A stretch of 64,000 bases of DNA from an uncultured delta proteobacterium (GTDB lineage: Bacteria; Desulfobacterota; Binatia; UBA9968): contig CAVUZH010000013.1 in NCBI GenBank assembly GCA_963745835.1, positions 320,001 through 384,000 on the forward strand, in the 5' to 3' direction. The position numbers and the translations under genes are program-made. Every line of letters begins with the position of its first letter. Position 1 is the first letter of the stretch. Below the pieces are notes generated by a model. The model ran no database searches. It was not told the DNA's origin and saw only the letters and a list, made by a program, of their open reading frames with translations. Positions 1 to 64,000 of the stretch are shown here, one piece after another.

Positions 1-149
1 GATCCACCATCAGGCCGCAAGCCGAGATCCGCGCGATTATTGTTTGATTTAGCGGCGCTAGCAGGTTGGCTGTTGCTTGCAATTTCCCCACTGTGCCAAT
101 AAGAATAAGTGATTGGTTTATTTGCGTCAGTGAAAGTAGGATCTTCTCT

Positions 150-848
150 ATGTCCCGAGACCAACACCCGGAAGCGGTTATCGTTCACAGCTCTGACTTG
201 CATCTCGGCACCGACGACAGCTTCAGCGAGCGCGATTCTTTAGCGGTTCTTCCCAAAGTTCTCAGCGCGGCCATCGAAGCTCGCGCCGACATCGTCGTCC
301 TCGCTGGAGATACTTTTGACAATCACCGCCAGCCTGGCGACCTTCTTGAACGCGCGGCGCAAATTTTGCGCGATTACGGCGATCCCATCGTTATTTTACC
401 CGGCAATCACGACCCACTGACACCGGATTCGGTCTACCGCCGTGGCGGGCTTGCGCAGATTCCCAACGTTCACATAATCGGTCTCAACGTTGATCAATCC
501 GTGATGTTCCCCGAATTCGAACTTGAAATCTGGGGCCGAGCGCACCTCGACTACACCGATATGTCGCCGCTTGCCGACCCGCGGCCGCGCTCGACCCGCT
601 GGCAACTTGCCGCTGCGCATGGGCATTATGTCGACGAACAGAGAGATCCGAATCGGCTGATCGGCTCATGGCTGATTCACCGTGAAGAATTGCTCGCCAC
701 CGGCGCCGATTACGTGGCGCTGGGCCACTGGAATCAGGCAACTCCCGTCGGCAGCGGCGAGATTACCGCCTACTATTCCGGTTCGCCTGAGTACGCCGGC
801 ACTGTGAATGTCATCCGGCTCACAGTCCAGGGGCGCCGTCGAAGTTAG
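150..848 (+). CDS. Calcineurin-like metallophosphoesterase (SbcD/Mre11-like nuclease domain)
   Basis: Motifs SDLH, AGDTFD, PGNHD, AHGH, ALGHWN; ATG at 150 preferred over the TTG at 66. Confidence 0.85.
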   Translation: MSRDQHPEAVIVHSSDLHLGTDDSFSERDSLAVLPKVLSAAIEARADIVVLAGDTFDNHRQPGDLLERAAQILRDYGDPIVILPGNHDPLTPDSVYRRGGLAQIPNVHIIGLNVDQSVMFPEFELEIWGRAHLDYTDMSPLADPRPRSTRWQLAAAHGHYVDEQRDPNRLIGSWLIHREELLATGADYVALGHWNQATPVGSGEITAYYSGSPEYAGTVNVIRLTVQGRRRS

Positions 849-893
849 CCAGGCGCCGCTGAACGGAATTCTCCGCTAGCAAATCACGGATTC

Positions 894-1856
894 TTAGGAC
901 AGTTCATTGACCGGATTCTTCGGTCGTTTCCCCTCCAGAACTCGAATCACCTCTTGCGCCGCGCCCCATTCGCCGCGCGCCGACGCTTCCATCGTCACGG
1001 CGCCCAGGTGCGGCGTCCATAGGACATTGGCGAGGTTGAACAGCGGATGATTGTTAGGGGGCGGCTCGCTTTCGATGACGTCCAATGCCGCGCCGGCAAT
1101 TTTGTTCTCTCGTAAAGCTTCGAGCAAAGCTTGCTCATCGATGATACCGCCGCGCGCCGCATTGATCAGATAGGCGGAAGGTTTCATCAATGCCAGCTCC
1201 CTCGCCGCAATCATCCTCTCCGTTTCATCATTCAGCGGACAATGGATAGTCACGAAATCCGATTCCGCAAGCAATTCATCCAAGCTAAGCCACCGGCCGC
1301 CGAGCGCCGTGACATGGGATTCGGGAATATAGGGATCATAGACAATGAAGGACATTTCGAAGGCCCGGGCGCGCAGCGCCACCCGCGCGCCGATGTTTCC
1401 CATGCCGATGATGCCCAACGTTTTTCCCGCCAATTCGGTGCCGAGGTATTTGAGGTAATCGCCCCAGCGATTTTCTTTCACGGCGCGATTGGCCTCGTGC
1501 GTGTGGCGCACCAGGGCAATCATTTGGCCGAACACCAACTCGGCGACCGACACGGCATTGCTGCCGGGCATATTGGTGACCCAAATCTTGCATTGTCTCG
1601 CCGCAGACAAATCGACCCGCGACGGATCGACACCGACGCCGGTGCGCGCGATGATCTTTAACCGCCCGCGGCTCTCTTCCATGTGATCGCGTGTGATTTT
1701 TCCCTTGCGGCTTATTACCGCATCCGCGCGTGGCGCCTCCTGGTCCCATCGCTCCGGCGCTATCCAGGGATTGACCACCACGACTTCCGCACGCTGCCGC
1801 AACCACTCGAGCACATCGCTTTGAAATTCTTCGACCAACACTCGTCCGAGAAACAT
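894..1856 (-). CDS. D-isomer-specific 2-hydroxyacid dehydrogenase (SerA-like, no ACT domain)
   Basis: GIIGMGNIG Rossmann motif, INAARG, ALDV..EP, TPHLG; GGAGG RBS upstream. Confidence 0.92.
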   Translation of the reverse strand: MFLGRVLVEEFQSDVLEWLRQRAEVVVVNPWIAPERWDQEAPRADAVISRKGKITRDHMEESRGRLKIIARTGVGVDPSRVDLSAARQCKIWVTNMPGSNAVSVAELVFGQMIALVRHTHEANRAVKENRWGDYLKYLGTELAGKTLGIIGMGNIGARVALRARAFEMSFIVYDPYIPESHVTALGGRWLSLDELLAESDFVTIHCPLNDETERMIAARELALMKPSAYLINAARGGIIDEQALLEALRENKIAGAALDVIESEPPPNNHPLFNLANVLWTPHLGAVTMEASARGEWGAAQEVIRVLEGKRPKNPVNELS

Positions 1857-2021
1857 TTATTGCCTCCTGTTTCCGTTACATGGTAGGGATAGCCATGTTG
1901 ACAGCTTTGACTGTAATTTGTCTCGCGCGCCACGGACCTCGATTAGTTATATGGCGCAAATGATTTTTTCGGAATACGCGGAGATCTATTGGATCCTCGG
2001 GAGGCGGGCATAAAACGATGG

Positions 2022-3020
2022 ATGCTGTTTAGAACACTTCTCTGGCTTTTGCCCTTATTGATCACGGCATTATTGCCGCCGGCATCGTCGGCGCAAGAGA
2101 AAAAATCCCTGCGCATCGTCTTCGTCAGCCTCTCATGGAACAACCAACTGCCCTTTCGCATCGCCATCGCCAAAGGCTTTTTCAAAGATCAAGGCCTCGC
2201 CGTGGAGCAGATCTTCGTGCGTGGCGGCCCTACGGCGATCGCGGCGCTGGTTTCGGGAAATGTAGACTTTGCCAGCATCGGCGGCGCCCAAGCGCCGATC
2301 CGCAGCAATGCTCGCGGTCTCGATCTACAGATCATCGCCTCGCTATCCAATTACACGAACTACGCGCTTCTCGGCAGCAAGGAAGCTAAAAGCGTCGAGG
2401 AATTGCGCGGCAAGATCATCGGTGTCACCGGAGCCGGCGCGTTCTCCGACTTCGCCATCAGGATTTTTCTCAAGAGAAACAACCTCGATCCCGACAAGGA
2501 CGTCACCCTGCGGGCGATCGGCGGAACCGCATTGCGGGCCATCGCGCTCGAACGAGGCATCATCGCCGCCGCGCCGTTTACCGCCGAGGATACGATCCGA
2601 TTGCTGGACAAAGGTTTTCCAATGATCGTGAATATGAACGAGGCGCTGCGAATCCCGCAGAGCATCTTCGTCACCCGGGGTGAGATGCTGCAAAAAAATC
2701 CGGAGACTACCAAGCGCTTTCTGAAAGCCGTAATCCTGGGAATGCAATTTGCTAAACAGCACAAAAAAGAAGCGCTCCAGACCGGCTTTGCCGCCGGACT
2801 CACAGGAGATCCGGATGTCGCCAGCCGTTCCTACGATCTCTTCAGTCCGGGCTACGCCGCCGACCTGGCGGTCGCCCAAGACGGCATCCAGATCATGCTG
2901 GACGAAGACATCCGCGCCGGATTGGTCGATAAGAAATTCACTCTCGACCGCGTCATCAACGACCGCATCCTCAAACAAGCGCAACAGGAGTTGCGAAACG
3001 AAGGGCGTTTGAAACCGTGA
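2022..3020 (+). CDS. ABC transporter substrate-binding protein, NMT1/SsuA/THI5 family
   Basis: Signal peptide; KGFFKDQGL, AALVSGNVDF, ELRGKIIGV. Confidence 0.88.
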   Translation: MLFRTLLWLLPLLITALLPPASSAQEKKSLRIVFVSLSWNNQLPFRIAIAKGFFKDQGLAVEQIFVRGGPTAIAALVSGNVDFASIGGAQAPIRSNARGLDLQIIASLSNYTNYALLGSKEAKSVEELRGKIIGVTGAGAFSDFAIRIFLKRNNLDPDKDVTLRAIGGTALRAIALERGIIAAAPFTAEDTIRLLDKGFPMIVNMNEALRIPQSIFVTRGEMLQKNPETTKRFLKAVILGMQFAKQHKKEALQTGFAAGLTGDPDVASRSYDLFSPGYAADLAVAQDGIQIMLDEDIRAGLVDKKFTLDRVINDRILKQAQQELRNEGRLKP

Positions 3021-3464
3021 GGTAGATCGAACGTAGCTCAGTAAATAGTTTCACATCCTACCCGATAGTCGTTTAGCTCTGTCGCCGCCAATCACAGCTA
3101 GAAAACGCCTCAGCTAGTGAGTTAAAATACCCGCTTTTATATACTCTCGACTGGTCGTCTTTCGAAAGTCTCCTTAACATTCGTGCCAACTAGGAATTTT
3201 TCCCTCACGATGCTGGCAAATGAGTAAGATTGAATGGTAACTTCTCACCTGAGAATTGGCACGATATGCGAGAAGAAGCAGCTTCGAGTCTAGATCGGGT
3301 TAGCTCCGCTTTTCTAGCTATCGCTCGTATTTAAACCCAAGGCAGAACCTGCTCGGCCAATTCGATTTCCGATTAGCTGTTGGCTCAATAAACTCCGCCA
3401 CCTTCTAATCCGACGTTCTCGTGCTGAGCAGATCCCAGTTGGTTTCAATTGCAAGCGAAACAAC

Positions 3465-4019
3465 ATGAAGCAAACAGAGTCACGCAAGCCGCGCGTCAGT
3501 CAACTCGAGCTGTTCCTGGCTTTTTCTCGAATCAGCCTGTCGAGCTTCGGCGGCGCGATTTTCTGGGCAAGACGCGAGCTGGTCGACCGGCGGCGCTGGC
3601 TCACGGATCGGGAGTTTGTCGACGTCTTCACGCTCGGACAGCTTCTGCCGGGACCTAATGTGCTCAATCTGACGGTGATAGTTGGTCATCGTTTCGCCGG
3701 CTGGACCGGCGCCGCTGCGGGCATCGCCGGGTTCTTGGGTTGGCCTTGCCTCATGGTGGTCGGCATGGGCGTGCTGTACCAGCATTACGGAGCTCTGCCG
3801 TATGTGCAGCAGGCACTCACGGGTATGTCAAGCGTAGCGGCAGGGTTGCTGCTCGCGACCGTGATCAAGTTGGCGGCGGTGTTGCCTCGAAATTGGCGGC
3901 CCTGGCTGTTCGGCATACTCGCGTTCGTCGCGGTCGGCATCATGCGCTGGCCGCTCCTATGGGTCATGGGTGCTCTCGCGCCATGGGCTGTGTTGGCGGC
4001 CTGGAAAGAGCCCGAGTGA
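3465..4019 (+). CDS. Short-chain chromate ion transporter (CHR family), first half
   Basis: SFGG, GQLLPGPN motifs; several TM helices. Confidence 0.9.
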   Translation: MKQTESRKPRVSQLELFLAFSRISLSSFGGAIFWARRELVDRRRWLTDREFVDVFTLGQLLPGPNVLNLTVIVGHRFAGWTGAAAGIAGFLGWPCLMVVGMGVLYQHYGALPYVQQALTGMSSVAAGLLLATVIKLAAVLPRNWRPWLFGILAFVAVGIMRWPLLWVMGALAPWAVLAAWKEPE

Positions 4020-4546
4020 TGGATCGGCTTGATCTGGGCGGTCTGTTTGTTCATTTTCTCATCCTCTGGTTCATCGCCATCGGCGGTCCGTCGACGATTC
4101 TGCCGGACATTCACCGCTACCTGGTCGAAGTGCACCACCTGCTGACCAACGCGGAGTTTGTCGAGATTTACACGTTGGCGCAGGTCGCACCCGGCCCTAA
4201 CGCCATGTACGTTACTCTGATCGGCTGGCACTTGGCGGGCTGGAAAGGCGTAGCCGCGACGACAATCCCGCTACTCGTGCCAGCTACCACTCTCACATTG
4301 TTAGTCGGCCACTTAAACGAGCGCTATCCCAATGCCCGGGGTGCTCGCGCCATTCGCCGAGGTTTGATGCCGATTACAATTGGGCTTGTCTTCGCGAGCG
4401 CGACGATATTGATGCGCGCAGTGAACCACGATTGGCGCGGCTACTTGATCACGATCCTCACCGTCGCCGTCGTCCTGCGCAAGCCATGGAACCCCCTTTG
4501 GCTTTTCGCCGCCGGCGCACTGGCGGGCATGGTCGGATTTGTCTGA
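4019..4546 (+). CDS. Short-chain chromate ion transporter (CHR family), second half
   Basis: AIGG, AQVAPGPN motifs; ATG at 4019 overlaps the upstream TGA (TGATG). Confidence 0.88.
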   Translation: MDRLDLGGLFVHFLILWFIAIGGPSTILPDIHRYLVEVHHLLTNAEFVEIYTLAQVAPGPNAMYVTLIGWHLAGWKGVAATTIPLLVPATTLTLLVGHLNERYPNARGARAIRRGLMPITIGLVFASATILMRAVNHDWRGYLITILTVAVVLRKPWNPLWLFAAGALAGMVGFV

Positions 4547-4845
4547 TGCGCCGCCCGCGGATTGCTTTCAACATACTGTCAAAGCCCTTTGACGACGCTG
4601 AGGCCGAACGGATATGTACACGAAAAGCACGATCCTGAACCGTTTCGTGCTGAGCACATTACGAGAGTTTTCATACAGTCAGTCGCTGTGGAGGGAACGC
4701 GGCTGGATCGCTGTGTCATTGTGAACTGCAGAAACCTGCTTCAAGCCGCATTATTGACTCGTTGTCCGAATATCGACTACTCTCCGCAACAGCAGACTGA
4801 GGTTGCGCGATTCCGGCTCGTATTCAAGCAAGTAACAGATAGATT

Positions 4846-7224
4846 TTGGAAACATCATCTCGATTCATCGGCCGTAGCATCAAGCCAGATAAATCCAATC
4901 GCTTCATCACTGGAGACGGCATGTACGTTGGCGATGTTCGACTGCCGAACATGCTTCATGCTGCTTTGGTGCGGAGCGTTCACGCGCACGCGCGTATCCG
5001 CGAGGTCGATGTCCAGGAAGCTCGTGGTCTGGACGGAGTCGTTGGCGTGTGGACCGAACGGGAGATCAAGGGTCGAATATCCCCGTTTCCGGAAAGCTTC
5101 GAGATCCACCCGGCGCGCTGGCTGGAAGGCGTAAAGCCGGTGCTGCAGGGTCCGCGGCCGACCGCTTTGGCACAAGGGAAGGTTCATTATGTCGGCGAGC
5201 CGGTGGCCATCGTTGTTGCCGAGGATCGCGCCAGAGCGGAAGATGCCGTCGATGCCGTTGCAATTGACTATGAAGAGTTGCCGGTCGTCGCCGACCCCGA
5301 GGAGTCACTCCGGCCGGGCGCACCCCTGGTCCACGAAGGATCGACGAGTAACGTTGTCTTCGGCTTCTCGATCGCTAAGGGCAATGTTGACCAGGCGTTG
5401 GGCGCTGCTCCCTATCGATTAAGCGAGCGATTCCGTCATCACCGCTATTGCGCCGCGCCTCTGGAATGCCGCGGCGTACTCGCCTGGGTCGAGCCCAAAA
5501 CAAACATCCTCACGGTCTGGTCCTCGACGCAGATGCCTCATCTGGTACGGCGGCAGATCGCCGCACAACTCGGTCTTTCCGAAGAGGGGGTGCGGGTGAT
5601 CGCGCCGGATATCGGCGGCGGATTCGGCCCCAAGGTATTCGCTTATCCGGAGGAAATGCTTGTCCCGTTCCTGGCGCTTGAACTCGGCCGTCCGGTGAAA
5701 TGGATCGAGGATCGCTCGGAACATTTCATCAGCACGGCGCACGGCCGTGACCAGCTCCACGATGTCGAGATGGCATTCGACGAGACCGGCCGGATCCTGG
5801 CGCTTCGCGACCGGTTCCTGCTCGACAACGGCGCCTACAATCCGATGGGATTGACGGACGCATACAACACCGCCGCTCATATTCAGGGTCCCTACAAAAT
5901 ACCCAACTTGTCGGTCACCGGCACCTGCGTTTCAACCAACAAAGTGCCCAATGCGCCCTACCGAGGCGCTGGACGGCCTGAAGCCGTATTCGTGATGGAG
6001 CGCTCGATCGACATTATTGCGGCGCGCCTGGGACTCGATACTGCCACGGTGCGCCAGCGCAATCTTGTTCAACCCGAGGAGATGCCCTACGACGCCGGAA
6101 TCTTATACCGCGACGGCGAACCGATCTGTTACGACAGCGGGAACTTTCCTGAGACACTGAAGCGCGCCCTGGAGGCGGCAGATTACGACGAGCTGCGCAA
6201 GCGACAACGGGAAGCGCGCAAACACGGCCGCTATCTTGGCATCGGCATCGGCTGTTACGTCGAGGGCACCGGTGTCGGTTCTTTCGAGGGCGCCAAAGTG
6301 CGCATTGACTCATCCGGGCAACTGATCATCGCCACCGGCGCCACCGGGCACGGCCAAGGTCACGAAACAGTTTATGCGCAAATCGCCGCTGATCTCTGGG
6401 GAGTGAGTCTCGACAAGGTCAGCCTCATTGAAGGCGATACCGCGTCGATACCATTCGGCTGTGGCACCTTTGGCAGCCGCAGCACCGTCAATGTCGGATC
6501 CGCTATTCATGGCGCCTCCATGCGCCTTAAGGAAAAAGTGCGGCGGCTAGCCGCGCACATCCTGGAAGCCAACCCGGATGATTTGGAACTAGACCGAGGA
6601 AAAGTTTTCATCCGGGGAATGCCGCAGCGCTCGATTTCATTTGCCGAGCTGGCGCGCGCGGCCGTGCCAGGATGGGCCTCGAAACTGCCGGAGGAGATGG
6701 AACCCGGTCTGGAGGCGATCTTTTATTTTGTGCCGCCCACGGTTACATGGGCCAATGCCACCCACGTTGCGGTGATTGAAGTCGATGTACAGACGGGTGC
6801 CATTAAGCTCCTCGACTATACCGTCGCTCATGACGCTGGCAGGTTGATCAATCCGTTATTAGTCGACGGGCAAATCCATGGCGGCGTAGCGCAGGGAATC
6901 GGCGCCGCGCTCTATGAAGAAATCGTTTACGATCCGAATTGCCAAATGCTGAGCGGCAGTTTCGTCAACTATCTTTTGCCCGGGTCCATGGAGGTGCCGT
7001 CTATCAAAACGGTTCACCTGCAATCGCCTTCACCGCTAAACCCTTTGGGAGTCAAAGGATTGGGTGAGGGCGGTGCGATCGCCCCGCCGGCGGCGATTGC
7101 CAACGCCTTAGCTGACGCGCTCCTTCCACTGGCGGCCCGGGTGAACGAAATCCCCTTAACGCCGGAGCGGGTGATGGAGATTCTCGCGCGCAAAGAGGTC
7201 AACGTTGAAGCCGGCGCCGTTTGA
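4846..7224 (+). CDS. Xanthine dehydrogenase/CoxL-family molybdopterin-binding large subunit (form II CODH-like motif)
   Basis: IGGGFGPK, PYRGAGRPE, GQGHET, GTFGSRS, GQIHGGVAQG, KGLGEGG. Confidence 0.93.
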   Translation: METSSRFIGRSIKPDKSNRFITGDGMYVGDVRLPNMLHAALVRSVHAHARIREVDVQEARGLDGVVGVWTEREIKGRISPFPESFEIHPARWLEGVKPVLQGPRPTALAQGKVHYVGEPVAIVVAEDRARAEDAVDAVAIDYEELPVVADPEESLRPGAPLVHEGSTSNVVFGFSIAKGNVDQALGAAPYRLSERFRHHRYCAAPLECRGVLAWVEPKTNILTVWSSTQMPHLVRRQIAAQLGLSEEGVRVIAPDIGGGFGPKVFAYPEEMLVPFLALELGRPVKWIEDRSEHFISTAHGRDQLHDVEMAFDETGRILALRDRFLLDNGAYNPMGLTDAYNTAAHIQGPYKIPNLSVTGTCVSTNKVPNAPYRGAGRPEAVFVMERSIDIIAARLGLDTATVRQRNLVQPEEMPYDAGILYRDGEPICYDSGNFPETLKRALEAADYDELRKRQREARKHGRYLGIGIGCYVEGTGVGSFEGAKVRIDSSGQLIIATGATGHGQGHETVYAQIAADLWGVSLDKVSLIEGDTASIPFGCGTFGSRSTVNVGSAIHGASMRLKEKVRRLAAHILEANPDDLELDRGKVFIRGMPQRSISFAELARAAVPGWASKLPEEMEPGLEAIFYFVPPTVTWANATHVAVIEVDVQTGAIKLLDYTVAHDAGRLINPLLVDGQIHGGVAQGIGAALYEEIVYDPNCQMLSGSFVNYLLPGSMEVPSIKTVHLQSPSPLNPLGVKGLGEGGAIAPPAAIANALADALLPLAARVNEIPLTPERVMEILARKEVNVEAGAV

Positions 7225-8086
7225 GTACGTGGCCCCTGAAAGCGTCGAGGAAGCTTTGGCTGCTTTGCAGCAAAACAATCCTGACGGGAAAATTCTCGCC
7301 GGAGGTCAGAGTCTGTTGCCGCTGCTGAATTTGCGCTTGACCAAACCGAAACTCCTCGTTGATCTGAACGGCATCTCCGGCCTTGACGGCATTCGTGAAA
7401 CGCCGGAAGGTTTAGCGATTGGTGCGATGACGCGGCAGAGCAAGCTTGAGCACTCGCTGCTAGTGCGCCAGAGGTGCCCGTTACTTGCCGAGGCGATCCG
7501 ATACATAGGTCACGTGGCCATTCGCCACCGCGGCACGATCGGTGGAAGCCTTGCTCACGCCGATCCCGCCGCCGAGCTTCCCGCGCTAGCTCTAGCCCTC
7601 GATGCGAAGTTCGCGATCGCCGGCAGAGGAGCCGATCGCGTCATTTCCGCCGAGGAATTTTTTCTCGATTTCCTGACTACCGCTCTGGCTCCGGATGAAA
7701 TTCTTCGGCAAATCGTTTTTCCGATCATTCGACCTTCTTCCGGTTACGCGCTAGAAGAAATCGCCCGGCGTCATGGTGACTTTGCAATAGCCGGCGTTGT
7801 CGTGATCGTCGATCTTGATGACGCCGGCAAGATTGCCGAAGCGCGTGTCGCGCTTTTCGGATTAGCGCCAACGCCGGTGCGGGCGCGCCAAGCGGAGCGC
7901 GCCTTGGTCGGACGAGAACTCGATGACAGAGCGATGCTCGATGCAGCTGTGCTTCTCGAAGAGGTCCTGGAGCCGCCCGGGGATATTCGCGCATCGAGCG
8001 CCTATCGCAAGCATGCCGCCGCAGTGCTGTTGAGCAGGGCGCTCAAGAGAGCGGTGCAAGTCTGTCACACGAGACGCATACCATGA
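7205..8086 (+). CDS. CoxM-family FAD-binding medium subunit
   Basis: KPAPFEY N-terminus, LAGGQSL, RGTIGGSLAHADPAAE, ARRHGDFA. Confidence 0.93.
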   Translation: MKPAPFEYVAPESVEEALAALQQNNPDGKILAGGQSLLPLLNLRLTKPKLLVDLNGISGLDGIRETPEGLAIGAMTRQSKLEHSLLVRQRCPLLAEAIRYIGHVAIRHRGTIGGSLAHADPAAELPALALALDAKFAIAGRGADRVISAEEFFLDFLTTALAPDEILRQIVFPIIRPSSGYALEEIARRHGDFAIAGVVVIVDLDDAGKIAEARVALFGLAPTPVRARQAERALVGRELDDRAMLDAAVLLEEVLEPPGDIRASSAYRKHAAAVLLSRALKRAVQVCHTRRIP

Positions 8087-8583
8087 CAGCGAAATATCCC
8101 ATCGCGATCACCGTCAACGAAAAACGCTACGAGGCGCCCGCCGAGCCCCGGATGTCGCTCGCTGATTTCCTGCGCGATCAGCTCGGGCTCACCGGGACTC
8201 ATCTGGGCTGCGAACAAGGAATATGCGGCAGCTGTACGGTTCTTTTCAATGGCGAGACGGTTCGTTCCTGCCTGCTTCTCGCCGTGCAGGCAAACGGCGG
8301 AGTAATCCTTACCATCGAGGGATTGGCTGCACGGGCGGAGGCCGGTCAACCGCTCCATGCAATCCAACAAGGATTTCTTGAGACCGGCGGCTTCCAGTGC
8401 GGCTTTTGCACCCCGGGCTTTCTTATGACCGCCTATGAGTTGCTTAACGAAAACTTGTCTCCTTCGGAAGATGAAATACGCGAGCGCTTGAGCGGCAACT
8501 TGTGCCGCTGCACAGGTTATCAAAATATTGTTGCCGCCATCCTATGGGCGGCGGAGCGCCTTCGGCGCCAGGCGAGCCGGTGA
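8083..8583 (+). CDS. CoxS-family [2Fe-2S] small subunit
   Basis: GCEQGICGSC, QCGFCTPG, GNLCRCTGY. Confidence 0.94.
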   Translation: MTAKYPIAITVNEKRYEAPAEPRMSLADFLRDQLGLTGTHLGCEQGICGSCTVLFNGETVRSCLLLAVQANGGVILTIEGLAARAEAGQPLHAIQQGFLETGGFQCGFCTPGFLMTAYELLNENLSPSEDEIRERLSGNLCRCTGYQNIVAAILWAAERLRRQASR

Positions 8584-9365
8584 TGGCGACCATTTTGCGT
8601 CTCAGGGATCTCGGGAAGATCTGGCACATCGAGCGAACCAAAGAGCAGGTGGTGGCGCTCGGAGGCATCAGTCTGGATGTCGAGCAAGGCGAGTTTCTTA
8701 TTTTTATTGGGCCATCGGGCTGTGGAAAGTCGACCCTGCTTCAGATCATTGCCGGATTGGAGGAACCTGCCAGCGGCACTGTCGAAGTCAGCAAATCTGC
8801 CGATGGTCAGAAACAAACCGGAATGGTGTTTCAGGAATACGCGCTTTTCCCCTGGCGCACGGTCCTGGAGAATATCGTGTTCGGTCCCGAAGTGAGAAGC
8901 GTGGCGAGACACCAGCGAGAAGCCAATGCGCAGAAACTGATCGAGCTAGTTCATCTCAGGAGCTTTGAACATCGTTATCCGCACGAGCTGTCGGGCGGCA
9001 TGCGCCAGCGCGTAGCGCTGGCGCGCGCTCTCGCCAATGACCCGGCCATTTTGCTGTTTGACGAACCGCTCGCTTCTTTGGATGCCCAGACGCGCAAGGT
9101 TTTGCAAGTAGAGCTCGTGCGCATTTGGCAGGAGACCAAACGGACCTTCATCTATGTCACCCACGCGCTGGAGGAGGCTGTGCTGCTCGGCGACCGCGTG
9201 GTTCTTTTTACCGCTCGACCTGGCCGCATAAAGGAAATTGTGCCGGTGCGGCTGCCGCGGCCGCGAAGCATTACCGGGGCGCGCGAGGTCGAGCTGCTCG
9301 AATATCTTTCGGAGCAAATCCGTGAAGAGGTGGAGCAGGCGCTCAAGGCAGAAGGTCTCACATAA
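8583..9365 (+). CDS. NitT/TauT family ABC transporter ATP-binding protein
   Basis: GPSGCGKS, LSGGMRQR, LLFDEP, YVTH; ATG overlaps the upstream TGA. Confidence 0.93.
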   Translation: MATILRLRDLGKIWHIERTKEQVVALGGISLDVEQGEFLIFIGPSGCGKSTLLQIIAGLEEPASGTVEVSKSADGQKQTGMVFQEYALFPWRTVLENIVFGPEVRSVARHQREANAQKLIELVHLRSFEHRYPHELSGGMRQRVALARALANDPAILLFDEPLASLDAQTRKVLQVELVRIWQETKRTFIYVTHALEEAVLLGDRVVLFTARPGRIKEIVPVRLPRPRSITGAREVELLEYLSEQIREEVEQALKAEGLT

Positions 9366-9371
9366 TGGAAA

Positions 9372-9506
9372 TTGGAGTATTGGAGTAATGCAGCACTGGG
9401 TAAAATCAATACTCCGCTATCCCGCATTTCAACCAGAGATCGGAATGATATCCAAGTAATGAACTATTGGAATTGAAATCCACCACTCCAATACTCCACA
9501 CTCCAA
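9372..9506. repeat. Intergenic octamer tandem repeats in inverted arrangement (GGAGTATT / AATACTCC)
   Basis: ttGGAGTATTGGAGTAATg near 9372-9390, AATACTCC near 9408, and cACTCCAATACTCCAcACTCCA near 9484-9505. Confidence 0.6.
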
Positions 9507-9531
9507 CCGTTAGTAGTTCTCGGGAGGTTTT

Positions 9532-10293
9532 ATGAAAGCTCTGTGGAGACGCTATCGGCCGCTACGGATCCTTTCCCCAATCGCTTTCCTACTGATCTGG
9601 GAAGGCGTCGTGCGGCTCGGCGGAGTCAATCAGCTCCTCGTGCCCGCGCCCGGCGCAGTTCTGCGCACCATGGTGGAATTGACGCTGAACGGGCAATTGC
9701 CGTGGGCCATCGCCGTGAGTCTGGTTCGCGTGTTGCAGGGGTTTATTTACGGTTCGATTCTGGGAATCGTATTGGGGTTGCTAGTGGGCTGGTTCCGCGC
9801 CGTCGAAGACGCCGTCGACCCGCTCGTGGGCGCGATCTATCCAATCCCAAAGTCGGCATTGTTTCCGCTGTTCATCCTGTGGTTCGGTCTCGGTGAAACC
9901 TCGAAGGTCATGACCATCATGATCGGTGTAGTTTTTCTGGTGCTTATCAATACTGTCACCGGAGTGAAAGCGATCGATCCGGTGCTCCTCAAGGCGGCGC
10001 GAGATCTCGGCGCAAACCAACGGCAGATTTTCATGAAAGTCGTTATTCCAGGGGCCTTGCCCAATATCTTTACCGGCCTCAGGCTTGGCGCGGGTACGGC
10101 GTTGATCCTGGTCTTCATCACCGAGATCGAGGCGACCAAAGCGGGCCTCGGGTTTCTACTCTGGGAATCGTACCAGTTGCTTCTCGTAAAGCAGGTATTC
10201 GGCTGCACCATCGCCTTCGGCATTCTCGGCATTCTGAGCAGCTGGACGTTGCAGTGGCTCGAGCGGATCATGTGCCCATGGAAGCGCTCCTAG
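9532..10293 (+). CDS. NitT/TauT family ABC transporter permease
   Basis: YPIPK, EAA-like loop KAARDLGA, PGALP.IFTGLRLG; GGGAGG RBS. Confidence 0.92.
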   Translation: MKALWRRYRPLRILSPIAFLLIWEGVVRLGGVNQLLVPAPGAVLRTMVELTLNGQLPWAIAVSLVRVLQGFIYGSILGIVLGLLVGWFRAVEDAVDPLVGAIYPIPKSALFPLFILWFGLGETSKVMTIMIGVVFLVLINTVTGVKAIDPVLLKAARDLGANQRQIFMKVVIPGALPNIFTGLRLGAGTALILVFITEIEATKAGLGFLLWESYQLLLVKQVFGCTIAFGILGILSSWTLQWLERIMCPWKRS

Positions 10294-10417
10294 CGCGCCG
10301 GTGAAAAACGCCCATCTACTTCGTTGCGCTCGTTCGTCTCGCTTCAACGTACTGAAGCGTACGCCTCAGCTCATCAATCTTCGCGCGCCTCATAGCTGGA
10401 CCTTTTTGACCAGCGCG
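10294..10417. repeat. ~124-bp MITE/REP-like element with imperfect 15-bp terminal inverted repeats
   Basis: Left end CGCGCCGGTGAAAAA; right end TTTTTGACCAGCGCG (13/15 complementary); diverged copy at ~63028-63153. Confidence 0.65.
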
Positions 10418-10601
10418 TTTTGGTCGATGCTCCGAGCAAAGATGAAAACGGAAAGCGGAAAAGAGAAATTCATCTTTCAGAATTCAGCTTTCATCCTTTC
10501 TTTCCTCGATTGCATTGACACCTGTCGAATGGGCGTGGTACATGCGGCTTGAAACGCCTGATACCGGAGCCACGAAAGATATCGTCTTTCAAGGAGGGGA
10601 A

Positions 10602-11597
10602 ATGGCAGGGGAAAAAATCACAAATATAAAGTCACTCCGGCACATGGCTCTGCTCATCGCGCTGGTCGCATTACCTTCGCCGGCCCGAGCTCAGTCTGAA
10701 ACCGTGAAGCTTGGAGATCTGGCGGCAATTTCCAACGCTGCCGTTTATATCGCCGTCGAGAAGGGATTCTTCAAGGAGCAGGGCGTCGTCACCGACATTA
10801 CCAACTTCGCCTCGGCGGCAAAGCAGGTTCCTGCTCTGGTGGCGGGTGAGCTGGAAGTTTCGGTCGGCTCAGCCAGCGCGGGACTTTTTAACGCCGTCGC
10901 CCAACAAGCGCCGTTTCGCATCGTAGCCGACAAGGGCCAAGCGCGGGAAGGATACGGATTTTCCTTATTGACGGTGCGCAAGGACTTAGTCGATTCAGGA
11001 CAAGTAAAAAGTTTCAGAGACCTTAAAGGAAAAAAGATCGCAATACTGGCCAAGGGCAACATCCAACACTATCTCGTCGGCAAGATGGCCGAAGAGGTCG
11101 GGCTCACAATCAATGACATCGAGCTGACTTTTCTAGATGCCGCTAGCCAGGTGACGGCTTTTGAGACCAAAGCCATTGACGCCGCCTATGCGGTGGAGCC
11201 CTGGGCAGCCCGCTTTGCCGAGCGCGGAGTCGCCGTACCTTTTCGCACTCCCGATCAGGTCAAGGGCCTGGGTCCGGTCCAGGTCGGCGTCATTATCTAT
11301 TCGGGCAAATTCATCAAAGAGCGCAGGCCCGTGGCGCAACGTTGGATGAATGCTTATCTCAAGGCAGCCGAGTTGTTTCATAAGAACGGAACCAAGAATC
11401 CGGAGATCGCGGCGATTTTGGAAAAATACACGAAGGTACCCGCCAAAGTCGTTCAAGCGGCTATTTCGCCGTATCAAGAGCCGCGGGGTAAGCTGCTCGT
11501 GGAAAACCTGGCGGATCAAGCCGAGTGGTTCACCAAGAACGGCATGCAGCAGAAAATCAGCGTTGACAACGCGCTGGACCTGAGTTTTTTGAAATGA
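10602..11597 (+). CDS. NitT/TauT ABC transporter substrate-binding protein
   Basis: AAGGAGGGG RBS, signal peptide, EKGFFKEQG, DLKGKKIA, VEPW. Confidence 0.9.
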   Translation: MAGEKITNIKSLRHMALLIALVALPSPARAQSETVKLGDLAAISNAAVYIAVEKGFFKEQGVVTDITNFASAAKQVPALVAGELEVSVGSASAGLFNAVAQQAPFRIVADKGQAREGYGFSLLTVRKDLVDSGQVKSFRDLKGKKIAILAKGNIQHYLVGKMAEEVGLTINDIELTFLDAASQVTAFETKAIDAAYAVEPWAARFAERGVAVPFRTPDQVKGLGPVQVGVIIYSGKFIKERRPVAQRWMNAYLKAAELFHKNGTKNPEIAAILEKYTKVPAKVVQAAISPYQEPRGKLLVENLADQAEWFTKNGMQQKISVDNALDLSFLK

Positions 11598-11763
11598 AAA
11601 CGGGACACGCCATTTGGGCTTGAATCGTTGCGGCTCCGCGAAGCGGTCAGCCTGTGTTCCTGGTATTTCCTGGATTCCCTCTTGCGCGCTGTCGCCGGCT
11701 CGGCTGGAATGACACAGACCTATGCTGCGAATCTTTCGTAGAGGTCACACTATTTAGGAAGGA

Positions 11764-13158
11764 ATGCCTGTGGCAAAAGATTTAAGGCAATTCTTGAAGG
11801 AGGTGGAAGCAGAGGAGCCGGATCAGATACTGCGAGTGAAGAAGGAAGTTGATCCGCACTTTGAAGTGACGGGAGTGCTCGCCCAATTGGAAAAGGAGCG
11901 AAAATTTCCGATCGTTATCTTCGAGAGGGTGAAAGGCTCGGCTCTGCCGGTCGTAACCAACGTTCATGCCGACGCCCAGCGTTTGTTTCGAGCCATCGGG
12001 CTCAAAAACGGAACGCTGCCGGAATTCATCCGCGAGTACTCCGCCCGGGAGGATTCTCCCATGTCGCCGGTATTGCTCAAAGAAGCGCCCGTACAAGAGG
12101 TCGTCGTTACCGGGAAAGATGTAGACGTGACCCGTCTGCCGATTCTGACTTACCATGAAAAGGATGCCGGCCGATACATAACCGCGGGTTTCGGCATCAT
12201 GCGAGATCCGGACTCAGCGGTGCGCAATGCCGGCATTTACCGGCTCATGGTCCACTCTCAAAATACTTTCGGCGTCCAGCTATCTGAAACCGCGCACGGT
12301 CACTATATTTGGCAAATGTACGAGCGGCAAAATAAGCCCACGCCCATGGCGGTGGCGATCGGGCATCATCCGGCTTTTTATGTCGGTTGCCTTTCCTTTA
12401 CTTCTCTGGAGACCGACGAATTCTCGGTCGCGGGCGGAGTCATGGGCGAGCCCGTAGAGCTGGTGCCCTGCCGGACCATCGATTTAGAAGTTCCGGCTCA
12501 GGCCGAGATCGTGCTCGAGTGCGAGATTCTTCCCCATTTGCGCAAGCCGGAAGCGCCCTTCGGCGAATACCCGGGAACTTACGGACCGCAGCGCAATAAC
12601 CCGATCGTCCAAGTCAAAGCCATCACCATGCGCCGCGATGCGCTCTACCAATCCAGCTTCGTGGGTCACGCCGATAATCTCCTGCTCTCGGGCATCGTTC
12701 GCTCCACGGTCATCATGAAAATAGTAAAGATGGCGTCGCCTAAAGTCCGAGCGGTGCACGTCCCGACGTCAGGCAGGTGCCGTTTCATTTGTTACGTTTC
12801 CATAGAGAAGATCATCGAAGGGGAGCCCAAGAATGCCGCCATGGCAGCGTTTGCCGCCGACCCGTTTCTCAAATACGTTGTCGTGGTAGACCAAGATGTT
12901 GATATCCTGAACGATGAGGAAGTGCTGCACGCGATCGCAACCCGAGTCCGCGCCGATACGGATATCTTCATGGTAACGAATGCCAAGGGTTCACCGCTCG
13001 ATCCCGCGTCTTACGACCCGGCGGGAGGTTCTCATCTTGTGACCAAAATGGGAATCGACGCCACCCGCAAGGCCAACTATCCCGAGGAGATCCGCGTTCC
13101 GGGATCGGAAAACATTAGGCTCGAGGACTACATTCCCGGCTGGCGTTCAACGCATTAG
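11764..13158 (+). CDS. UbiD-family (prFMN-dependent) decarboxylase
   Basis: DLRQFL N-terminus, NAGIYRL, EAPFGEYPG (E-x4-E), VVVDQDVDI, LDP, KMGIDAT. Confidence 0.93.
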   Translation: MPVAKDLRQFLKEVEAEEPDQILRVKKEVDPHFEVTGVLAQLEKERKFPIVIFERVKGSALPVVTNVHADAQRLFRAIGLKNGTLPEFIREYSAREDSPMSPVLLKEAPVQEVVVTGKDVDVTRLPILTYHEKDAGRYITAGFGIMRDPDSAVRNAGIYRLMVHSQNTFGVQLSETAHGHYIWQMYERQNKPTPMAVAIGHHPAFYVGCLSFTSLETDEFSVAGGVMGEPVELVPCRTIDLEVPAQAEIVLECEILPHLRKPEAPFGEYPGTYGPQRNNPIVQVKAITMRRDALYQSSFVGHADNLLLSGIVRSTVIMKIVKMASPKVRAVHVPTSGRCRFICYVSIEKIIEGEPKNAAMAAFAADPFLKYVVVVDQDVDILNDEEVLHAIATRVRADTDIFMVTNAKGSPLDPASYDPAGGSHLVTKMGIDATRKANYPEEIRVPGSENIRLEDYIPGWRSTH

Positions 13159-13342
13159 CGGTCTGTTGAAGAAATTCCATATGCTCGTTGCGTTCAATCG
13201 CCTCACTCCAATCCGTGTTCGTGAAACGTTTCGCGTTGGGTTCAGAATTCTCGATCACGTTTTCACGGACGCGAGCACGCCAATCCGCCTCCCCTCTGGA
13301 CTCTGAGCAGCCAGTGAACGCGGCGGCTTGTTAGCCGTAGAA

Positions 13343-14341
13343 TCAGCCGCGCAGCGCCGGCATGACTTCGCGGGTGAAAAGGTCGAGTGATTGTTGGCAG
13401 GCTTCGCGGCGAATTCCCGGCACCGAGAATCGGCAGACGAGATATTTGATTCCTAATCTTTCTTGGAAGCGAATGATTTCCTCGAGGCAGGTTTTCGGGT
13501 CGCCTAGAATAATCCGGTCTTCGGCAAGTCGCTCGATTGTGAGTTGCCCCCGAGGCCGTTTGACGACGGGGTGCGGCCAGCGGAAGTACATCCTTTCAAA
13601 CGCATTGATAAACGGATCTCCTGCCGCACTGATTGCTTCCTTCGTGCTGCTCGCTACGAAGACGTAGCGAAACAAGGCCACCTCGCCTTCACCCTTTCCC
13701 GTCTCCTCGCAAGCTTTTCGATACAGCTCTGCGCACGGCGCGATCTCTTGGAGATTAGCCGAAGGCCCGACGAACCAGGCATCTCCAAGTCGCGCCACCC
13801 GCCGGATCGCCGGCTCCGCCCAGGCGCCGAACCAGATCGGCGGGCTTGGCCGCTGCACCGGCCGGGGCGCCACCGTGGCATTTTCCAGTTGATAGTATTT
13901 TCCGCGATGAGTGACGTTCTCTTCGGTCCAGAGCCGACGAAGTAGCGCAGCGCTCTCCTCCAGCCTGTCGCCCCGCTCCTTCAGTGAACAACCAAAGGCA
14001 GCGAATTCCTCAGGCGCGTAGCCGGCGCCAACGCCCAGGATCAAGCGCCCGCCGGAAATCATGTCGACCATGGCGCCTTCTTCGGCAACCATCATCGGGT
14101 GATAGAGCGGCAGTAAAAGAACGCCCGTGCCCAAGCGGATGGTTCGTGTGCGGCTGGCAATGGCGGCGAGTCCAATGAGTGGTGCCGGATACAAAACCGG
14201 ATTGTTGTGGTGCTCGCCCAGCCAGATCGAGTCAAATCCGGCGATCTCCGCTCGTTGGCATTCCCGGAGGGTCTCCTCAAAGCTCGCTTGTCCCTGAAGA
14301 GGGCTTAGACCAATTTTAATAGCACGCACCATGTTCATCAC
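13343..14341 (-). CDS. LLM-class flavin-dependent oxidoreductase (luciferase-like)
   Basis: GFDSIWLGEHH, IRLGTGV, SGGRLILGVGAGY, PRPVQRP.PPIW. Confidence 0.92.
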   Translation of the reverse strand: MMNMVRAIKIGLSPLQGQASFEETLRECQRAEIAGFDSIWLGEHHNNPVLYPAPLIGLAAIASRTRTIRLGTGVLLLPLYHPMMVAEEGAMVDMISGGRLILGVGAGYAPEEFAAFGCSLKERGDRLEESAALLRRLWTEENVTHRGKYYQLENATVAPRPVQRPSPPIWFGAWAEPAIRRVARLGDAWFVGPSANLQEIAPCAELYRKACEETGKGEGEVALFRYVFVASSTKEAISAAGDPFINAFERMYFRWPHPVVKRPRGQLTIERLAEDRIILGDPKTCLEEIIRFQERLGIKYLVCRFSVPGIRREACQQSLDLFTREVMPALRG

Positions 14342-14634
14342 TTTCCCTTTTTATAATTGCGCTTTCATTTCACCCTGCAACTTCTCGATTGCGATCATAC
14401 GCCTGTGCTTACCACGGTAAACCAAAGCGTCACAACCGCGACTATTTCAAAACAGAACGGCCTGATTCGCCAAATTGAAACTGTGATTTTTCATCTCACC
14501 CGTATAACTTCGAGGCGCGGCGTGCTATTTTCTCCAAATAGGGCGTCAGACAATGCGCTGGGATTGCAAGCCTCGTTGATGATCCGACTGTTAAGACCGC
14601 GTGATGCCGGCATCGAAATCCATCGGGACTCTGC

Positions 14635-15825
14635 ATGAAAATGATCGATAACCCATTCTGGACCGTCACCTTGCCGGAGATGCTCGACGTCGTCTTTGTC
14701 GCTATTCTCCTCTACACAGCTATTGTTTGGGCGCAACAGACCCGCGCCGCTTTTGTGGTTCGAGGAATTTTAATCCTCGGTTCCATCTACATTATCGCCA
14801 AGTACCTCGATCTGCAGATGACCGCATGGATCTTTCAGGGTTTCTTCGCGATTTTCTTGATCATGATCGTAGTGATCTTTCAGGAGGAATTGCGCCAGTT
14901 ATTCGAGCGCATCGCGGTCTGGAGCCTGGCGCGGAGAACCCCGACTTTGGGTTCGAGCACTTCAGACGTCCTGGTTCGCACCGTAGCCGATCTCGCCAAG
15001 GAACACGTCGGCGCGTTGATCGTCATCCGCGGCAACGATCCGCTCGAGCGACATATCACCGGCGGAATCCCTCTGGACGGCAAAGTAAGCGCGCCGCTGC
15101 TGAAGAGCATTTTCGATCCCCATTCACCGGGGCATGACGGCGCGGTTCTGGTGGACCAAGATAACATCTCGAGATTCGCGGCTCACCTACCGCTATCCAA
15201 GGATCTCAGACAACTTGCCAACGTCGGCACCCGGCACTCGGCGGCTTTGGGATTGGCGGAACTAACCGATGCCCTATGTATCGTCGTGTCCGAAGAGCGC
15301 GGCACAATCTCGGTGGGCAGAGATGGCAAGCTTCGCGAGGTGCAGAATATACAAGAGCTTGGCGCCGTTCTCGAAAACTTTTTGCAAACAAAATTTCCGT
15401 CGTCGACGCAAAACAATATCGCATTGCCGCTTTTTCGCGAGAACTGGATCGCCAAAGCCATCGCCATCGCGCTGGCAATTGGGTTTTGGTACATCTTCGT
15501 GCCCGGTTCTAAGACGGTCGACGTCAGCTATACGGTTCCGGTGAGCGTTGAGAATCTTCCCCCCGATCTTCAAGTCGAAGACATCGAGCCGCCGGTGGTA
15601 AACGCTACCTTTCGCGGACCGCGGCGGGCTTTTTATCTGTTTAATTCGAGTAAGATCAAAGTCGCAATCGACGTTTCCATGGCGGAGCTTGGGCGGCGAA
15701 CCTTCACGATTTCAGAGAAAAACATTCAATATCCGAAAGAGCTCACGTTGCAGGACGTCAGCCCTTCGACCCTCAGGCTGTCGGTGCGAAGGGTTCCAAA
15801 CGCCAATGACACGAACCGCGGCTAG
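14635..15825 (+). CDS. cdaA: Diadenylate cyclase CdaA (3 TM + DAC) fused to a TM helix and a YbbR/CdaR-like domain
   Basis: VIFQEELR, HDGAVLV, GTRHSAALGL, VVSEERG; C-terminal K...IALA..FW helix followed by a YbbR-like beta domain (VPVSVENLPPDL). Confidence 0.85.
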   Translation: MKMIDNPFWTVTLPEMLDVVFVAILLYTAIVWAQQTRAAFVVRGILILGSIYIIAKYLDLQMTAWIFQGFFAIFLIMIVVIFQEELRQLFERIAVWSLARRTPTLGSSTSDVLVRTVADLAKEHVGALIVIRGNDPLERHITGGIPLDGKVSAPLLKSIFDPHSPGHDGAVLVDQDNISRFAAHLPLSKDLRQLANVGTRHSAALGLAELTDALCIVVSEERGTISVGRDGKLREVQNIQELGAVLENFLQTKFPSSTQNNIALPLFRENWIAKAIAIALAIGFWYIFVPGSKTVDVSYTVPVSVENLPPDLQVEDIEPPVVNATFRGPRRAFYLFNSSKIKVAIDVSMAELGRRTFTISEKNIQYPKELTLQDVSPSTLRLSVRRVPNANDTNRG

Positions 15826-15991
15826 CTAATGATCTCCGGCTGATGACGACGCGATTACTTGATCGCTCCGCGCCGAGACCAGCAACACGGCCAATACCGA
15901 TGAAGGGCAGATCTCGGAAGGTAAAAGTGCTTTCGCAATCGTTCCTTTACAGAAGGGATTCAGCGACAACACGGAAAGAAGCAGTGCGCTT

Positions 15992-16624
15992 ATGATCGAG
16001 TTCGAAGGAAGAAAAATACCTGTCGAGTTAAGTGAAATCGTTGACCCGAGCCGCTCGGTACTGCTGGTTTGGGACATGCAAAACGATCAGGCCGGCGGTG
16101 CATTCAACAAACAAGATTTAATACGCAACAGCCCGCCGGTAATTGCCGCAGCCGCTCATAGCCGCATAAAGACGATCTACACGCGACAAACGCCGTTCTT
16201 GTGGAAGGACGAGGCGCCAACCTGGATCCGCCGCGGCATGAAAGATCAAAAGGTCGATGATCCAAGCCAACTGAAACCGCGCCGGCTCCACGGCAGCTTT
16301 GGCTGGCAATTCATGGAACCGTTCAAACCGGATGAGAGCGACGTGGTCATCGACAAGCGGCGACCGACGATGTTTATCGGCAACGAGTTCGAAACGATTC
16401 TCAACAATCGCGGCGCGTCGACTGTGGTGATGATCGGCTGTACGACGGACGGCGGCGTCGAAGCGACGGTTCGCGATGGCCATAATCGCGGTTACTTCAT
16501 GGTTGTCGTGCGCGATTGCGTCGGCACTTATACCGAAGAAGGTCACAATGCCGCGCTTAAACGCATCGAAAGATTCGGCGATCTGGTGGATTCTTCCAAA
16601 TTGATTGATCTCTGGCGGAAATAG
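15992..16624 (+). CDS. Isochorismatase/cysteine hydrolase family protein
   Basis: LLVWDMQND, VIDKRR, GCTTDGGVEATVRDG, VVVRDC. Confidence 0.87.
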   Translation: MIEFEGRKIPVELSEIVDPSRSVLLVWDMQNDQAGGAFNKQDLIRNSPPVIAAAAHSRIKTIYTRQTPFLWKDEAPTWIRRGMKDQKVDDPSQLKPRRLHGSFGWQFMEPFKPDESDVVIDKRRPTMFIGNEFETILNNRGASTVVMIGCTTDGGVEATVRDGHNRGYFMVVVRDCVGTYTEEGHNAALKRIERFGDLVDSSKLIDLWRK

Positions 16625-16632
16625 ACTCGGCG

Positions 16633-17025
16633 GTGGCAATCGACATCAGAGAAATTTTGGCAAAATTTCGTAGCGGCGCCGAAGAAGAAGCTTTTTTCGA
16701 ACTGCTGTAAATGCCGGGCGAGGTCATTCCGTATTTGATCGGCTGCTTTCGCAGCGAGGCGCTTCCGGCAGCGCGAGCTTTCTCGTCGAAGTGGCTTGGA
16801 AGCGCTCGTGACGAGTCGGTCATTCCTTTTCTGGATGAAGCGCATAGGGATTCAGCAGAGGACGTTTGGCAGGAAGCTCTCGACGGTTTGGTGACTCTTG
16901 CCTCCGCCGAATCGTTGGAGGTTCTCCAGTCGGCCAGAAGTCGAGAGTTCGCCGATGGAGCTGCAGAAAAGTGTTTCTGCCTTTGGCTGGAAGAGGCGAT
17001 TGAGCAAGTTGAATTCGAGTTATGA
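16633..17025 (+). pseudogene. Degraded small HEAT-repeat-like protein
   Basis: GTG at 16633 is in frame with ORF 16711, with an in-frame TAA at 16708-16710; helical repeat-like text (VIPFLDEA..D.AEDVWQEALDGLVTL). Confidence 0.45.
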
Positions 17026-17340
17026 ATCGTCAAGGCGGTTCCGCATCGATCATCTCTGTTGGTCAGCACTTTTTCGTTCATATTCTCATGATATCTCTTC
17101 TGGCACAGCGATTCTGCTACCTTGTCCCTCGCCGAAGAAGGCAAGGATGAGGGTGAATTAATTAAATCTCCTCACCTTTGCGAGGGATAGGAAGTAAACC
17201 CAAGCTCACTTGAAGATGCCGCTAAATCTTCGTACCAATTGCTGTTCCTTTGATATCTTTGATCCGGTTGCCAACTCGGCCCTGAACGAGTTAAAAGTGT
17301 CTCAAAAAGTTCGGTGCGGCAAGCCAAAAGGAGATTACCC

Positions 17341-18312
17341 ATGACGCAGTCTGACGGTGCGAAAAAGGCATTGCATGTCGCGACGCTGTCCGGTTGGTAT
17401 CGTTTCGAACAGGACGGCAGGGAGTGGAAACAAACCAAACGCGATCTGTCGTACTGGAGCCTGACCTGTATGTCAGTTGACCCGGAGAATCCGCAGAAGA
17501 TTTACGCGGGCACCGAGCATTCCGGTCTGTTTTACACCGATAATGCCGGAGCGAGTTGGAATCGCGCGCAGCCCAATGTCCCCAAAATGATGTTGTTTGC
17601 CATACTCGCGTTAAATGGGCGAGTTATGGTGGGAACGATTCCATCAGCGGTTTACCGCAGCAGGAACGGCGGCTGGGAAGAATTGGAAGGGGTACGGATC
17701 AACAGCGCGGGGGCGAATTTTCCGCCAAGTCCCGAACTGCAATCACGGACCCGTTATTTGACATTCGATCCCGCTTTTCCCAACCGGATCTATGCCGGAA
17801 TCGAAGTCGGCGGGATGCTCGTTAGTGATGACGACGGTGAGAACTGGCAGCCTGCCAATGAAGGGCTGACCGACATGGATATCCATGAAGTTCTGGCGTC
17901 TAGAAATAGTGCAGGATTGGTGATCGCAGCTTGCGGCGAGGCTGCGTTTCGCAGTTTCGATCGTGCAGCCCATTGGGAAGCTATCACTCCCAAGAGCCAT
18001 GACTACGGCACTTCCGTGGCTGAAGACAACGATGGCGTCGTATATCTCGGCAGCGCCAAAGGACGGCCTAATGGATGGGTTCGTAAAGAGGGCGCCATGG
18101 CCGCTATTTTTCGCAGCCGTGATAAAGGATCCACTTGGGAGAAAATCATCGACAATCTAAAAGGCGGCGTCATGCACATGTGCCCGCTGCCGGACGGCAA
18201 AGGCATGATCGCCGGCACTTCCGACGGGAGTCTGCTGGTTGTCGATGACGCCGGCGCGCGCGAGATTGTCACAGGTCTGCCGTTCGTCACATCGGTCGAG
18301 TTAGCAGCGTAA
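17341..18312 (+). CDS. BNR/Asp-box beta-propeller protein (Ycf48/glycosyl-hydrolase-like)
   Basis: Repeated Asp-box motifs TDNAGASW, SDDDGENW, SFDRAAHW, SRDKGSTW; AGGAG RBS. Confidence 0.75.
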   Translation: MTQSDGAKKALHVATLSGWYRFEQDGREWKQTKRDLSYWSLTCMSVDPENPQKIYAGTEHSGLFYTDNAGASWNRAQPNVPKMMLFAILALNGRVMVGTIPSAVYRSRNGGWEELEGVRINSAGANFPPSPELQSRTRYLTFDPAFPNRIYAGIEVGGMLVSDDDGENWQPANEGLTDMDIHEVLASRNSAGLVIAACGEAAFRSFDRAAHWEAITPKSHDYGTSVAEDNDGVVYLGSAKGRPNGWVRKEGAMAAIFRSRDKGSTWEKIIDNLKGGVMHMCPLPDGKGMIAGTSDGSLLVVDDAGAREIVTGLPFVTSVELAA

Positions 18313-18422
18313 AAACTGCCGCGCGTCATAGTTTCGGGCAGGCTGCAGTAGTCCGTGCAGGCGCCCGCCAATCGGCTATTATCGAAGCGAATATTACTGA
18401 GGCTCCCTGACAAAGGTCCAAG

Positions 18423-19067
18423 ATGAAGCTCTATACATTTTTTCGCAGTTCGGCGTCCTATCGCGTACGCATCGCGCTTAACTTAAAAGGTCTGGATTAT
18501 GAGCAGGCGCCGATACACTTGCGTCGTGGCGGCGGCGAGCAGTTAAAGCCGGCGTACAAGGCGATCAATCCACAGGCTCTAGTGCCGGCGCTGGAAGATG
18601 AGGGGCAAATTTTTTCACAGTCTTTAGCGATTATCGAGTATCTGGAGGAGCGCTATCCAAAACCGCCTTTGCTCCCCAGCGATCCAGCCCAGCGCGCGGT
18701 CGTGCGCAGCATGGCGCTGCTGATTGCCTGCGAGGTGCATCCGATTCAAAATCTTCGGGTGCTGAACCACCTCAAGAGCGATCACAAACAATCCGATGAC
18801 GACACGATCCGTTGGGCACGCCACTGGATCAATCTTGGGCTTTCAGCGCTCGAACAGATGATAATCTCTGTAACCGAACCGGGAGATTTTTGCTTCGGCA
18901 AAACGCCGACCATGGCCGATATCTGCCTAGTGCCGCAACTCGGCAATGCGCGCCGCTTCGGTGTCGATTTGTCAGCGTACCCAAAACTGCTCGCAATCGA
19001 ATCTGCCTGTATGTCCCTTCCTGCGTTTGCCGATGCCGCGCCAGAACACCAACCCGACGCGGAATAG
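18423..19067 (+). CDS. maiA: Maleylacetoacetate/maleylpyruvate isomerase (zeta-class GST)
   Basis: FRSSASYRVRIALNLKG, NPQALVPAL, QSLAIIEYL, IACEVHPIQNLRVL, HQPDAE. Confidence 0.92.
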   Translation: MKLYTFFRSSASYRVRIALNLKGLDYEQAPIHLRRGGGEQLKPAYKAINPQALVPALEDEGQIFSQSLAIIEYLEERYPKPPLLPSDPAQRAVVRSMALLIACEVHPIQNLRVLNHLKSDHKQSDDDTIRWARHWINLGLSALEQMIISVTEPGDFCFGKTPTMADICLVPQLGNARRFGVDLSAYPKLLAIESACMSLPAFADAAPEHQPDAE

Positions 19068-19173
19068 TTAGCAGTCGCGATGATCAGCCGGCAGTTCGTT
19101 TATGTTCTATATGGACGAGCATACTCCAGTTATTGATCTATGCCTTTGCTCTTCAGCCTTCTGATGACCATCG

Positions 19174-19941
19174 ATGTTCGTACTTAAGCAGTTTCTGAAA
19201 GCGCTCGTTCTACCGCCAACGCCATGGCTGCTGATGCTGCTGGCGGTGCTGATATTTTGGCACCGGCGCTGGGCCCGTAAGTTACTTCTGTTGACCTTGG
19301 TGCTGATCACCGCGTTGCACAGCAGCTTGGTTGGTTATGTGTTGCGCTATCCCCTTGAGTCACGCTATGCGCCGCTGCTCGATCCGGGCGCTCTCTCTTA
19401 CGACGCCATCGTGGTCCTCACCGGCAGTATGATCCCGGCCGAAGGGCTGATTCCTTTGTCGACCATCGACGAGCATATGTTTCGCCGTCTCGATGAAGCC
19501 TGGCGTCTTTATCGAATCCAACCCAAGCCGATTATCTTATCCGGCGGGCACGTCAATCCGTTCACCCCTGATAAAGACGAGAACCGGATCGGTCGCGAAT
19601 ATCTGATTCGCTGGGGCGTGCCGAAACACCATGTCCTTGGCGAGGGCAAATCCCGAGATACCTTCGAGAGCGCAACTGAAGTGCAAAAGCTTCTCAAACG
19701 GCGGGGTTGGAAGCGCTACTTGCTGGTTACATCAGCACTGCACATGCCGCGCAGCATGCTGGCATTCGAAGCCAAAGCCCCGGAACCGGTTCCGGCGCCG
19801 GGCGATTACACGCTCGGCAAGCTGCGACTCACACCACTGGATTTTTTCCCGCGCGAAGGCGCCGCTCGCGGCATATACGCAACGGCGCACGAGTACATCG
19901 GCCTCGCGAACTATTACTTGCGGATTCGATTTGATTCGTAG
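19174..19941 (+). CDS. YdcF/ElyC (DUF218) family membrane-anchored protein
   Basis: Two N-terminal TM helices, AIVVL.G, ILSGG, SRDTFESA, LVTSALHMPRS, HEYIG. Confidence 0.88.
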   Translation: MFVLKQFLKALVLPPTPWLLMLLAVLIFWHRRWARKLLLLTLVLITALHSSLVGYVLRYPLESRYAPLLDPGALSYDAIVVLTGSMIPAEGLIPLSTIDEHMFRRLDEAWRLYRIQPKPIILSGGHVNPFTPDKDENRIGREYLIRWGVPKHHVLGEGKSRDTFESATEVQKLLKRRGWKRYLLVTSALHMPRSMLAFEAKAPEPVPAPGDYTLGKLRLTPLDFFPREGAARGIYATAHEYIGLANYYLRIRFDS

Positions 19942-20223
19942 CGCACCGCTGCGATCATCGAACGAACGCAGCCGAACCATTGACTGCTTGGTTCCGATCG
20001 TTATCAAGTAACTGCCGGTTGAAAAACCATCCAGGAGTGATAGCGTCCACGGCTGGCGGGCTATCCCGGGTGCGCCTCGATGCCATCGCTGTACGCGTGG
20101 AACCAGTCGCGCAGTTTGATTCAAATCCGTTAAGCAACCGACACCGATACATTTCTCTCGAACTAGTGACTTTTGAAACCGGCCTCAAACGTTAATCCGA
20201 CCTGATTCGAAACGAGGTGAACC

Positions 20224-21870
20224 ATGCGAGTTGTTGATGCCATCAGCCAAATTCTTAAACGTGAAGGTGTTGATTTTCTTGCTTGCTACCCAACCAATAC
20301 CCTGATCGAGGCTGCCGCGGCGGCGGGGATCAAACCGTTGATCTGTCGTCAAGAAAGAGTCGGTGTCGGCATCGCCGACGGTTATACCCGGATCTCAAAT
20401 GGCCGGCGCATTGGCGTGTTTACGATGCAGGCGGGGCCCGGAGCGGAAAACGCCTATTCAGGCATTACTACTGCCTATTCCGACTCGGTTCCAGTTCTGC
20501 TTTTACCGGTCGGGCACGCTCGATCCACTTCTCAGGTTCATCACTTCTTTAGATCAACGCAATCCTACGCGACGGTAACCAAGTGGACCGAAGAAATTGC
20601 CCTGGCTTCTCATACCAGCGATGTCATGCGACGCGCATTCAGCCTTTTGAAAATGGGCCGGCCCGGACCCGTGCTTGTTGAGATTCCGGCAGACGTAGCG
20701 ACTGAGGAGATGAACGATAACGAACTCATATATGCCCCGGTCAGACGCACGGTTAGTGGAGCAAATCCTCAGGATATCGCTGAAGCCGCGCGGATTCTGG
20801 TGCAAGCTCATTCACCAGTTATCATTGCCGGACAAGGCGTACTCTACGCCGAGGCATCGGATGAATTGGTCGAGCTTGCCGAATTGCTGCACGCGCCGGT
20901 GACCACGCCGCTCGAAGGCAAGAGCGCATTCCCGGAAACTCATCCATTGTCGCTCGGCACAGGCGCTGGGGTTATGCCCCCGACAGTGCACGAGTTTTTG
21001 CAGGCGGCCGATGTCGTATTCGCTATCGGCGCGAGTCTTACCCGGCATAGCATTGTCGCTGCGCCTATTCCTCCCGGCAAAACCATTATTCATGCGACCA
21101 ACGACGAGCGCGACCTCAATAAACACTATATCGCCGACGTTCCGATCCTAGGTGATGCCAAGCCGGTGCTCAGTCAACTGATTGAAGCAGTAAAAGATGC
21201 TCAAGGCGCGAACCGACCAAAAAAAGCGGATGCGGTAACCGCGAAGATTAAGGAAATAAGGGATCCCTGGCTAGAGCAGTGGATGCCTAAGCTCAGTTCC
21301 AAAGAAGTTCCGATTAACCCCTATCGGGTTTTTTGGGAGTTCATGCGCGCCATCGATCCCAGAGACGCGATTATCACTCATGATGCCGGGAGCCCGCGCA
21401 ATCAACTGGTTCCGTTTTATCAAGCGCCCATCCCGCGCAGTTACATCGGATGGGGAAAATCTCATGCGCTTGGCACCGGACTTGGGCTCATCATGGGCGC
21501 CAAATTGGCAGCACCAGAAAAATTCTGCGTCAACTTCATGGGCGATGCTGCCTTCGGCATGACCGGGCTGGACTTCGAAACGGCGGTCCGATGCAATATT
21601 CCGATCCTAACAGTCGTGTTGAACAATAATTTCATGGCCGCTGAAACGCGCCACATGGCGACCTCGCATAAACTTTTTGGCACGCAGAACGTCGGCGGCA
21701 ATTATGCGGATATTGGTCGGGCGCTCGGCGGTTGGAGCGAAAGAGTCGAGGATCCGGATAAAATCGCGCCGGCCTTCGAGCGCGCCAAGAAGGCCACACA
21801 GGACGGTAAGGCAGCGCTCTTGGAGTTCATCACCAGCCGTGAGCACCAGTATTCACGGATGGGCGAGTAA
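20224..21870 (+). CDS. Thiamine-diphosphate-dependent enzyme (acetolactate synthase superfamily, specificity unknown)
   Basis: RQERVGVGIADG, GPGAEN, GRPGPVLVEIP, GDAAFGM...LNN ThDP motif. Confidence 0.9.
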   Translation: MRVVDAISQILKREGVDFLACYPTNTLIEAAAAAGIKPLICRQERVGVGIADGYTRISNGRRIGVFTMQAGPGAENAYSGITTAYSDSVPVLLLPVGHARSTSQVHHFFRSTQSYATVTKWTEEIALASHTSDVMRRAFSLLKMGRPGPVLVEIPADVATEEMNDNELIYAPVRRTVSGANPQDIAEAARILVQAHSPVIIAGQGVLYAEASDELVELAELLHAPVTTPLEGKSAFPETHPLSLGTGAGVMPPTVHEFLQAADVVFAIGASLTRHSIVAAPIPPGKTIIHATNDERDLNKHYIADVPILGDAKPVLSQLIEAVKDAQGANRPKKADAVTAKIKEIRDPWLEQWMPKLSSKEVPINPYRVFWEFMRAIDPRDAIITHDAGSPRNQLVPFYQAPIPRSYIGWGKSHALGTGLGLIMGAKLAAPEKFCVNFMGDAAFGMTGLDFETAVRCNIPILTVVLNNNFMAAETRHMATSHKLFGTQNVGGNYADIGRALGGWSERVEDPDKIAPAFERAKKATQDGKAALLEFITSREHQYSRMGE

Positions 21871-21985
21871 AGAGATTCGATGCGCACGACCTAGGGGTTG
21901 AATAGCTGATTGCTGTGATCGCCACTGCCACGACTCGCCAACCTTGTCAGGTTTATTGACTAAATGAAGATGAATTGATAGCTGC

Positions 21986-22312
21986 ATGTGGATGAAGGCG
22001 GTGATTTGTCACGGGGTGGTGGTGATTTTTTTTCTCTTCGGCGGATTAGCCGTGCATTCTTTCCAACCCGAAAGCTATGCTCAGAGCTTTGCCGAAGATT
22101 TTGAGGTTTTTGACCGACAAGACGATTCGATGAATTCCTCCACCATTCGCAGGCTTCGTGCCGGCAACCCCAGATTAGGAACGCCGCCCGCGCGAACAGC
22201 GACGGCCAGCGAAAATTTATTTCGAACTGTCTTTCTTAACCGCACAACTCCTCTGCCCACCCACAGTAGCAAACAAGATCTCCACACTTTTGACGTCGTT
22301 TTGCGCATCTAA
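21986..22312 (+). CDS. Hypothetical protein with N-terminal hydrophobic segment
   Basis: 108-aa ORF with signal-like N-terminus filling the gap before TerC; no motif recognised. Confidence 0.35.
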   Translation: MWMKAVICHGVVVIFFLFGGLAVHSFQPESYAQSFAEDFEVFDRQDDSMNSSTIRRLRAGNPRLGTPPARTATASENLFRTVFLNRTTPLPTHSSKQDLHTFDVVLRI

Positions 22313-22394
22313 CACCACCGCTGCTCTAAACCTTGCCTGTATTGAAACCAGGGCCTCCGATTGCCCGCATAAGTTAGACGTGAAGGGATATACA

Positions 22395-23321
22395 ATGGAT
22401 TCGCAAGTGTTGTTGTGGGTCGTTTTTAACATCTTTGTTTTAGGCATACTGGCCATCGACCTGCTAGTGCTCCATCGCAAAGCGCACGCTGTTTCATTGC
22501 GGGAGGCCTTGGCTTGGAGCTGCGTCTGGGTCTCCCTGGCCCTTCTTTTCGGCATCGGAATCTACTTTTTTCGCGGTGGGGAAAAGGCGCTGGAGTTTCT
22601 GACCGGCTATGTCATCGAGTGGTCCTTGAGTGTGGATAATCTTTTTGTTTTCCTGGTAATTTTTTCATACTTCGCAGTTCCCTCTATGTACCAGCACCGA
22701 GTCTTATTCTGGGGCATTTTAGGGGCACTGGTCTTGCGCGCCATCTTTATTGCCACCGGGGCAGCCTTGCTGGCCAACTTTCACTGGATGATTTATGTCT
22801 TCGGCGGCTTCCTCATCTTCACCGGAATCAAGTTGCTGTTTGTTGGCGAAGAAAAAATTGAGCCGGAAAAAAATCCGGCTGTCCGTTTGGTGCGGCGCTT
22901 CATCAACGTGACCCCGGAGTACCACGGACAACAATTTTTTATCCGTAAAGATGGCAGCCTGTGGGCCACCCCTCTCTTCCTGGTGCTTGTCGTCGTCGAG
23001 ACCACCGATGTTATTTTCGCTGTCGATTCAATCCCGGCCATCTTCGCTATCACTTTAGACCCGTTCATCGTCTATACCTCTAATGTCTTTGCCATCCTTG
23101 GACTTCGGGCTCTTTTCTTCCTCCTGGCGGGAGTCATGGAGATGTTCCGCTATCTTAGGGTTGGTCTAGCCTTCGTGCTCTGTTTCGTCGGCGCGAAGAT
23201 GCTGATTGCCGAGTTTTACAAAGTCCCCATTGGCATGTCGTTAGGCGTGGTCGGCGGGATCTTGCTGATTTCCATTCTGGCGTCTGTGCTCAAGCAACAC
23301 CAAGAAGACAAAGCGCTATAG
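22395..23321 (+). CDS. TerC/Alx family membrane protein (metal, probably Mn, homeostasis)
   Basis: FLTGYVIEWSLSVDNLFVF, QHRVLFWGILGALVLR, ETTDVIFAVDSIPAI, SNVFAILGLR. Confidence 0.93.
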   Translation: MDSQVLLWVVFNIFVLGILAIDLLVLHRKAHAVSLREALAWSCVWVSLALLFGIGIYFFRGGEKALEFLTGYVIEWSLSVDNLFVFLVIFSYFAVPSMYQHRVLFWGILGALVLRAIFIATGAALLANFHWMIYVFGGFLIFTGIKLLFVGEEKIEPEKNPAVRLVRRFINVTPEYHGQQFFIRKDGSLWATPLFLVLVVVETTDVIFAVDSIPAIFAITLDPFIVYTSNVFAILGLRALFFLLAGVMEMFRYLRVGLAFVLCFVGAKMLIAEFYKVPIGMSLGVVGGILLISILASVLKQHQEDKAL

Positions 23322-23519
23322 TCATGCCTCGGATTTGCCCGGGTTTCAGAGCAGGCCAGCCGCAAAGAATTATAATCGGAGCATTGACCCGTTGCGCTTG
23401 ATCACGTCACGCCGACCAATGTATGTTGTGTCCGCTATTGACCGGACTCTCTGGCCTTAGCGTATGGCAATCACGCCGCGGCGGTGTGTTAGTTTAATCA
23501 ATGGGCAGGTAACGTCATA

Positions 23520-24554
23520 GTGGGAAATAATAAAATGATTCCATCGATCGCAATGAGATCAAAGCTGGTTCTCTCGATCAGCTTGATGCTTTTCTGTTTC
23601 AGCAATGAAATTTTGGCTCAGACACTCGATCAGGAGGCGGCGAAAAAGGAAAGTAGAATTGTCGTCTACGGCACGACAATTCCGAACGTCATGGCGCCTA
23701 TTCATACCGGGTTTGAAAAAAAATACGGAGTTAAAGTCGATTATTGGCGCGCATCGGCCACCGCCGTTGTTGACCGAGCGATCACCGAGTGGCGTGCCGG
23801 CAAACCGGGCTTCGACGTTCTATTTGCAATCAACGGAACGATAGCTCTGCTTAAACGCGAAAATGCGCTGGCCAAGTTTAACGCGCCAGCAGCGGCCAAG
23901 TTTCCCGCCCACTTGAAAGACAAGGATGGCGTGCTGACTGCCTTTCGCCATACTCCCGTGAGCATTCTCTACAACACAGAACTGGTGAAGCCCGCCGATC
24001 TGCCGAAAAATTTCGATGATCTCTTGAATCCAAAATGGCAAGGCAAAATCGCCATGCCCGATCCTTCCAGGCACACCAGTACCGCGCAGTTTCTCTGGAA
24101 CATGCAGAAAGTTAAAGGTGAGAAGTGGATGGATTACGCCAGAGCGCTTGCGAAACAGAAGCCGTTTTTGCTGGAGTCGTTCGCGCCTGTGCCGACTGCC
24201 TTAGTAAAGGGTGAAGCGCAACTTGGGATCACTTACGCGCAGTATATTACTCAGGTGAAGGGGCCGCTCAGCCATGTCGTTTTCGACAAAGTCTTGACCG
24301 ATTCGACCGATCTCGCTCTCAGCGCCAAAGCTGCGGCTCCCAACGCGGCCAAGCTCTACATCGATTATCTCTGCACCGCGGATGCGCAAAAGATCATCGC
24401 CGACAGCGGCGACTTCCCGATTGCTCCCGGCATCTATCCCAATCTTAAAGACGCCGAGCGAGTGGTGGCTCATGCACTCTTCATGGAAAATCCATCAGAC
24501 GAACAGTTCACCAAACTCAAGGAAGACTTCCGCAAGATTTTCTTGACGCAGTGA
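23520..24554 (+). CDS. ABC substrate-binding protein, Fe(III)/AfuA-like family
   Basis: Signal peptide; FEKKYG, ILYNTELV, DLLNPKWQGKIAMPDP, PNAAKLYIDY; start may be 23535. Confidence 0.82.
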   Translation: MGNNKMIPSIAMRSKLVLSISLMLFCFSNEILAQTLDQEAAKKESRIVVYGTTIPNVMAPIHTGFEKKYGVKVDYWRASATAVVDRAITEWRAGKPGFDVLFAINGTIALLKRENALAKFNAPAAAKFPAHLKDKDGVLTAFRHTPVSILYNTELVKPADLPKNFDDLLNPKWQGKIAMPDPSRHTSTAQFLWNMQKVKGEKWMDYARALAKQKPFLLESFAPVPTALVKGEAQLGITYAQYITQVKGPLSHVVFDKVLTDSTDLALSAKAAAPNAAKLYIDYLCTADAQKIIADSGDFPIAPGIYPNLKDAERVVAHALFMENPSDEQFTKLKEDFRKIFLTQ

Positions 24555-24626
24555 GGAGACTTGAGCTTTTCTCACCTCTGAGCCGGACTGGTGTTTTCAG
24601 CGCAGCGCATGACCACTCGCGACTAG

Positions 24627-25682
24627 TCATCGGTCGGTGGAAGCCCAAAAAGGTGGATTGCTTCTGAAGATATTCTTAGGAATTTTGGCGTAGACAAGAT
24701 TGACGATGTCCACCGCTTCACCGATTCCCAGATCCACGGCCAAGCTCGACAACGCATACGCATCGGCGGCGGTCAAACCTTTTTCAGCCTGCAGAAAGTC
24801 AACGGTTTCTTGCACCGCGATCCGAGTCGCCTCGTTAAGATCAACGCTAAGCCCCGTCAACAAATAATCCGTGGCCGTTTCGGCCCGCGGCAGCTTGATA
24901 GTCTTGCCTTTATGAAGAAGGAATTGCAGCTTCGGCGCCAATGAGATTTCGATGGCGCCGCCATCAACCTCACCATCGCCTTGCACGGCGTGACCGTCAC
25001 CGGTAAAAAACTGCCCTCCGTTGTTGAACACCGGAAGATACAGTGAGGAACCTACACCCAGAAATTTCAAATCCATATTGCCGCCCCAAGCGCCCGGCGG
25101 CGTTGAAGATACCATACCAAGGCTGGTCGGCGGCGACACCGCCATGATCCCCATGAACGGATTGAGTGGAATTTCGATTTCGCTGGAGAAGAGTGCGACT
25201 CGCCGCTCGAGATCGAGCCGGATCAGCTTGGCCGACTGTTCTTTTAGCAGCTTGGGCAGCACACCTTTACCAGGCCCGGTATTGTTCACTCCATAAGGCA
25301 CGCGGAACCTGATATCGAGCACGCGAACCTCCAAAGTATCGCCCGGCTCCGCCCCTTCGATGTAAATCGGTCCGGTGAGAATATGAACACTTGCCCCTTT
25401 TGGACGCTTCACACCGGAGAAGACCGCCTTTGCGTCAGGCAAAACTTCCTCGCCTGGTATACCGTAGCTGGCGAAAAATCTTTCAGGATCCATCTGCGTC
25501 GTCAGGCCCTGATGCGAGAGCGCTTCGATCTCGACGACGGCGCCGGATTTGATACTCAGCGCCGGTGGCAGATTCGCCGCGATATAGCCCCATAGGACGG
25601 TGTCGGGCCCGGAACGAAGCGTAGCATCCGTAACCGACTGTTTGATTTGTTGATTTGTGTGAGTCGTTATGTCCTCGCTCAT
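24627..25682 (-). CDS. Acetamidase/formamidase family protein
   Basis: HILTGPIYIEGAEPGDTL, PFMGIM, GGNMD, GDGHAVQGDGEV..AIE. Confidence 0.9.
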   Translation of the reverse strand: MSEDITTHTNQQIKQSVTDATLRSGPDTVLWGYIAANLPPALSIKSGAVVEIEALSHQGLTTQMDPERFFASYGIPGEEVLPDAKAVFSGVKRPKGASVHILTGPIYIEGAEPGDTLEVRVLDIRFRVPYGVNNTGPGKGVLPKLLKEQSAKLIRLDLERRVALFSSEIEIPLNPFMGIMAVSPPTSLGMVSSTPPGAWGGNMDLKFLGVGSSLYLPVFNNGGQFFTGDGHAVQGDGEVDGGAIEISLAPKLQFLLHKGKTIKLPRAETATDYLLTGLSVDLNEATRIAVQETVDFLQAEKGLTAADAYALSSLAVDLGIGEAVDIVNLVYAKIPKNIFRSNPPFWASTDR

Positions 25683-26045
25683 ATGCCACGGCACCCTAGC
25701 GGAAACGAGCGCAGACTGTCAACGAAGATGGGCGAAGTCATCAATCTGAACGCTCAGTGATTCGCCCCTTGAATGAATGTCAACCGGGCGCTCACGGATA
25801 GTAACCAACGTGCGAGGACTTGCACAGAAGCGCTTTGCGTTCATAACAGGCCTCCCGATGCCTCAACGGCAACTCCGGCGGCTTAGCTGACTTCGGCTAC
25901 TCTCATCGACGTTCATTGTTCTCAGCCCCTAAGCATCGCGGGCGTCGACATCACCTGTGTCAGTGATGCCACCGGCATTGGGCAGCCCTGTCAAACGACC
26001 TGCCCTAAAGTTCTTTTGATTACAAGTAACTACTAGCTTCTGCCC

Positions 26046-26061
26046 TGGAACAAAGTATGCA
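26046..26061 (+). promoter_or_regulatory. Putative sigma54 (-24/-12) promoter
   Basis: TGGAACAAAGTATGCA: GG-N10-GC spacing, ~60 bp upstream of ATG 26120. Confidence 0.5.
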
Positions 26062-26119
26062 TCTGCCTGCGAACCTGAAAGAAATCGCTAGGCAAATTTT
26101 GCGACATCTGGAGTTTCCA

Positions 26120-26743
26120 ATGTATAAGAGACTAATCGTTTTGTGCTTTGCGCTCGCGAGCGCTACTCCGGCTTCGCCGTCACCAACTCAGGCTCACGAC
26201 GGACGGCTGGATCAATTCGGGTGTCATCACGATCAGGATCAAAAGTACTATCATTGCCATGATGGCCCTTATAGGCGGCTGAGCTTCGATTCCAAAACTC
26301 AGATGGTTCAAAGATTGAGAAATCAGTACATCGCTTTGGGGCGCACGTGGCCGTATGCAGATGCGACAACGACCCCCGAGCAGCCGGGCGCGATCGTAGA
26401 AACCACCCTTGAGCCGGAAGCGGCTCCATTCGATGTGATCAAGGAAGCTCGTTCAGTGAATCGTGCGCAACCCAACAACCGAAGCCAGCACATTTCTCGT
26501 AAGGAAATGGCTAAGCCGACCAATCCTGAAAACTCTCAAACGCATCACAAAATAGAGACTATTGCGAAAAAAGCGCCGGCGCCGCAATCTGAAATACGTC
26601 GAAAGCGAACCGAACCGGAACTGAAGGTATGGGTGACTCAGATTCGAGCTGACGGTCGCCCGATATTCGAGAGTAAAGAAGGGGAACGTTTTTTCTTGGA
26701 TGACAGTGGAACCAAAATTCTGCTAGAGCGCCGCGAATCCTAA
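26120..26743 (+). CDS. Secreted YHYH-domain-like His/Cys-motif protein
   Basis: Signal peptide ending AH; HDGRLDQFGCHH...YHCH motif; GGAG RBS before 26120. Confidence 0.65.
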   Translation: MYKRLIVLCFALASATPASPSPTQAHDGRLDQFGCHHDQDQKYYHCHDGPYRRLSFDSKTQMVQRLRNQYIALGRTWPYADATTTPEQPGAIVETTLEPEAAPFDVIKEARSVNRAQPNNRSQHISRKEMAKPTNPENSQTHHKIETIAKKAPAPQSEIRRKRTEPELKVWVTQIRADGRPIFESKEGERFFLDDSGTKILLERRES

Positions 26744-26829
26744 AACTCTGGGAGCGAGGAATCCATTGATCCAGTCGCTTCCCGCTCCATTATCTGCACG
26801 ATCCGAAGATCATTTGACTGACGCACGCA

Positions 26830-27039
26830 TTAAAACACGAACGCCAACAGTATCAAAAAAACCCCCAGTAAAGCGGAAGCCGGAGCTATAAAAGGCACAT
26901 ATCGAAAGCGGCCTTCCAATTGATCAAAAAAAAGATCGATTTGCTCAAATCGCCGCCGAAGATCGCGCACCAGGAAAAAAGCTACCCCTACAATAATCAG
27001 TCCCATCCCCCACGCCGCCAGCAAATCCGATCGCGTCAC
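26830..27039 (-). CDS. Small two-TM hypothetical membrane protein
   Basis: 69 aa with two hydrophobic helices. Confidence 0.5.
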   Translation of the reverse strand: MTRSDLLAAWGMGLIIVGVAFFLVRDLRRRFEQIDLFFDQLEGRFRYVPFIAPASALLGVFLILLAFVF

Positions 27040-27271
27040 AGCGAATTTTTTAACATAATCCGCATCTGAAGCAAACTAGGACACGACCACGACGCACTTT
27101 GTTACAAGACAGCGGGTTCATCCTAAGGTGAGCTAGTGACAAGTCTGGAGTTACTTGAGGCGTTCAGACTACTTGCGACTCCTTCCGCCAAAATCAGTCT
27201 CTGCACGTTCGAATTTGGATCCCGTTTACTGCTACAATAGTCTCTTAGTCTCCTACAGCTCACCTCAACCA

Positions 27272-27457
27272 ATGCGCAAATTATTAAACGTAGACCAGGT
27301 CGCTCAGCTCTTCGGCGTTTCTAAGCGGACCATTGAAGGGTGGATAAGGGACGGCAAATTACCAAAGCCGACAAGGCGATTCGGCATCCGTAAATGGAAC
27401 AGCGAGCAGCTGGAGCCGCTCCGTAAAAGCGGACGAAGCAGTGAGCAACACGATTGA
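27272..27457 (+). CDS. Excisionase/AlpA-like (MerR-type HTH) DNA-binding protein
   Basis: KLLNVDQVAQLFGVSKRTIEGWIRDGKLPKP..FG.RKW. Confidence 0.75.
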   Translation: MRKLLNVDQVAQLFGVSKRTIEGWIRDGKLPKPTRRFGIRKWNSEQLEPLRKSGRSSEQHD

Positions 27458-27793
27458 GCAGTTGGGAAACTAGCGCTATGAAGCTTGTCTGTTCCTCGAG
27501 TAAATGGCCGGCTTGCAACTCTTACCGCATTCTGAGTCCTTGCGCTTGGTACACGAAGGTGTAATTTCTGATTTCTCAGCGGCCGCTGAATTTCGCTCCT
27601 GCTTCATTCGCCCGCTGAGTTGTCAGCAAAACGGCGTGGCGGAATGGTCTCCGAATCGAGAATGAGGTTCGCATCTTAAAAGCTGCGCCGGTTAATACCG
27701 TCCGAACGCACCAACATCTAAACCGCACTTCACTATTTTGTCCTTCGAAGATCAGCCTCGAGCAATCAGCTCACCCGAAGAAAACACGGATGT

Positions 27794-28906
27794 TTACGTG
27801 ATGAACCTGGCGGGCGAAAAAGCTTCGGCCTTTTTGCCAGCTCCAGCAATTATCAAGTCTGCTGCGAGCGCACCCACCGCCGAGCTGGTCGTTACTCCAT
27901 GCCCGCCGAGCCCCACCACCCAGAAAAACCCCTCAAGGTAGGGATCCCAGCCAATGACAAAACGACCATCGCTTGAGATCGTTCTAAAGCCAGCCCAGTA
28001 TTTGTGAATCGACACGCCTTCCAGTGCGGGCATGTAGCGCTGAATCTTTTCCGCAAGCAGTTCACCAATCGTCGGATCCAGTGGCGGGTCACCAGGGGCC
28101 AATTCCTCCTGATCACAAGCGCAAAGTAGCAGCCCCTCGCCCTCGGGGCGAAAATAAATATCATGTGTCACATCCCAGACAAAAGGCCACCGCGAATCGA
28201 CCCAAGTTAATGGCGGCGAGGTAAATAGATGGCGGCGGTAGGGACGGAGCGGTAACGCACTAGCTCCGGCCATTTGCGCCACGACATTGGCCCACGCGCC
28301 GCTAGCGTTTATTAGAATAGGCGTAGTAACCATTTGATTCTTGGTGCGCAGTTCGAAGGCACCATCTGCCGTGCGCCGGATGGCGCAAACATCAGCCCCA
28401 TAATGAACTTTCGCCCCATGAGCAGTGGCGTACTTCAAATAGCCCGAGAGCAGTCCATGAATATCGACAACCCCATCGGTAGCGCACCATATAGCGCCGT
28501 CAAACTGCGCATCCTGTAAAGCAGCGACATGCCGCCGCGCCTGGCCAGGCGTCCACAGCTCCACCTCCACCCCTAAACTGCGACCGATCTCGGCTTCCTT
28601 TTGCAGCTTTTTCCAACCGTCAGCGCTACCGAGCAGGAGTGAGCCATTCTGTTTGAACTGCACAGGGTCGGGCCAGTCGCCGGGCAAGTTACGCAAGAAA
28701 GCGGCGCCGTCTCGGGTCAGATCAAAGAGAGCAGGCTCAGAGACGCATTGACGAATCATCGCCGCATTTCGACCCGACGAATGAAAGCCGGGGATAGCTT
28801 CTTGTTCCAGCAGGATCACATCGGCTACACCGCGACGGGCGAGATGATAAGCGGTGGCGGCACCGGCAAAACCAGCACCGATGATTACACACTCAGCGGA
28901 AATCAT
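27794..28906 (-). CDS. FAD-dependent oxidoreductase, D-amino acid oxidase/sarcosine oxidase beta family
   Basis: IIGAGFAG, SSGRNA, INASGAWA, WAGFRT, GLGGHG. Confidence 0.9.
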   Translation of the reverse strand: MISAECVIIGAGFAGAATAYHLARRGVADVILLEQEAIPGFHSSGRNAAMIRQCVSEPALFDLTRDGAAFLRNLPGDWPDPVQFKQNGSLLLGSADGWKKLQKEAEIGRSLGVEVELWTPGQARRHVAALQDAQFDGAIWCATDGVVDIHGLLSGYLKYATAHGAKVHYGADVCAIRRTADGAFELRTKNQMVTTPILINASGAWANVVAQMAGASALPLRPYRRHLFTSPPLTWVDSRWPFVWDVTHDIYFRPEGEGLLLCACDQEELAPGDPPLDPTIGELLAEKIQRYMPALEGVSIHKYWAGFRTISSDGRFVIGWDPYLEGFFWVVGLGGHGVTTSSAVGALAADLIIAGAGKKAEAFSPARFIT

Positions 28907-29053
28907 ACTTCAGATCGATCCTTCGAAGATATTCATAGCGGATTCTGGTTGATTCGGCCATACGAACAGATCCTTTACGCCTCCCATTTACCCTTTCATT
29001 CGTGTGCAAAATAGGGTTTTTTTCACTTATGAACTGGGCTATAGTCAAGCCAT

Positions 29054-30880
29054 ATGAGAATCCATCGCTATACTCACTGGGATGGCACGCAACAGGTTCT
29101 CTTTCCCACCACCGAAGATCTACTCAAACATTTATCTGACAACCTTCTCGAGGAAGAAGGAGTGCGGCGCGCCTTACGCGATCTGATGCGGCGCGGCCTA
29201 ACATCGGAAGATGGCCAGCGTTCGGTCAAAGGCATGCGTGACTTTCTTCGCCAAGCCGACGAGAAGCGGCGAGAATTGCTCAACAAGTATTCTCCCGACT
29301 CATTCAAATTAAGCCCGGAAGAAACCCAGCAACTCAGCGACAAGCTCAACAGCTTGGCTGAAAAGCTCGAAGCGTATCACGATAAAATGCGCAACTTTAT
29401 GGAACGTCTCTCGGGTCGTTATGCCGACAGCATGGATGAGATGAACCGTAAGATGCAGGAGGCTTACCAGCGTTATCAAGAATTGCAGAAACGTTTGAAA
29501 AATCAGATCGCAGACCGCAGCAGTCAACAGTCGAGCAATCCCGGCGGGCAGGATTATCAGGGCATGATGAACATGCTGGATCGGATGAATAAGCTGCTGG
29601 AGGATGAGAACTTCCTCAAGAACCTGCCCAATATGCTCGATGCCGCGGTCGATGATCTGGACAATATGCTGGACAATCTCGACTCACTCACTCAAGAGCA
29701 GTTGCAGCAGCTCAGTGACATGATGAATCAGATGCAACAACTTGAGCAGCTGATGAATCAGTATCCGTTTCAGGGTTCGCAACGGATGGGCATGGGTGAA
29801 GCAGGCCAGATCCTCGGCCAACTACGCGGTTTGGAAAAATTTCTTCGTTGGGGTCAGCGCGGCATGGGCGATCCGTCCGAGCTCGATCTGGATGAGATAC
29901 GCAATATGTTAGGCGAGGATGCCTACGAGCAGCTTAAATATCTCAAGGGCGTCGAACAGATGCTCGAAGAAGAAGGGTACATCATACGGACCGGTCACGG
30001 CATGAGACTCACACCGAAGGGGATGAGAAAAATTGGCGATAAGGCGCTGCGGGAAATCTTTCACATGCTCAACAAGAACCGCTGGGGTGATCACTCTACC
30101 TCGGCGCGCGGCTCTCAAGGTGAGCAGCTGGAACAAACCAAGCCCTATGAGTTTGGTGATCCGCTCAATGTAAATATCAGCGAGACACTGATGAACGCGC
30201 TGGAAAGCGGCAACCGCAGCGTTCCGGTGCGGTTAAGACCGGAAGATTTTTCGGTTCATCGCAACGAGTTCTCGACGGATAGCGAAACTGTCCTGTGCAT
30301 CGACGTCAGCTACTCGATGCTAATGAATGACGCGTTACACGCTGGCAAAAAGGTCGCCCTCGCGCTGCATCGCTTGATTGAAACGAAATTTCCCCAAGAC
30401 AAGCTCCATCTGGTGGCATTCCGGTCTAATGCGAAAATAATCAGAGCCGAAGATTTGCCATCGATTGTCTCACTGACGTACTTCATGGAGCATGGCACCG
30501 ATATCAAAGAAGCGCTTCGTTTCGCGCGTCAGCTTCTCGGTTCAAACCGCTCGGCAAATCGGCAAATCATTCTCATCACCGACGGCGAACCCACTGCCGC
30601 CACTCTCGATCAGGGCGGCAGATTGCACAGCGGCTGGGGCTCAGCAATGCTGCACGGTCGTATTGTTCGTGAAACTCTCAAAGAGGTCAGGCGTTGCACC
30701 CAAAGCGGGATCAAGATCAATACCTTCATGCTGGGCGCAGATTTTTACCGGCAGGGTTTCGTTGACCAGCTCTCCCGCCTCAACGCTGGCCGGGTTTTTT
30801 ATACCTCGCCCGATCAGATGGGCAACTACATCGTGGTCGATTATCTGGCGAATAAACGCAAGCGGATCGGCAGCCGCTAA
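29054..30880 (+). CDS. vWA-domain protein with a long helical Met/Gln-rich region
   Basis: Y..WDGTQ N-terminus, LTPKGMRKIG, TKPYEFGD, MIDAS DVSYS, ITDGEPT. Confidence 0.85.
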   Translation: MRIHRYTHWDGTQQVLFPTTEDLLKHLSDNLLEEEGVRRALRDLMRRGLTSEDGQRSVKGMRDFLRQADEKRRELLNKYSPDSFKLSPEETQQLSDKLNSLAEKLEAYHDKMRNFMERLSGRYADSMDEMNRKMQEAYQRYQELQKRLKNQIADRSSQQSSNPGGQDYQGMMNMLDRMNKLLEDENFLKNLPNMLDAAVDDLDNMLDNLDSLTQEQLQQLSDMMNQMQQLEQLMNQYPFQGSQRMGMGEAGQILGQLRGLEKFLRWGQRGMGDPSELDLDEIRNMLGEDAYEQLKYLKGVEQMLEEEGYIIRTGHGMRLTPKGMRKIGDKALREIFHMLNKNRWGDHSTSARGSQGEQLEQTKPYEFGDPLNVNISETLMNALESGNRSVPVRLRPEDFSVHRNEFSTDSETVLCIDVSYSMLMNDALHAGKKVALALHRLIETKFPQDKLHLVAFRSNAKIIRAEDLPSIVSLTYFMEHGTDIKEALRFARQLLGSNRSANRQIILITDGEPTAATLDQGGRLHSGWGSAMLHGRIVRETLKEVRRCTQSGIKINTFMLGADFYRQGFVDQLSRLNAGRVFYTSPDQMGNYIVVDYLANKRKRIGSR

Positions 30881-30972
30881 TTAGAAGCAATAATCCCCTC
30901 TGTTTGGAGAGTATTAACCGCGTCTGAAATGTCGCTTAAAGTCCGCTCCGGATCTCCTTTCTAAGTTGCCGA

Positions 30973-32157
30973 TCAATTCGCTTCTGCGATCAGCGCCAAA
31001 ACTCCTGTATAGGCAAAAAGATGGTTCGCGCCACCCAGAGGCGCAAGCTCGTATCCACCAAACATTCCGATCAAAGGGAAATCCCCCAGAACCTGCCGAA
31101 TGTAAGCGCTGTCGATGCCGGGGATGCCGTACAGCGACGCGCCGCGCGCGCAACAGTTGAAGTAAACACCGAAAACAGGCTTTTTGCCGTCCAGGCGTTG
31201 CGCCTGACGCTTGAGCATTTGTCCCAGATCGTCGCGCGCCCTTTGCCCGTCGCGCAACGTGAAAATCATCGCTTGTCCTTCAGTTACTTCGTCCGCGACA
31301 CCGATGATTTTTTTCTCGGAATCCAAGCCGATGATGTTGCGTACTAAATACTCGCCTCCGCCCACGCTATTCCTGCGGCGATCAGCTGGCACGCCGACAA
31401 ATACGTACATCAATGCCCGCCTGAGATCTTCGAGCAACGGCCCCTTGAGCACAGAGGTAAAGACCTCAAACGCTGGACGATTATCGATCTCATAGATGAT
31501 ATTTCCATCGGCTCTGGTGATCACCAGCGGCTCAGTAATCGGCTGGCAGCCTTGCGTAATATCGATAAATGACTGAAACGAACCCGACAAATGGAGACCC
31601 GTGACGGCATTGGTGGCAACCTTGTCGTTGCACAATTGAAAAGTCGCGCCGGCAACACCACTCTCCGAAGAGCCTGCTCCGATTACCGGCGAGTAGCCGA
31701 TCTCGCGCTCCATCGCTTGCAGCATTTCCTGCGCCTGGCCATTGTAGCTGTCAGGCATAAGCACCGTGAGGAGATTGCCACCGAGGCCAGGTCCGGTGAG
31801 TTTCGCTATTCTCGCTCCCGCTTCGGCATCATGCCCGCGCAGCGGTTCAAACAAAAAAGCGTTCGTTTGCAGTTGATCGGAAGCAAGCGCAAGTACTGCA
31901 ATCCCATGACTGCCCTCGACTTCGCCCTCGCCCGTGAGAATACCGGCGGCGCTGGAGCCGACCACGACGGCGTGGTTGGACGCGTGAGACACAGCATCTC
32001 GAAGTCTTTCCTGATCACGCATGTGTTCCGCCGTAAAAACAATCAGTGCCATATCAGCCTGCCTGATCTCTGCCTGGGCAAGAGCCGCGGCAAAAGCTTC
32101 CTCGACGGCTTTCTCAGTGGAGGCTTCGGTGGACCGTCCTACTCCGGCGCGAATCAT
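30973..32157 (-). CDS. FIST-domain (NosP-like) sensory protein
   Basis: TQGCQPI, IYEIDNRPA, YLVRNIIG, YFNCCARG, GMFGGYEL, YTGVL. Confidence 0.9.
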   Translation of the reverse strand: MIRAGVGRSTEASTEKAVEEAFAAALAQAEIRQADMALIVFTAEHMRDQERLRDAVSHASNHAVVVGSSAAGILTGEGEVEGSHGIAVLALASDQLQTNAFLFEPLRGHDAEAGARIAKLTGPGLGGNLLTVLMPDSYNGQAQEMLQAMEREIGYSPVIGAGSSESGVAGATFQLCNDKVATNAVTGLHLSGSFQSFIDITQGCQPITEPLVITRADGNIIYEIDNRPAFEVFTSVLKGPLLEDLRRALMYVFVGVPADRRRNSVGGGEYLVRNIIGLDSEKKIIGVADEVTEGQAMIFTLRDGQRARDDLGQMLKRQAQRLDGKKPVFGVYFNCCARGASLYGIPGIDSAYIRQVLGDFPLIGMFGGYELAPLGGANHLFAYTGVLALIAEAN

Positions 32158-32314
32158 AATTGAGTATAGAGAGCTTGTGAAAGCAGGGTCAAGACAAGGA
32201 CCATAGATTCTCCTGGCCTGCGGCTCCCTGGATGGCTCGGGAACGATTTGACCCCCTTGCTTGATTTCGCATAAGAATGAAATCAGTCATTTCAAATATA
32301 AAAAGGATCTTCTC

Positions 32315-33292
32315 ATGCACATAATCGTAATCGGAGCTGGTCCCATCGGCGGAATTATCGGCGGCCGCTTAGCGCGCGCCGGCCATGACATCATGTTCGT
32401 CGATGTTGATAAAGAACACGTCGAGGCCATTCGCGCCAATGGATTGCAGGTGGACGTGCCTGACGGCGCCTTCAACGTCAAAGTTAACATTGTTTTTCCG
32501 CAAGAGATAAAGGGCAAGTTCGATATCGGCTTTATCGCCGTGCGTTCGAACTATACTCCTGATGCGCTTGCAACGGTCCTCCCTGCCCTTAACGATGATG
32601 GGCTGCTGGTCTCGATGCAAAACGGCATCAATCCTCCCCTGCTCCAAGAAAAGGTCGGCGCCGACCGCACCGTGGGTATCGCCATCCGCATGGGTTGCCG
32701 CAGGCTTGCTCCGGGTCATGTCCAAACTTCCACCCGCGGGCATCTGTATATCGGCCATTTGCACGGCAGGACCACGCCGCAGCTGAGTCGATTGCACAAG
32801 CTGCTGGATTCAGTGATAGACACTGAGATTTCCGACAACATCCTCGGCGTGCTCTGGAGCAAGCTCACGTATACATGCCTTGGCTTCTTTGGGTCCCTTG
32901 CCGATGTCGCGCTGGCGACCACTTGCGCCGGCGATGCTAACCGGCGGTTACTCGCCGATTTCTTAGCCGAAGTGGTCGCAGTAGGGACTGCCGCCGGGGC
33001 ACGCTTTATTCGGCTCGCAGAATACAACCCACCTGATCTTCACCCAAGTATTCCCATCGAAAGAAGGCTCGGTGTCATCAATGAAATGGCAAAGTCGTGG
33101 AAAGACGATGACCGCAAAGGGCCGCTGCGGCAGATTCAAAAAGGCGTCCCAACCGAAGTAGACTTCACATTGGGCTATGTGGTTCGCGAAGGCGAAAGGA
33201 TGAATCTCCATATCCCCTTATGCCGAAGAGTATTAACAATGATTCACGAGCTTGAATCGGGAGAAAGGCAACTTGGGATGGGAAATTATTAG
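32315..33292 (+). CDS. Ketopantoate reductase (PanE/ApbA) family protein
   Basis: IGAGPIGG, SMQNGI, LWSKL, TEVD...GYVV. Confidence 0.85.
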   Translation: MHIIVIGAGPIGGIIGGRLARAGHDIMFVDVDKEHVEAIRANGLQVDVPDGAFNVKVNIVFPQEIKGKFDIGFIAVRSNYTPDALATVLPALNDDGLLVSMQNGINPPLLQEKVGADRTVGIAIRMGCRRLAPGHVQTSTRGHLYIGHLHGRTTPQLSRLHKLLDSVIDTEISDNILGVLWSKLTYTCLGFFGSLADVALATTCAGDANRRLLADFLAEVVAVGTAAGARFIRLAEYNPPDLHPSIPIERRLGVINEMAKSWKDDDRKGPLRQIQKGVPTEVDFTLGYVVREGERMNLHIPLCRRVLTMIHELESGERQLGMGNY

Positions 33293-33548
33293 AGCTTCAA
33301 GCAGGCCGGGAGTAGTTAGACCGTCCTCACTACGGGACAAGGTTTTAATAATAAGCAATACTCCCAAAAGTAACTATCAGCGATCATCAGTAGAGCGGCA
33401 TTCCCATTGCCCGGCGGGCGGCGCTGTGGCCATCCCGACCGCCGTGATCGCGAGAAGGCCGGTCTTAGCACACCAAACGACAGTAACGGCGTTGACAGTG
33501 CGTCACCTTCGTTGACAGCGTTTTTGCTGATGTGTTACTCAGAATTAG

Positions 33549-35124
33549 ATGGACGAACCCGCCTCGCCCTCTTCCGAAACACGGGCGCCTCGCTTGAATC
33601 AGTTGCGGACGGTCCTCAACGCCTGCAAACGAATGACCTCCGTAGGGGATGTCATTTCTCTTTTGGAGCTGATCACCAATGAGGCCGCCGCGCTTCTTCA
33701 AGCCGACCGGGCAAGCATTTTCCTTCTCGATCGCGAGAAATGCGAGCTCTGGTCGGTCATCACCCATGAAAAAGAAAAAAGAATTCTGCTGTTCGATGCG
33801 CGGCTGGGGATCGCCGGCGCAGCGGCGATGACCGGCCAGACGATCAATGTCGCCGATGCTTACGAGCATCCGTTATTCTTCAAGGAAGTCGATCAAAAGA
33901 TCGGCTATCACACCAAGACACTGCTTGCCGTGCCGATCAGAAATTCCCTAGGTGAAATCATCGGTGTCGGCGAAGCCATCAACAAAAAGAGCGGCATGTT
34001 TACGAACGAGGATGCCGAGATCCTTCAGTCACTCGCCTCGCACATCTGCGATGCCATCGAGACTACACAGATCGATAGGGCAATACCGAATCCACAAGGC
34101 GCTGAGGCAGAGAAGGAAATCGGCGGGGAATTTTCGACCCGAAACATCATCGGCATGAGCCATCGCATTCAGTCGGTCGTGCGCCTCATCGATCAAATTC
34201 GCGACAGCTCGGTCGACGTGCTCATTCAGGGCGAGAGTGGAACCGGCAAAGAGTTGGTGGCCAAGGCCTTACACTACAACAGCCCGCGAGCAAAACATCC
34301 GTTTGTCGCTGTCAATTGTGCGGCTCTGCCTGAGAGCATCGTCGAAGCGGAATTGTTCGGCATCGAAAGGGGTGTTGCTACCGGCGTGGATCGACGCATG
34401 GGTAAATTTGAAGAGGCTCAAGGCGGCACATTATTCCTCGACGAAATCGGCGATCTCAGCCTGCCAGCGCAAGCCAAGATTCTGCGCGTCTTCCAGGAAC
34501 GTTCGGTGACCCGAGTTGGCGGGCGCACGACGCTGCCGCTGGATATGCGCATCATCGCCGCGACTAATAAAGACTTGGAAGCTGAAATCAAGGCCGGACA
34601 TTTTCGCGTCGATCTCTACTACCGCTTGAAAGTGATCCACATCGAAACCCCGGCTTTACGGGAAGTACCTGAAGACATTCAGCTTCTGGCAAACCATTTT
34701 CTAGCGAAGTACAGCAAATTGATGAAGACCGAGCCGAAGCAGTTTACTCCGGCGGCTTTGGAGTGTCTTACGAGCTATCAATGGCCGGGGAACGAGCGAG
34801 AGCTGGAAAACGAAATTAAACGCCTGGTCGCTTCGGTGCGAGGAAAAACTATTGCACGCGGAACATATCGATCCGTCGATTCGCAGTTCGGAAAAGACGC
34901 TTGCAAGCTCAACGATCCCAAGCGCATTGAAAACGCCGCAGACGGAAAACGCTCCCGAGACATCCAGGTCTCTTAAGTCGTTGCCCGACGCCGTCGAAGC
35001 GCTCGAGCGCCGCATGATCGCCGAAGCGCTGCGCGAATCGGGCGGCAACAAACAGAAAGCGGCCCAAGCCCTAGGCCTGAGCCGGCAAGGATTGATTAAG
35101 AAGTTGAAGAGGCTGGGGATGTAA
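33549..35124 (+). CDS. GAF + sigma54-interacting AAA+ + Fis HTH enhancer-binding protein (frameshift near 34855)
   Basis: GAF domain; GESGTGKE, ELFGIERGVATGV (variant GAFTGA loop), LFLDEIG, WPGNERELEN; HTH (EALRESGGNKQKAAQALGLSRQGL) in the next frame, ORF 34852..35124. Confidence 0.88.
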
Positions 35125-35886
35125 ACTCGCGAAAGGCTCTGTTTCGATTGTGGACCAAGTGATAGTGATGCACGATTCTGCTGATAACAAAGTTTCAGTC
35201 CGCCACTTATTCGCCTTTGGATTCTCTCCAGAGCTCAATTCCACCAGACGCCATCGGTACGCCTCAGAACATCGTGTAGAGAGCAACAGGTAGGACAAGA
35301 GCGCTACGCTCTTTAATTTCTCCTTTCCTATGTTTTTCATTCCACTCTGACTTCTTCTAAGGGCATCCGTCATGCCAAGAAGAAGGTTGTAAGCACTCGG
35401 ACCGAACCGGCAATCACGATCATCAAGAGCTGCGACAGCATGAGTTACGTCACAGATCGTCAAAGGTGGTAAAATGAATCGTGGACCATATCATTGGACG
35501 AGACATTGTGTCAGCTTCTTTGATGAAAAGCCTGGCTGTTGCGGCCTGATTTATGGGTTTGAAGGCAATTCTGAAAAACTCACTCTGACGGTTCGTCGCA
35601 CCGCAGTGGGAACAGACTCTTAAACCCAGACGCCGCAGCGTCGCAAAAGATCGAATCAGGCAAATTCACGGCCCCGAGATTGCGGGCAAATCATGACGGG
35701 GATCAATCCCCCGCAAGTTTGCATCGTATCCAATTGCATCAAGATGGACTTACGGTGGAAATGGAGGGGAGTAAGCGGCGGGGTGTAGTACCCGGCTATG
35801 CGGAAAGCAAGTTACAGCATTGTTTCATATTGATGCCGTGGGACGGAAAACGGCAGCATCCCCTGGATCGCTACCAGAGTAGTTTT

Positions 35887-36870
35887 TCAGCGTATTCCTC
35901 GATTTATTTTGTACAACCTATCGATGTAACCACTCTCGTCCAACTCGCGGATAAAGTAATTATCGATAAAGCTTGCCGGGTCAATGCCTTTTTGCGGTCC
36001 CAGGATCGTCTTAATCCCTTCAGATGAAGGGTATTGTTTTCGCGGCAAGATTCGCGCATCCGCCAGGTTCTTCCAAGTCGCCTCAAGTACTTCGCGATCA
36101 ATGTTTTTGCCAAAATATTTCACCAGGACTTTGACCGACGTTTCCTTGTCTGTGTAAATTCGGTGGACAGCTTCCACCTGCGACTTGACGTAGCGCCTGA
36201 CTATATCTGGACGCTCGCGGATATACTTCCTGGTCGTAGCGGCCCCGGTGTGTTGGTAAACAAGCCCTTGCTCCGCAAGATTGACCAGGCTCACCATGCC
36301 CTGTTTCTCCGCGATCACGTTGGCGGGAGGGTCTAACACTACACCTTGAATCTGGTTGGCCATTGCTGCTTCTATTCTTCGTGGCGCATCGCCCATCTGC
36401 ACGATCACTACGTCTTTCCCTGCTTTAAGGCCTATTCTTTCCAACGCCAATTGCGTGATAAAGTCACTTGCCGAACCGAACCGGCTTATCGCCACGATTT
36501 TCCGCTTGAGCTGCTCAGGGCTTTTGATTTCCGGTCGCACCATCAAGTAGTAATTGAGGGATGTCATGCCACCGGCAACATAGACGACATCGGAGCCTTT
36601 CAAGGCGCTGTTGACCACGGCTGGTCCCGCCACTTGGCTGATCGCGAAGTTGCCTGAAAGCAGGCCCATGACCGCAACGTTCCCATCCGCATTAACAAGC
36701 TCCACGTCGAGACCGTTTTTCTTGAAAATGCCAGCATCCTTGGCAACCCACGCCGGAAGCTGATTGCCAGCGATAGCGGAGTAGCCGACCTTGACCGTTT
36801 CAGCAAAAGCGAGTGCTGGCACGAATAAGATCAGCACTGAGAACAAAGAAGACTTTCCTAGTTTTTCCAT
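35887..36870 (-). CDS. ABC substrate-binding protein, NMT1/SsuA family
   Basis: Signal peptide; WVAKDAGIFKKNGLDVE, AISRFGSASD; GAAGGGAG RBS before ATG 36870. Confidence 0.88.
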   Translation of the reverse strand: MEKLGKSSLFSVLILFVPALAFAETVKVGYSAIAGNQLPAWVAKDAGIFKKNGLDVELVNADGNVAVMGLLSGNFAISQVAGPAVVNSALKGSDVVYVAGGMTSLNYYLMVRPEIKSPEQLKRKIVAISRFGSASDFITQLALERIGLKAGKDVVIVQMGDAPRRIEAAMANQIQGVVLDPPANVIAEKQGMVSLVNLAEQGLVYQHTGAATTRKYIRERPDIVRRYVKSQVEAVHRIYTDKETSVKVLVKYFGKNIDREVLEATWKNLADARILPRKQYPSSEGIKTILGPQKGIDPASFIDNYFIRELDESGYIDRLYKINRGIR

Positions 36871-37234
36871 TAGAGTCTCCCTTCTTTTCAATTTCTTTCG
36901 ACCCGATTCATAACTGTGCGCTGATCTTCGGCAGGACTGCGCTCTTTTGGAATTCAGAGTGACATTCTAAGCTACTGACAACCTCAGGCCCTACGGTCGC
37001 ACCAACATGAGCGCGATCGCTTTTCAAGGGCCGGCCACCCCAATCGCTCCCACTGGCGAATTGGACAGCCAGCTAGCCACCACCGCCCACGTCTAGGCAA
37101 TGCTCGTGAACAGTCTTTGATTAACGGTTCTCTGGAGAGTGCGACCAACGGCTAGCCGCTAGCTGAAGCGAAGCGACCCAAGAAACAAAACTCCCGCGGC
37201 CCATCGCGCACGCGCCGCAAACCCATCCGCCACG

Positions 37235-37366
37235 GTGGAGGCCCTTAAGCGCCACGTGACCGAAGAAGCGCTACGCGCCTGCCACGGCAAGAAACAAAAA
37301 GCGGCCCAGAGTCTTAAGCCTGAGCCGTCAGAAGTTGATCAAGAAGTTAAAGAGGTTGGGAATTGA
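37235..37366 (+). pseudogene. Remnant of a Fis-type HTH from a sigma54 activator, paralogous to 34993-35124
   Basis: gaagcgctacgcgcctgccacggcaagaaacaaaaagcggcccagagtcttaagcctgagccgtcagaagttgatcaagaagttaaagaggttggga aligns with the 3' end of the activator; one indel; no upstream AAA domain. Confidence 0.75.
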
Positions 37367-37422
37367 GTGTCCCCCTCTTCTGTGTTCACTGTGCCGGTTC
37401 ACTAACAACAACACATAACCAA

Positions 37423-37716
37423 CTAATCGTTACGACGACGCTTGGTAGATGTAGTAGACTTTCGTTTTGAAGATGAACCGCTCGTCGCCTTGAATTTCCG
37501 AAGAACGTCTTTTTCAACCTGAACCGCGATCGCCGCAGTCACTGTATTTCGAACAGGTGCGATTTCGGACCCCTTAAAAATGACCTTGTTGATGGCCTTG
37601 CTCAGCGCATTGCGTAATTGCCTGCTTCTTTTCGGGTTTTTACTAGCAGCCCTGATAACTCTTCTTAACGCTGCACTGTCGTCGCGATCTGTAGTCGATT
37701 GAAGAGCCGTTCCCAT
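37423..37716 (-). CDS. Small basic hypothetical protein (97 aa), last gene of the NRPS cluster
   Basis: Strong AAGGAGG RBS before the ATG; K/R-rich; no family recognised. Confidence 0.6.
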   Translation of the reverse strand: MGTALQSTTDRDDSAALRRVIRAASKNPKRSRQLRNALSKAINKVIFKGSEIAPVRNTVTAAIAVQVEKDVLRKFKATSGSSSKRKSTTSTKRRRND

Positions 37717-37783
37717 ATTTCCTCCTTGCGTGCTAATACAATACTTATGTTTGACGTGAACCTAGGAAATTCTCGGAATTTAG

Positions 37784-39501
37784 TCAAGCCAATTGTGCAT
37801 GTGGGAGTTTCTGTTTACTGCCAACGCGTTTTTTAACTGCCTGTGTTGTTATAGTATCTTTTAACGACGGTCGGATTACCGTGTCAGTTGCCGCAGCCGT
37901 CTTCACAGTCATCGTTGTGTGGTCGTTAGCGTCTAGAAATCCAGATGGTAATTCCTTAATACGTGCCGCGAATGCTTTTTTCAGAGCGCGTACAATTGGA
38001 CGCCTTTGTAGCGAATCGACACTCTTGCCGCGCAGGAAATCATGTATTAATTTGTCTCTCGTGGATAGAGCCCGCTCTTCATACGCGAAGCTTGCTTTCC
38101 CAATCTTTTTCTTTTTTAATTGGACTTTCAGGATACCTTCCATAGACGTGGGCAGATATGGCAAAGCCATCGAATGCCCAATGCCAGGAAATTCGACGAG
38201 AGCGCGTTCGCCGGTTAGAGCTTCCTCGAAATAGTACTCTGCCTCACCTTCCTCAGTCACCGGATCAGCACCGCCCTTAAGTATTAGAGTTGGTTTACCA
38301 TGCTTGTAGGTGTTTGGATCCCAGGGTTTCGGTCTTTGTTCGTTTTGTGCCCCGACCAGGAAGGCGGCTGGAACCGTGCCTTTCACATGGCTCAGCCCGC
38401 GCACACCCGCAACACCGAAGAACCTGTCGTTCAGTCCATCGTAATAGGAAAAGATGTGATAAGCTCGGGCCGTATTTTGCGTGCTTTTGCCTCCCAGGAG
38501 TCGTTCACCATCCGCCAACTTACTTTTCACTACACCGTCTGTAAGGAGCTCCTCAACATCAACTCCTACTCTTCGCAGAATGGCTTTGGCAATAACAAGC
38601 CCACATTGGACCTGCGTGTCGTCAACTTTAGGCGTCTTGATGGGTCTCGCGTAAGGCACGTTTAGGGGAAGCCAACCGACGCTCTGCAAACGACGTACAG
38701 CGCCAAAAAAAGTTGGGCCACAATTCAAACCATCCTTCCGAAGCACTTGTTTCAACTTGTCGTAATTGTCACCTACCGACTGAACACTCCAATACTTGTC
38801 CTCCACTGCCTTCACAATTTTACGCACTTTCCCTAGTATATACTCCCTTGCATCACCCTTCACACGTTCGCGAACAGCTTGTCGATCGAAAAACTTAAAC
38901 TCCGGAAGTCTATATAGCTTTCGCAAAATGTCAAAAACCAACGCACCTTGAGTTTGTTCGTTGAGATTCGGTTCGCCTGTCGACGCGCGGAGAGCTCTCA
39001 TAGGCGCCATGGGAGCGGATAAAACAATTTTTCTCACATTGTCGGGGTACTGCCTCGCATAATCCTGAGCAACAACGCAGCCATAACTGTGTCCTATGAC
39101 TGCATCCCATCTTCTCAGGCCCAGATCCTGGCGGATCTTCTCCATGTCTTTAACTACGTACCGTGTTCGTAAGAATTGGTAGCGTCCACACCGTCAGGAA
39201 CTTGACTGAAGCCGGTACCGCGAAGGTGGAAATAGACGACCCTATAGCCAAACATGTCGACAAAATTTGTGGTGTCGGGTAGGATCATTTGGCCCGGACC
39301 TCCTGCGGCAAAGAGTATTGTCGGTTTCACTTTATTGTCGAATGTTTGGTCTTTGATAAAGTAATACAGCGAGAACTCCGGCGCCTTCTGCGAATATGGG
39401 TCCAAGTACTGTTGCACTAGGCGTTGTTCATAAAAACTACCATCGTCAAAGCGAAAGAGCATTCTGGCGGATCGTTCTTCAGCCGTCCAAATATTCGTCA
39501 T
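37784..39501 (-). CDS. Alpha/beta hydrolase, proline iminopeptidase/tripeptidyl-peptidase-like (frameshift near 39180)
   Basis: GGPG oxyanion loop and RGTGFS in ORF 39154..39522; GHSYG nucleophile, GADP and GIGHS in ORF 37784..39145; AAAGGAG RBS. Confidence 0.8.
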
Positions 39502-39564
39502 GGCTATTCTCCTTTTTTTCAACTATAGCGCGAGTATTACTGTACTGCCGATCTTGCAACCACC

Positions 39565-42500
39565 TCAAACATGCTTATTCGGTTTGAGAACAATGGAGGG
39601 AGCCAAGCTGCCGACCGCCACGGAAGACGAGATCGAAGATATTGAGATCATGACCTGCCTCAGACAGTCGACAACGTGAGCGGCTACTCCAAGATGAAAC
39701 ACATCGGTGCTATATGTTACGGATCCCGTCAAATTACTTGAGAACTCCTTGACCCGAAACGTGACATCGTACAGCGTAGGTGTGGATGCAACATGTTGTA
39801 TGGGCTCTTGCATACTCAGAGGCGCAATACTAATTGCATTCGGCGTGGGCGCTTGAGCCGTTGAACGCTCGTACATCACGATCACACGCGGGCGCCAGTT
39901 CCGGTCGGATACTATTTCTGCAGGCAATGTGCGAGCCAAAACCTCGAATGGGACGGCTTGATTGTGTTGCGCCGCAAGTATCGTCTCTCGAACTCGCTTA
40001 ATCGCTTCGTCAATAGACAGATCTCGCCGGATTCGCGTTCTCAAGAGCACTGTGTTGGCAAAGTTCCCGATTGTTGCGTGGCAGCTTAAAAAGCGCCGAT
40101 TTGAAACAATCGTGGCAACGCGTATGTCTTCCTTACCTGTAAGATAATGAATTAGAATCTTAAGAGCTGCAATGAACAGGATGAAAACCGTGCAGTTTTG
40201 ATTGTTAGCTCTTGATTTAAATAGTTCGAAGCGCCTCCCGTTCAGCTCGAACTGTTGCTGCGAATTGTAAACTTTACGATGAGTTATCCTTTTATGCCGT
40301 CCGGACGGGATTGCGCTCGGATGAGGATTGGCAAGTTGTTCTCTCCAGTATGAGAGTTGGTTGTCGAGCAATCCACTATTCAATATGTCTCTCTCCCAAA
40401 CGGCATAGTCTCCGTATTGTAAACTTGGATTCGAAAGAGGCGATGGCCGACCGACGATGAAGGCTTCATATAAGACAGTTAACTCCTGCCTGAATAACTG
40501 CATAGACCAAGCATCGCTGATGATGTGATGCACAGTGACAACCAGCAAACTCGCTGGAACACTCAGCCGAAGGAGGCATGTTCGTAGCAACGGACCAGTC
40601 GCGAGATCAAACGGACGCTCTCTCTCCTCTAGAATCAACTTCGCGGCACGTTGTGATAAGCTTTTTTTTGAGCTTTGGTGCAAATCGATATGGGCACAAT
40701 GAAAGTCGGTTTCATCCTTGATGATCTGAACAGGGCGCCCATCAACAACAGCAAAAACCGTTCGCAGTGCCTCATGACGCACAACGATTTCCTTCAGAGC
40801 TTTTTCGAGCATCTCAGAGTCGACTGCGCCGCTCAGGTGGTAAACGTATGGCATGTTGAACAAATCCGTGCCCGGAAACATTTGATCGATCTGCCAAATG
40901 AATTCCTGGTTAACTGATACGGGTGCAGGACCGCTACGCGGCGCTCGCACAATGGGCGGCAATTCGGGGACCCCGGTTTCGTTCAGCAGCATTTCAATCT
41001 TTCTGCTCAGTTCTGCAACTGTCGGCGAATCGAATAGCGCGCTGAATGGGACCTCTCGGTCAAAACATTCTTTCAATTTGGAAATGATCTGGATGGACAG
41101 CAGAGAGTGCCCCCCCAGATCAAAGAAGTTGTCGTGAATTCCAACACCTTCGTGCTGCAGCACGTCGCGCCAGATTTGCAGCATACACTGTTCTATTTCA
41201 TTTCTCGGCTCCACATCGGCATGGATCGGTTTAGGCACTTCGATGTTTGATAGGCGCAACGCGTTGCGGTCAACCTTGCCATTAAACGTAAATGGCATAT
41301 TAACGACAGGAACAAATTCCGATGGAATCATGTAAGTTGGGAGCTTTTTCTGAAGAAGGTTTCGCAATTCGGTTCCTGATGGCGCATCCGCTTCCGCCGT
41401 GTAGTAGGCAACTAACACGCCATCACAGTTTACCGTCGACCGCTGTTGAAGAATAACGGCGCACTCTTTGATACCCGGATTGGCGCTGAGGACCGCTTCA
41501 ATTTCGCCGAGCTCAAGGCGGTACCCGCGAACCTTCACCTGGTGGTCGATTCTGCCGAGGAACTCGATCTCACCGGTGCGCGTGTAACGGGCTCGGTCTC
41601 CTGTACGATACAGGCGCGCTTTTGGGCCGTCGACGAAAGATTCTTTAGGAAAATGCTCGGTTGTTAGTTCCGTTTTATTCCAGTAGCCGAGGGCGACACC
41701 AGCGCCTCCGATGTAAAGCTCGCCCGGAACTCCCACGGGTACGAGTTGCAAGAAATCGTCCAAGATATAAATCTGAGTGTTGGCGATAGGTCGGCCGATC
41801 GTAGTGGGACCGTCGGGAGTTCGGAGTGTAAACGTCGAGTACGTGGTTGTCTCAGATGGGCCGTACAGATCGTAAACCTTATTCACGGTTCCTAATTCAT
41901 GAATTCGCTTCACCAGTTCACGATGAAGCGGCTCGCCTGCCAGGTTGACGGTTCTGACGGAGCGCGGCAACGCGGCGACGGATAACAGCGCGGTCATCGC
42001 CGACGGGACGGTGTTAACCAACGTAATGCCGCTCGTATTTGCCAGATCTACGAGGCGCAGGATGTTGTCGATCAACACGATCTTCCCGCCCCAGCAGAGC
42101 GGCACGAACATTTCAAAGACAGAGAGGTCAAAGCAAATCGACGTCGAAGCCAAGACCCCTTCCAGGTCCTCATTGCCATAGACTGTTCTACCCCAGTATA
42201 GGAGATTCACCGTGTTTCTATGCTCGATGTTCACGCCTTTCGGCCGTCCCGTCGAGCCGGACGTGTAGATGACATAGGCCAAACTTCCTGAGCTGGCGTG
42301 AGGATGCGGGTTCGCCGGGCTCTCAAGCTCAATTACTGGCCAATCACGATCAATCCACACGTACTGAAGCTGATCGGTGAGCGCTGACAGCTGGCCGCCC
42401 TCAAAATATTTCTGCTGCGTTACGATCACGCTCGCCTGCGCATCCTCTAACATGAACCTCAACCGCTCTTTGGGATAGGTAGGATCCAGCGGAACGTAGG

Positions 42501-44322
42501 CGTTCCCCGCCTTGAGGACACCGAGGAGCGCGACAAGCATTTCCAAAGACCGGTCTACACAGACCCCCACCGACGTTTCGGGCCCTAGACCCAAACGAAT
42601 CAGGTAGTGGGCGAGTTGATTGGCCCGCTGATTGAGATCTCGGTAGGTGAGCTGCTCTCCCCTGAATTCAACCGCTATTACCGCCGGCGTACGTTCAACC
42701 TGTTCCTCGAATAACGTATGTATGCACTTGTCTATTGGATACTCTGCGGCTGTATCGTTCCATTCGATAAGCAATTGATGGCGCTCCGCTTCTGTAAGGA
42801 GCGGCAACGTAGAAATACCTTGATCTCTGTCTGTGACTACTGCCTTCAGGAGAGTTTGAAGGTGCCCCGTCATCCGTTGAATTGTGGAGCTATCGAAAAG
42901 ATCCGTGCTGTACTCGACATGTCCGATAAACTTGCCATCGCGCTCTCTGAGATAAAGCGATAAATCAAACAGCGATCGGCCGGTTTCGAATTCAATCGGC
43001 TCAATCTGCATGCCTTCGAGTGCTGATATGCCTCTGATTGCATTCTGCAGCGCGAACATGACTTGAAAGAGCGGATTGCGGCTCTGGTCACGTTCCGGCT
43101 GTAATTCTTGGACGAGCTTCTCGAAAGGAAGGTCTTGATGCTCTTGCGCATCAACACAAACCGCACGAACACGGGACAGCAATTCTCTAAAGGTCGGATT
43201 ACCTGATAGATCAGTCCGCAATACCAGCGTGTTCACAAGAAAGCCAATAAGAGGCTCCAGTTCAGGCCGGACGCGATTCGCGATCGGCGAACCAACAACG
43301 ATGTCCTCCTCTCCGGTATACCGGTAGAGCAAAAGTTGAAAGGCGGCGAGCAAGGTCATAAATGGCGTGACGCCGCATTCATTGCTCAATTCATTGATGG
43401 CCGCGGTTAGCGATTCCGGGAGGGTTATTGACAGTCTCGCGCCACGAAAGCTCTGTCTTAGCGGTCGTGAGCGGTCGGTGGAAAGATTAAGGATCGGCAG
43501 ATCGGCTAGCTGCTTTTTCCAATAGGAGATCTGCGAGTTAAGCACGGTTCCTTGCAACCATTCGCGTTGCCAGATGGCAAAATCCGCGTACTGGATCGGC
43601 AGTTCTTCGAGCTCAGACGATTTGTCCGCAGTGTACGTTTTATACAGAGACCAGAGTTCCCGTGACAGAATCCCCATCGACCACGCGTCGGATACGATAT
43701 GATGCGTGGCAAGAACCAGGATGTGCTCGTCATTGGCAACCCGAAGTACTTCGGCTCGAAGAAACATTCCTGCAGCAAAATCATAAGGGTTCTCGGCGGT
43801 TTCCTGAATTCGCCGTCGTATCTCTGCTTCACGATCAGCTTCAGGCGTTTGATGGAGGTCAACCACCGCGAGCTTAAAAGTAGCGGGAGGTTGGACAACT
43901 TGGAGAGGTCGCCCGTCTGCCAACTTGATCGTGGAACGCAGGACCTCGTGCCGCCGCAGGATCTCATTGAGGCTCCACTCCAACGCGGCGACATTGAGGC
44001 CTCCAGCGAGGCGCCAAGCACGGCACAGGTTGTAAATCGTGCCGCACGGGTCCAGTTGCTCCACGAACCAAAGCCGCTCCTGAGAGAATGATAACGGCGC
44101 AGGGCCGCCGTCAGTTCGCCTTGTGATAGGTGGAGGTATAAACCGGGCTGATGGTTGAAAACTGCGCAGGAACTCGAATAATTCCTGTTTGCGGGCCGCA
44201 ATTTGCGACCGGAGTTGTTTGGTCAGTTTGTTTTTCGGGGCGCTAACGCGTAGACGTTCACCTTTCGCGCTAAGCCTAACATCTTGAGTCTGAAGATAGG
44301 CGACGAACTCCGCAGTATTTAT
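39565..44322 (-). CDS. NRPS-2: beta-hairpin (TubC-N-like) docking domain-C-A(Ala predicted)-T-C
   Basis: Frame open from ATA 44322; PLSFSQERLW, HHIVSDAWS, YTSGSTGRPKG, YGPSE, LGGHSLL, terminal HHIISDAWS; no TE. Confidence 0.9.
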   Translation of the reverse strand: MNTAEFVAYLQTQDVRLSAKGERLRVSAPKNKLTKQLRSQIAARKQELFEFLRSFQPSARFIPPPITRRTDGGPAPLSFSQERLWFVEQLDPCGTIYNLCRAWRLAGGLNVAALEWSLNEILRRHEVLRSTIKLADGRPLQVVQPPATFKLAVVDLHQTPEADREAEIRRRIQETAENPYDFAAGMFLRAEVLRVANDEHILVLATHHIVSDAWSMGILSRELWSLYKTYTADKSSELEELPIQYADFAIWQREWLQGTVLNSQISYWKKQLADLPILNLSTDRSRPLRQSFRGARLSITLPESLTAAINELSNECGVTPFMTLLAAFQLLLYRYTGEEDIVVGSPIANRVRPELEPLIGFLVNTLVLRTDLSGNPTFRELLSRVRAVCVDAQEHQDLPFEKLVQELQPERDQSRNPLFQVMFALQNAIRGISALEGMQIEPIEFETGRSLFDLSLYLRERDGKFIGHVEYSTDLFDSSTIQRMTGHLQTLLKAVVTDRDQGISTLPLLTEAERHQLLIEWNDTAAEYPIDKCIHTLFEEQVERTPAVIAVEFRGEQLTYRDLNQRANQLAHYLIRLGLGPETSVGVCVDRSLEMLVALLGVLKAGNAYVPLDPTYPKERLRFMLEDAQASVIVTQQKYFEGGQLSALTDQLQYVWIDRDWPVIELESPANPHPHASSGSLAYVIYTSGSTGRPKGVNIEHRNTVNLLYWGRTVYGNEDLEGVLASTSICFDLSVFEMFVPLCWGGKIVLIDNILRLVDLANTSGITLVNTVPSAMTALLSVAALPRSVRTVNLAGEPLHRELVKRIHELGTVNKVYDLYGPSETTTYSTFTLRTPDGPTTIGRPIANTQIYILDDFLQLVPVGVPGELYIGGAGVALGYWNKTELTTEHFPKESFVDGPKARLYRTGDRARYTRTGEIEFLGRIDHQVKVRGYRLELGEIEAVLSANPGIKECAVILQQRSTVNCDGVLVAYYTAEADAPSGTELRNLLQKKLPTYMIPSEFVPVVNMPFTFNGKVDRNALRLSNIEVPKPIHADVEPRNEIEQCMLQIWRDVLQHEGVGIHDNFFDLGGHSLLSIQIISKLKECFDREVPFSALFDSPTVAELSRKIEMLLNETGVPELPPIVRAPRSGPAPVSVNQEFIWQIDQMFPGTDLFNMPYVYHLSGAVDSEMLEKALKEIVVRHEALRTVFAVVDGRPVQIIKDETDFHCAHIDLHQSSKKSLSQRAAKLILEERERPFDLATGPLLRTCLLRLSVPASLLVVTVHHIISDAWSMQLFRQELTVLYEAFIVGRPSPLSNPSLQYGDYAVWERDILNSGLLDNQLSYWREQLANPHPSAIPSGRHKRITHRKVYNSQQQFELNGRRFELFKSRANNQNCTVFILFIAALKILIHYLTGKEDIRVATIVSNRRFLSCHATIGNFANTVLLRTRIRRDLSIDEAIKRVRETILAAQHNQAVPFEVLARTLPAEIVSDRNWRPRVIVMYERSTAQAPTPNAISIAPLSMQEPIQHVASTPTLYDVTFRVKEFSSNLTGSVTYSTDVFHLGVAAHVVDCLRQVMISISSISSSVAVGSLAPSIVLKPNKHV

Positions 44323-47300
44323 ATCTCGATCTCCTCTCGGTCCGTATCCTCCGTGCCAGATGTCGTGTCTGATTGTTCTATTCGAACGTCGATCTCTTTT
44401 GCAAGACCGTCAATGGTGGGAGACTCAAAAAAAGTGTGCAATCCAAGCTCCACACCAAAAACGTCTCTGATACGCGATATTGCCTGCGCCGCCAACAACG
44501 AATGCCCTCCAAGCCGAAAGAAGTTCTCTTCTATACCGACCTGCTCCCGACCCAGGACCTGACATAAGATAACGGCGAGCTTTGCTTCGACTGCGGTTCT
44601 GGTAGCAGTTGTTGCGCTCGCCGGCAATTGTTGAAGTCGCCTAACAGGCGGCAGCGCTTGATAATCAATCTTTCCGTTAGGAGTCAGCGGCAGCTGTTCC
44701 AATATGACCATATGTGCCGGAAGCATGTAATCGGGAAGTCTGGTACTCAGATACCCGTGCAACAGGTCCGCCGTGCTGGAAATTGGGTCATCAGCAGCGA
44801 CATAGGCAACCAAACGCTTATCGGATTTTTGATTTTCGATTTTGGATTTTGAATTCTCGGATATGCACTCGTTGAATTCCCTTACAACCACGGCTCCGTT
44901 TTTAACTACTGGGTGCTTTTTGAGAACGGATTCAATCTCCTCTAGCTCGACGCGAAAGCCGCGGATGTTAACTCGGCGATCGGTTCGACCCGCCCACTCA
45001 ACGTTGCCATCGGGCAGATATCGGGCCAGCTCACCGGTCCGGTAGAGCCGGTCATTCGAATTACTCGTGAATGGATTCGCTAGAAATTTTTCGCTGGTGA
45101 GGTTTTCGTCTCCTACATAGCCGGCAGCTAAATGCGGGCTGCGAACGTGAAGCTCGCCGAGCTCGCCAACGCCGGCTAACTGCCAACTCTTGTTGAGCAG
45201 CAATAGCTGAACGTCTTTGATACCTTTGCCCAAAGGAACTGGCCGATTGGCATCGGTGTTGGTCAGGGTGAAATCCCTGGGAATTTCGTAGTAGCCCACC
45301 GCGCGTTGGGTCTCCGTCGCGCCGTAGAAACAGCCAATCGTTGCGTTGGGCACCAGTGCTCGGATGCGCGCCACTTCCCCGCGGGTTAAAACATCGCCTC
45401 CAAAGAAGACCCGACGTATCGCAACTAGCGGCTGGTCAGCGGCGGCCAACAAAAGTTGGCCAAGAGCAGGGGTGAGATGCAGGACTGAAATTCCGTTCAC
45501 CCTCAACCATGCGGTCAACTGCGCGGGTTCTCTGACAATGTTGGACGGCGGGACGTAGAGCGTGGCTCCAAGATAAAGCGCCGTGAAGATGTCACGATGG
45601 AGATGATTGTAGGCGAGCCCGGAGAGCAGGCAAAAGCGATCCGTTTCACACAGTTCGAACGCTTCCTTTTGCCACGACAAGAAATGCGTGATCGGCCCGT
45701 GCCTACCGCGCACGCCTTTCGGCTCTCCCGTCGAACCGGATGTAAAGGCGATATACGCGGGATCATCGGCACCGACAATGACCTCTGGCGCGACATTGGG
45801 CTGCTGACTGACAAGGTCGAGAAGCGCCCGTTTGCCTCTCGGTAATTTCAGACGGAACGAAAGATTGTGAGTGTCCAGATACGTCCCGAGCTCTTCTGGT
45901 AAATGCCCTGCCGCCTCCATTTGGATCCAGCCCCATGAATCCGAGATTCGTAAATAGGCAGTCAATCGGGCGGATGGGTATGCCGGATCGAGAATGACGA
46001 AAGCCGCGCCGGCTTTAATTATCCCGAGCAAGACTACGACGAGCTCAGAACTCCTTTGCGCATAAATGGCAACGACATCCCTCGGTTTAATCCCTTGCGC
46101 GACCATGTAGTTCGAAAGTTGGTTGCTGCAGATTTCTATCTCACGGTAAGTCCAAGTTTCTTCCCAATCGATTGCCGCCAGCCGATCCGGCGCGCGTTCA
46201 GCCCATTGCGCAACATACGCATAAATAGGTCCGTGCCAGGTATCATCAAGGGGCTCAGTCGGATCGGGAACCTGCGGCGGCATTGAGGGCAGCAATAGCG
46301 TATATTCGGCGATGCTCACTTGAGGCCTTTCTGCAAGTTGCGAGAGAAGATATCTGAGTTGCTCGAGCATTATGCAAATCCGAGATTCAGAGAACAGATC
46401 TGCGTTGTACACGATCGCGAGTTCTATCGCAGCGTCTTTTTCTGGCGCATAAAGAGTGATGTCAAATTTGGCCTCTGGATCGATAAACGATTCCTTTTTT
46501 ACTTCGCAGCCAGCAAGTTGCAGCACCCGTTCCGTCACGTCGGCCATGTTGAACATGATCTGGAACAAGGGATTACGGCTCAAATCACGGTTTGGATTAA
46601 TCGCCTCGACGATTCGTTCAAAGGGCGCATCCTGATGCGTGTACGCGCCTAAGCAGACTTCGTGGACACGCTTCAATAGTTCCAAAAAGCTCGGGTCGCC
46701 CCAGAGATCGGTGCGCAAAGGCAGCGCGTTGATGAAGAACCCGATGAGCCCCTCGGTTTCAGCACGGCTGCGCCCCGCGATGGTTGATCCAATGACCACA
46801 TCATCTTGTCCGGAGTAACGCGAGAGCAGAAGTTGGAATGCGGCGAGCAGTGTCATGAAAACAGTGATACCTTCCCGCCGGCTTAGCTGTTTGAGTGAGT
46901 CAGTCAATTCCTTCGAAAGAGACAGACATTTGCGAACTCCACGAGAGGTTTGCATCGCCGGTCGCGGGTAATCTGCCGGAATGCAAAGTGGCGTCAGGTC
47001 AGCAAGTTGCCGTTCCCAGTACTCCAGTTCTGTCCCTAATACGGCGCCATGGAGCACGTCCCTTTGCCATATTGCATAGTCAGCGTACTGGACTAGCAGT
47101 GGCGGTAACGGATTCGCTTGACCGCTGATGAAAGCCTGGTACAAAGTTCCAAGTTCCTTATAGAGCACGGCCATAGACGAGCCGTCGAGGACTGTATGAT
47201 CAAAGTTCAAAAGCAAGTAGTGTTTGTCTTGATCGACTCTTATTATCTTTGCCCTGACGAGTGGCCCGTTTCGAAGATCGAAAGGCTTACGTGCCTCTTG

Positions 47301-49283
47301 TAATAAGATTTCGCGCACCGCCACGTGCCGTGAATCCGGGCTGAGTTCTGCAACCTCGGAACTCGACAACTCTAATCTAAGAGAAGGCCTAATCTTCTGA
47401 ATCAGGCTGCCATCTACCAAATCAAATGTCGTTCGCAGAATCTCATGGCGAGCGACAATGGTATTGAGAGCAGCTTCAAGAGCGGGAACGTCGAAGGGCC
47501 CGCGGATGGAGAATGCGGCAGGGATATTGTAAGCGGTTGAACCAGGATCCACCTCGCGTAAAAGCCACAGGCGCTGCTGCGCAAACGAAGCAGGGATCGG
47601 ACGATCCCGAGAAACCGCGACGATGGGCGAGATCCTCGTGCCACTCTGATCCTGAAGCAGGATTTTGAGATGATTGGCCAATCCAGCAACCGTCGGCGAT
47701 TCAAAGAGTTGTCGCAGGGGAAGGTCCACCGCAAAATTATTCCGTAATCTCGCGACCACTCTAGTTGCAAGCAATGAGTGACCGCCCAAATCGAAGAAAT
47801 TGTCGTGCACGCCGACCAGATCCAGCCTTAAGAGGTCGCGCCACACCTGAGCCACCATTTCCTCGATCTCAGTCCGAGGCGTAACAAGCTCACGATCTAG
47901 TTCAGGCCGTATGCCGTCTGGTGGTGTCAATGCAGTTCGGTTTACTTTGCCATTGGGCGTGAGCGGCAGGTTGTCAACGATTATGAATGTTGATGGAACC
48001 ATGTATTCGGGCAGTTTTTCTTTCAGGTAGCCACGCAATTCACCAACAGAAGGTGCCGCTTGCTGCTTTGCCACGACATACGCAATCAACGATTTTGGAT
48101 TTTTGATTTTGAATTTTGGATTCTCGAAAAGATCCGAATGCGCAATGACTACACTGGTTTTCACAGCCGGATGTTGATTCAGTGCCGCTTCGATTTCGCC
48201 CAGCTCTACGCGATGACCGCGGATCTTGACCTGGTTGTCGAGCCGACCGAGAAATTCAATATTACCGTCGGCGAGATAACGCGCACGATCCCCCGTGTTG
48301 TACAATCGTTCTCCTTGTACGAACGGATTTGGTACAAACTTCTCCTCGGTCAACTCCGGTCGATTCCAGTAGCCTCGCGCTAAGCCACCGCCGCCGATAT
48401 AAAGCTCGCCTTGAACACCAGAGGGCACCAGCTCTAAGTGGGTATCCAAAATATAGCTCTGCGTATTTGCTATCGGACGGCCGATGGGAACTGCGACGCC
48501 GCCGCTTTTGACCTTGTGAATCGTACACCAGATGGTACTTTCGGTTGGCCCATACAGGTTCCAGACATTGCCGCGCACAAGCAGCGCATCCGCCAATTCT
48601 CTGGACATCGGCTCACCGCCGCAGAGTATTTTGAAGGTCTGGGAACCTCTCCATCCCGCTTCAATTAATAGGTCCCAGGTGGACGGTGTCGCTTGCATGG
48701 TTGTGGCCGAAGTTTCTCTAAGGCGATGCAGCAACTCACTTCCGTCGCCCGCTTCTTCACGCGCCGCCACGGCGACGGTGCCTCCAAAAAGCAGCGGTAA
48801 ATAGATTTCCAATGCAGCTATATCGAAAGAAATCGTGGTGACCGCTAATAGCACGTCCCTCTTCGTAAACCCGAGCCGCTCGGCCATTGAATGGAGACAG
48901 TTGACTATGGACCGGTGTAATACCTGAACGCCCTTTGGTTTCCCCCTCGATCCGGAAGTATAGATCACGTAAGCGAGATTATCCGAAGTAAGCGGCACGT
49001 TTGGATTCTGGTTGCTGCACGCTTCTATTGACGCGCAATCACGATCCAAGCACACATAGACAGGCTCCGCGCTGATGCCTGATAGCTCACAGCTCCTTAT
49101 CAGCTTTTCTTGTGTCACCACCACGGAGACGTTGGCATCCTCCAACATGAAAGCCAGGCGCTCTTTCGGATAGGCCGGGTCTAGCGGCACATAACCAGCA
49201 CCCGCCTTGAGAATTGCCAATAATCCAACAACCATGTCCACTGATCGATCGAAGTAGATCCCAACCAGCCTCTCTGGGCCCAT
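44319..49283 (-). CDS. NRPS-1, intact C-terminal part: A(Gly predicted)-T-C-A(LYS2-like)-T; ends in docking SLiM REEIEI
   Basis: YTSGSRGKPKG, SFDIAALE, YGPTESTIW, two LGGHSLL carriers, DHTVLDG, FTSGSTGEPKG, YGATETQRAV; continues upstream through frameshifts to 52907. Confidence 0.92.
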   Translation of the reverse strand: MGPERLVGIYFDRSVDMVVGLLAILKAGAGYVPLDPAYPKERLAFMLEDANVSVVVTQEKLIRSCELSGISAEPVYVCLDRDCASIEACSNQNPNVPLTSDNLAYVIYTSGSRGKPKGVQVLHRSIVNCLHSMAERLGFTKRDVLLAVTTISFDIAALEIYLPLLFGGTVAVAAREEAGDGSELLHRLRETSATTMQATPSTWDLLIEAGWRGSQTFKILCGGEPMSRELADALLVRGNVWNLYGPTESTIWCTIHKVKSGGVAVPIGRPIANTQSYILDTHLELVPSGVQGELYIGGGGLARGYWNRPELTEEKFVPNPFVQGERLYNTGDRARYLADGNIEFLGRLDNQVKIRGHRVELGEIEAALNQHPAVKTSVVIAHSDLFENPKFKIKNPKSLIAYVVAKQQAAPSVGELRGYLKEKLPEYMVPSTFIIVDNLPLTPNGKVNRTALTPPDGIRPELDRELVTPRTEIEEMVAQVWRDLLRLDLVGVHDNFFDLGGHSLLATRVVARLRNNFAVDLPLRQLFESPTVAGLANHLKILLQDQSGTRISPIVAVSRDRPIPASFAQQRLWLLREVDPGSTAYNIPAAFSIRGPFDVPALEAALNTIVARHEILRTTFDLVDGSLIQKIRPSLRLELSSSEVAELSPDSRHVAVREILLQEARKPFDLRNGPLVRAKIIRVDQDKHYLLLNFDHTVLDGSSMAVLYKELGTLYQAFISGQANPLPPLLVQYADYAIWQRDVLHGAVLGTELEYWERQLADLTPLCIPADYPRPAMQTSRGVRKCLSLSKELTDSLKQLSRREGITVFMTLLAAFQLLLSRYSGQDDVVIGSTIAGRSRAETEGLIGFFINALPLRTDLWGDPSFLELLKRVHEVCLGAYTHQDAPFERIVEAINPNRDLSRNPLFQIMFNMADVTERVLQLAGCEVKKESFIDPEAKFDITLYAPEKDAAIELAIVYNADLFSESRICIMLEQLRYLLSQLAERPQVSIAEYTLLLPSMPPQVPDPTEPLDDTWHGPIYAYVAQWAERAPDRLAAIDWEETWTYREIEICSNQLSNYMVAQGIKPRDVVAIYAQRSSELVVVLLGIIKAGAAFVILDPAYPSARLTAYLRISDSWGWIQMEAAGHLPEELGTYLDTHNLSFRLKLPRGKRALLDLVSQQPNVAPEVIVGADDPAYIAFTSGSTGEPKGVRGRHGPITHFLSWQKEAFELCETDRFCLLSGLAYNHLHRDIFTALYLGATLYVPPSNIVREPAQLTAWLRVNGISVLHLTPALGQLLLAAADQPLVAIRRVFFGGDVLTRGEVARIRALVPNATIGCFYGATETQRAVGYYEIPRDFTLTNTDANRPVPLGKGIKDVQLLLLNKSWQLAGVGELGELHVRSPHLAAGYVGDENLTSEKFLANPFTSNSNDRLYRTGELARYLPDGNVEWAGRTDRRVNIRGFRVELEEIESVLKKHPVVKNGAVVVREFNECISENSKSKIENQKSDKRLVAYVAADDPISSTADLLHGYLSTRLPDYMLPAHMVILEQLPLTPNGKIDYQALPPVRRLQQLPASATTATRTAVEAKLAVILCQVLGREQVGIEENFFRLGGHSLLAAQAISRIRDVFGVELGLHTFFESPTIDGLAKEIDVRIEQSDTTSGTEDTDREEIEI
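44824..44858. repeat. Heptamer tandem repeat (GATTTTN x5) inside NRPS coding sequence
   Basis: GATTTTT GATTTTC GATTTTG GATTTTG AATTCTC; encodes ENSKSKIENQKS. Confidence 0.75.
48091..48125. repeat. Heptamer tandem repeat (GATTTTN x5) inside NRPS coding sequence
   Basis: GATTTTG GATTTTT GATTTTG AATTTTG GATTCTC; encodes ENPKFKIKNPKS. Confidence 0.75.
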
Positions 49284-49405
49284 CCCTAAACTGATCAGGT
49301 GCCATGCGAGCTGGTTGGCGCGAGCATTCAGTTCTCGGTAAGTCAGCTGTTGCTCTTGGAAGGTGACCGCAATTGCATCAGCAGAATTCTCGGTTTGCTC
49401 TTCGA

Positions 49406-50800
49406 TTAGCTCGTGGATGCATTTGCTTTTCGGATACTCCCGGCCGTGTCATTCCACTCAATGAGGAGTTGTTTCCTCTCCGCTGCAGTAAGAATAGGAT
49501 AGTCCGAGATTCGTCGATCTGGATTGTCGCTTACTTCCTTGAGCAGGGTTTGATAGTGGCCTACCATCCGTTCGATCGTATCGGGCTTGAACAAATCAGT
49601 GCTGTATTCAATCGAGCCAACTAGATGTTGATTTGATTCTTGCAACGATAAGGTCAGGTCAAATTTGGCCGTTCCGTTTTCTAGCTCTAAAGCTTCAGTT
49701 CGGACGCCATCAAGGCATAGCTCTTCAGCACCTGGTTCCTGCATTGCAAACATCACGTGAAATAAGGGGTTCCGGCCCAGATCCCGCGTTTGTACTGTTG
49801 CCTCCACGAGTTTCTCAAACGGGAGATCTCCATGCGCAAATGCCTCATGGCAGATGTTGCGAACCCGCAGGACTAAATCTCTAAACGAAGGATTTCCAGT
49901 CAGGTCCAGCCGTAGGGCCAGCGTCTTTACGAAAAATCCTATTAACTGCTGCAATTCTGGCTGGTATCGATTGGCAACCGGAGAGCCCACCACGATATCT
50001 TCTTGTTCGCTATAGCGTCGCAACAGTGTCGCAAATGTTGCGAGCAAAATAACAAAAAGAGAAACATTTTCTTTTCGGCTAAATTCTTTCAGGGCTGTGG
50101 TTAGACGACGATCGATGGCCAGTGACCACCTGGAACCTCGGAAGGATTGAACTTTCGATCGCGCTCGATCTGTCGGCAGGTTTAGCAGCAAAGGCGGTGC
50201 AGCAAATCGAGGTTGCCAATAATCGAGCAATGATCTAAGTCGGTCCCCCTGCAGCTCATTCCTCTGCCACCAAGCGTAATCACCGTACTGAATCGTCAAT
50301 TTGGCTAGAGTAGGTTCTTGACCCATGTGAAATCGGCCGTACAGCGCCTCTAACTCTCGGTACAAGAGGCTGACAGACTGTCCATCACAAACAATCTGAT
50401 GCAGCGAAAGAAAAATGAGCCACTCTTCGTCGTCCATTCGTAGCAAAACGACTCTGATTAGGGGCCCATCGAGTAAGTCGAACGGTTTGTGTGCTGCGCA
50501 GTAGCGATGCGTGAGCCTTCGGTTTTAAGATCCTGCACAGGAAGTTCCGGAGATCGAGCACGGAAACATCCAAATGGACGCTTGGTCAATTACCTGTACA
50601 GGTTTTTCGCTGGCGCTGGAAAGTGTCGTTCGCAGGACACGTGATGGCGAATGATTTCGTTGAGACTTTGAGTGAGCGCATCGACGTCACGGTACCTTCG
50701 CAAGCAATGGAATTTTGGAAATATTGTAGACGGGACCGCCTGGCTGTAGTTGAAAAGAAACCACAGTTGTTGGTGACGAAAGGTAAGATGCTGGGTCATC
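49406..50800 (-). pseudogene. NRPS-1 first condensation domain, frameshifted fragments
   Basis: QQLWFL in ORF 50590..50799; HQIVCDG, IQYGDYA, IGFFVKTL, AKFDL, LLIEWNDT in ORF 49406..50446. Confidence 0.8.
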
Positions 50801-50975
50801 CCCTAGCGATGTTGTCTCTATTTTTCTGGGCTGCTGCTCCGTGAAGAACCCGTGTTCCTGTTGCAGCAAGATGAATAGAGTTCGCGTCCGGCGAGACGAT
50901 GTTCTTTCGAACATTGTCCGACGAGTCATCAGGCACGACCTCCAAGCATCCCTCTCCGCTCCTCCAGTGGTTTCT

Positions 50976-52907
50976 CTATCTCGTTGGAGTCAGCCACCCT
51001 CGCATCCCGGAGCAAAATCCGAGGCTGCCAGAGTCCGCCGCTTCAACCGGTTGGACTTCATGCATGCTGAGAAACTCCGCAAGCTGACTAACGGTCGGCA
51101 GTTCATAGGTGTTCACCGGCCGTCTCGGCGCGAACTTTTCTATGATCTCAGATGCGAGCTGCGTTGCTAGCAGCGAGTCGCTACCGAGCTCGAAAAAGCT
51201 ATCGTTAATGCCGACCCCATCGATTCCAAGGACCTCGGCGCAGAGGTTGCAAAGCGCCTTTTCCAGATCCGTCCCGGGCTGAACGTAAGGCGTTGCTAAC
51301 TCCGGACGAGAAATTCCCGGTGAAGGAAGGGCGCGGCGATCTATCTTCCCACCGGGTGTGAGCGGTAGTGAATCGACGGCAACATACCAAGAAGGCAGCA
51401 TGTACGGCGCCAATTTGGCTTGTAGCAGACCGCGCAAATCTCCGGTACTAAAGATCCCGCCATCCTGAGGCACAACATAAGCAACCAACCGATTGGCGCC
51501 GCGGCTGTCTCGCCAAGGCACAATGACGCCTTCTTTCACCTGTGGGATCTCCAATAACGCCCTCTCGACCGCTGAAACTTCGACGCGGTGCCCCCGCACC
51601 TTAACCTGGAAGTCTCTTCGCCCGACATGGAAGAGACAGCCGTCGGACGTCCGGTATCCCAAATCTCCGGTGAAATACGTGCGTCTGGTTTCGTCTCTCG
51701 GGTCGAACACAAACTTCGACCGCGTCAGTTCCGGCTGATGCCAATAGCCGACCGAAAGATAGCGGCTTCGAACCGCAATCTCGCCAACCTGATTGGCACC
51801 AACGTCATTTCCATCCTCATCGACTATCAAAATTTCATTGCCTTCGAGCGGATATCCCACGGGAACGTGTTCGCCGATGATCTCAGTATGCTTACGTATG
51901 AAAAGAGAACGCGATAGTTTACTCTTGCTTAGACCCAGACGAGTAACAAAAAGACATGAGTCAGAAAAATGGTTTTTGAGGAGGACAATGTTGTTTTTGG
52001 ATATCGGCTCTCCACCCACGTGTATCAAACGCAACTGGGGAAAAGAATTTTAATCCCCTTGACGTTCTTGACCGCCAGACGAAAGACCGACGTCACACAC
52101 GTAAAAGCAGTGATGTTTTCTTCCGCGAGCCAACGCCCCAAATCGGTTGATCCATCTTTCAGGTCAAGAGGTAATAAAGTAGCGCCGTTGAGTAAGCCGA
52201 GCAACGCATCGCGCGTGGCTCCGACATTGTTGGAACGAACCAAACTGATTCGGTCATCGGGCGTAATGTGTAACGCATTCGTGTTCGTCATGATGTTATG
52301 AATCTCGTTTCGATGATTCGCCATGACACCCTTCGGCTCGCCGGTAGATCCCGAGGTGTAGTGAATATACGCAAGATCACTTGCAGCGATCGCCGGTACC
52401 AGGATTGGCCTCCGAGAGCCCTGTGTCCAAATTGTCGATATTGACAACCGTCGTGGACTGCGCAGCTAGCTGATTTGCCAAAGCCAGATTGGCCTGATCG
52501 CAAAGAGACCATTTTTGTTAGGCGCAAAATCTTGAAGTATCCGAGTCAGTCTTGCCGGGGGAATCGAGTATTCGATGAACGAAGGGGCGGCGCGACTTCA
52601 GCACCGCGAAGCTGGCTATTATGGATGACACTCCCGGTTGACAGAGCACCGCCACCGGATCGTTGCTCATCGGATGAATAGGCAAAATCGCGTGAGCTGC
52701 TCTATTCACCGCCCGATTCAGCACCTCATAAGTAAGCTGCCGATCGCGAGTTCTTAAAGCTAGCCTCTGACCGTGCTCGCGTGCTCGTTGTTCAAAGCAA
52801 TCTGCAATGGCTCCCTCGAGATAATCCTTTTTGAATTCTACAAACGGATTGGCTGGACCAATGCGCCCATCGGCAATTATCGGCAATTCCGTTTTTGTGT
52901 TACTCAT
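50976..52907 (-). pseudogene. NRPS-1 loading module A-T, frameshifted into at least three ORFs
   Basis: LTYEVLNR (52518..52964), YTSGSTGEPKG (52025..52447), YFTGDLG, GRRDFQVKVRG and FFELGSDSL (50976..52034); ATG 52907 overlaps the upstream stop (ATGA). Confidence 0.8.
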
Positions 52908-55900
52908 GACACCATCGATGAGTTTGCGATTTTTGCGAGGCTTGCTTGGGCCGGAACAGACCAATGTGTCATTTTCATCGTATCGTAAAGCTCAATTGCC
53001 GCGCACAACTCCTCGCGCGCGAGTCGGGGCTGACCTTGGCCTAGTTTAAGATTACTCAACCCGGCGTGACAATGCGCCTCCAGTGGACTCATGCCCAATT
53101 CGTCAGCGAACGCTAAGGCACGCCGATAGTAGAGTCGCTTCATCGTCGCAGGCCGGGTGCGAACGCGCGGCAATATCGCCAAGAACTTTTAACGCCCATG
53201 CTTCGTGTCCTCGCTCCTTATGGGTTTGCGCAAACTCGAGCGCACGTCGCGCAACATCACCTGCCTCTGTAATTCGTCCTGACAACAAATACCCTTCACT
53301 TAGCCACACCATGCTAAGCGAAAGAAATCCGACCCTCCCCACCGAAGCGGAATTACTTACCCCCTGTTCCAGATAGGGTAGAGCCTCGGCAATTCGTCCC
53401 CCGGTGGCGTAGGCGGCTCCCAAACGGGAGGCGACGAAGGGCACGTACACAGGAACTCCTGCCGATTGGCAAATTTTCAAACTGAGTTCGAGTAATCGGA
53501 CGGCCTTTTCGCATTCACCGCGCAAGAGGAAAAGAAATCCAGGCTCAATTCGCATATATCCGGCTGACAGGATGTTCGACTTCATTAGCAATGCGGATAC
53601 CCTCCTCTCCGTCACGCATGCCTTGATCAAACTCACCGGTCGCAGCAAGGCATTGAACTAAATGGCTCCGGCACACAACGGAGATCACAAGCGTTGTTCC
53701 GAATCGTTCATGCCTTAGCTCCGCTTTAATCCCTTGCAGACCTCGCTTGAGGACGTCAATCGCTTCTCTGTAACTTCCCATCTTGTTATAGGCAGCGCCC
53801 AAGTAATAATGCGCCACCGCACCAATAGACGGATCAACGCCCACGATCGGCAAAGCCAGAGCGCGCCGCCCGTATGATACTGCCCCATCAGGATCGCCAG
53901 CGATGCCCGCATAACTACACAAGAAATTAAGAACTCGCCCGATTCTGGGTTCGTCGCCGAGTGTTTGAGCGAGCGTTTCCGCTTCTTTTAGATATTGATG
54001 GAGCTTCCTAGAGTCGCCTAACAAGAATAGTGCGTTACGTAACTGTAAACGCAAATCGATAGCCCATTCCAGTTTTGACCGCGAATCATTCACATGATCC
54101 AAAGCCTCTAGGCCTCGCTCTAGGAACGATACGGCTTCTTTGCACGCAGAACATGCTAGAGCCTTTGCCGCAGCTTGACTCAAGTATGGGACTGCCTTAT
54201 CCCACAACTCCCCGCGAAAAGCATGACGCGCAAGCGTCTCAACATAGTCCTGCAGATTGGTATCTTGGATCGCTTCGAGCGCGCTCACAACCCGTGCGTG
54301 GAGAGCAACCCTTCGGTCGTGGAGCAACGCGCCATACGCAACTTCGTTGGTGAGAGCATGCTTGAACGTATACTCTAGTTTTGGAAAAAGATTCGTTTCA
54401 TAAATAAATTCAGCGGACCTGAGATGGGCTAGATATTCAAAAAGCTGGTCGTCTGGTAGCTCCGAGACCGCCTGGAGCAGATCAAAAGGAATGATTACTC
54501 CGATCACAGCGGCAGTCTGAAGAAGATGTTTCTCTTCGACGGGCAGACGATCGATACGATCCGCTACAACGTTTTGCACCGTGCTTGGGATAATGAAATC
54601 ATCAATTTTCAGTCCAGGCCGGTAAGCCCCTTTCTCTCCGGTCAAAACCCCGGTTTCCAGCAAAGACCTCACGCTTTCTTCAGCAAAGAAGGGATTTCCT
54701 TCAGTGCGCTTGATTAATAGTTGTTTGAGGGACAAAAGGTCAGGATTATCTCCGAGTAGCTTTGATAAGAATTCTTCGACGCTACTCGTCTGGAGCGGAT
54801 CAACGCGAAGTTGAGTGTAATAGCTTTTTTCCGACCATCCGTGATTATACTCGGGCCGATAATTAACGAGGAGCAAGAGGTGGGCCATGGGAAGACTATC
54901 AACCAGACCGTCAAGAAACGATTGGGTTTCATGATCGATCCAGTGGAGGTCTTCGAAAACCAGCAGCAGATTTTGTCTTTGGCTTTCCCGGAGACACATC
55001 CGTTTGAGTGCATCTAAAGTTTGACGGCGACGCTGCTGCGGATCCATGGAGTTAAAGCGTCGGATGGACTCCTCGATATCTTGGAGCGGTACTAGCCAGT
55101 CACGCTCCTGCCCGGGGTCGGTAGTACCTGCATCCGGATAGGCGCCGAGCAATGAGAGGACTGGCGGGATTGCATCTTTGAGTGTGCTGTCCAGTTCTAA
55201 TATACGCGTCACAACTTGGCTTCGGATGTTCTCGCTCGATTCCCCACCGTTAATTCCGAAATAGCGCCGCAACATCTCGGTCAGTGGGAAATACGGCGTT
55301 GCCTTACCGTAAGAAACTGATGTGCCTTCGAGCACCAGCCACCCTGTGGGCAGCTGGTGACGAGTAAACTCGTGCACCAAGCGCGACTTACCGATACCGG
55401 GTTCGCCAATCATCGCCAATACTTGACCGCTGCCAGCGCTCACACGCTGGACCAGTTTGTTGAAGATGTCGATTTCTGCGTTGCGTCCCACTAGTGGCGT
55501 CAACCCGCGAGTAGCGCCAGCTTGGACGCGCGTCCGTGCTGAAGTGGCACTGACGAGATCGTATGCTTCCACAGGCTGCGAAAGCCCTTTGGCTTGGACC
55601 CCGCCGAGTGATTTCACTTCGACAAAACCTTCGACCTGCCGCAAAGTAGAGGCCGTCATCAGTATTGAGCCGCGACCTGCAAGCCCCTGCATCCTGGCTG
55701 CCAAATTCGACGTGTGGCCTAAAGCCGAGTATTCGATATTGAGATCATTGTCGATGGACCGGACCACGACCTCCCCGGAATTCATTCCAACACCGATTTG
55801 TAATCCCGATTCTTCCGCTTGGCCGAGCCTCTGGCGGTAGCGTCGCATGTCTTCTTGCATAGCCAATGCCGCATAACACGCGCGCAACTGCATGATCCTC

Positions 55901-56362
55901 ATGAGCCAACGGTGCGCCAAACAGCGCCATGATGCCGTCGCCCAGATATGATTGACGGTTCCTTCATAACGATGCACCGCGTCCATCATGGCTTTTAGGA
56001 TTGGATCTAGTAGCTTCTGTGCCTCCTCGGGATCGAGCCCTTCCACGAGGCGTGTGGAATCTTTAATGTCGGCAAATAAGATCGTCACCTGCTTTCGCTC
56101 ACCTTCTAAAGTGTGGCGCTCAGCGAGGATTTTTTCGGCAAGGTGTTTGGGAATAGGTGGCTGGCGTGCTGAAGTGTTCTGCGATGAAGTCTGAGTTGCA
56201 ATCGCTGGTCGGCTAAGTCGACTGGCCGCATTTTTTACAAAACTTTGCCCCCCGGCGATTAGCCTCACCGCAGCTTGAACACGCGGTTTCCAGCGGCGTG
56301 CCGCACTCATCGCAAAACGCCGCGGTGTCAGGATTCTGATTCTTACAACGAGGGCAATTCAA
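52904..56362 (-). CDS. Double zinc-ribbon + class III adenylate/guanylate cyclase + P-loop NTPase + TPR protein (several frameshifts)
   Basis: TTG 56362: CPRC..FCDECG..CSSCG..FCKKCG; ERKQVTILFADI, MALFGAP..HEDHA, NLAARMQ; Walker A GEPGIGKS, Walker B LVFEDLHW; EGNPFF, FKHAL; helical TPR-like C-terminus. Confidence 0.87.
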
Positions 56363-56452
56363 CTTCAGCTTCTCCGTGCTTCAGCTAGACCGTTGTGTCA
56401 GATCGCGCGGTAGTTCGGTAGGCCTAAAGAAGAAGCTGTACGATCTTTTAAT

Positions 56453-57226
56453 CTATTCCCTATTCAATATTCCGACAACTGGTTCATTTCCATTCCCGCT
56501 GTTTGAGTCCCATTGGCTAACATGCATCCGGCACTGCGAGCCAGAGAAAACAATGGCGGCAGCGTAGCCTGCTACAGATTCTATATCCTCCATGTACCAG
56601 CGGGACGCTTCTTCTGAAGCCCCTCTGACGTGTAACAATCTTGCCGGCTGCCCCGGCACTAGCGAAACATCAAAATCCGATAAAGGACAACTCAGTCCAT
56701 CGCCAAGAGCCTTTATGAAGGCTTCCTTTCGGGTCCAACACTTAAAGAAGGCAATTCTCTGCATGTCTCGCGGCAAGCTGCGGAATGCTGCCACCTCAAC
56801 CTTAGAAAAAAAACGTTCGGCAACACTCTCGATCGGAAATTCATGATTTACCAACTCAATGTCTATGCCAACAGGACGATCTCGTGTGATCGCGTAAATT
56901 GCCGTTCCGGCCGAATGAGCCAAGTTGAATTGAATCGCCGGTCGACCTTCCTGTCTTCGTATGCCGGGTTTGCCGTGGCTGCCATAGGTGAAGATAATTT
57001 CATTAGCTGGCAGTCCAAGGTAAGGGCTCAAGATTACCCGCAACAGGCCTCGTCCAGCGACAAACCGTTCGCGGTCCTTATGAAAGCGAAAGCGGTTCGC
57101 TCTGTTGGTTTCAGCCTCGGCAAGAATGCTTTCAAAAAACCTGAGTTCCGATTCCCGCCGGTCCAAAGAAGCGATGCGGACATGTACCTCACCTTGGCCC
57201 AAGGGCGCCACTTCAATGCCTGTCAT
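56453..57226 (-). CDS. Sfp-type 4'-phosphopantetheinyl transferase
   Basis: HGKP, FNLAHS, VGIDIE, WTRKEAFIKALG.GL. Confidence 0.94.
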   Translation of the reverse strand: MTGIEVAPLGQGEVHVRIASLDRRESELRFFESILAEAETNRANRFRFHKDRERFVAGRGLLRVILSPYLGLPANEIIFTYGSHGKPGIRRQEGRPAIQFNLAHSAGTAIYAITRDRPVGIDIELVNHEFPIESVAERFFSKVEVAAFRSLPRDMQRIAFFKCWTRKEAFIKALGDGLSCPLSDFDVSLVPGQPARLLHVRGASEEASRWYMEDIESVAGYAAAIVFSGSQCRMHVSQWDSNSGNGNEPVVGILNRE

Positions 57227-57457
57227 GTTGTCCTGAGATTGCCGCCGATCGTAGTATTCTCGCCAGGGGACTGGCCTCTCCTAACATAATCCCAGGCAAC
57301 CAATCAAACGAAATGTTTTGCTCTATCATGGTGTTAGAGCTGCGATAAAACGAGCGCAATCGCAGCAGCATCAACTCGAACCCTTCGGACATAACGACGG
57401 GCACAAATACCATTTGAACCGAGAAATGATCGTTGAAGAAAAGAAGACTGCGAATAA

Positions 57458-57486
57458 TTCAGGGGAGGGCTTTTCCCTCCCCTGAA
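57458..57486 (-). terminator. Stem-loop, probable terminator or mRNA-stabilising hairpin
   Basis: TTCAGGGGAGGG-CTTTT-CCCTCCCCTGAA: perfect 12-bp stem 15 bp after the stop of 57502..57819; short U tract. Confidence 0.65.
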
Positions 57487-57501
57487 CTGCGACTCATCGT
57501 T

Positions 57502-57798
57502 TCAATCACCGTCAGCGAACCCGCGCATAAGCAGCTGTCTCTGAAAGCGGATCTCATCTAATCCCAACGGGTCGTGATCGCACGAGCCGTAGAAATCAAT
57601 GCTGTTGCCGGCACTCTCGTTCAGCACCGGGTTACCGGAGAATAGTGACTCTTCGCTGATCGGGGGGAACTTCATGTGGCAGTAGCTGGTGGTCTCGGCA
57701 GGCACCGTGAGCATTACTTCCTGGCTGCCCACTGTCGTCACTCCCCAGAACAATGTCGAAGAGATAATCAAGTTGGTTAGAAGCGATATAGTTTTCAT
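57502..57798 (-). CDS. Small secreted protein with two Cys (YCHMKFP...DFYGSCDHDPLG)
   Basis: AGGAGGTG RBS before MKTIS (57798); signal peptide; preceded by a sigma54 motif and followed by a hairpin. Confidence 0.75.
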   Translation of the reverse strand: MKTISLLTNLIISSTLFWGVTTVGSQEVMLTVPAETTSYCHMKFPPISEESLFSGNPVLNESAGNSIDFYGSCDHDPLGLDEIRFQRQLLMRGFADGD

Positions 57799-57848
57799 CT
57801 TTCTCACCTCCTTTCTCATCTAAATTTCACTTGCTGCATCATCTTCAT

Positions 57849-57864
57849 TGCATCGCTTGTGCCA
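57849..57864 (-). promoter_or_regulatory. Putative sigma54 (-24/-12) promoter
   Basis: Minus strand TGGCACAAGCGATGCA, close to consensus TGGCAC-N5-TTGC with exact GG-N10-GC spacing. Confidence 0.7.
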
Positions 57865-58196
57865 ATGGCGGAAAGCTTCTGTGACCATCATAGCCGGCCC
57901 GTTTGGTTGAGCTTTCATTCAACCCGCGCCCTAAACGGCTACCGCAGAGCATCGGTCAGAATGCTATCAATCAAAAGTAGCAACATAGTTCACAGTGAGA
58001 CCCGGAACTTGGTTAACAGTGGGTTATTCACAGTTCATCCAATTGAGATGATCAGACAGGTAGTGATGGTTGCGGTGAGGCGGAATTGATCCTTTTTGGT
58101 CTGCGAGTCCGAAAACAGCGGCAGTTGACATTGAAGACCGTAGTAAATTACGTTCCCGGAGGACAAAGTGCTAATCAGATCCATGGAAGGATACAT

Positions 58197-59057
58197 ATGA
58201 TTGACACCGGATATAGGGGATTCCGCCTTGAGGAAATGGAATATCAATATAATCCGCGCGAATCGGTGCCGGAGTATCCGCAGCTGGCGCAGAAGCGCGC
58301 CGAAGAAGCGCGCAAGGTACGCGAAAGCGCGAAATCTTGGTTGGGGGTGCCTTACGGCAGTTCGCCGCGTGAGAAGCTGGACATTTACCCCGCAGATCAG
58401 CCGGGTGGCCCAGTTCTAATCTACATTCACGGCGGCTATTGGCGCAGCGGCAGCAAAGAGGATAACTGCAATTTCGTCCCTGTATTCACCAAAGGCGGCG
58501 CATCGGTCGTCCTGATCGAGTACGATCTCTGTCCTGCCGTGACCGTTTCAGACATCGTCCGCCAGATGCGCTCTGCCATCGCCTGGGTTTACAGGAATAT
58601 TTTACGCTACAGCGGCAATCCTGCGAGAATTTATCTCTCGGGTCATTCCGCGGGCGGGCATCTAACGGCGATGGCGCTGGCGCACGATTGGGCGAGCGAA
58701 GGTCTCCCTAGAAACCTCATCAAAGGTGCTGTCGCGACTTCCGGCGTCTATGACCTCGATATGGTGATGCGCATCAGCGTCCAGGAACAGGTCAGGCTCA
58801 CGCCCGAATTGGCGAAAAGGAACAGCCCATTTCATCATCCGCCGCTATCCATTTGTCCGGTCATTGTGGCGGTCGGCGGCGCCGAACCCAAAGGCTGGCA
58901 GCAAATGTCAGAGGATTTTTTCAACCTTTGCAAAGAGCGCGGCGTAAATTGTGAATATCTCATCATCCCCGGCGCCAATCATTACACCATGTCGGAGCAT
59001 TTAGCCGATGCCGATAGCCCGCTGGCGCAAGCCATGCTGAGACAGATGGAACTCTAA
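58197..59057 (+). CDS. Alpha/beta hydrolase, arylformamidase/kynurenine formamidase-like
   Basis: IHGGYW, YDLCP, GHSAGGHL, SGVYDL, NHY. Confidence 0.87.
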   Translation: MIDTGYRGFRLEEMEYQYNPRESVPEYPQLAQKRAEEARKVRESAKSWLGVPYGSSPREKLDIYPADQPGGPVLIYIHGGYWRSGSKEDNCNFVPVFTKGGASVVLIEYDLCPAVTVSDIVRQMRSAIAWVYRNILRYSGNPARIYLSGHSAGGHLTAMALAHDWASEGLPRNLIKGAVATSGVYDLDMVMRISVQEQVRLTPELAKRNSPFHHPPLSICPVIVAVGGAEPKGWQQMSEDFFNLCKERGVNCEYLIIPGANHYTMSEHLADADSPLAQAMLRQMEL

Positions 59058-59065
59058 GTTCCGTT

Positions 59066-59101
59066 GTTCAAAAGGTTCAAATCGTTCGATACGTTCAAGC
59101 C
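59066..59101 (+). repeat. Nonamer tandem repeat GTTC(A/G)ANNN x4
   Basis: GTTCAAAAG GTTCAAATC GTTCGATAC GTTCAAGCC just after the stop codon. Confidence 0.6.
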
Positions 59102-59509
59102 GGTGGAGATCACCCTAAAGATGCACCCGGTAGGCTGATCCCGGCGGGATGTGGGAAAAATGCTTCAGCAGTCTAATAGGTGATATTCATGCCCAGAGGG
59201 AAAGCTACGAACTGTGTCGTCGAGGGATGAGCCTAGAGAAGTGAACGCATGGCAACGAACAGCTTCAAGGTTATCGTTGATGTTTGGATTCAGGATATCT
59301 TTCAAATTGCCGAACAACGACTAGTATGCACAAGCGCACTTTGTAGCAGCTCTCAAAGTGGACCCTAAGGCAATGGAGGCTTAGCAGCGCACTTAAGGAA
59401 GACTCATGGTTCCAGTGCGATCGTGGAAACGGCGTTAGCAGTGCTTTTTGGGACGTGGGGCTCTCTGCGTCTCGTTTTTAAGCTGCCGGTTAATCATGAA
59501 CAATCCGCC

Positions 59510-60025
59510 TTAGATCACCGCGTCATCGTAACCGGCATCGCCGGTCTGCTCCGGCCGAAAAAGATTCCACGACTCGATCCACCTGCGTGTGCGCTCGAAA
59601 GCATCTTGCGGATAAGGCTCGAATACCAGGCGCTCACCAGGACCGAACCTACGAACATCCACCAGCGGGTGATATCTCTCCGGCAGCTCACGCAAAAAAT
59701 AGTGCTTATAGAGCTCCGGCGATAGATCGATATCACGCTGCGCCCGGCGCAGAGCCTTGAAGTATTTCTCGACGTTCTCGCGATCGGCACTCTCGGTAGC
59801 CAAATGGCCGATCATGAAAGTGGTGTGGACAAGCTTACGAAAACCAAGCTGTTCCACGACATAGAAGGGCACGCCAAAGAGGCTGGCCGCCGGCACAAGG
59901 CGATCAACAAGCAATGCCAGCCGATCGAGAAGCAAGCCGGCAAAGTGGAATTTGATCTGGTCGCGCCGAAGAAACGTCTCAAGACCCTGAAGAGTCGAGA
60001 AATGGCTACCCGAGTGATAGCCGAG
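59510..60025 (-). pseudogene. 5'-truncated ABC substrate-binding-protein-like gene
   Basis: Frame reads LGYHSGSHFSTLQGLE...YFKALRRAQRDID...FGPGERLVFEPY; upstream in-frame TGA at ~60041-60043; no plausible start. Confidence 0.6.
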
Positions 60026-60104
60026 GTCAAGGGGTGCATGTCAGGTCTAAAGCAAGTGGACACCCGCGCCGCGATTCGTTAAGTGTAGCTGTCAAGAGAA
60101 TACC

Positions 60105-60995
60105 ATGCCCTACTGCTATCCACCGGATCCAAATACCAAAAAGCCGCACTTCACTCCGCCAGCCGAAGCCTGCGATACTCATTTCCACGTCTTTGGCCCG
60201 CCGGAAAACTTCCCGTTCGTTTCGACCCACGAGTACACTCCCCCGGCGGCGCCGCTGGAGCATTATCAAAAAATGGCCTCGATCATCGGCATCCAGCGGG
60301 CCGTGGTCGTGCAACCAAGCGTGCACGGGCTCGACAACTCGGCGACACTCGATGCGATTGCCAATTCACGCGGACGCTTCCGCGGCGTCGGCCGTATCGA
60401 CGACAAAACCTCCAAGGCCGAGTTGCAAAAGCTGCATGACGGCGGCATACGCGGCGTCCGTTTCAATTTGCTCGACCGTCCGCGCGGTAACATATCACTC
60501 GATGTCTTCGATCGCTGTGTGGAGCACATCGTCGCGTTGGGCTGGTCGGTGGATCTGCACATCGATACCAAGAATTTACTGGAACAGGAGAAGCGGATTC
60601 GCGCACTGCCTTTGCCGGTTGTTATCGACCATATCGCCCGGATCAAACCGGCCGAAGGTTTGAATCAGCCGGCTTTTCAGCTGCTGCTGGATCTAATGAG
60701 AGAAAAACACGTCTGGGTAAAGGTCAGCGGCGCCGACAAAATCTGCAATAGCCTAGTTCACGACTACTTCGGACTGCCGTTTGTCGAAGTGATTCCGTAT
60801 GCGCGAGCGGTGATCGCTGCGGCGCCGGATCGTGTCATCTGGGGTACCGATTGGCCCCATTCCAACAATTTCGTGCCGGGCCACACGCCTAACGATGGCG
60901 ACCTGGTGGATCTGCTGGCTGAATTCGCGCCGGATGAGCAAACGAGAAGAAAAATTCTTGTCGCGAATCCGGCAAAATTATACGGCTTCGAGTAG
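60105..60995 (+). CDS. Amidohydrolase_2 family, 2-pyrone-4,6-dicarboxylate lactonase (LigI)-like
   Basis: CDTHFHVFGP, VVVQPS, GVRFN, VIDHIA, WVKVSG, WGTDWPH, NPAKLYGF. Confidence 0.87.
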   Translation: MPYCYPPDPNTKKPHFTPPAEACDTHFHVFGPPENFPFVSTHEYTPPAAPLEHYQKMASIIGIQRAVVVQPSVHGLDNSATLDAIANSRGRFRGVGRIDDKTSKAELQKLHDGGIRGVRFNLLDRPRGNISLDVFDRCVEHIVALGWSVDLHIDTKNLLEQEKRIRALPLPVVIDHIARIKPAEGLNQPAFQLLLDLMREKHVWVKVSGADKICNSLVHDYFGLPFVEVIPYARAVIAAAPDRVIWGTDWPHSNNFVPGHTPNDGDLVDLLAEFAPDEQTRRKILVANPAKLYGFE

Positions 60996-61033
60996 TTTTG
61001 AAAACGACAGCCGCCTTCCAGGAGGAATTCGCC

Positions 61034-61456
61034 ATGATTAAAATAACCGACGACATGAAGGACCGAATCAACAAGGCCTTCGATGAAAAAAAGTACTGCG
61101 TCTGGGCAACGACGTCCAGCGATGGGTATCCGGATCTCAGTTTCCGAGGCAGCACTCATGTATTCGACGACGAGCATATCGCCTTCTGGGATCGTTCATT
61201 GGGTACCAGCAGCACCAATCTCGAAAACAATCCTCATGTCTGCATGCTCTACTATGACTCCGCCGCGCGCATCGGCTGGCGTTTTTATGGCACCGCGACA
61301 GTCTATAAGGAAGGTGACTTGCGACAGCAGATCATGAAGCGTGTCGTGAAAGGCGAGATCGACAAGGATCCCGAGCGCAAAGGCTATGGCGTGCTCGTTC
61401 GCATCGACAAGATCCGCGGCTACAGCGGCTTCAACATCGTTCAAGAACGTGAATAA
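61034..61456 (+). CDS. Pyridoxamine 5'-phosphate oxidase-like FMN-binding protein
   Basis: AT.S.DG.PDLSFRGS, NLENNPHV; GGAGG RBS. Confidence 0.8.
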   Translation: MIKITDDMKDRINKAFDEKKYCVWATTSSDGYPDLSFRGSTHVFDDEHIAFWDRSLGTSSTNLENNPHVCMLYYDSAARIGWRFYGTATVYKEGDLRQQIMKRVVKGEIDKDPERKGYGVLVRIDKIRGYSGFNIVQERE

Positions 61457-61481
61457 CAACGATGAGAGCAGCAAGCGAAAG

Positions 61482-62495
61482 ATGAAGTTTTCGCCTGCCG
61501 GCGCCGCTGACGTACCGAGTCTCTTTGGCCTTCTTACGGCTAACATATGCCTTGTAGCCTTGCTCGCTTCCGGCCTGGTGATTTCAGAAGTAGAAGCTCT
61601 GGACAAAGTTCGTATCGCGGTGTCGAACCCAAACATGCCGAACTTGACCGTCGCCATGGCGCAGCAAAAGGGGCTCTTCAAGGATGAAAACATCGAGGCT
61701 GAAATTATCCGGATGAACCCCAATGTCGCCGTTACGGCGCTGGCCACCGGTGATGTCGACTATTGCCAACTGTTCGGAGCGGTTGTCGGCGGAGCTATCG
61801 CCGGCTTGCCGATCAGAATCGTTGCCGGCTACTTGGACAACTGGCCAATGACACTGATCGCGCAGCCGGAATTCAGAACGCTTAAGGATGTCAAGGGTAA
61901 GACACTCGGCATCAGCAGCTTTGGCGCGACCCCGGACCTTGCGGCGCGCTTGATGCTTAAGCAAGTCGGGATTGATCCGGAGAAAGAGATCAAGATTCTC
62001 GCATTGGGGTCCGATGCGGCAAGACTTACCGCGCTGAAACAGAGGGTAGTGGATCTCATCGTAATTTCGCCACCTGCGGACACCCAGATGGAAAAACAAG
62101 GCTATAAGATTATGGCACGAGCTTACGAGCTATTTAGCTTTCCCTACCTCGGGCTCGGCACGCACACAAGAAAAATCCAAGAGAGACCCGATGAGATCCG
62201 GCGGACTATTAAGGCAACCATTCGCGCCAATCGCTTTATCAGGGATAATCGAGATGAAGCCGTGCGCGTCCTGGTCGGGTGGGGCAAAGTCGAGCGTGAC
62301 TTCGCCTACGCCTCGTATGATGCGTTGCGCAATCTCTTCAATGCCGACGGCGCCGTTCCGGAAGACGGACTCAAGCTGGTCATCGACCAAGCTCGGCGCA
62401 GCGCAAAGATCGCTCGTGAAGTTGCATCCGCCGATGTCGCTGACCTGAGTTTCTTGCGAGAGGCGCAAAGCGAGCTCGGCATCAAAGGACGTTGA
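61482..62495 (+). CDS. ABC substrate-binding protein, NMT1/SsuA family
   Basis: KGLFKDENIEAE, ALATGDVDY, DVKGKTLGISSFGA; start uncertain. Confidence 0.85.
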   Translation: MKFSPAGAADVPSLFGLLTANICLVALLASGLVISEVEALDKVRIAVSNPNMPNLTVAMAQQKGLFKDENIEAEIIRMNPNVAVTALATGDVDYCQLFGAVVGGAIAGLPIRIVAGYLDNWPMTLIAQPEFRTLKDVKGKTLGISSFGATPDLAARLMLKQVGIDPEKEIKILALGSDAARLTALKQRVVDLIVISPPADTQMEKQGYKIMARAYELFSFPYLGLGTHTRKIQERPDEIRRTIKATIRANRFIRDNRDEAVRVLVGWGKVERDFAYASYDALRNLFNADGAVPEDGLKLVIDQARRSAKIAREVASADVADLSFLREAQSELGIKGR

Positions 62496-62743
62496 ATTTT
62501 ATTGGACATGAGGCGTGGGCCGCTTAGGATCTGTTCCTGATGCGCTGTCATTCCAATTCACCGGTCTCCAACCCCCCCTTCTTGACAGGCAAGCTCCGCG
62601 TTGGCTGGTGAGGACTCGCGTCGATCTGAACCCAACACACGATATTTTAAAGGCGTTTTGAGCTGCTTGCCGCACCCGAGTTGACAGTCTTCATGGCAGG
62701 GAATATTGTTCATCTCCTGCAAGCAGCTCTGAAAGGAAACGTT

Positions 62744-63016
62744 ATGGCCCTGTCGTACGAGGATCTCATCGAACCGGCAATCGTCAAGCAAGTGTCCAAA
62801 ACCGTGGCCTATTGCCGCTGCACCCGGACCAAAACCCCGCCTTTCTGCGACGGTTCGCATGCCGCGACAAACATAGAACCGCACATACTGGAATTCGCGG
62901 AGCCGACGACCATTGCCATCTGCCGCTGCTGGAGGTCAAAGGATCACCCTTACTGTGACGGCACTCACGGCCGGCTGGTGAAACCCAAAGAACGTCCACA
63001 AAAGCAGCACGTTTAG
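62744..63016 (+). CDS. Tandem CDGSH iron-sulfur domain protein (MiNT/CISD3-like)
   Basis: CRCTRTKTPPFCDGSH and CRCWRSKDHPYCDGTH. Confidence 0.88.
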   Translation: MALSYEDLIEPAIVKQVSKTVAYCRCTRTKTPPFCDGSHAATNIEPHILEFAEPTTIAICRCWRSKDHPYCDGTHGRLVKPKERPQKQHV

Positions 63017-63027
63017 AAACCATGTCC

Positions 63028-63153
63028 TAGCAGGTTGATCAAAACGTTGCAGCTACCAGGCGGGCGATAATCGATGAGCCGAACGTACTCGGCGCAAATT
63101 GGAGTGAATCGGACAAACAAAACGAATTAAAACGAGCGTTTCATCGGTCTGTA
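63028..63153. repeat. Diverged inverted copy of the 10294-10417 element
   Basis: gatcaaaacgttgcagctaccaggcgggcgataatcgatgagccgaacgtac aligns with the reverse complement of 10294-10417 (ggtcaaaaaggtccagctatgaggcgcgcgaagattgatgagctgaggcgtac). Confidence 0.6.
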
Positions 63154-63172
63154 AATTTACGGGAGGGACGAT

Positions 63173-63559
63173 ATGGTCGAGATGAAAAATCTGGTAAAAG
63201 AAGCCGACGCCAACCCGGGCATCAATCACCTGAGCCTATGGCGAACCGATCTGGCTTACTTCTGGGTAATCAACTGCGAACCCAAGGTTCAAGACGACAT
63301 GCACTATCATGAAAACGACGATCATATATTCATGGTGATCGAAGGCGAATGCACCGTGCGCACACCGCGTAAAGAGTTCGTTTTGAAACAATTCGATACA
63401 GTGCTGTTAAAATCCGGCGAATCTTATCAACTCTGCAACACCGGAACCGGCAGAATGCTTCTCCTGGGAGCGGGCAATGCCGGCGTCAACGGCCAACCGC
63501 GCACGCGCGTCCCAAAAATTCCCAGCCATATCCCGCTGCGCGAACCCATCGTCGCCTAA
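63173..63559 (+). CDS. Cupin domain protein
   Basis: MHYHENDDHIFMVIEGE, CNTG; GGGAGG RBS. Confidence 0.85.
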   Translation: MVEMKNLVKEADANPGINHLSLWRTDLAYFWVINCEPKVQDDMHYHENDDHIFMVIEGECTVRTPRKEFVLKQFDTVLLKSGESYQLCNTGTGRMLLLGAGNAGVNGQPRTRVPKIPSHIPLREPIVA

Positions 63560-63571
63560 ACGCTAGCGATC

Positions 63572-63610
63572 GCTCTTCCCCCTCCCCTCCGTTATCGGGG
63601 GGGAGGGAGC
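63572..63610. terminator. GC-rich hairpin between convergent genes
   Basis: GCTCTTCCCCCTCCCC...GGGGGGGAGGGAGC imperfect inverted repeat. Confidence 0.45.
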
Positions 63611-63658
63611 ACTCCTGGTTCTTGTAACACCTCACGCCGCCGATATGTCGCATCAGGG

Positions 63659-64000
63659 CTAAGGAGACGGGACGTTAGACACCGGCCCTCGGCGGGTGAC
63701 GAACAGCAATGCGGATGCGGCAATCGCGCAGACAGCGCCGCAAACGCCAAAGCTCCAATTGACGCCGATCACCGAGGCGGCTGTACCGATAATAACACTA
63801 CCCAGAGACCACAAGCCGCGATCCATAAAGAACAAACTTAAGACTCGCCCCAGCAGATGCGGCGGCGTGGCAACTTGTATAGCCGTGTTGGACAGGGCGC
63901 GTTCGGCTATCTGGCTAAAACCTACCATCGCTAGAAAAATCAGTGACAAGACAAATGACTGAGAAAAGGCGAACAGAATCAGGGAAAACGCAAACCCCAG
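63659..64000 (-). CDS. MFS transporter, C-terminal part (runs off the window)
   Basis: IQ..TP..LLGRVLSL, TM helices typical of DHA3/EntS-like MFS. Confidence 0.8.
   Translation of the reverse strand: MGFAFSLILFAFSQSFVLSLIFLAMVGFSQIAERALSNTAIQVATPPHLLGRVLSLFFMDRGLWSLGSVIIGTAASVIGVNWSFGVCGAVCAIAASALLFVTRRGPVSNVPSP

Follow-up and report, generated by a model that had tools for sequence, protein, structure and literature searches.

The TPR domain of a cyclase-STAND-TPR protein tracks the starter A domain encoded by the next gene of an NRPS operon, an association that is new here, and the cyclase is a fixed component of this four-module NRPS cluster, whose operon it opens. The swap of a sensor domain together with the first-building-block enzyme between strains, within one family of uncultured soil bacteria, suggests private small-molecule signalling. 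The operon region (37,423-57,864) lies in a 64,000-nt window, the whole stretch of DNA analysed, of contig CAVUZH010000013.1 (GCA_963745835.1) from the Binatia lineage UBA9968 (Table 1).

Table 1. Features of the operon and its surroundings in the window, in the direction of transcription of the operon.
Feature	Positions	Strand	Basis
Sigma54 -24/-12 motif TGGCAC-N6-TGC	57850..57864	-	Motif scan
Small, probably secreted protein of an unnamed multi-copy family, separate unit	57502..57819	-	Family comparison
14-bp hairpin with U-rich tail 3' of small gene, probable terminator	57456..57488	-	z -5.8, 0/200 shuffles
Sfp/HetI-type PPTase, accessory	56453..57226	-	Pfam, NCBIfam, locus comparison
Double zinc ribbon - class III nucleotidyl cyclase - STAND NTPase - ~10 TPR repeats, core	52904..56358	-	Pfam, alignment, structure model
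Exchangeable cassette, TPR domain + A1(-T1)	50976..54150 (borders approximate)	-	Distance, tree and crossover analyses
Starter A1-T1 gene, core	50976..52907	-	Pfam, codes, alignment
C1-A2-T-C2-A3-T, core	44319..50929 (start approximate)	-	Pfam, codes, alignment
NRPS-2, TubC_N dock-C3-A4-T-terminal C, core	39565..44322	-	Pfam, codes, alignment
Alpha/beta hydrolase, core	37784..39501	-	Pfam, profile, alignment
Small basic protein, accessory	37423..37716	-	Homologue search
Terminator-like hairpin 3' of basic protein	37302..37327	-	Hairpin scan
Relic of activator 3' end, just past the operon end	37227..37363	+	74% identical to 34985-35120
GAF - sigma54 AAA+ - Fis HTH activator, associated	33549..35124	+	Pfam, PDB search, motif

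The operon genes are all on the minus strand, in the order and with the Pfam domains given by an earlier sequence-only reading, and the Pfam scan found no TE domain match in the cluster, which that reading had described as TE-less. The ATGA shared by the cyclase stop and the A1 start (52907-52904) is likewise present, and was absent in all 10 intact relatives inspected. The domains assigned to NRPS-1 were recovered, but not as a single gene: A1-T1 reaches a stop codon at 50976 and has a separate C-terminal tail, resembling in this the free-standing A-T gene of the closest relative (L188), which makes a division of NRPS-1 into two genes probable in the window. Split and fused A1-T1 forms both occur among the relatives. 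The proposed overlap between NRPS-1 and NRPS-2 depends on translation of NRPS-2 from an ATA codon (44322-44320), which is conserved, overlaps the upstream TAA and is preceded by GAGGAG.

Frameshifts interrupt the coding regions for the cyclase, A1, C1 and the hydrolase in the window, with breaks near 56220, 55950-55890, 53545 and 53100-53190 in the cyclase gene, within C1 and at ~49440 in the gene that follows A1-T1, and near 39170 in the hydrolase. Short-read contigs of near-identical strains differ from the window by 1-2-base indels at, among the rows listed, 49438, 51905, 52058, 53540/53545, 55888 and 56219. These positions coincide with sites of frame loss. The breaks have the appearance of assembly errors; that in the hydrolase is covered by none of the indel rows listed. 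A pseudogene reading is unsupported at the breaks that the short-read contigs cover.

The cyclase gene was found upstream of NRPS module 1 in 21/21 family genomes and in 26/26 metagenome loci of this cluster type in which the stretch is visible, both sets having been chosen by module 3 (A3) alone. An NRPS lay beside 1 of 80 other cyclase-STAND-TPR loci, the NRPS-linked cyclases form a single clade, and such paralogues are few in the window's genome. On these counts we reject the incidental insertion of an abundant paralogue, and the cyclase link withstands the refutation that the sequence-only reading had set for it, namely homologous clusters that usually lack the cyclase. A3 was not detected in a sample of 337 other genomes of the class, nor was the hydrolase profile in 400 sampled genomes of the phylum outside G000. 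A3-like clusters elsewhere (10 of 14 places examined) had other architectures and no cyclase match. No transporter family was conserved among the ORF families of at least 100 aa at 39 loci. No title or abstract in the open-access literature searched describes this system, and passages of PMC8692599 refer to a pair of NRPS clusters in Binatota but give no particulars.

When intact, the cyclase-STAND-TPR protein has ~1150 aa. Its Walker A (GxxGxGKS) and Walker B (EDLHW) motifs are unchanged across the 17/17 intact copies aligned, and the C-terminal TPR region has ~21 helices in the predicted structure. The best Foldseek match of the receptor model was PH0952 (6MFV; E 7e-12), which has in common with MalT an NTPase-helical-TPR architecture whose activation model is inducer-driven multimerisation (PMC6468293). 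The protein studied here shows 12% identity, lies inside an NRPS operon and has at its N terminus, in place of a DNA-binding effector, a class III cyclase accompanied by zinc ribbons. Residues 99-1112, the cyclase-ATPase-TPR region, also aligned with TIGR03903, a TOMM system kinase/cyclase fusion (E 1e-99), but the score of 335 is below the cut-off of 706, the first 280 positions of the model are unmatched, no kinase Pfam match was found, and the partner is an NRPS here and a RiPP there. A TOMM-linked kinase lies beside Burkholderia TOMM clusters (PMC2887384), and TIGR03903 is, by analogy, a precedent for such a sensor within a natural-product cluster.

The three-domain core is also common to the Rv0386-type mycobacterial cyclase-ATPase-TPR-HTH proteins, whose Gln-Asn pair is tied to mixed adenylyl/guanylyl activity (bioRxiv 10.1101/2024.03.06.583649); unlike these, the present protein has no C-terminal HTH, carries Gln/Ser and His instead of Gln/Asn, and has an NRPS context. 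The metal-binding D112 and D156 and the catalytic R237 are invariant in 17/17 intact cyclases and align with those of the closest solved domains, Cya2 (2W01) and CyaB (3R5G). These have Glu or Lys at the base-selecting site, the catalytic Asn, and a membrane sensor absent here, whereas at least 90% of the rows in this family have Gln and His at the two sites, so the cyclase domain, in which the confidence of the structure model is low, may be weak or dead. Cya2 has guanylyl cyclase activity. The window's genome encodes nine class III cyclase and seven cNMP-binding domains, which might supply or sense the signal in place of the proteins discussed here.

Distances between TPR domains and between A1 domains were correlated in genomes (r 0.87, 29 loci) and in metagenomes (r 0.92, 18 loci), Mantel p values overstating significance among kin, and with r 0.86 this pair ranked top of 66 domain pairs. 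The TPR was less related to its own NTPase (r 0.14-0.46 across sets), with one value of 0.28 falling to ~0 after controlling for A1. It does not track modules 2-4: co-variation with A4/C4, weak in 17 loci, did not recur in the metagenome set or when the sets were pooled. Since the TPR follows neither A2 nor A4, it probably does not read the whole peptide. Other adjacent domain pairs reached just 0.28-0.68; a second co-varying block, C4-hydrolase, had r 0.58. Changes of A1 type numbered five on the TPR tree (the minimum; 31 loci), eight on the NTPase tree (27 loci) and ten on the A3 tree (23 loci), and no TPR/A1 type mismatch was found among the 31 loci. In AU tests, for which the groups were named only after the trees were seen, each domain's grouping was rejected by the other's data (p 3e-77 and 2e-4). 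Sharp crossovers map to the junction of NTPase and TPR and to the stretch following A1 (G044b/G045b and G045b/G058), delimiting a cassette that the sequence-only reading had overlooked. Type-specific TPR columns fall in the first helix of a repeat (17), the second helix (7) and loops (3), and spread across ~5 repeats. As TPR and A1 are neighbours, co-exchange alone is no proof of a functional link; a complex prediction for TPR and A1 (the G011 pair, 20-row alignments) scored 0.00 and counts neither way.

In the agr, comQXP and RRNPP systems, the domain that binds the ligand and the determinant of the signal are variable and recombine as a unit, with conserved sequence on either side. Here too, subject to their adjacency, the receptor domain co-varies with the putative signal determinant, and block exchange, a TPR receptor (as in RRNPP) and orphan receptors are shared features. 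The differences are that the signal would be non-ribosomal, its determinant an NRPS domain and its receptor a STAND cyclase, that there is no conserved exporter or importer, and that operon feedback was not seen. The orphans are two clade receptors in total without an NRPS directly downstream, one of them from a 270-contig assembly: a second copy in G009, of a different type, and one in G006, a genome in which neither an A1- nor an A3-type domain was found. Such receptors fit a diffusible ligand.

The pocket of A1 is of type 'R' (NNVG / HVGGE / RLG), and searches by PDB sequence, fold and homologue returned no characterised close relative that would indicate its substrate; A-domain matches in PDB, NCBIfam and plasmid searches were distant only. 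C1 carries HQxxxDG in the window and, among 50 loci, HQ in 48, HF in 1 and HH in 1, so that the catalytic His of HHxxxDG is absent in 49/50 and C1 may be weak or dead. The second His is retained by C2-C4 in readable loci, and the HHxxxD of the terminal C domain of NRPS-2 is intact. A2 (DILQLGLIW) has a Gly code and A4 (DLFNNALTY) an Ala code, both carrying Asp235 in the window. The product X-Gly-Y-Ala proposed earlier fits this copy but is not a family rule, since positions 2 and 4 vary, giving ~15 product types across 33 loci. Our assignments of the Ala and Ser codes, and of VDW-type codes to beta-Ala, do not appear in the text of PMC12283262 or its one supplement.

Module 3 is invariant across the family. 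Its A domain is Lys2-like (N-H-R-H-F-G-F-R-A and YRTGE in the window), with TIGR03443 as the top NCBIfam match (445 bits over the A domain) and Arg239/His278 in common with the Lys2-type alpha-aminoadipate code DPRHLALLAK (PMC12283262). It differs in having Asn (39), Ser (27) or Gln (1) for Asp235 among 67 loci, mostly xxTGE for YRTGD, and no reductase domain. A1 and A3 keep Lys517 (50/50 and 59/59) and, with Asp235 missing, do not classify as alpha-amino-acid domains. The hydrolase is akin to prolyl aminopeptidases, with an invariant Ser-Asp-His; no signal peptide was seen in the window copy, many relatives appear to carry one, and a pattern scan over the genome contigs gave no match.

A GAF-sigma54 activator, also missed by the sequence-only reading, lies downstream of the operon and convergent with it at 15/23 hydrolase loci, and occurs in ~17 family genomes without the cluster. 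In the window its frame is broken ahead of the HTH. The GAF is nearest to cAMP- and cGMP-binding GAFs (best PDB matches 1YKD, 4MCW and PDE2A), and most of 16 copies carry NK-F-D-E, which we take to be the cyclic-nucleotide GAF motif; the domain is accordingly typed as cyclic-nucleotide GAF, with binding predicted.

Our best reading of the whole, tentatively held, is a signalling cassette that is complete in itself and works through a small molecule. In it the NRPS would build an acyl-capped short peptide from a starter X that A1 selects and that is not an amino acid, a small residue (Gly in this copy), a dicarboxylate-like unit that is invariant and joined via its distal carboxyl, and a further small residue (Ala in this copy), which the terminal C domain would free onto some nucleophile and the serine hydrolase might trim or destroy. 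The TPR groove could bind the starter end of the product, as the co-exchange suggests, opening and oligomerising the STAND core by analogy with MalT, whereupon the cyclase domains would dimerise and form a cyclic nucleotide. This would turn on the neighbouring activator and hence sigma54 genes, possibly those for small secreted proteins. The joint exchange of TPR and A1 would create specificity groups comparable to pherotypes. No sigma54 site was found upstream of the operon itself, which speaks against its control by sigma54, so a direct autoinduction loop is not visible; matches in sigma70 promoter scans were no better than chance. The more specific proposal of a new class of bacterial kin recognition is possible but doubtful: an NLR-like STAND receptor-cyclase would read a self-made, non-ribosomal acyl-peptide, its nucleotide (possibly not cAMP) would drive the GAF-sigma54 regulon, swaps of TPR and starter as one block would set specificity groups resembling pherotypes, and orphan receptors would listen to other strains.

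A less likely explanation is that the TPR senses what A1 loads, either the starter acid in free form or its adenylate, and the nucleotide reports supply, the peptide being used otherwise, as surface product, chelator or antagonist. That the TPR tracks A1 and neither A2 nor A4 agrees with this, orphan receptors are compatible, and in G009 a decarboxylase of the UbiD family, encoded between the cyclase and A1, hints at dedicated acid substrates; MalT, a TPR-bearing STAND, answers a small sugar that induces its pathway (PMC6468293). However, feed-forward control would lack a sigma54 site before the operon, and a ten-repeat groove with type-specific residues over ~5 repeats seems big for a small acid. 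Somewhat more doubtful is a protein interface, in which the partner of the TPR is the A1-T1 protein, whose loading state it would report or control, or which it would guard. The tightness of the co-variation between adjacent, closely spaced genes favours this, as do the frequent occurrence of A1-T1 as a separate small protein and the C1 without catalytic His, by which module 1 may differ from a usual starter module; the receptor in G006, with no A1-type domain found, and the second receptor of different type in G009 speak against it. Hitchhiking, by which recombination co-moves two fast-evolving neighbours between conserved flanks while the cyclase senses something else, is improbable: it accords with the adjacency, the crossovers, which fall within the conserved end of the NTPase and 3' of A1, and the C4-hydrolase block, but not with the lack of mismatches or the lower correlations of the remaining adjacent pairs, and it leaves the retention of the cyclase gene at all assessable loci unexplained. 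Equally improbable is an anti-phage or conflict role, with an Avs-like STAND sensing a foreign protein and its nucleotide releasing a toxic NRPS product or hydrolase, since, despite the STAND-TPR and cyclase architecture, patchy distribution, fast TPR evolution, Avs3 at Foldseek rank 25, Gln/His sites that might permit pyrimidine cyclase activity, and weak cyclase-domain PycC matches, the TPR type tracks the host's own starter domain, the neighbouring genes that were annotated have metabolic and signalling functions, with a single GmrSD gene at one locus, plasmids hold no close A3 relative (all <60%), and the nearby receiver is a transcription activator. The PycC matches come from a PADLOC scan of six proteins, which otherwise gave one TAP-like match and no Avs model match.

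The signalling cassette, if real, would indicate a ligand for the large orphan cyclase-STAND-TPR family of soil bacteria (at least 603 confirmed matches), and would connect a second messenger and a sigma54 activator with an NRPS product; regulation of this kind was absent from the open-access literature searched. The locus family provides natural matched and mismatched receptor/synthetase pairs and, for biochemistry, an ATA start that is conserved, a C domain with Gln in place of His and two types of A domain that are uncharacterised.

Four features that had been listed in the operon, the sigma54 motif, the small secreted gene, the PPTase and the basic protein, fall outside its core. The sigma54 motif precedes 13/15 copies of the small gene, a candidate sigma54 output, and the hairpin that follows this gene makes a separate unit probable. 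The terminator-like hairpin 3' of the basic protein comes from a scan that overall did not exceed chance (30 seen against 22.1 +/- 4.5 expected). RNA contigs of related strains (run X15) span the small gene, PPTase, cyclase and NRPS parts, and cannot show expression or co-transcription. The PPTase lies immediately 5' of the cyclase in G000 and G088 only, and homologues of the basic protein were found only at G008 and L193, which are identical in sequence.

The 7.3 Mb genome around the window (25 contigs) contains a single NRPS, that of the window cluster, and the only other full-length relatives of its cyclase are a tandem pair on contig C19 and one distant copy on C4. The tandem paralogues have no NRPS and fall outside the NRPS-linked clade. 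Domain and ORF mapping of the window bore out the gene order, strand and domains of the sequence-only reading, as well as the ATGA overlap between the cyclase stop and the start of the starter adenylation domain (A1). Several cluster genes are interrupted by frameshifts, which are probably assembly errors, since indels in short-read contigs of near-identical strains coincide with six frame-break places and many relatives carry intact versions. Candidatus Binatia accounted for two of the three organism-named A1 homologues among the matches listed. Six loci also have, ahead of the cyclase region, an esterase/formamidase-like gene that is not part of the operon.

Positions of the features discussed (window coordinates unless a genome and contig are named)
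Feature	Position	Context
GAF-sigma54 activator gene	33549-35124	convergent on the operon
Basic protein gene	37423-37716	
Apparent NRPS-2 start (ATA)	44322-44319	overlaps upstream stop, downstream of GAGGAG
Cyclase stop/A1 start (ATGA)	52907-52904	
Small protein gene	57502-57819	
Esterase/formamidase-like alpha/beta hydrolase gene	58086-59057	divergent from the operon
Tandem cyclase-STAND-TPR paralogues (L077)	G000:C19:516189-522939	
UbiD-family decarboxylase gene (L025)	G009:C26:185437-187143	between cyclase and A1

Cyclase, condensation and hydrolase matches shared contigs across the 90 genomes of the family, and mapping revealed a single gene order: cyclase-STAND-TPR, A-T, C-A-T-C-A-T, dock-C-A-T-C and hydrolase. 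For an unbiased linkage count, loci were picked by module 3 and not by the cyclase, which gave 40 places, 26 of them at ≥59% identity. The possibility that homologous clusters usually lack the cyclase found no support, since the STAND gene was present in all 21 of these places whose contig extends upstream of A1 (cut by the contig end in four, and separated by a UbiD gene in one); the remaining five comprised three on contigs that stop within the NRPS and two outside the retrieved set. Ten of the 14 weaker places were fetched and had other architectures with no cyclase match. A metagenome scan yielded 70 loci (8 not anchorable), 28 of them with at least 600 nt visible upstream of module 1; 26 were of this cluster type, all with the STAND gene (20 distinct), and the other two had a different first module and no STAND gene. 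In the converse survey, an NRPS was found at one of 80 cyclase-STAND-TPR loci of other genomes, many with little downstream DNA, and that one was a copy of the same cluster. The NRPS-linked cyclases formed one clade (FastTree support 1.0, 112 of 119 rows; these cyclases had been selected in part for resembling the query); clade receptors without an NRPS directly downstream were those of G006 and the second G009 copy. Sampled genomes from beyond the family yielded no copy of the cluster.

Within the cluster, the TPR region of the receptor and A1 vary together. Their distances correlated at r 0.87 across the genome set (29 loci) and at 0.92 across the metagenome set, which comprised 18 loci once six duplicates and a short locus had been removed; in the full distance matrix the values were 0.86 for TPR-A1, 0.28 for TPR-NTPase, 0.06 for TPR-A3 (module 3 adenylation domain) and 0.42-0.74 among the backbone domains. 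A1 pocket type changed five times on the TPR tree, which is the minimum (31 loci; at least 11 in shuffles); the NTPase tree required eight changes (27 loci) and the A3 tree ten (23 loci). Among 40 loci, the TPR and A1 trees had 15 of 27 supported splits in common and 6 conflicting, compared with 8 and 15 for TPR and NTPase. AU tests on 18 loci, with groups named after earlier trees, rejected each domain's grouping on the other's alignment. Crossovers are seen in two pairs: identity between G044b and G045b is 84-98% as far as the end of the NTPase and falls to 32-52% over the TPR, and G045b and G058 share 48-74% before the NTPase end, 80-97% over TPR and A1, and ~60% beyond. For the cassette analyses, frameshifted loci were read as composites, and the badly broken G044b was excluded from the distance correlations and the split comparison. 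Two cluster copies with different TPR/A1 types occur per genome in G044 (C13), G045 (C50 and C67) and G048 (C8 and C13).

Type-specific TPR columns lie mainly in the first helix of each repeat, the helix that lines the groove. The top fold match of the STAND-TPR receptor was PH0952, and by analogy with this protein and MalT (PMC6468293), a ligand docking on the TPR would cause the STAND core to oligomerise and the cyclase to dimerise. What the data establish is only the co-variation partner of the TPR, and our tentative candidate for its ligand, favoured at somewhat under even chances, is the NRPS product. The free starter acid could be bound instead, which we regard as rather unlikely, and direct contact with the A1-T1 protein seems slightly less probable still. 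That the TPR co-varies with A1 but binds nothing, or that it senses a phage cue, are each improbable.

The proposed X-Gly-Y-Ala product fits the window cluster, with its Gly-type A2 and Ala-type A4 codes, but not as a family-wide composition, as both positions vary: 33 loci had 16 A1/A2/A4 combinations (15 with one partial code merged). The A3 domain does not vary and has Lys2 as its nearest match; the Arg/His pair found in DPRHLALLAK, the alpha-aminoadipate code (PMC12283262), is present, but Asn or Ser stands in for Asp235. From these residues we infer that A3 may activate a dicarboxylate without an ordinary alpha-amine; a hydroxy-diacid, yielding an ester bond, is speculation. A1 also lacks Asp235; its pockets are of types R, Q and S, with some rarer ones. 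Similar A-T starters, likewise with no Asp235, are found again in further NRPS clusters of the family (G040, on several contigs with seven strong matches; G072:C5; G043:C4; G022:C67), and constitute an uncharacterised A-domain group. The UbiD-family decarboxylase of L025 may hint at what the starter domain of that type activates. The catalytic His of C1 is replaced by Gln in 48 of 50 loci, both exceptions being of the rare 'IGA' A1 type, and the terminal C retains HH. The downstream hydrolase keeps its Ser-Asp-His triad in 17/17 rows and co-varies with C4 and A4 in the full distance matrix; a signal peptide, judged by eye, is apparent in many relatives but not in the window copy.

The apparent start codon at the NRPS-2 junction was ATA in 43, GTG in 3 and ATG in 2 of 48 distinct junctions, leaving aside 13 further matches that did not fit the search pattern. 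A TGA overlap would yield ATG, and TGA is the commonest stop in long ORFs of the window genome (1425/3436), so the prevalence of ATA suggests that a weak, coupled start is favoured by selection.

The system is real, conserved and apparently undescribed, and its separate parts are already known. A cyclase-ATPase-TPR-type sensor has a precedent (TIGR03903) inside a RiPP cluster (PMC2887384), whereas here the partner is an NRPS. No paper on this cluster was found in the open-access literature, the scope of our search.

The predicted cyclase retains the two Asp and the Arg, but two key positions carry Gln and His. The GAF domain of the sigma54 activator was closest to cAMP/cGMP-binding GAFs. A relic of the activator 3' end just beyond the operon terminator suggests that the gene formerly lay directly against the operon, the arrangement seen in G088. 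Among 23 hydrolase-bearing loci, the activator was convergent within the stored stretch in 15, a fragment at the contig end in one and ~8 kb on in another; it was not nearby in three, and the contig ended too soon in three. It is not exclusive to the cluster, being present in 41 of the 90 family genomes. Upstream of the activator, a sigma54 motif faces away toward differing downstream genes in G050, G044a, G052a, G046, G045a, G049, G008, G009 and G006; these genes are candidate direct targets.

Across the 39 stored loci, neither the cyclase nor the PPTase had a sigma54 site in front of it, and the PPTase lies immediately upstream of the cyclase only in G000 (the window genome) and G088. In the window, a strong hairpin closes the stretch with the sigma54 site and the small gene ~230 nt ahead of the PPTase. 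The small protein belongs to a multi-copy family (~100 aa, two Cys, probably secreted) with copies in related loci; a sigma54 site stood upstream of 13 of the 15 copies examined (motif background, 0.26 matches per 10 kb). The family had no Pfam or NCBIfam match, and Candidatus Binatota was the commonest source in its Atlas clusters. For the basic protein, one other distinct homologue was found. Near the STAND cyclase in L025, L027 and L062 (G009, G088 and G006) lies a CHASE2-cyclase and FecR-TPR(-TonB barrel) gene pair, with a cNMP-binding transporter alongside in G006, and together these form a wider cyclic-nucleotide island.
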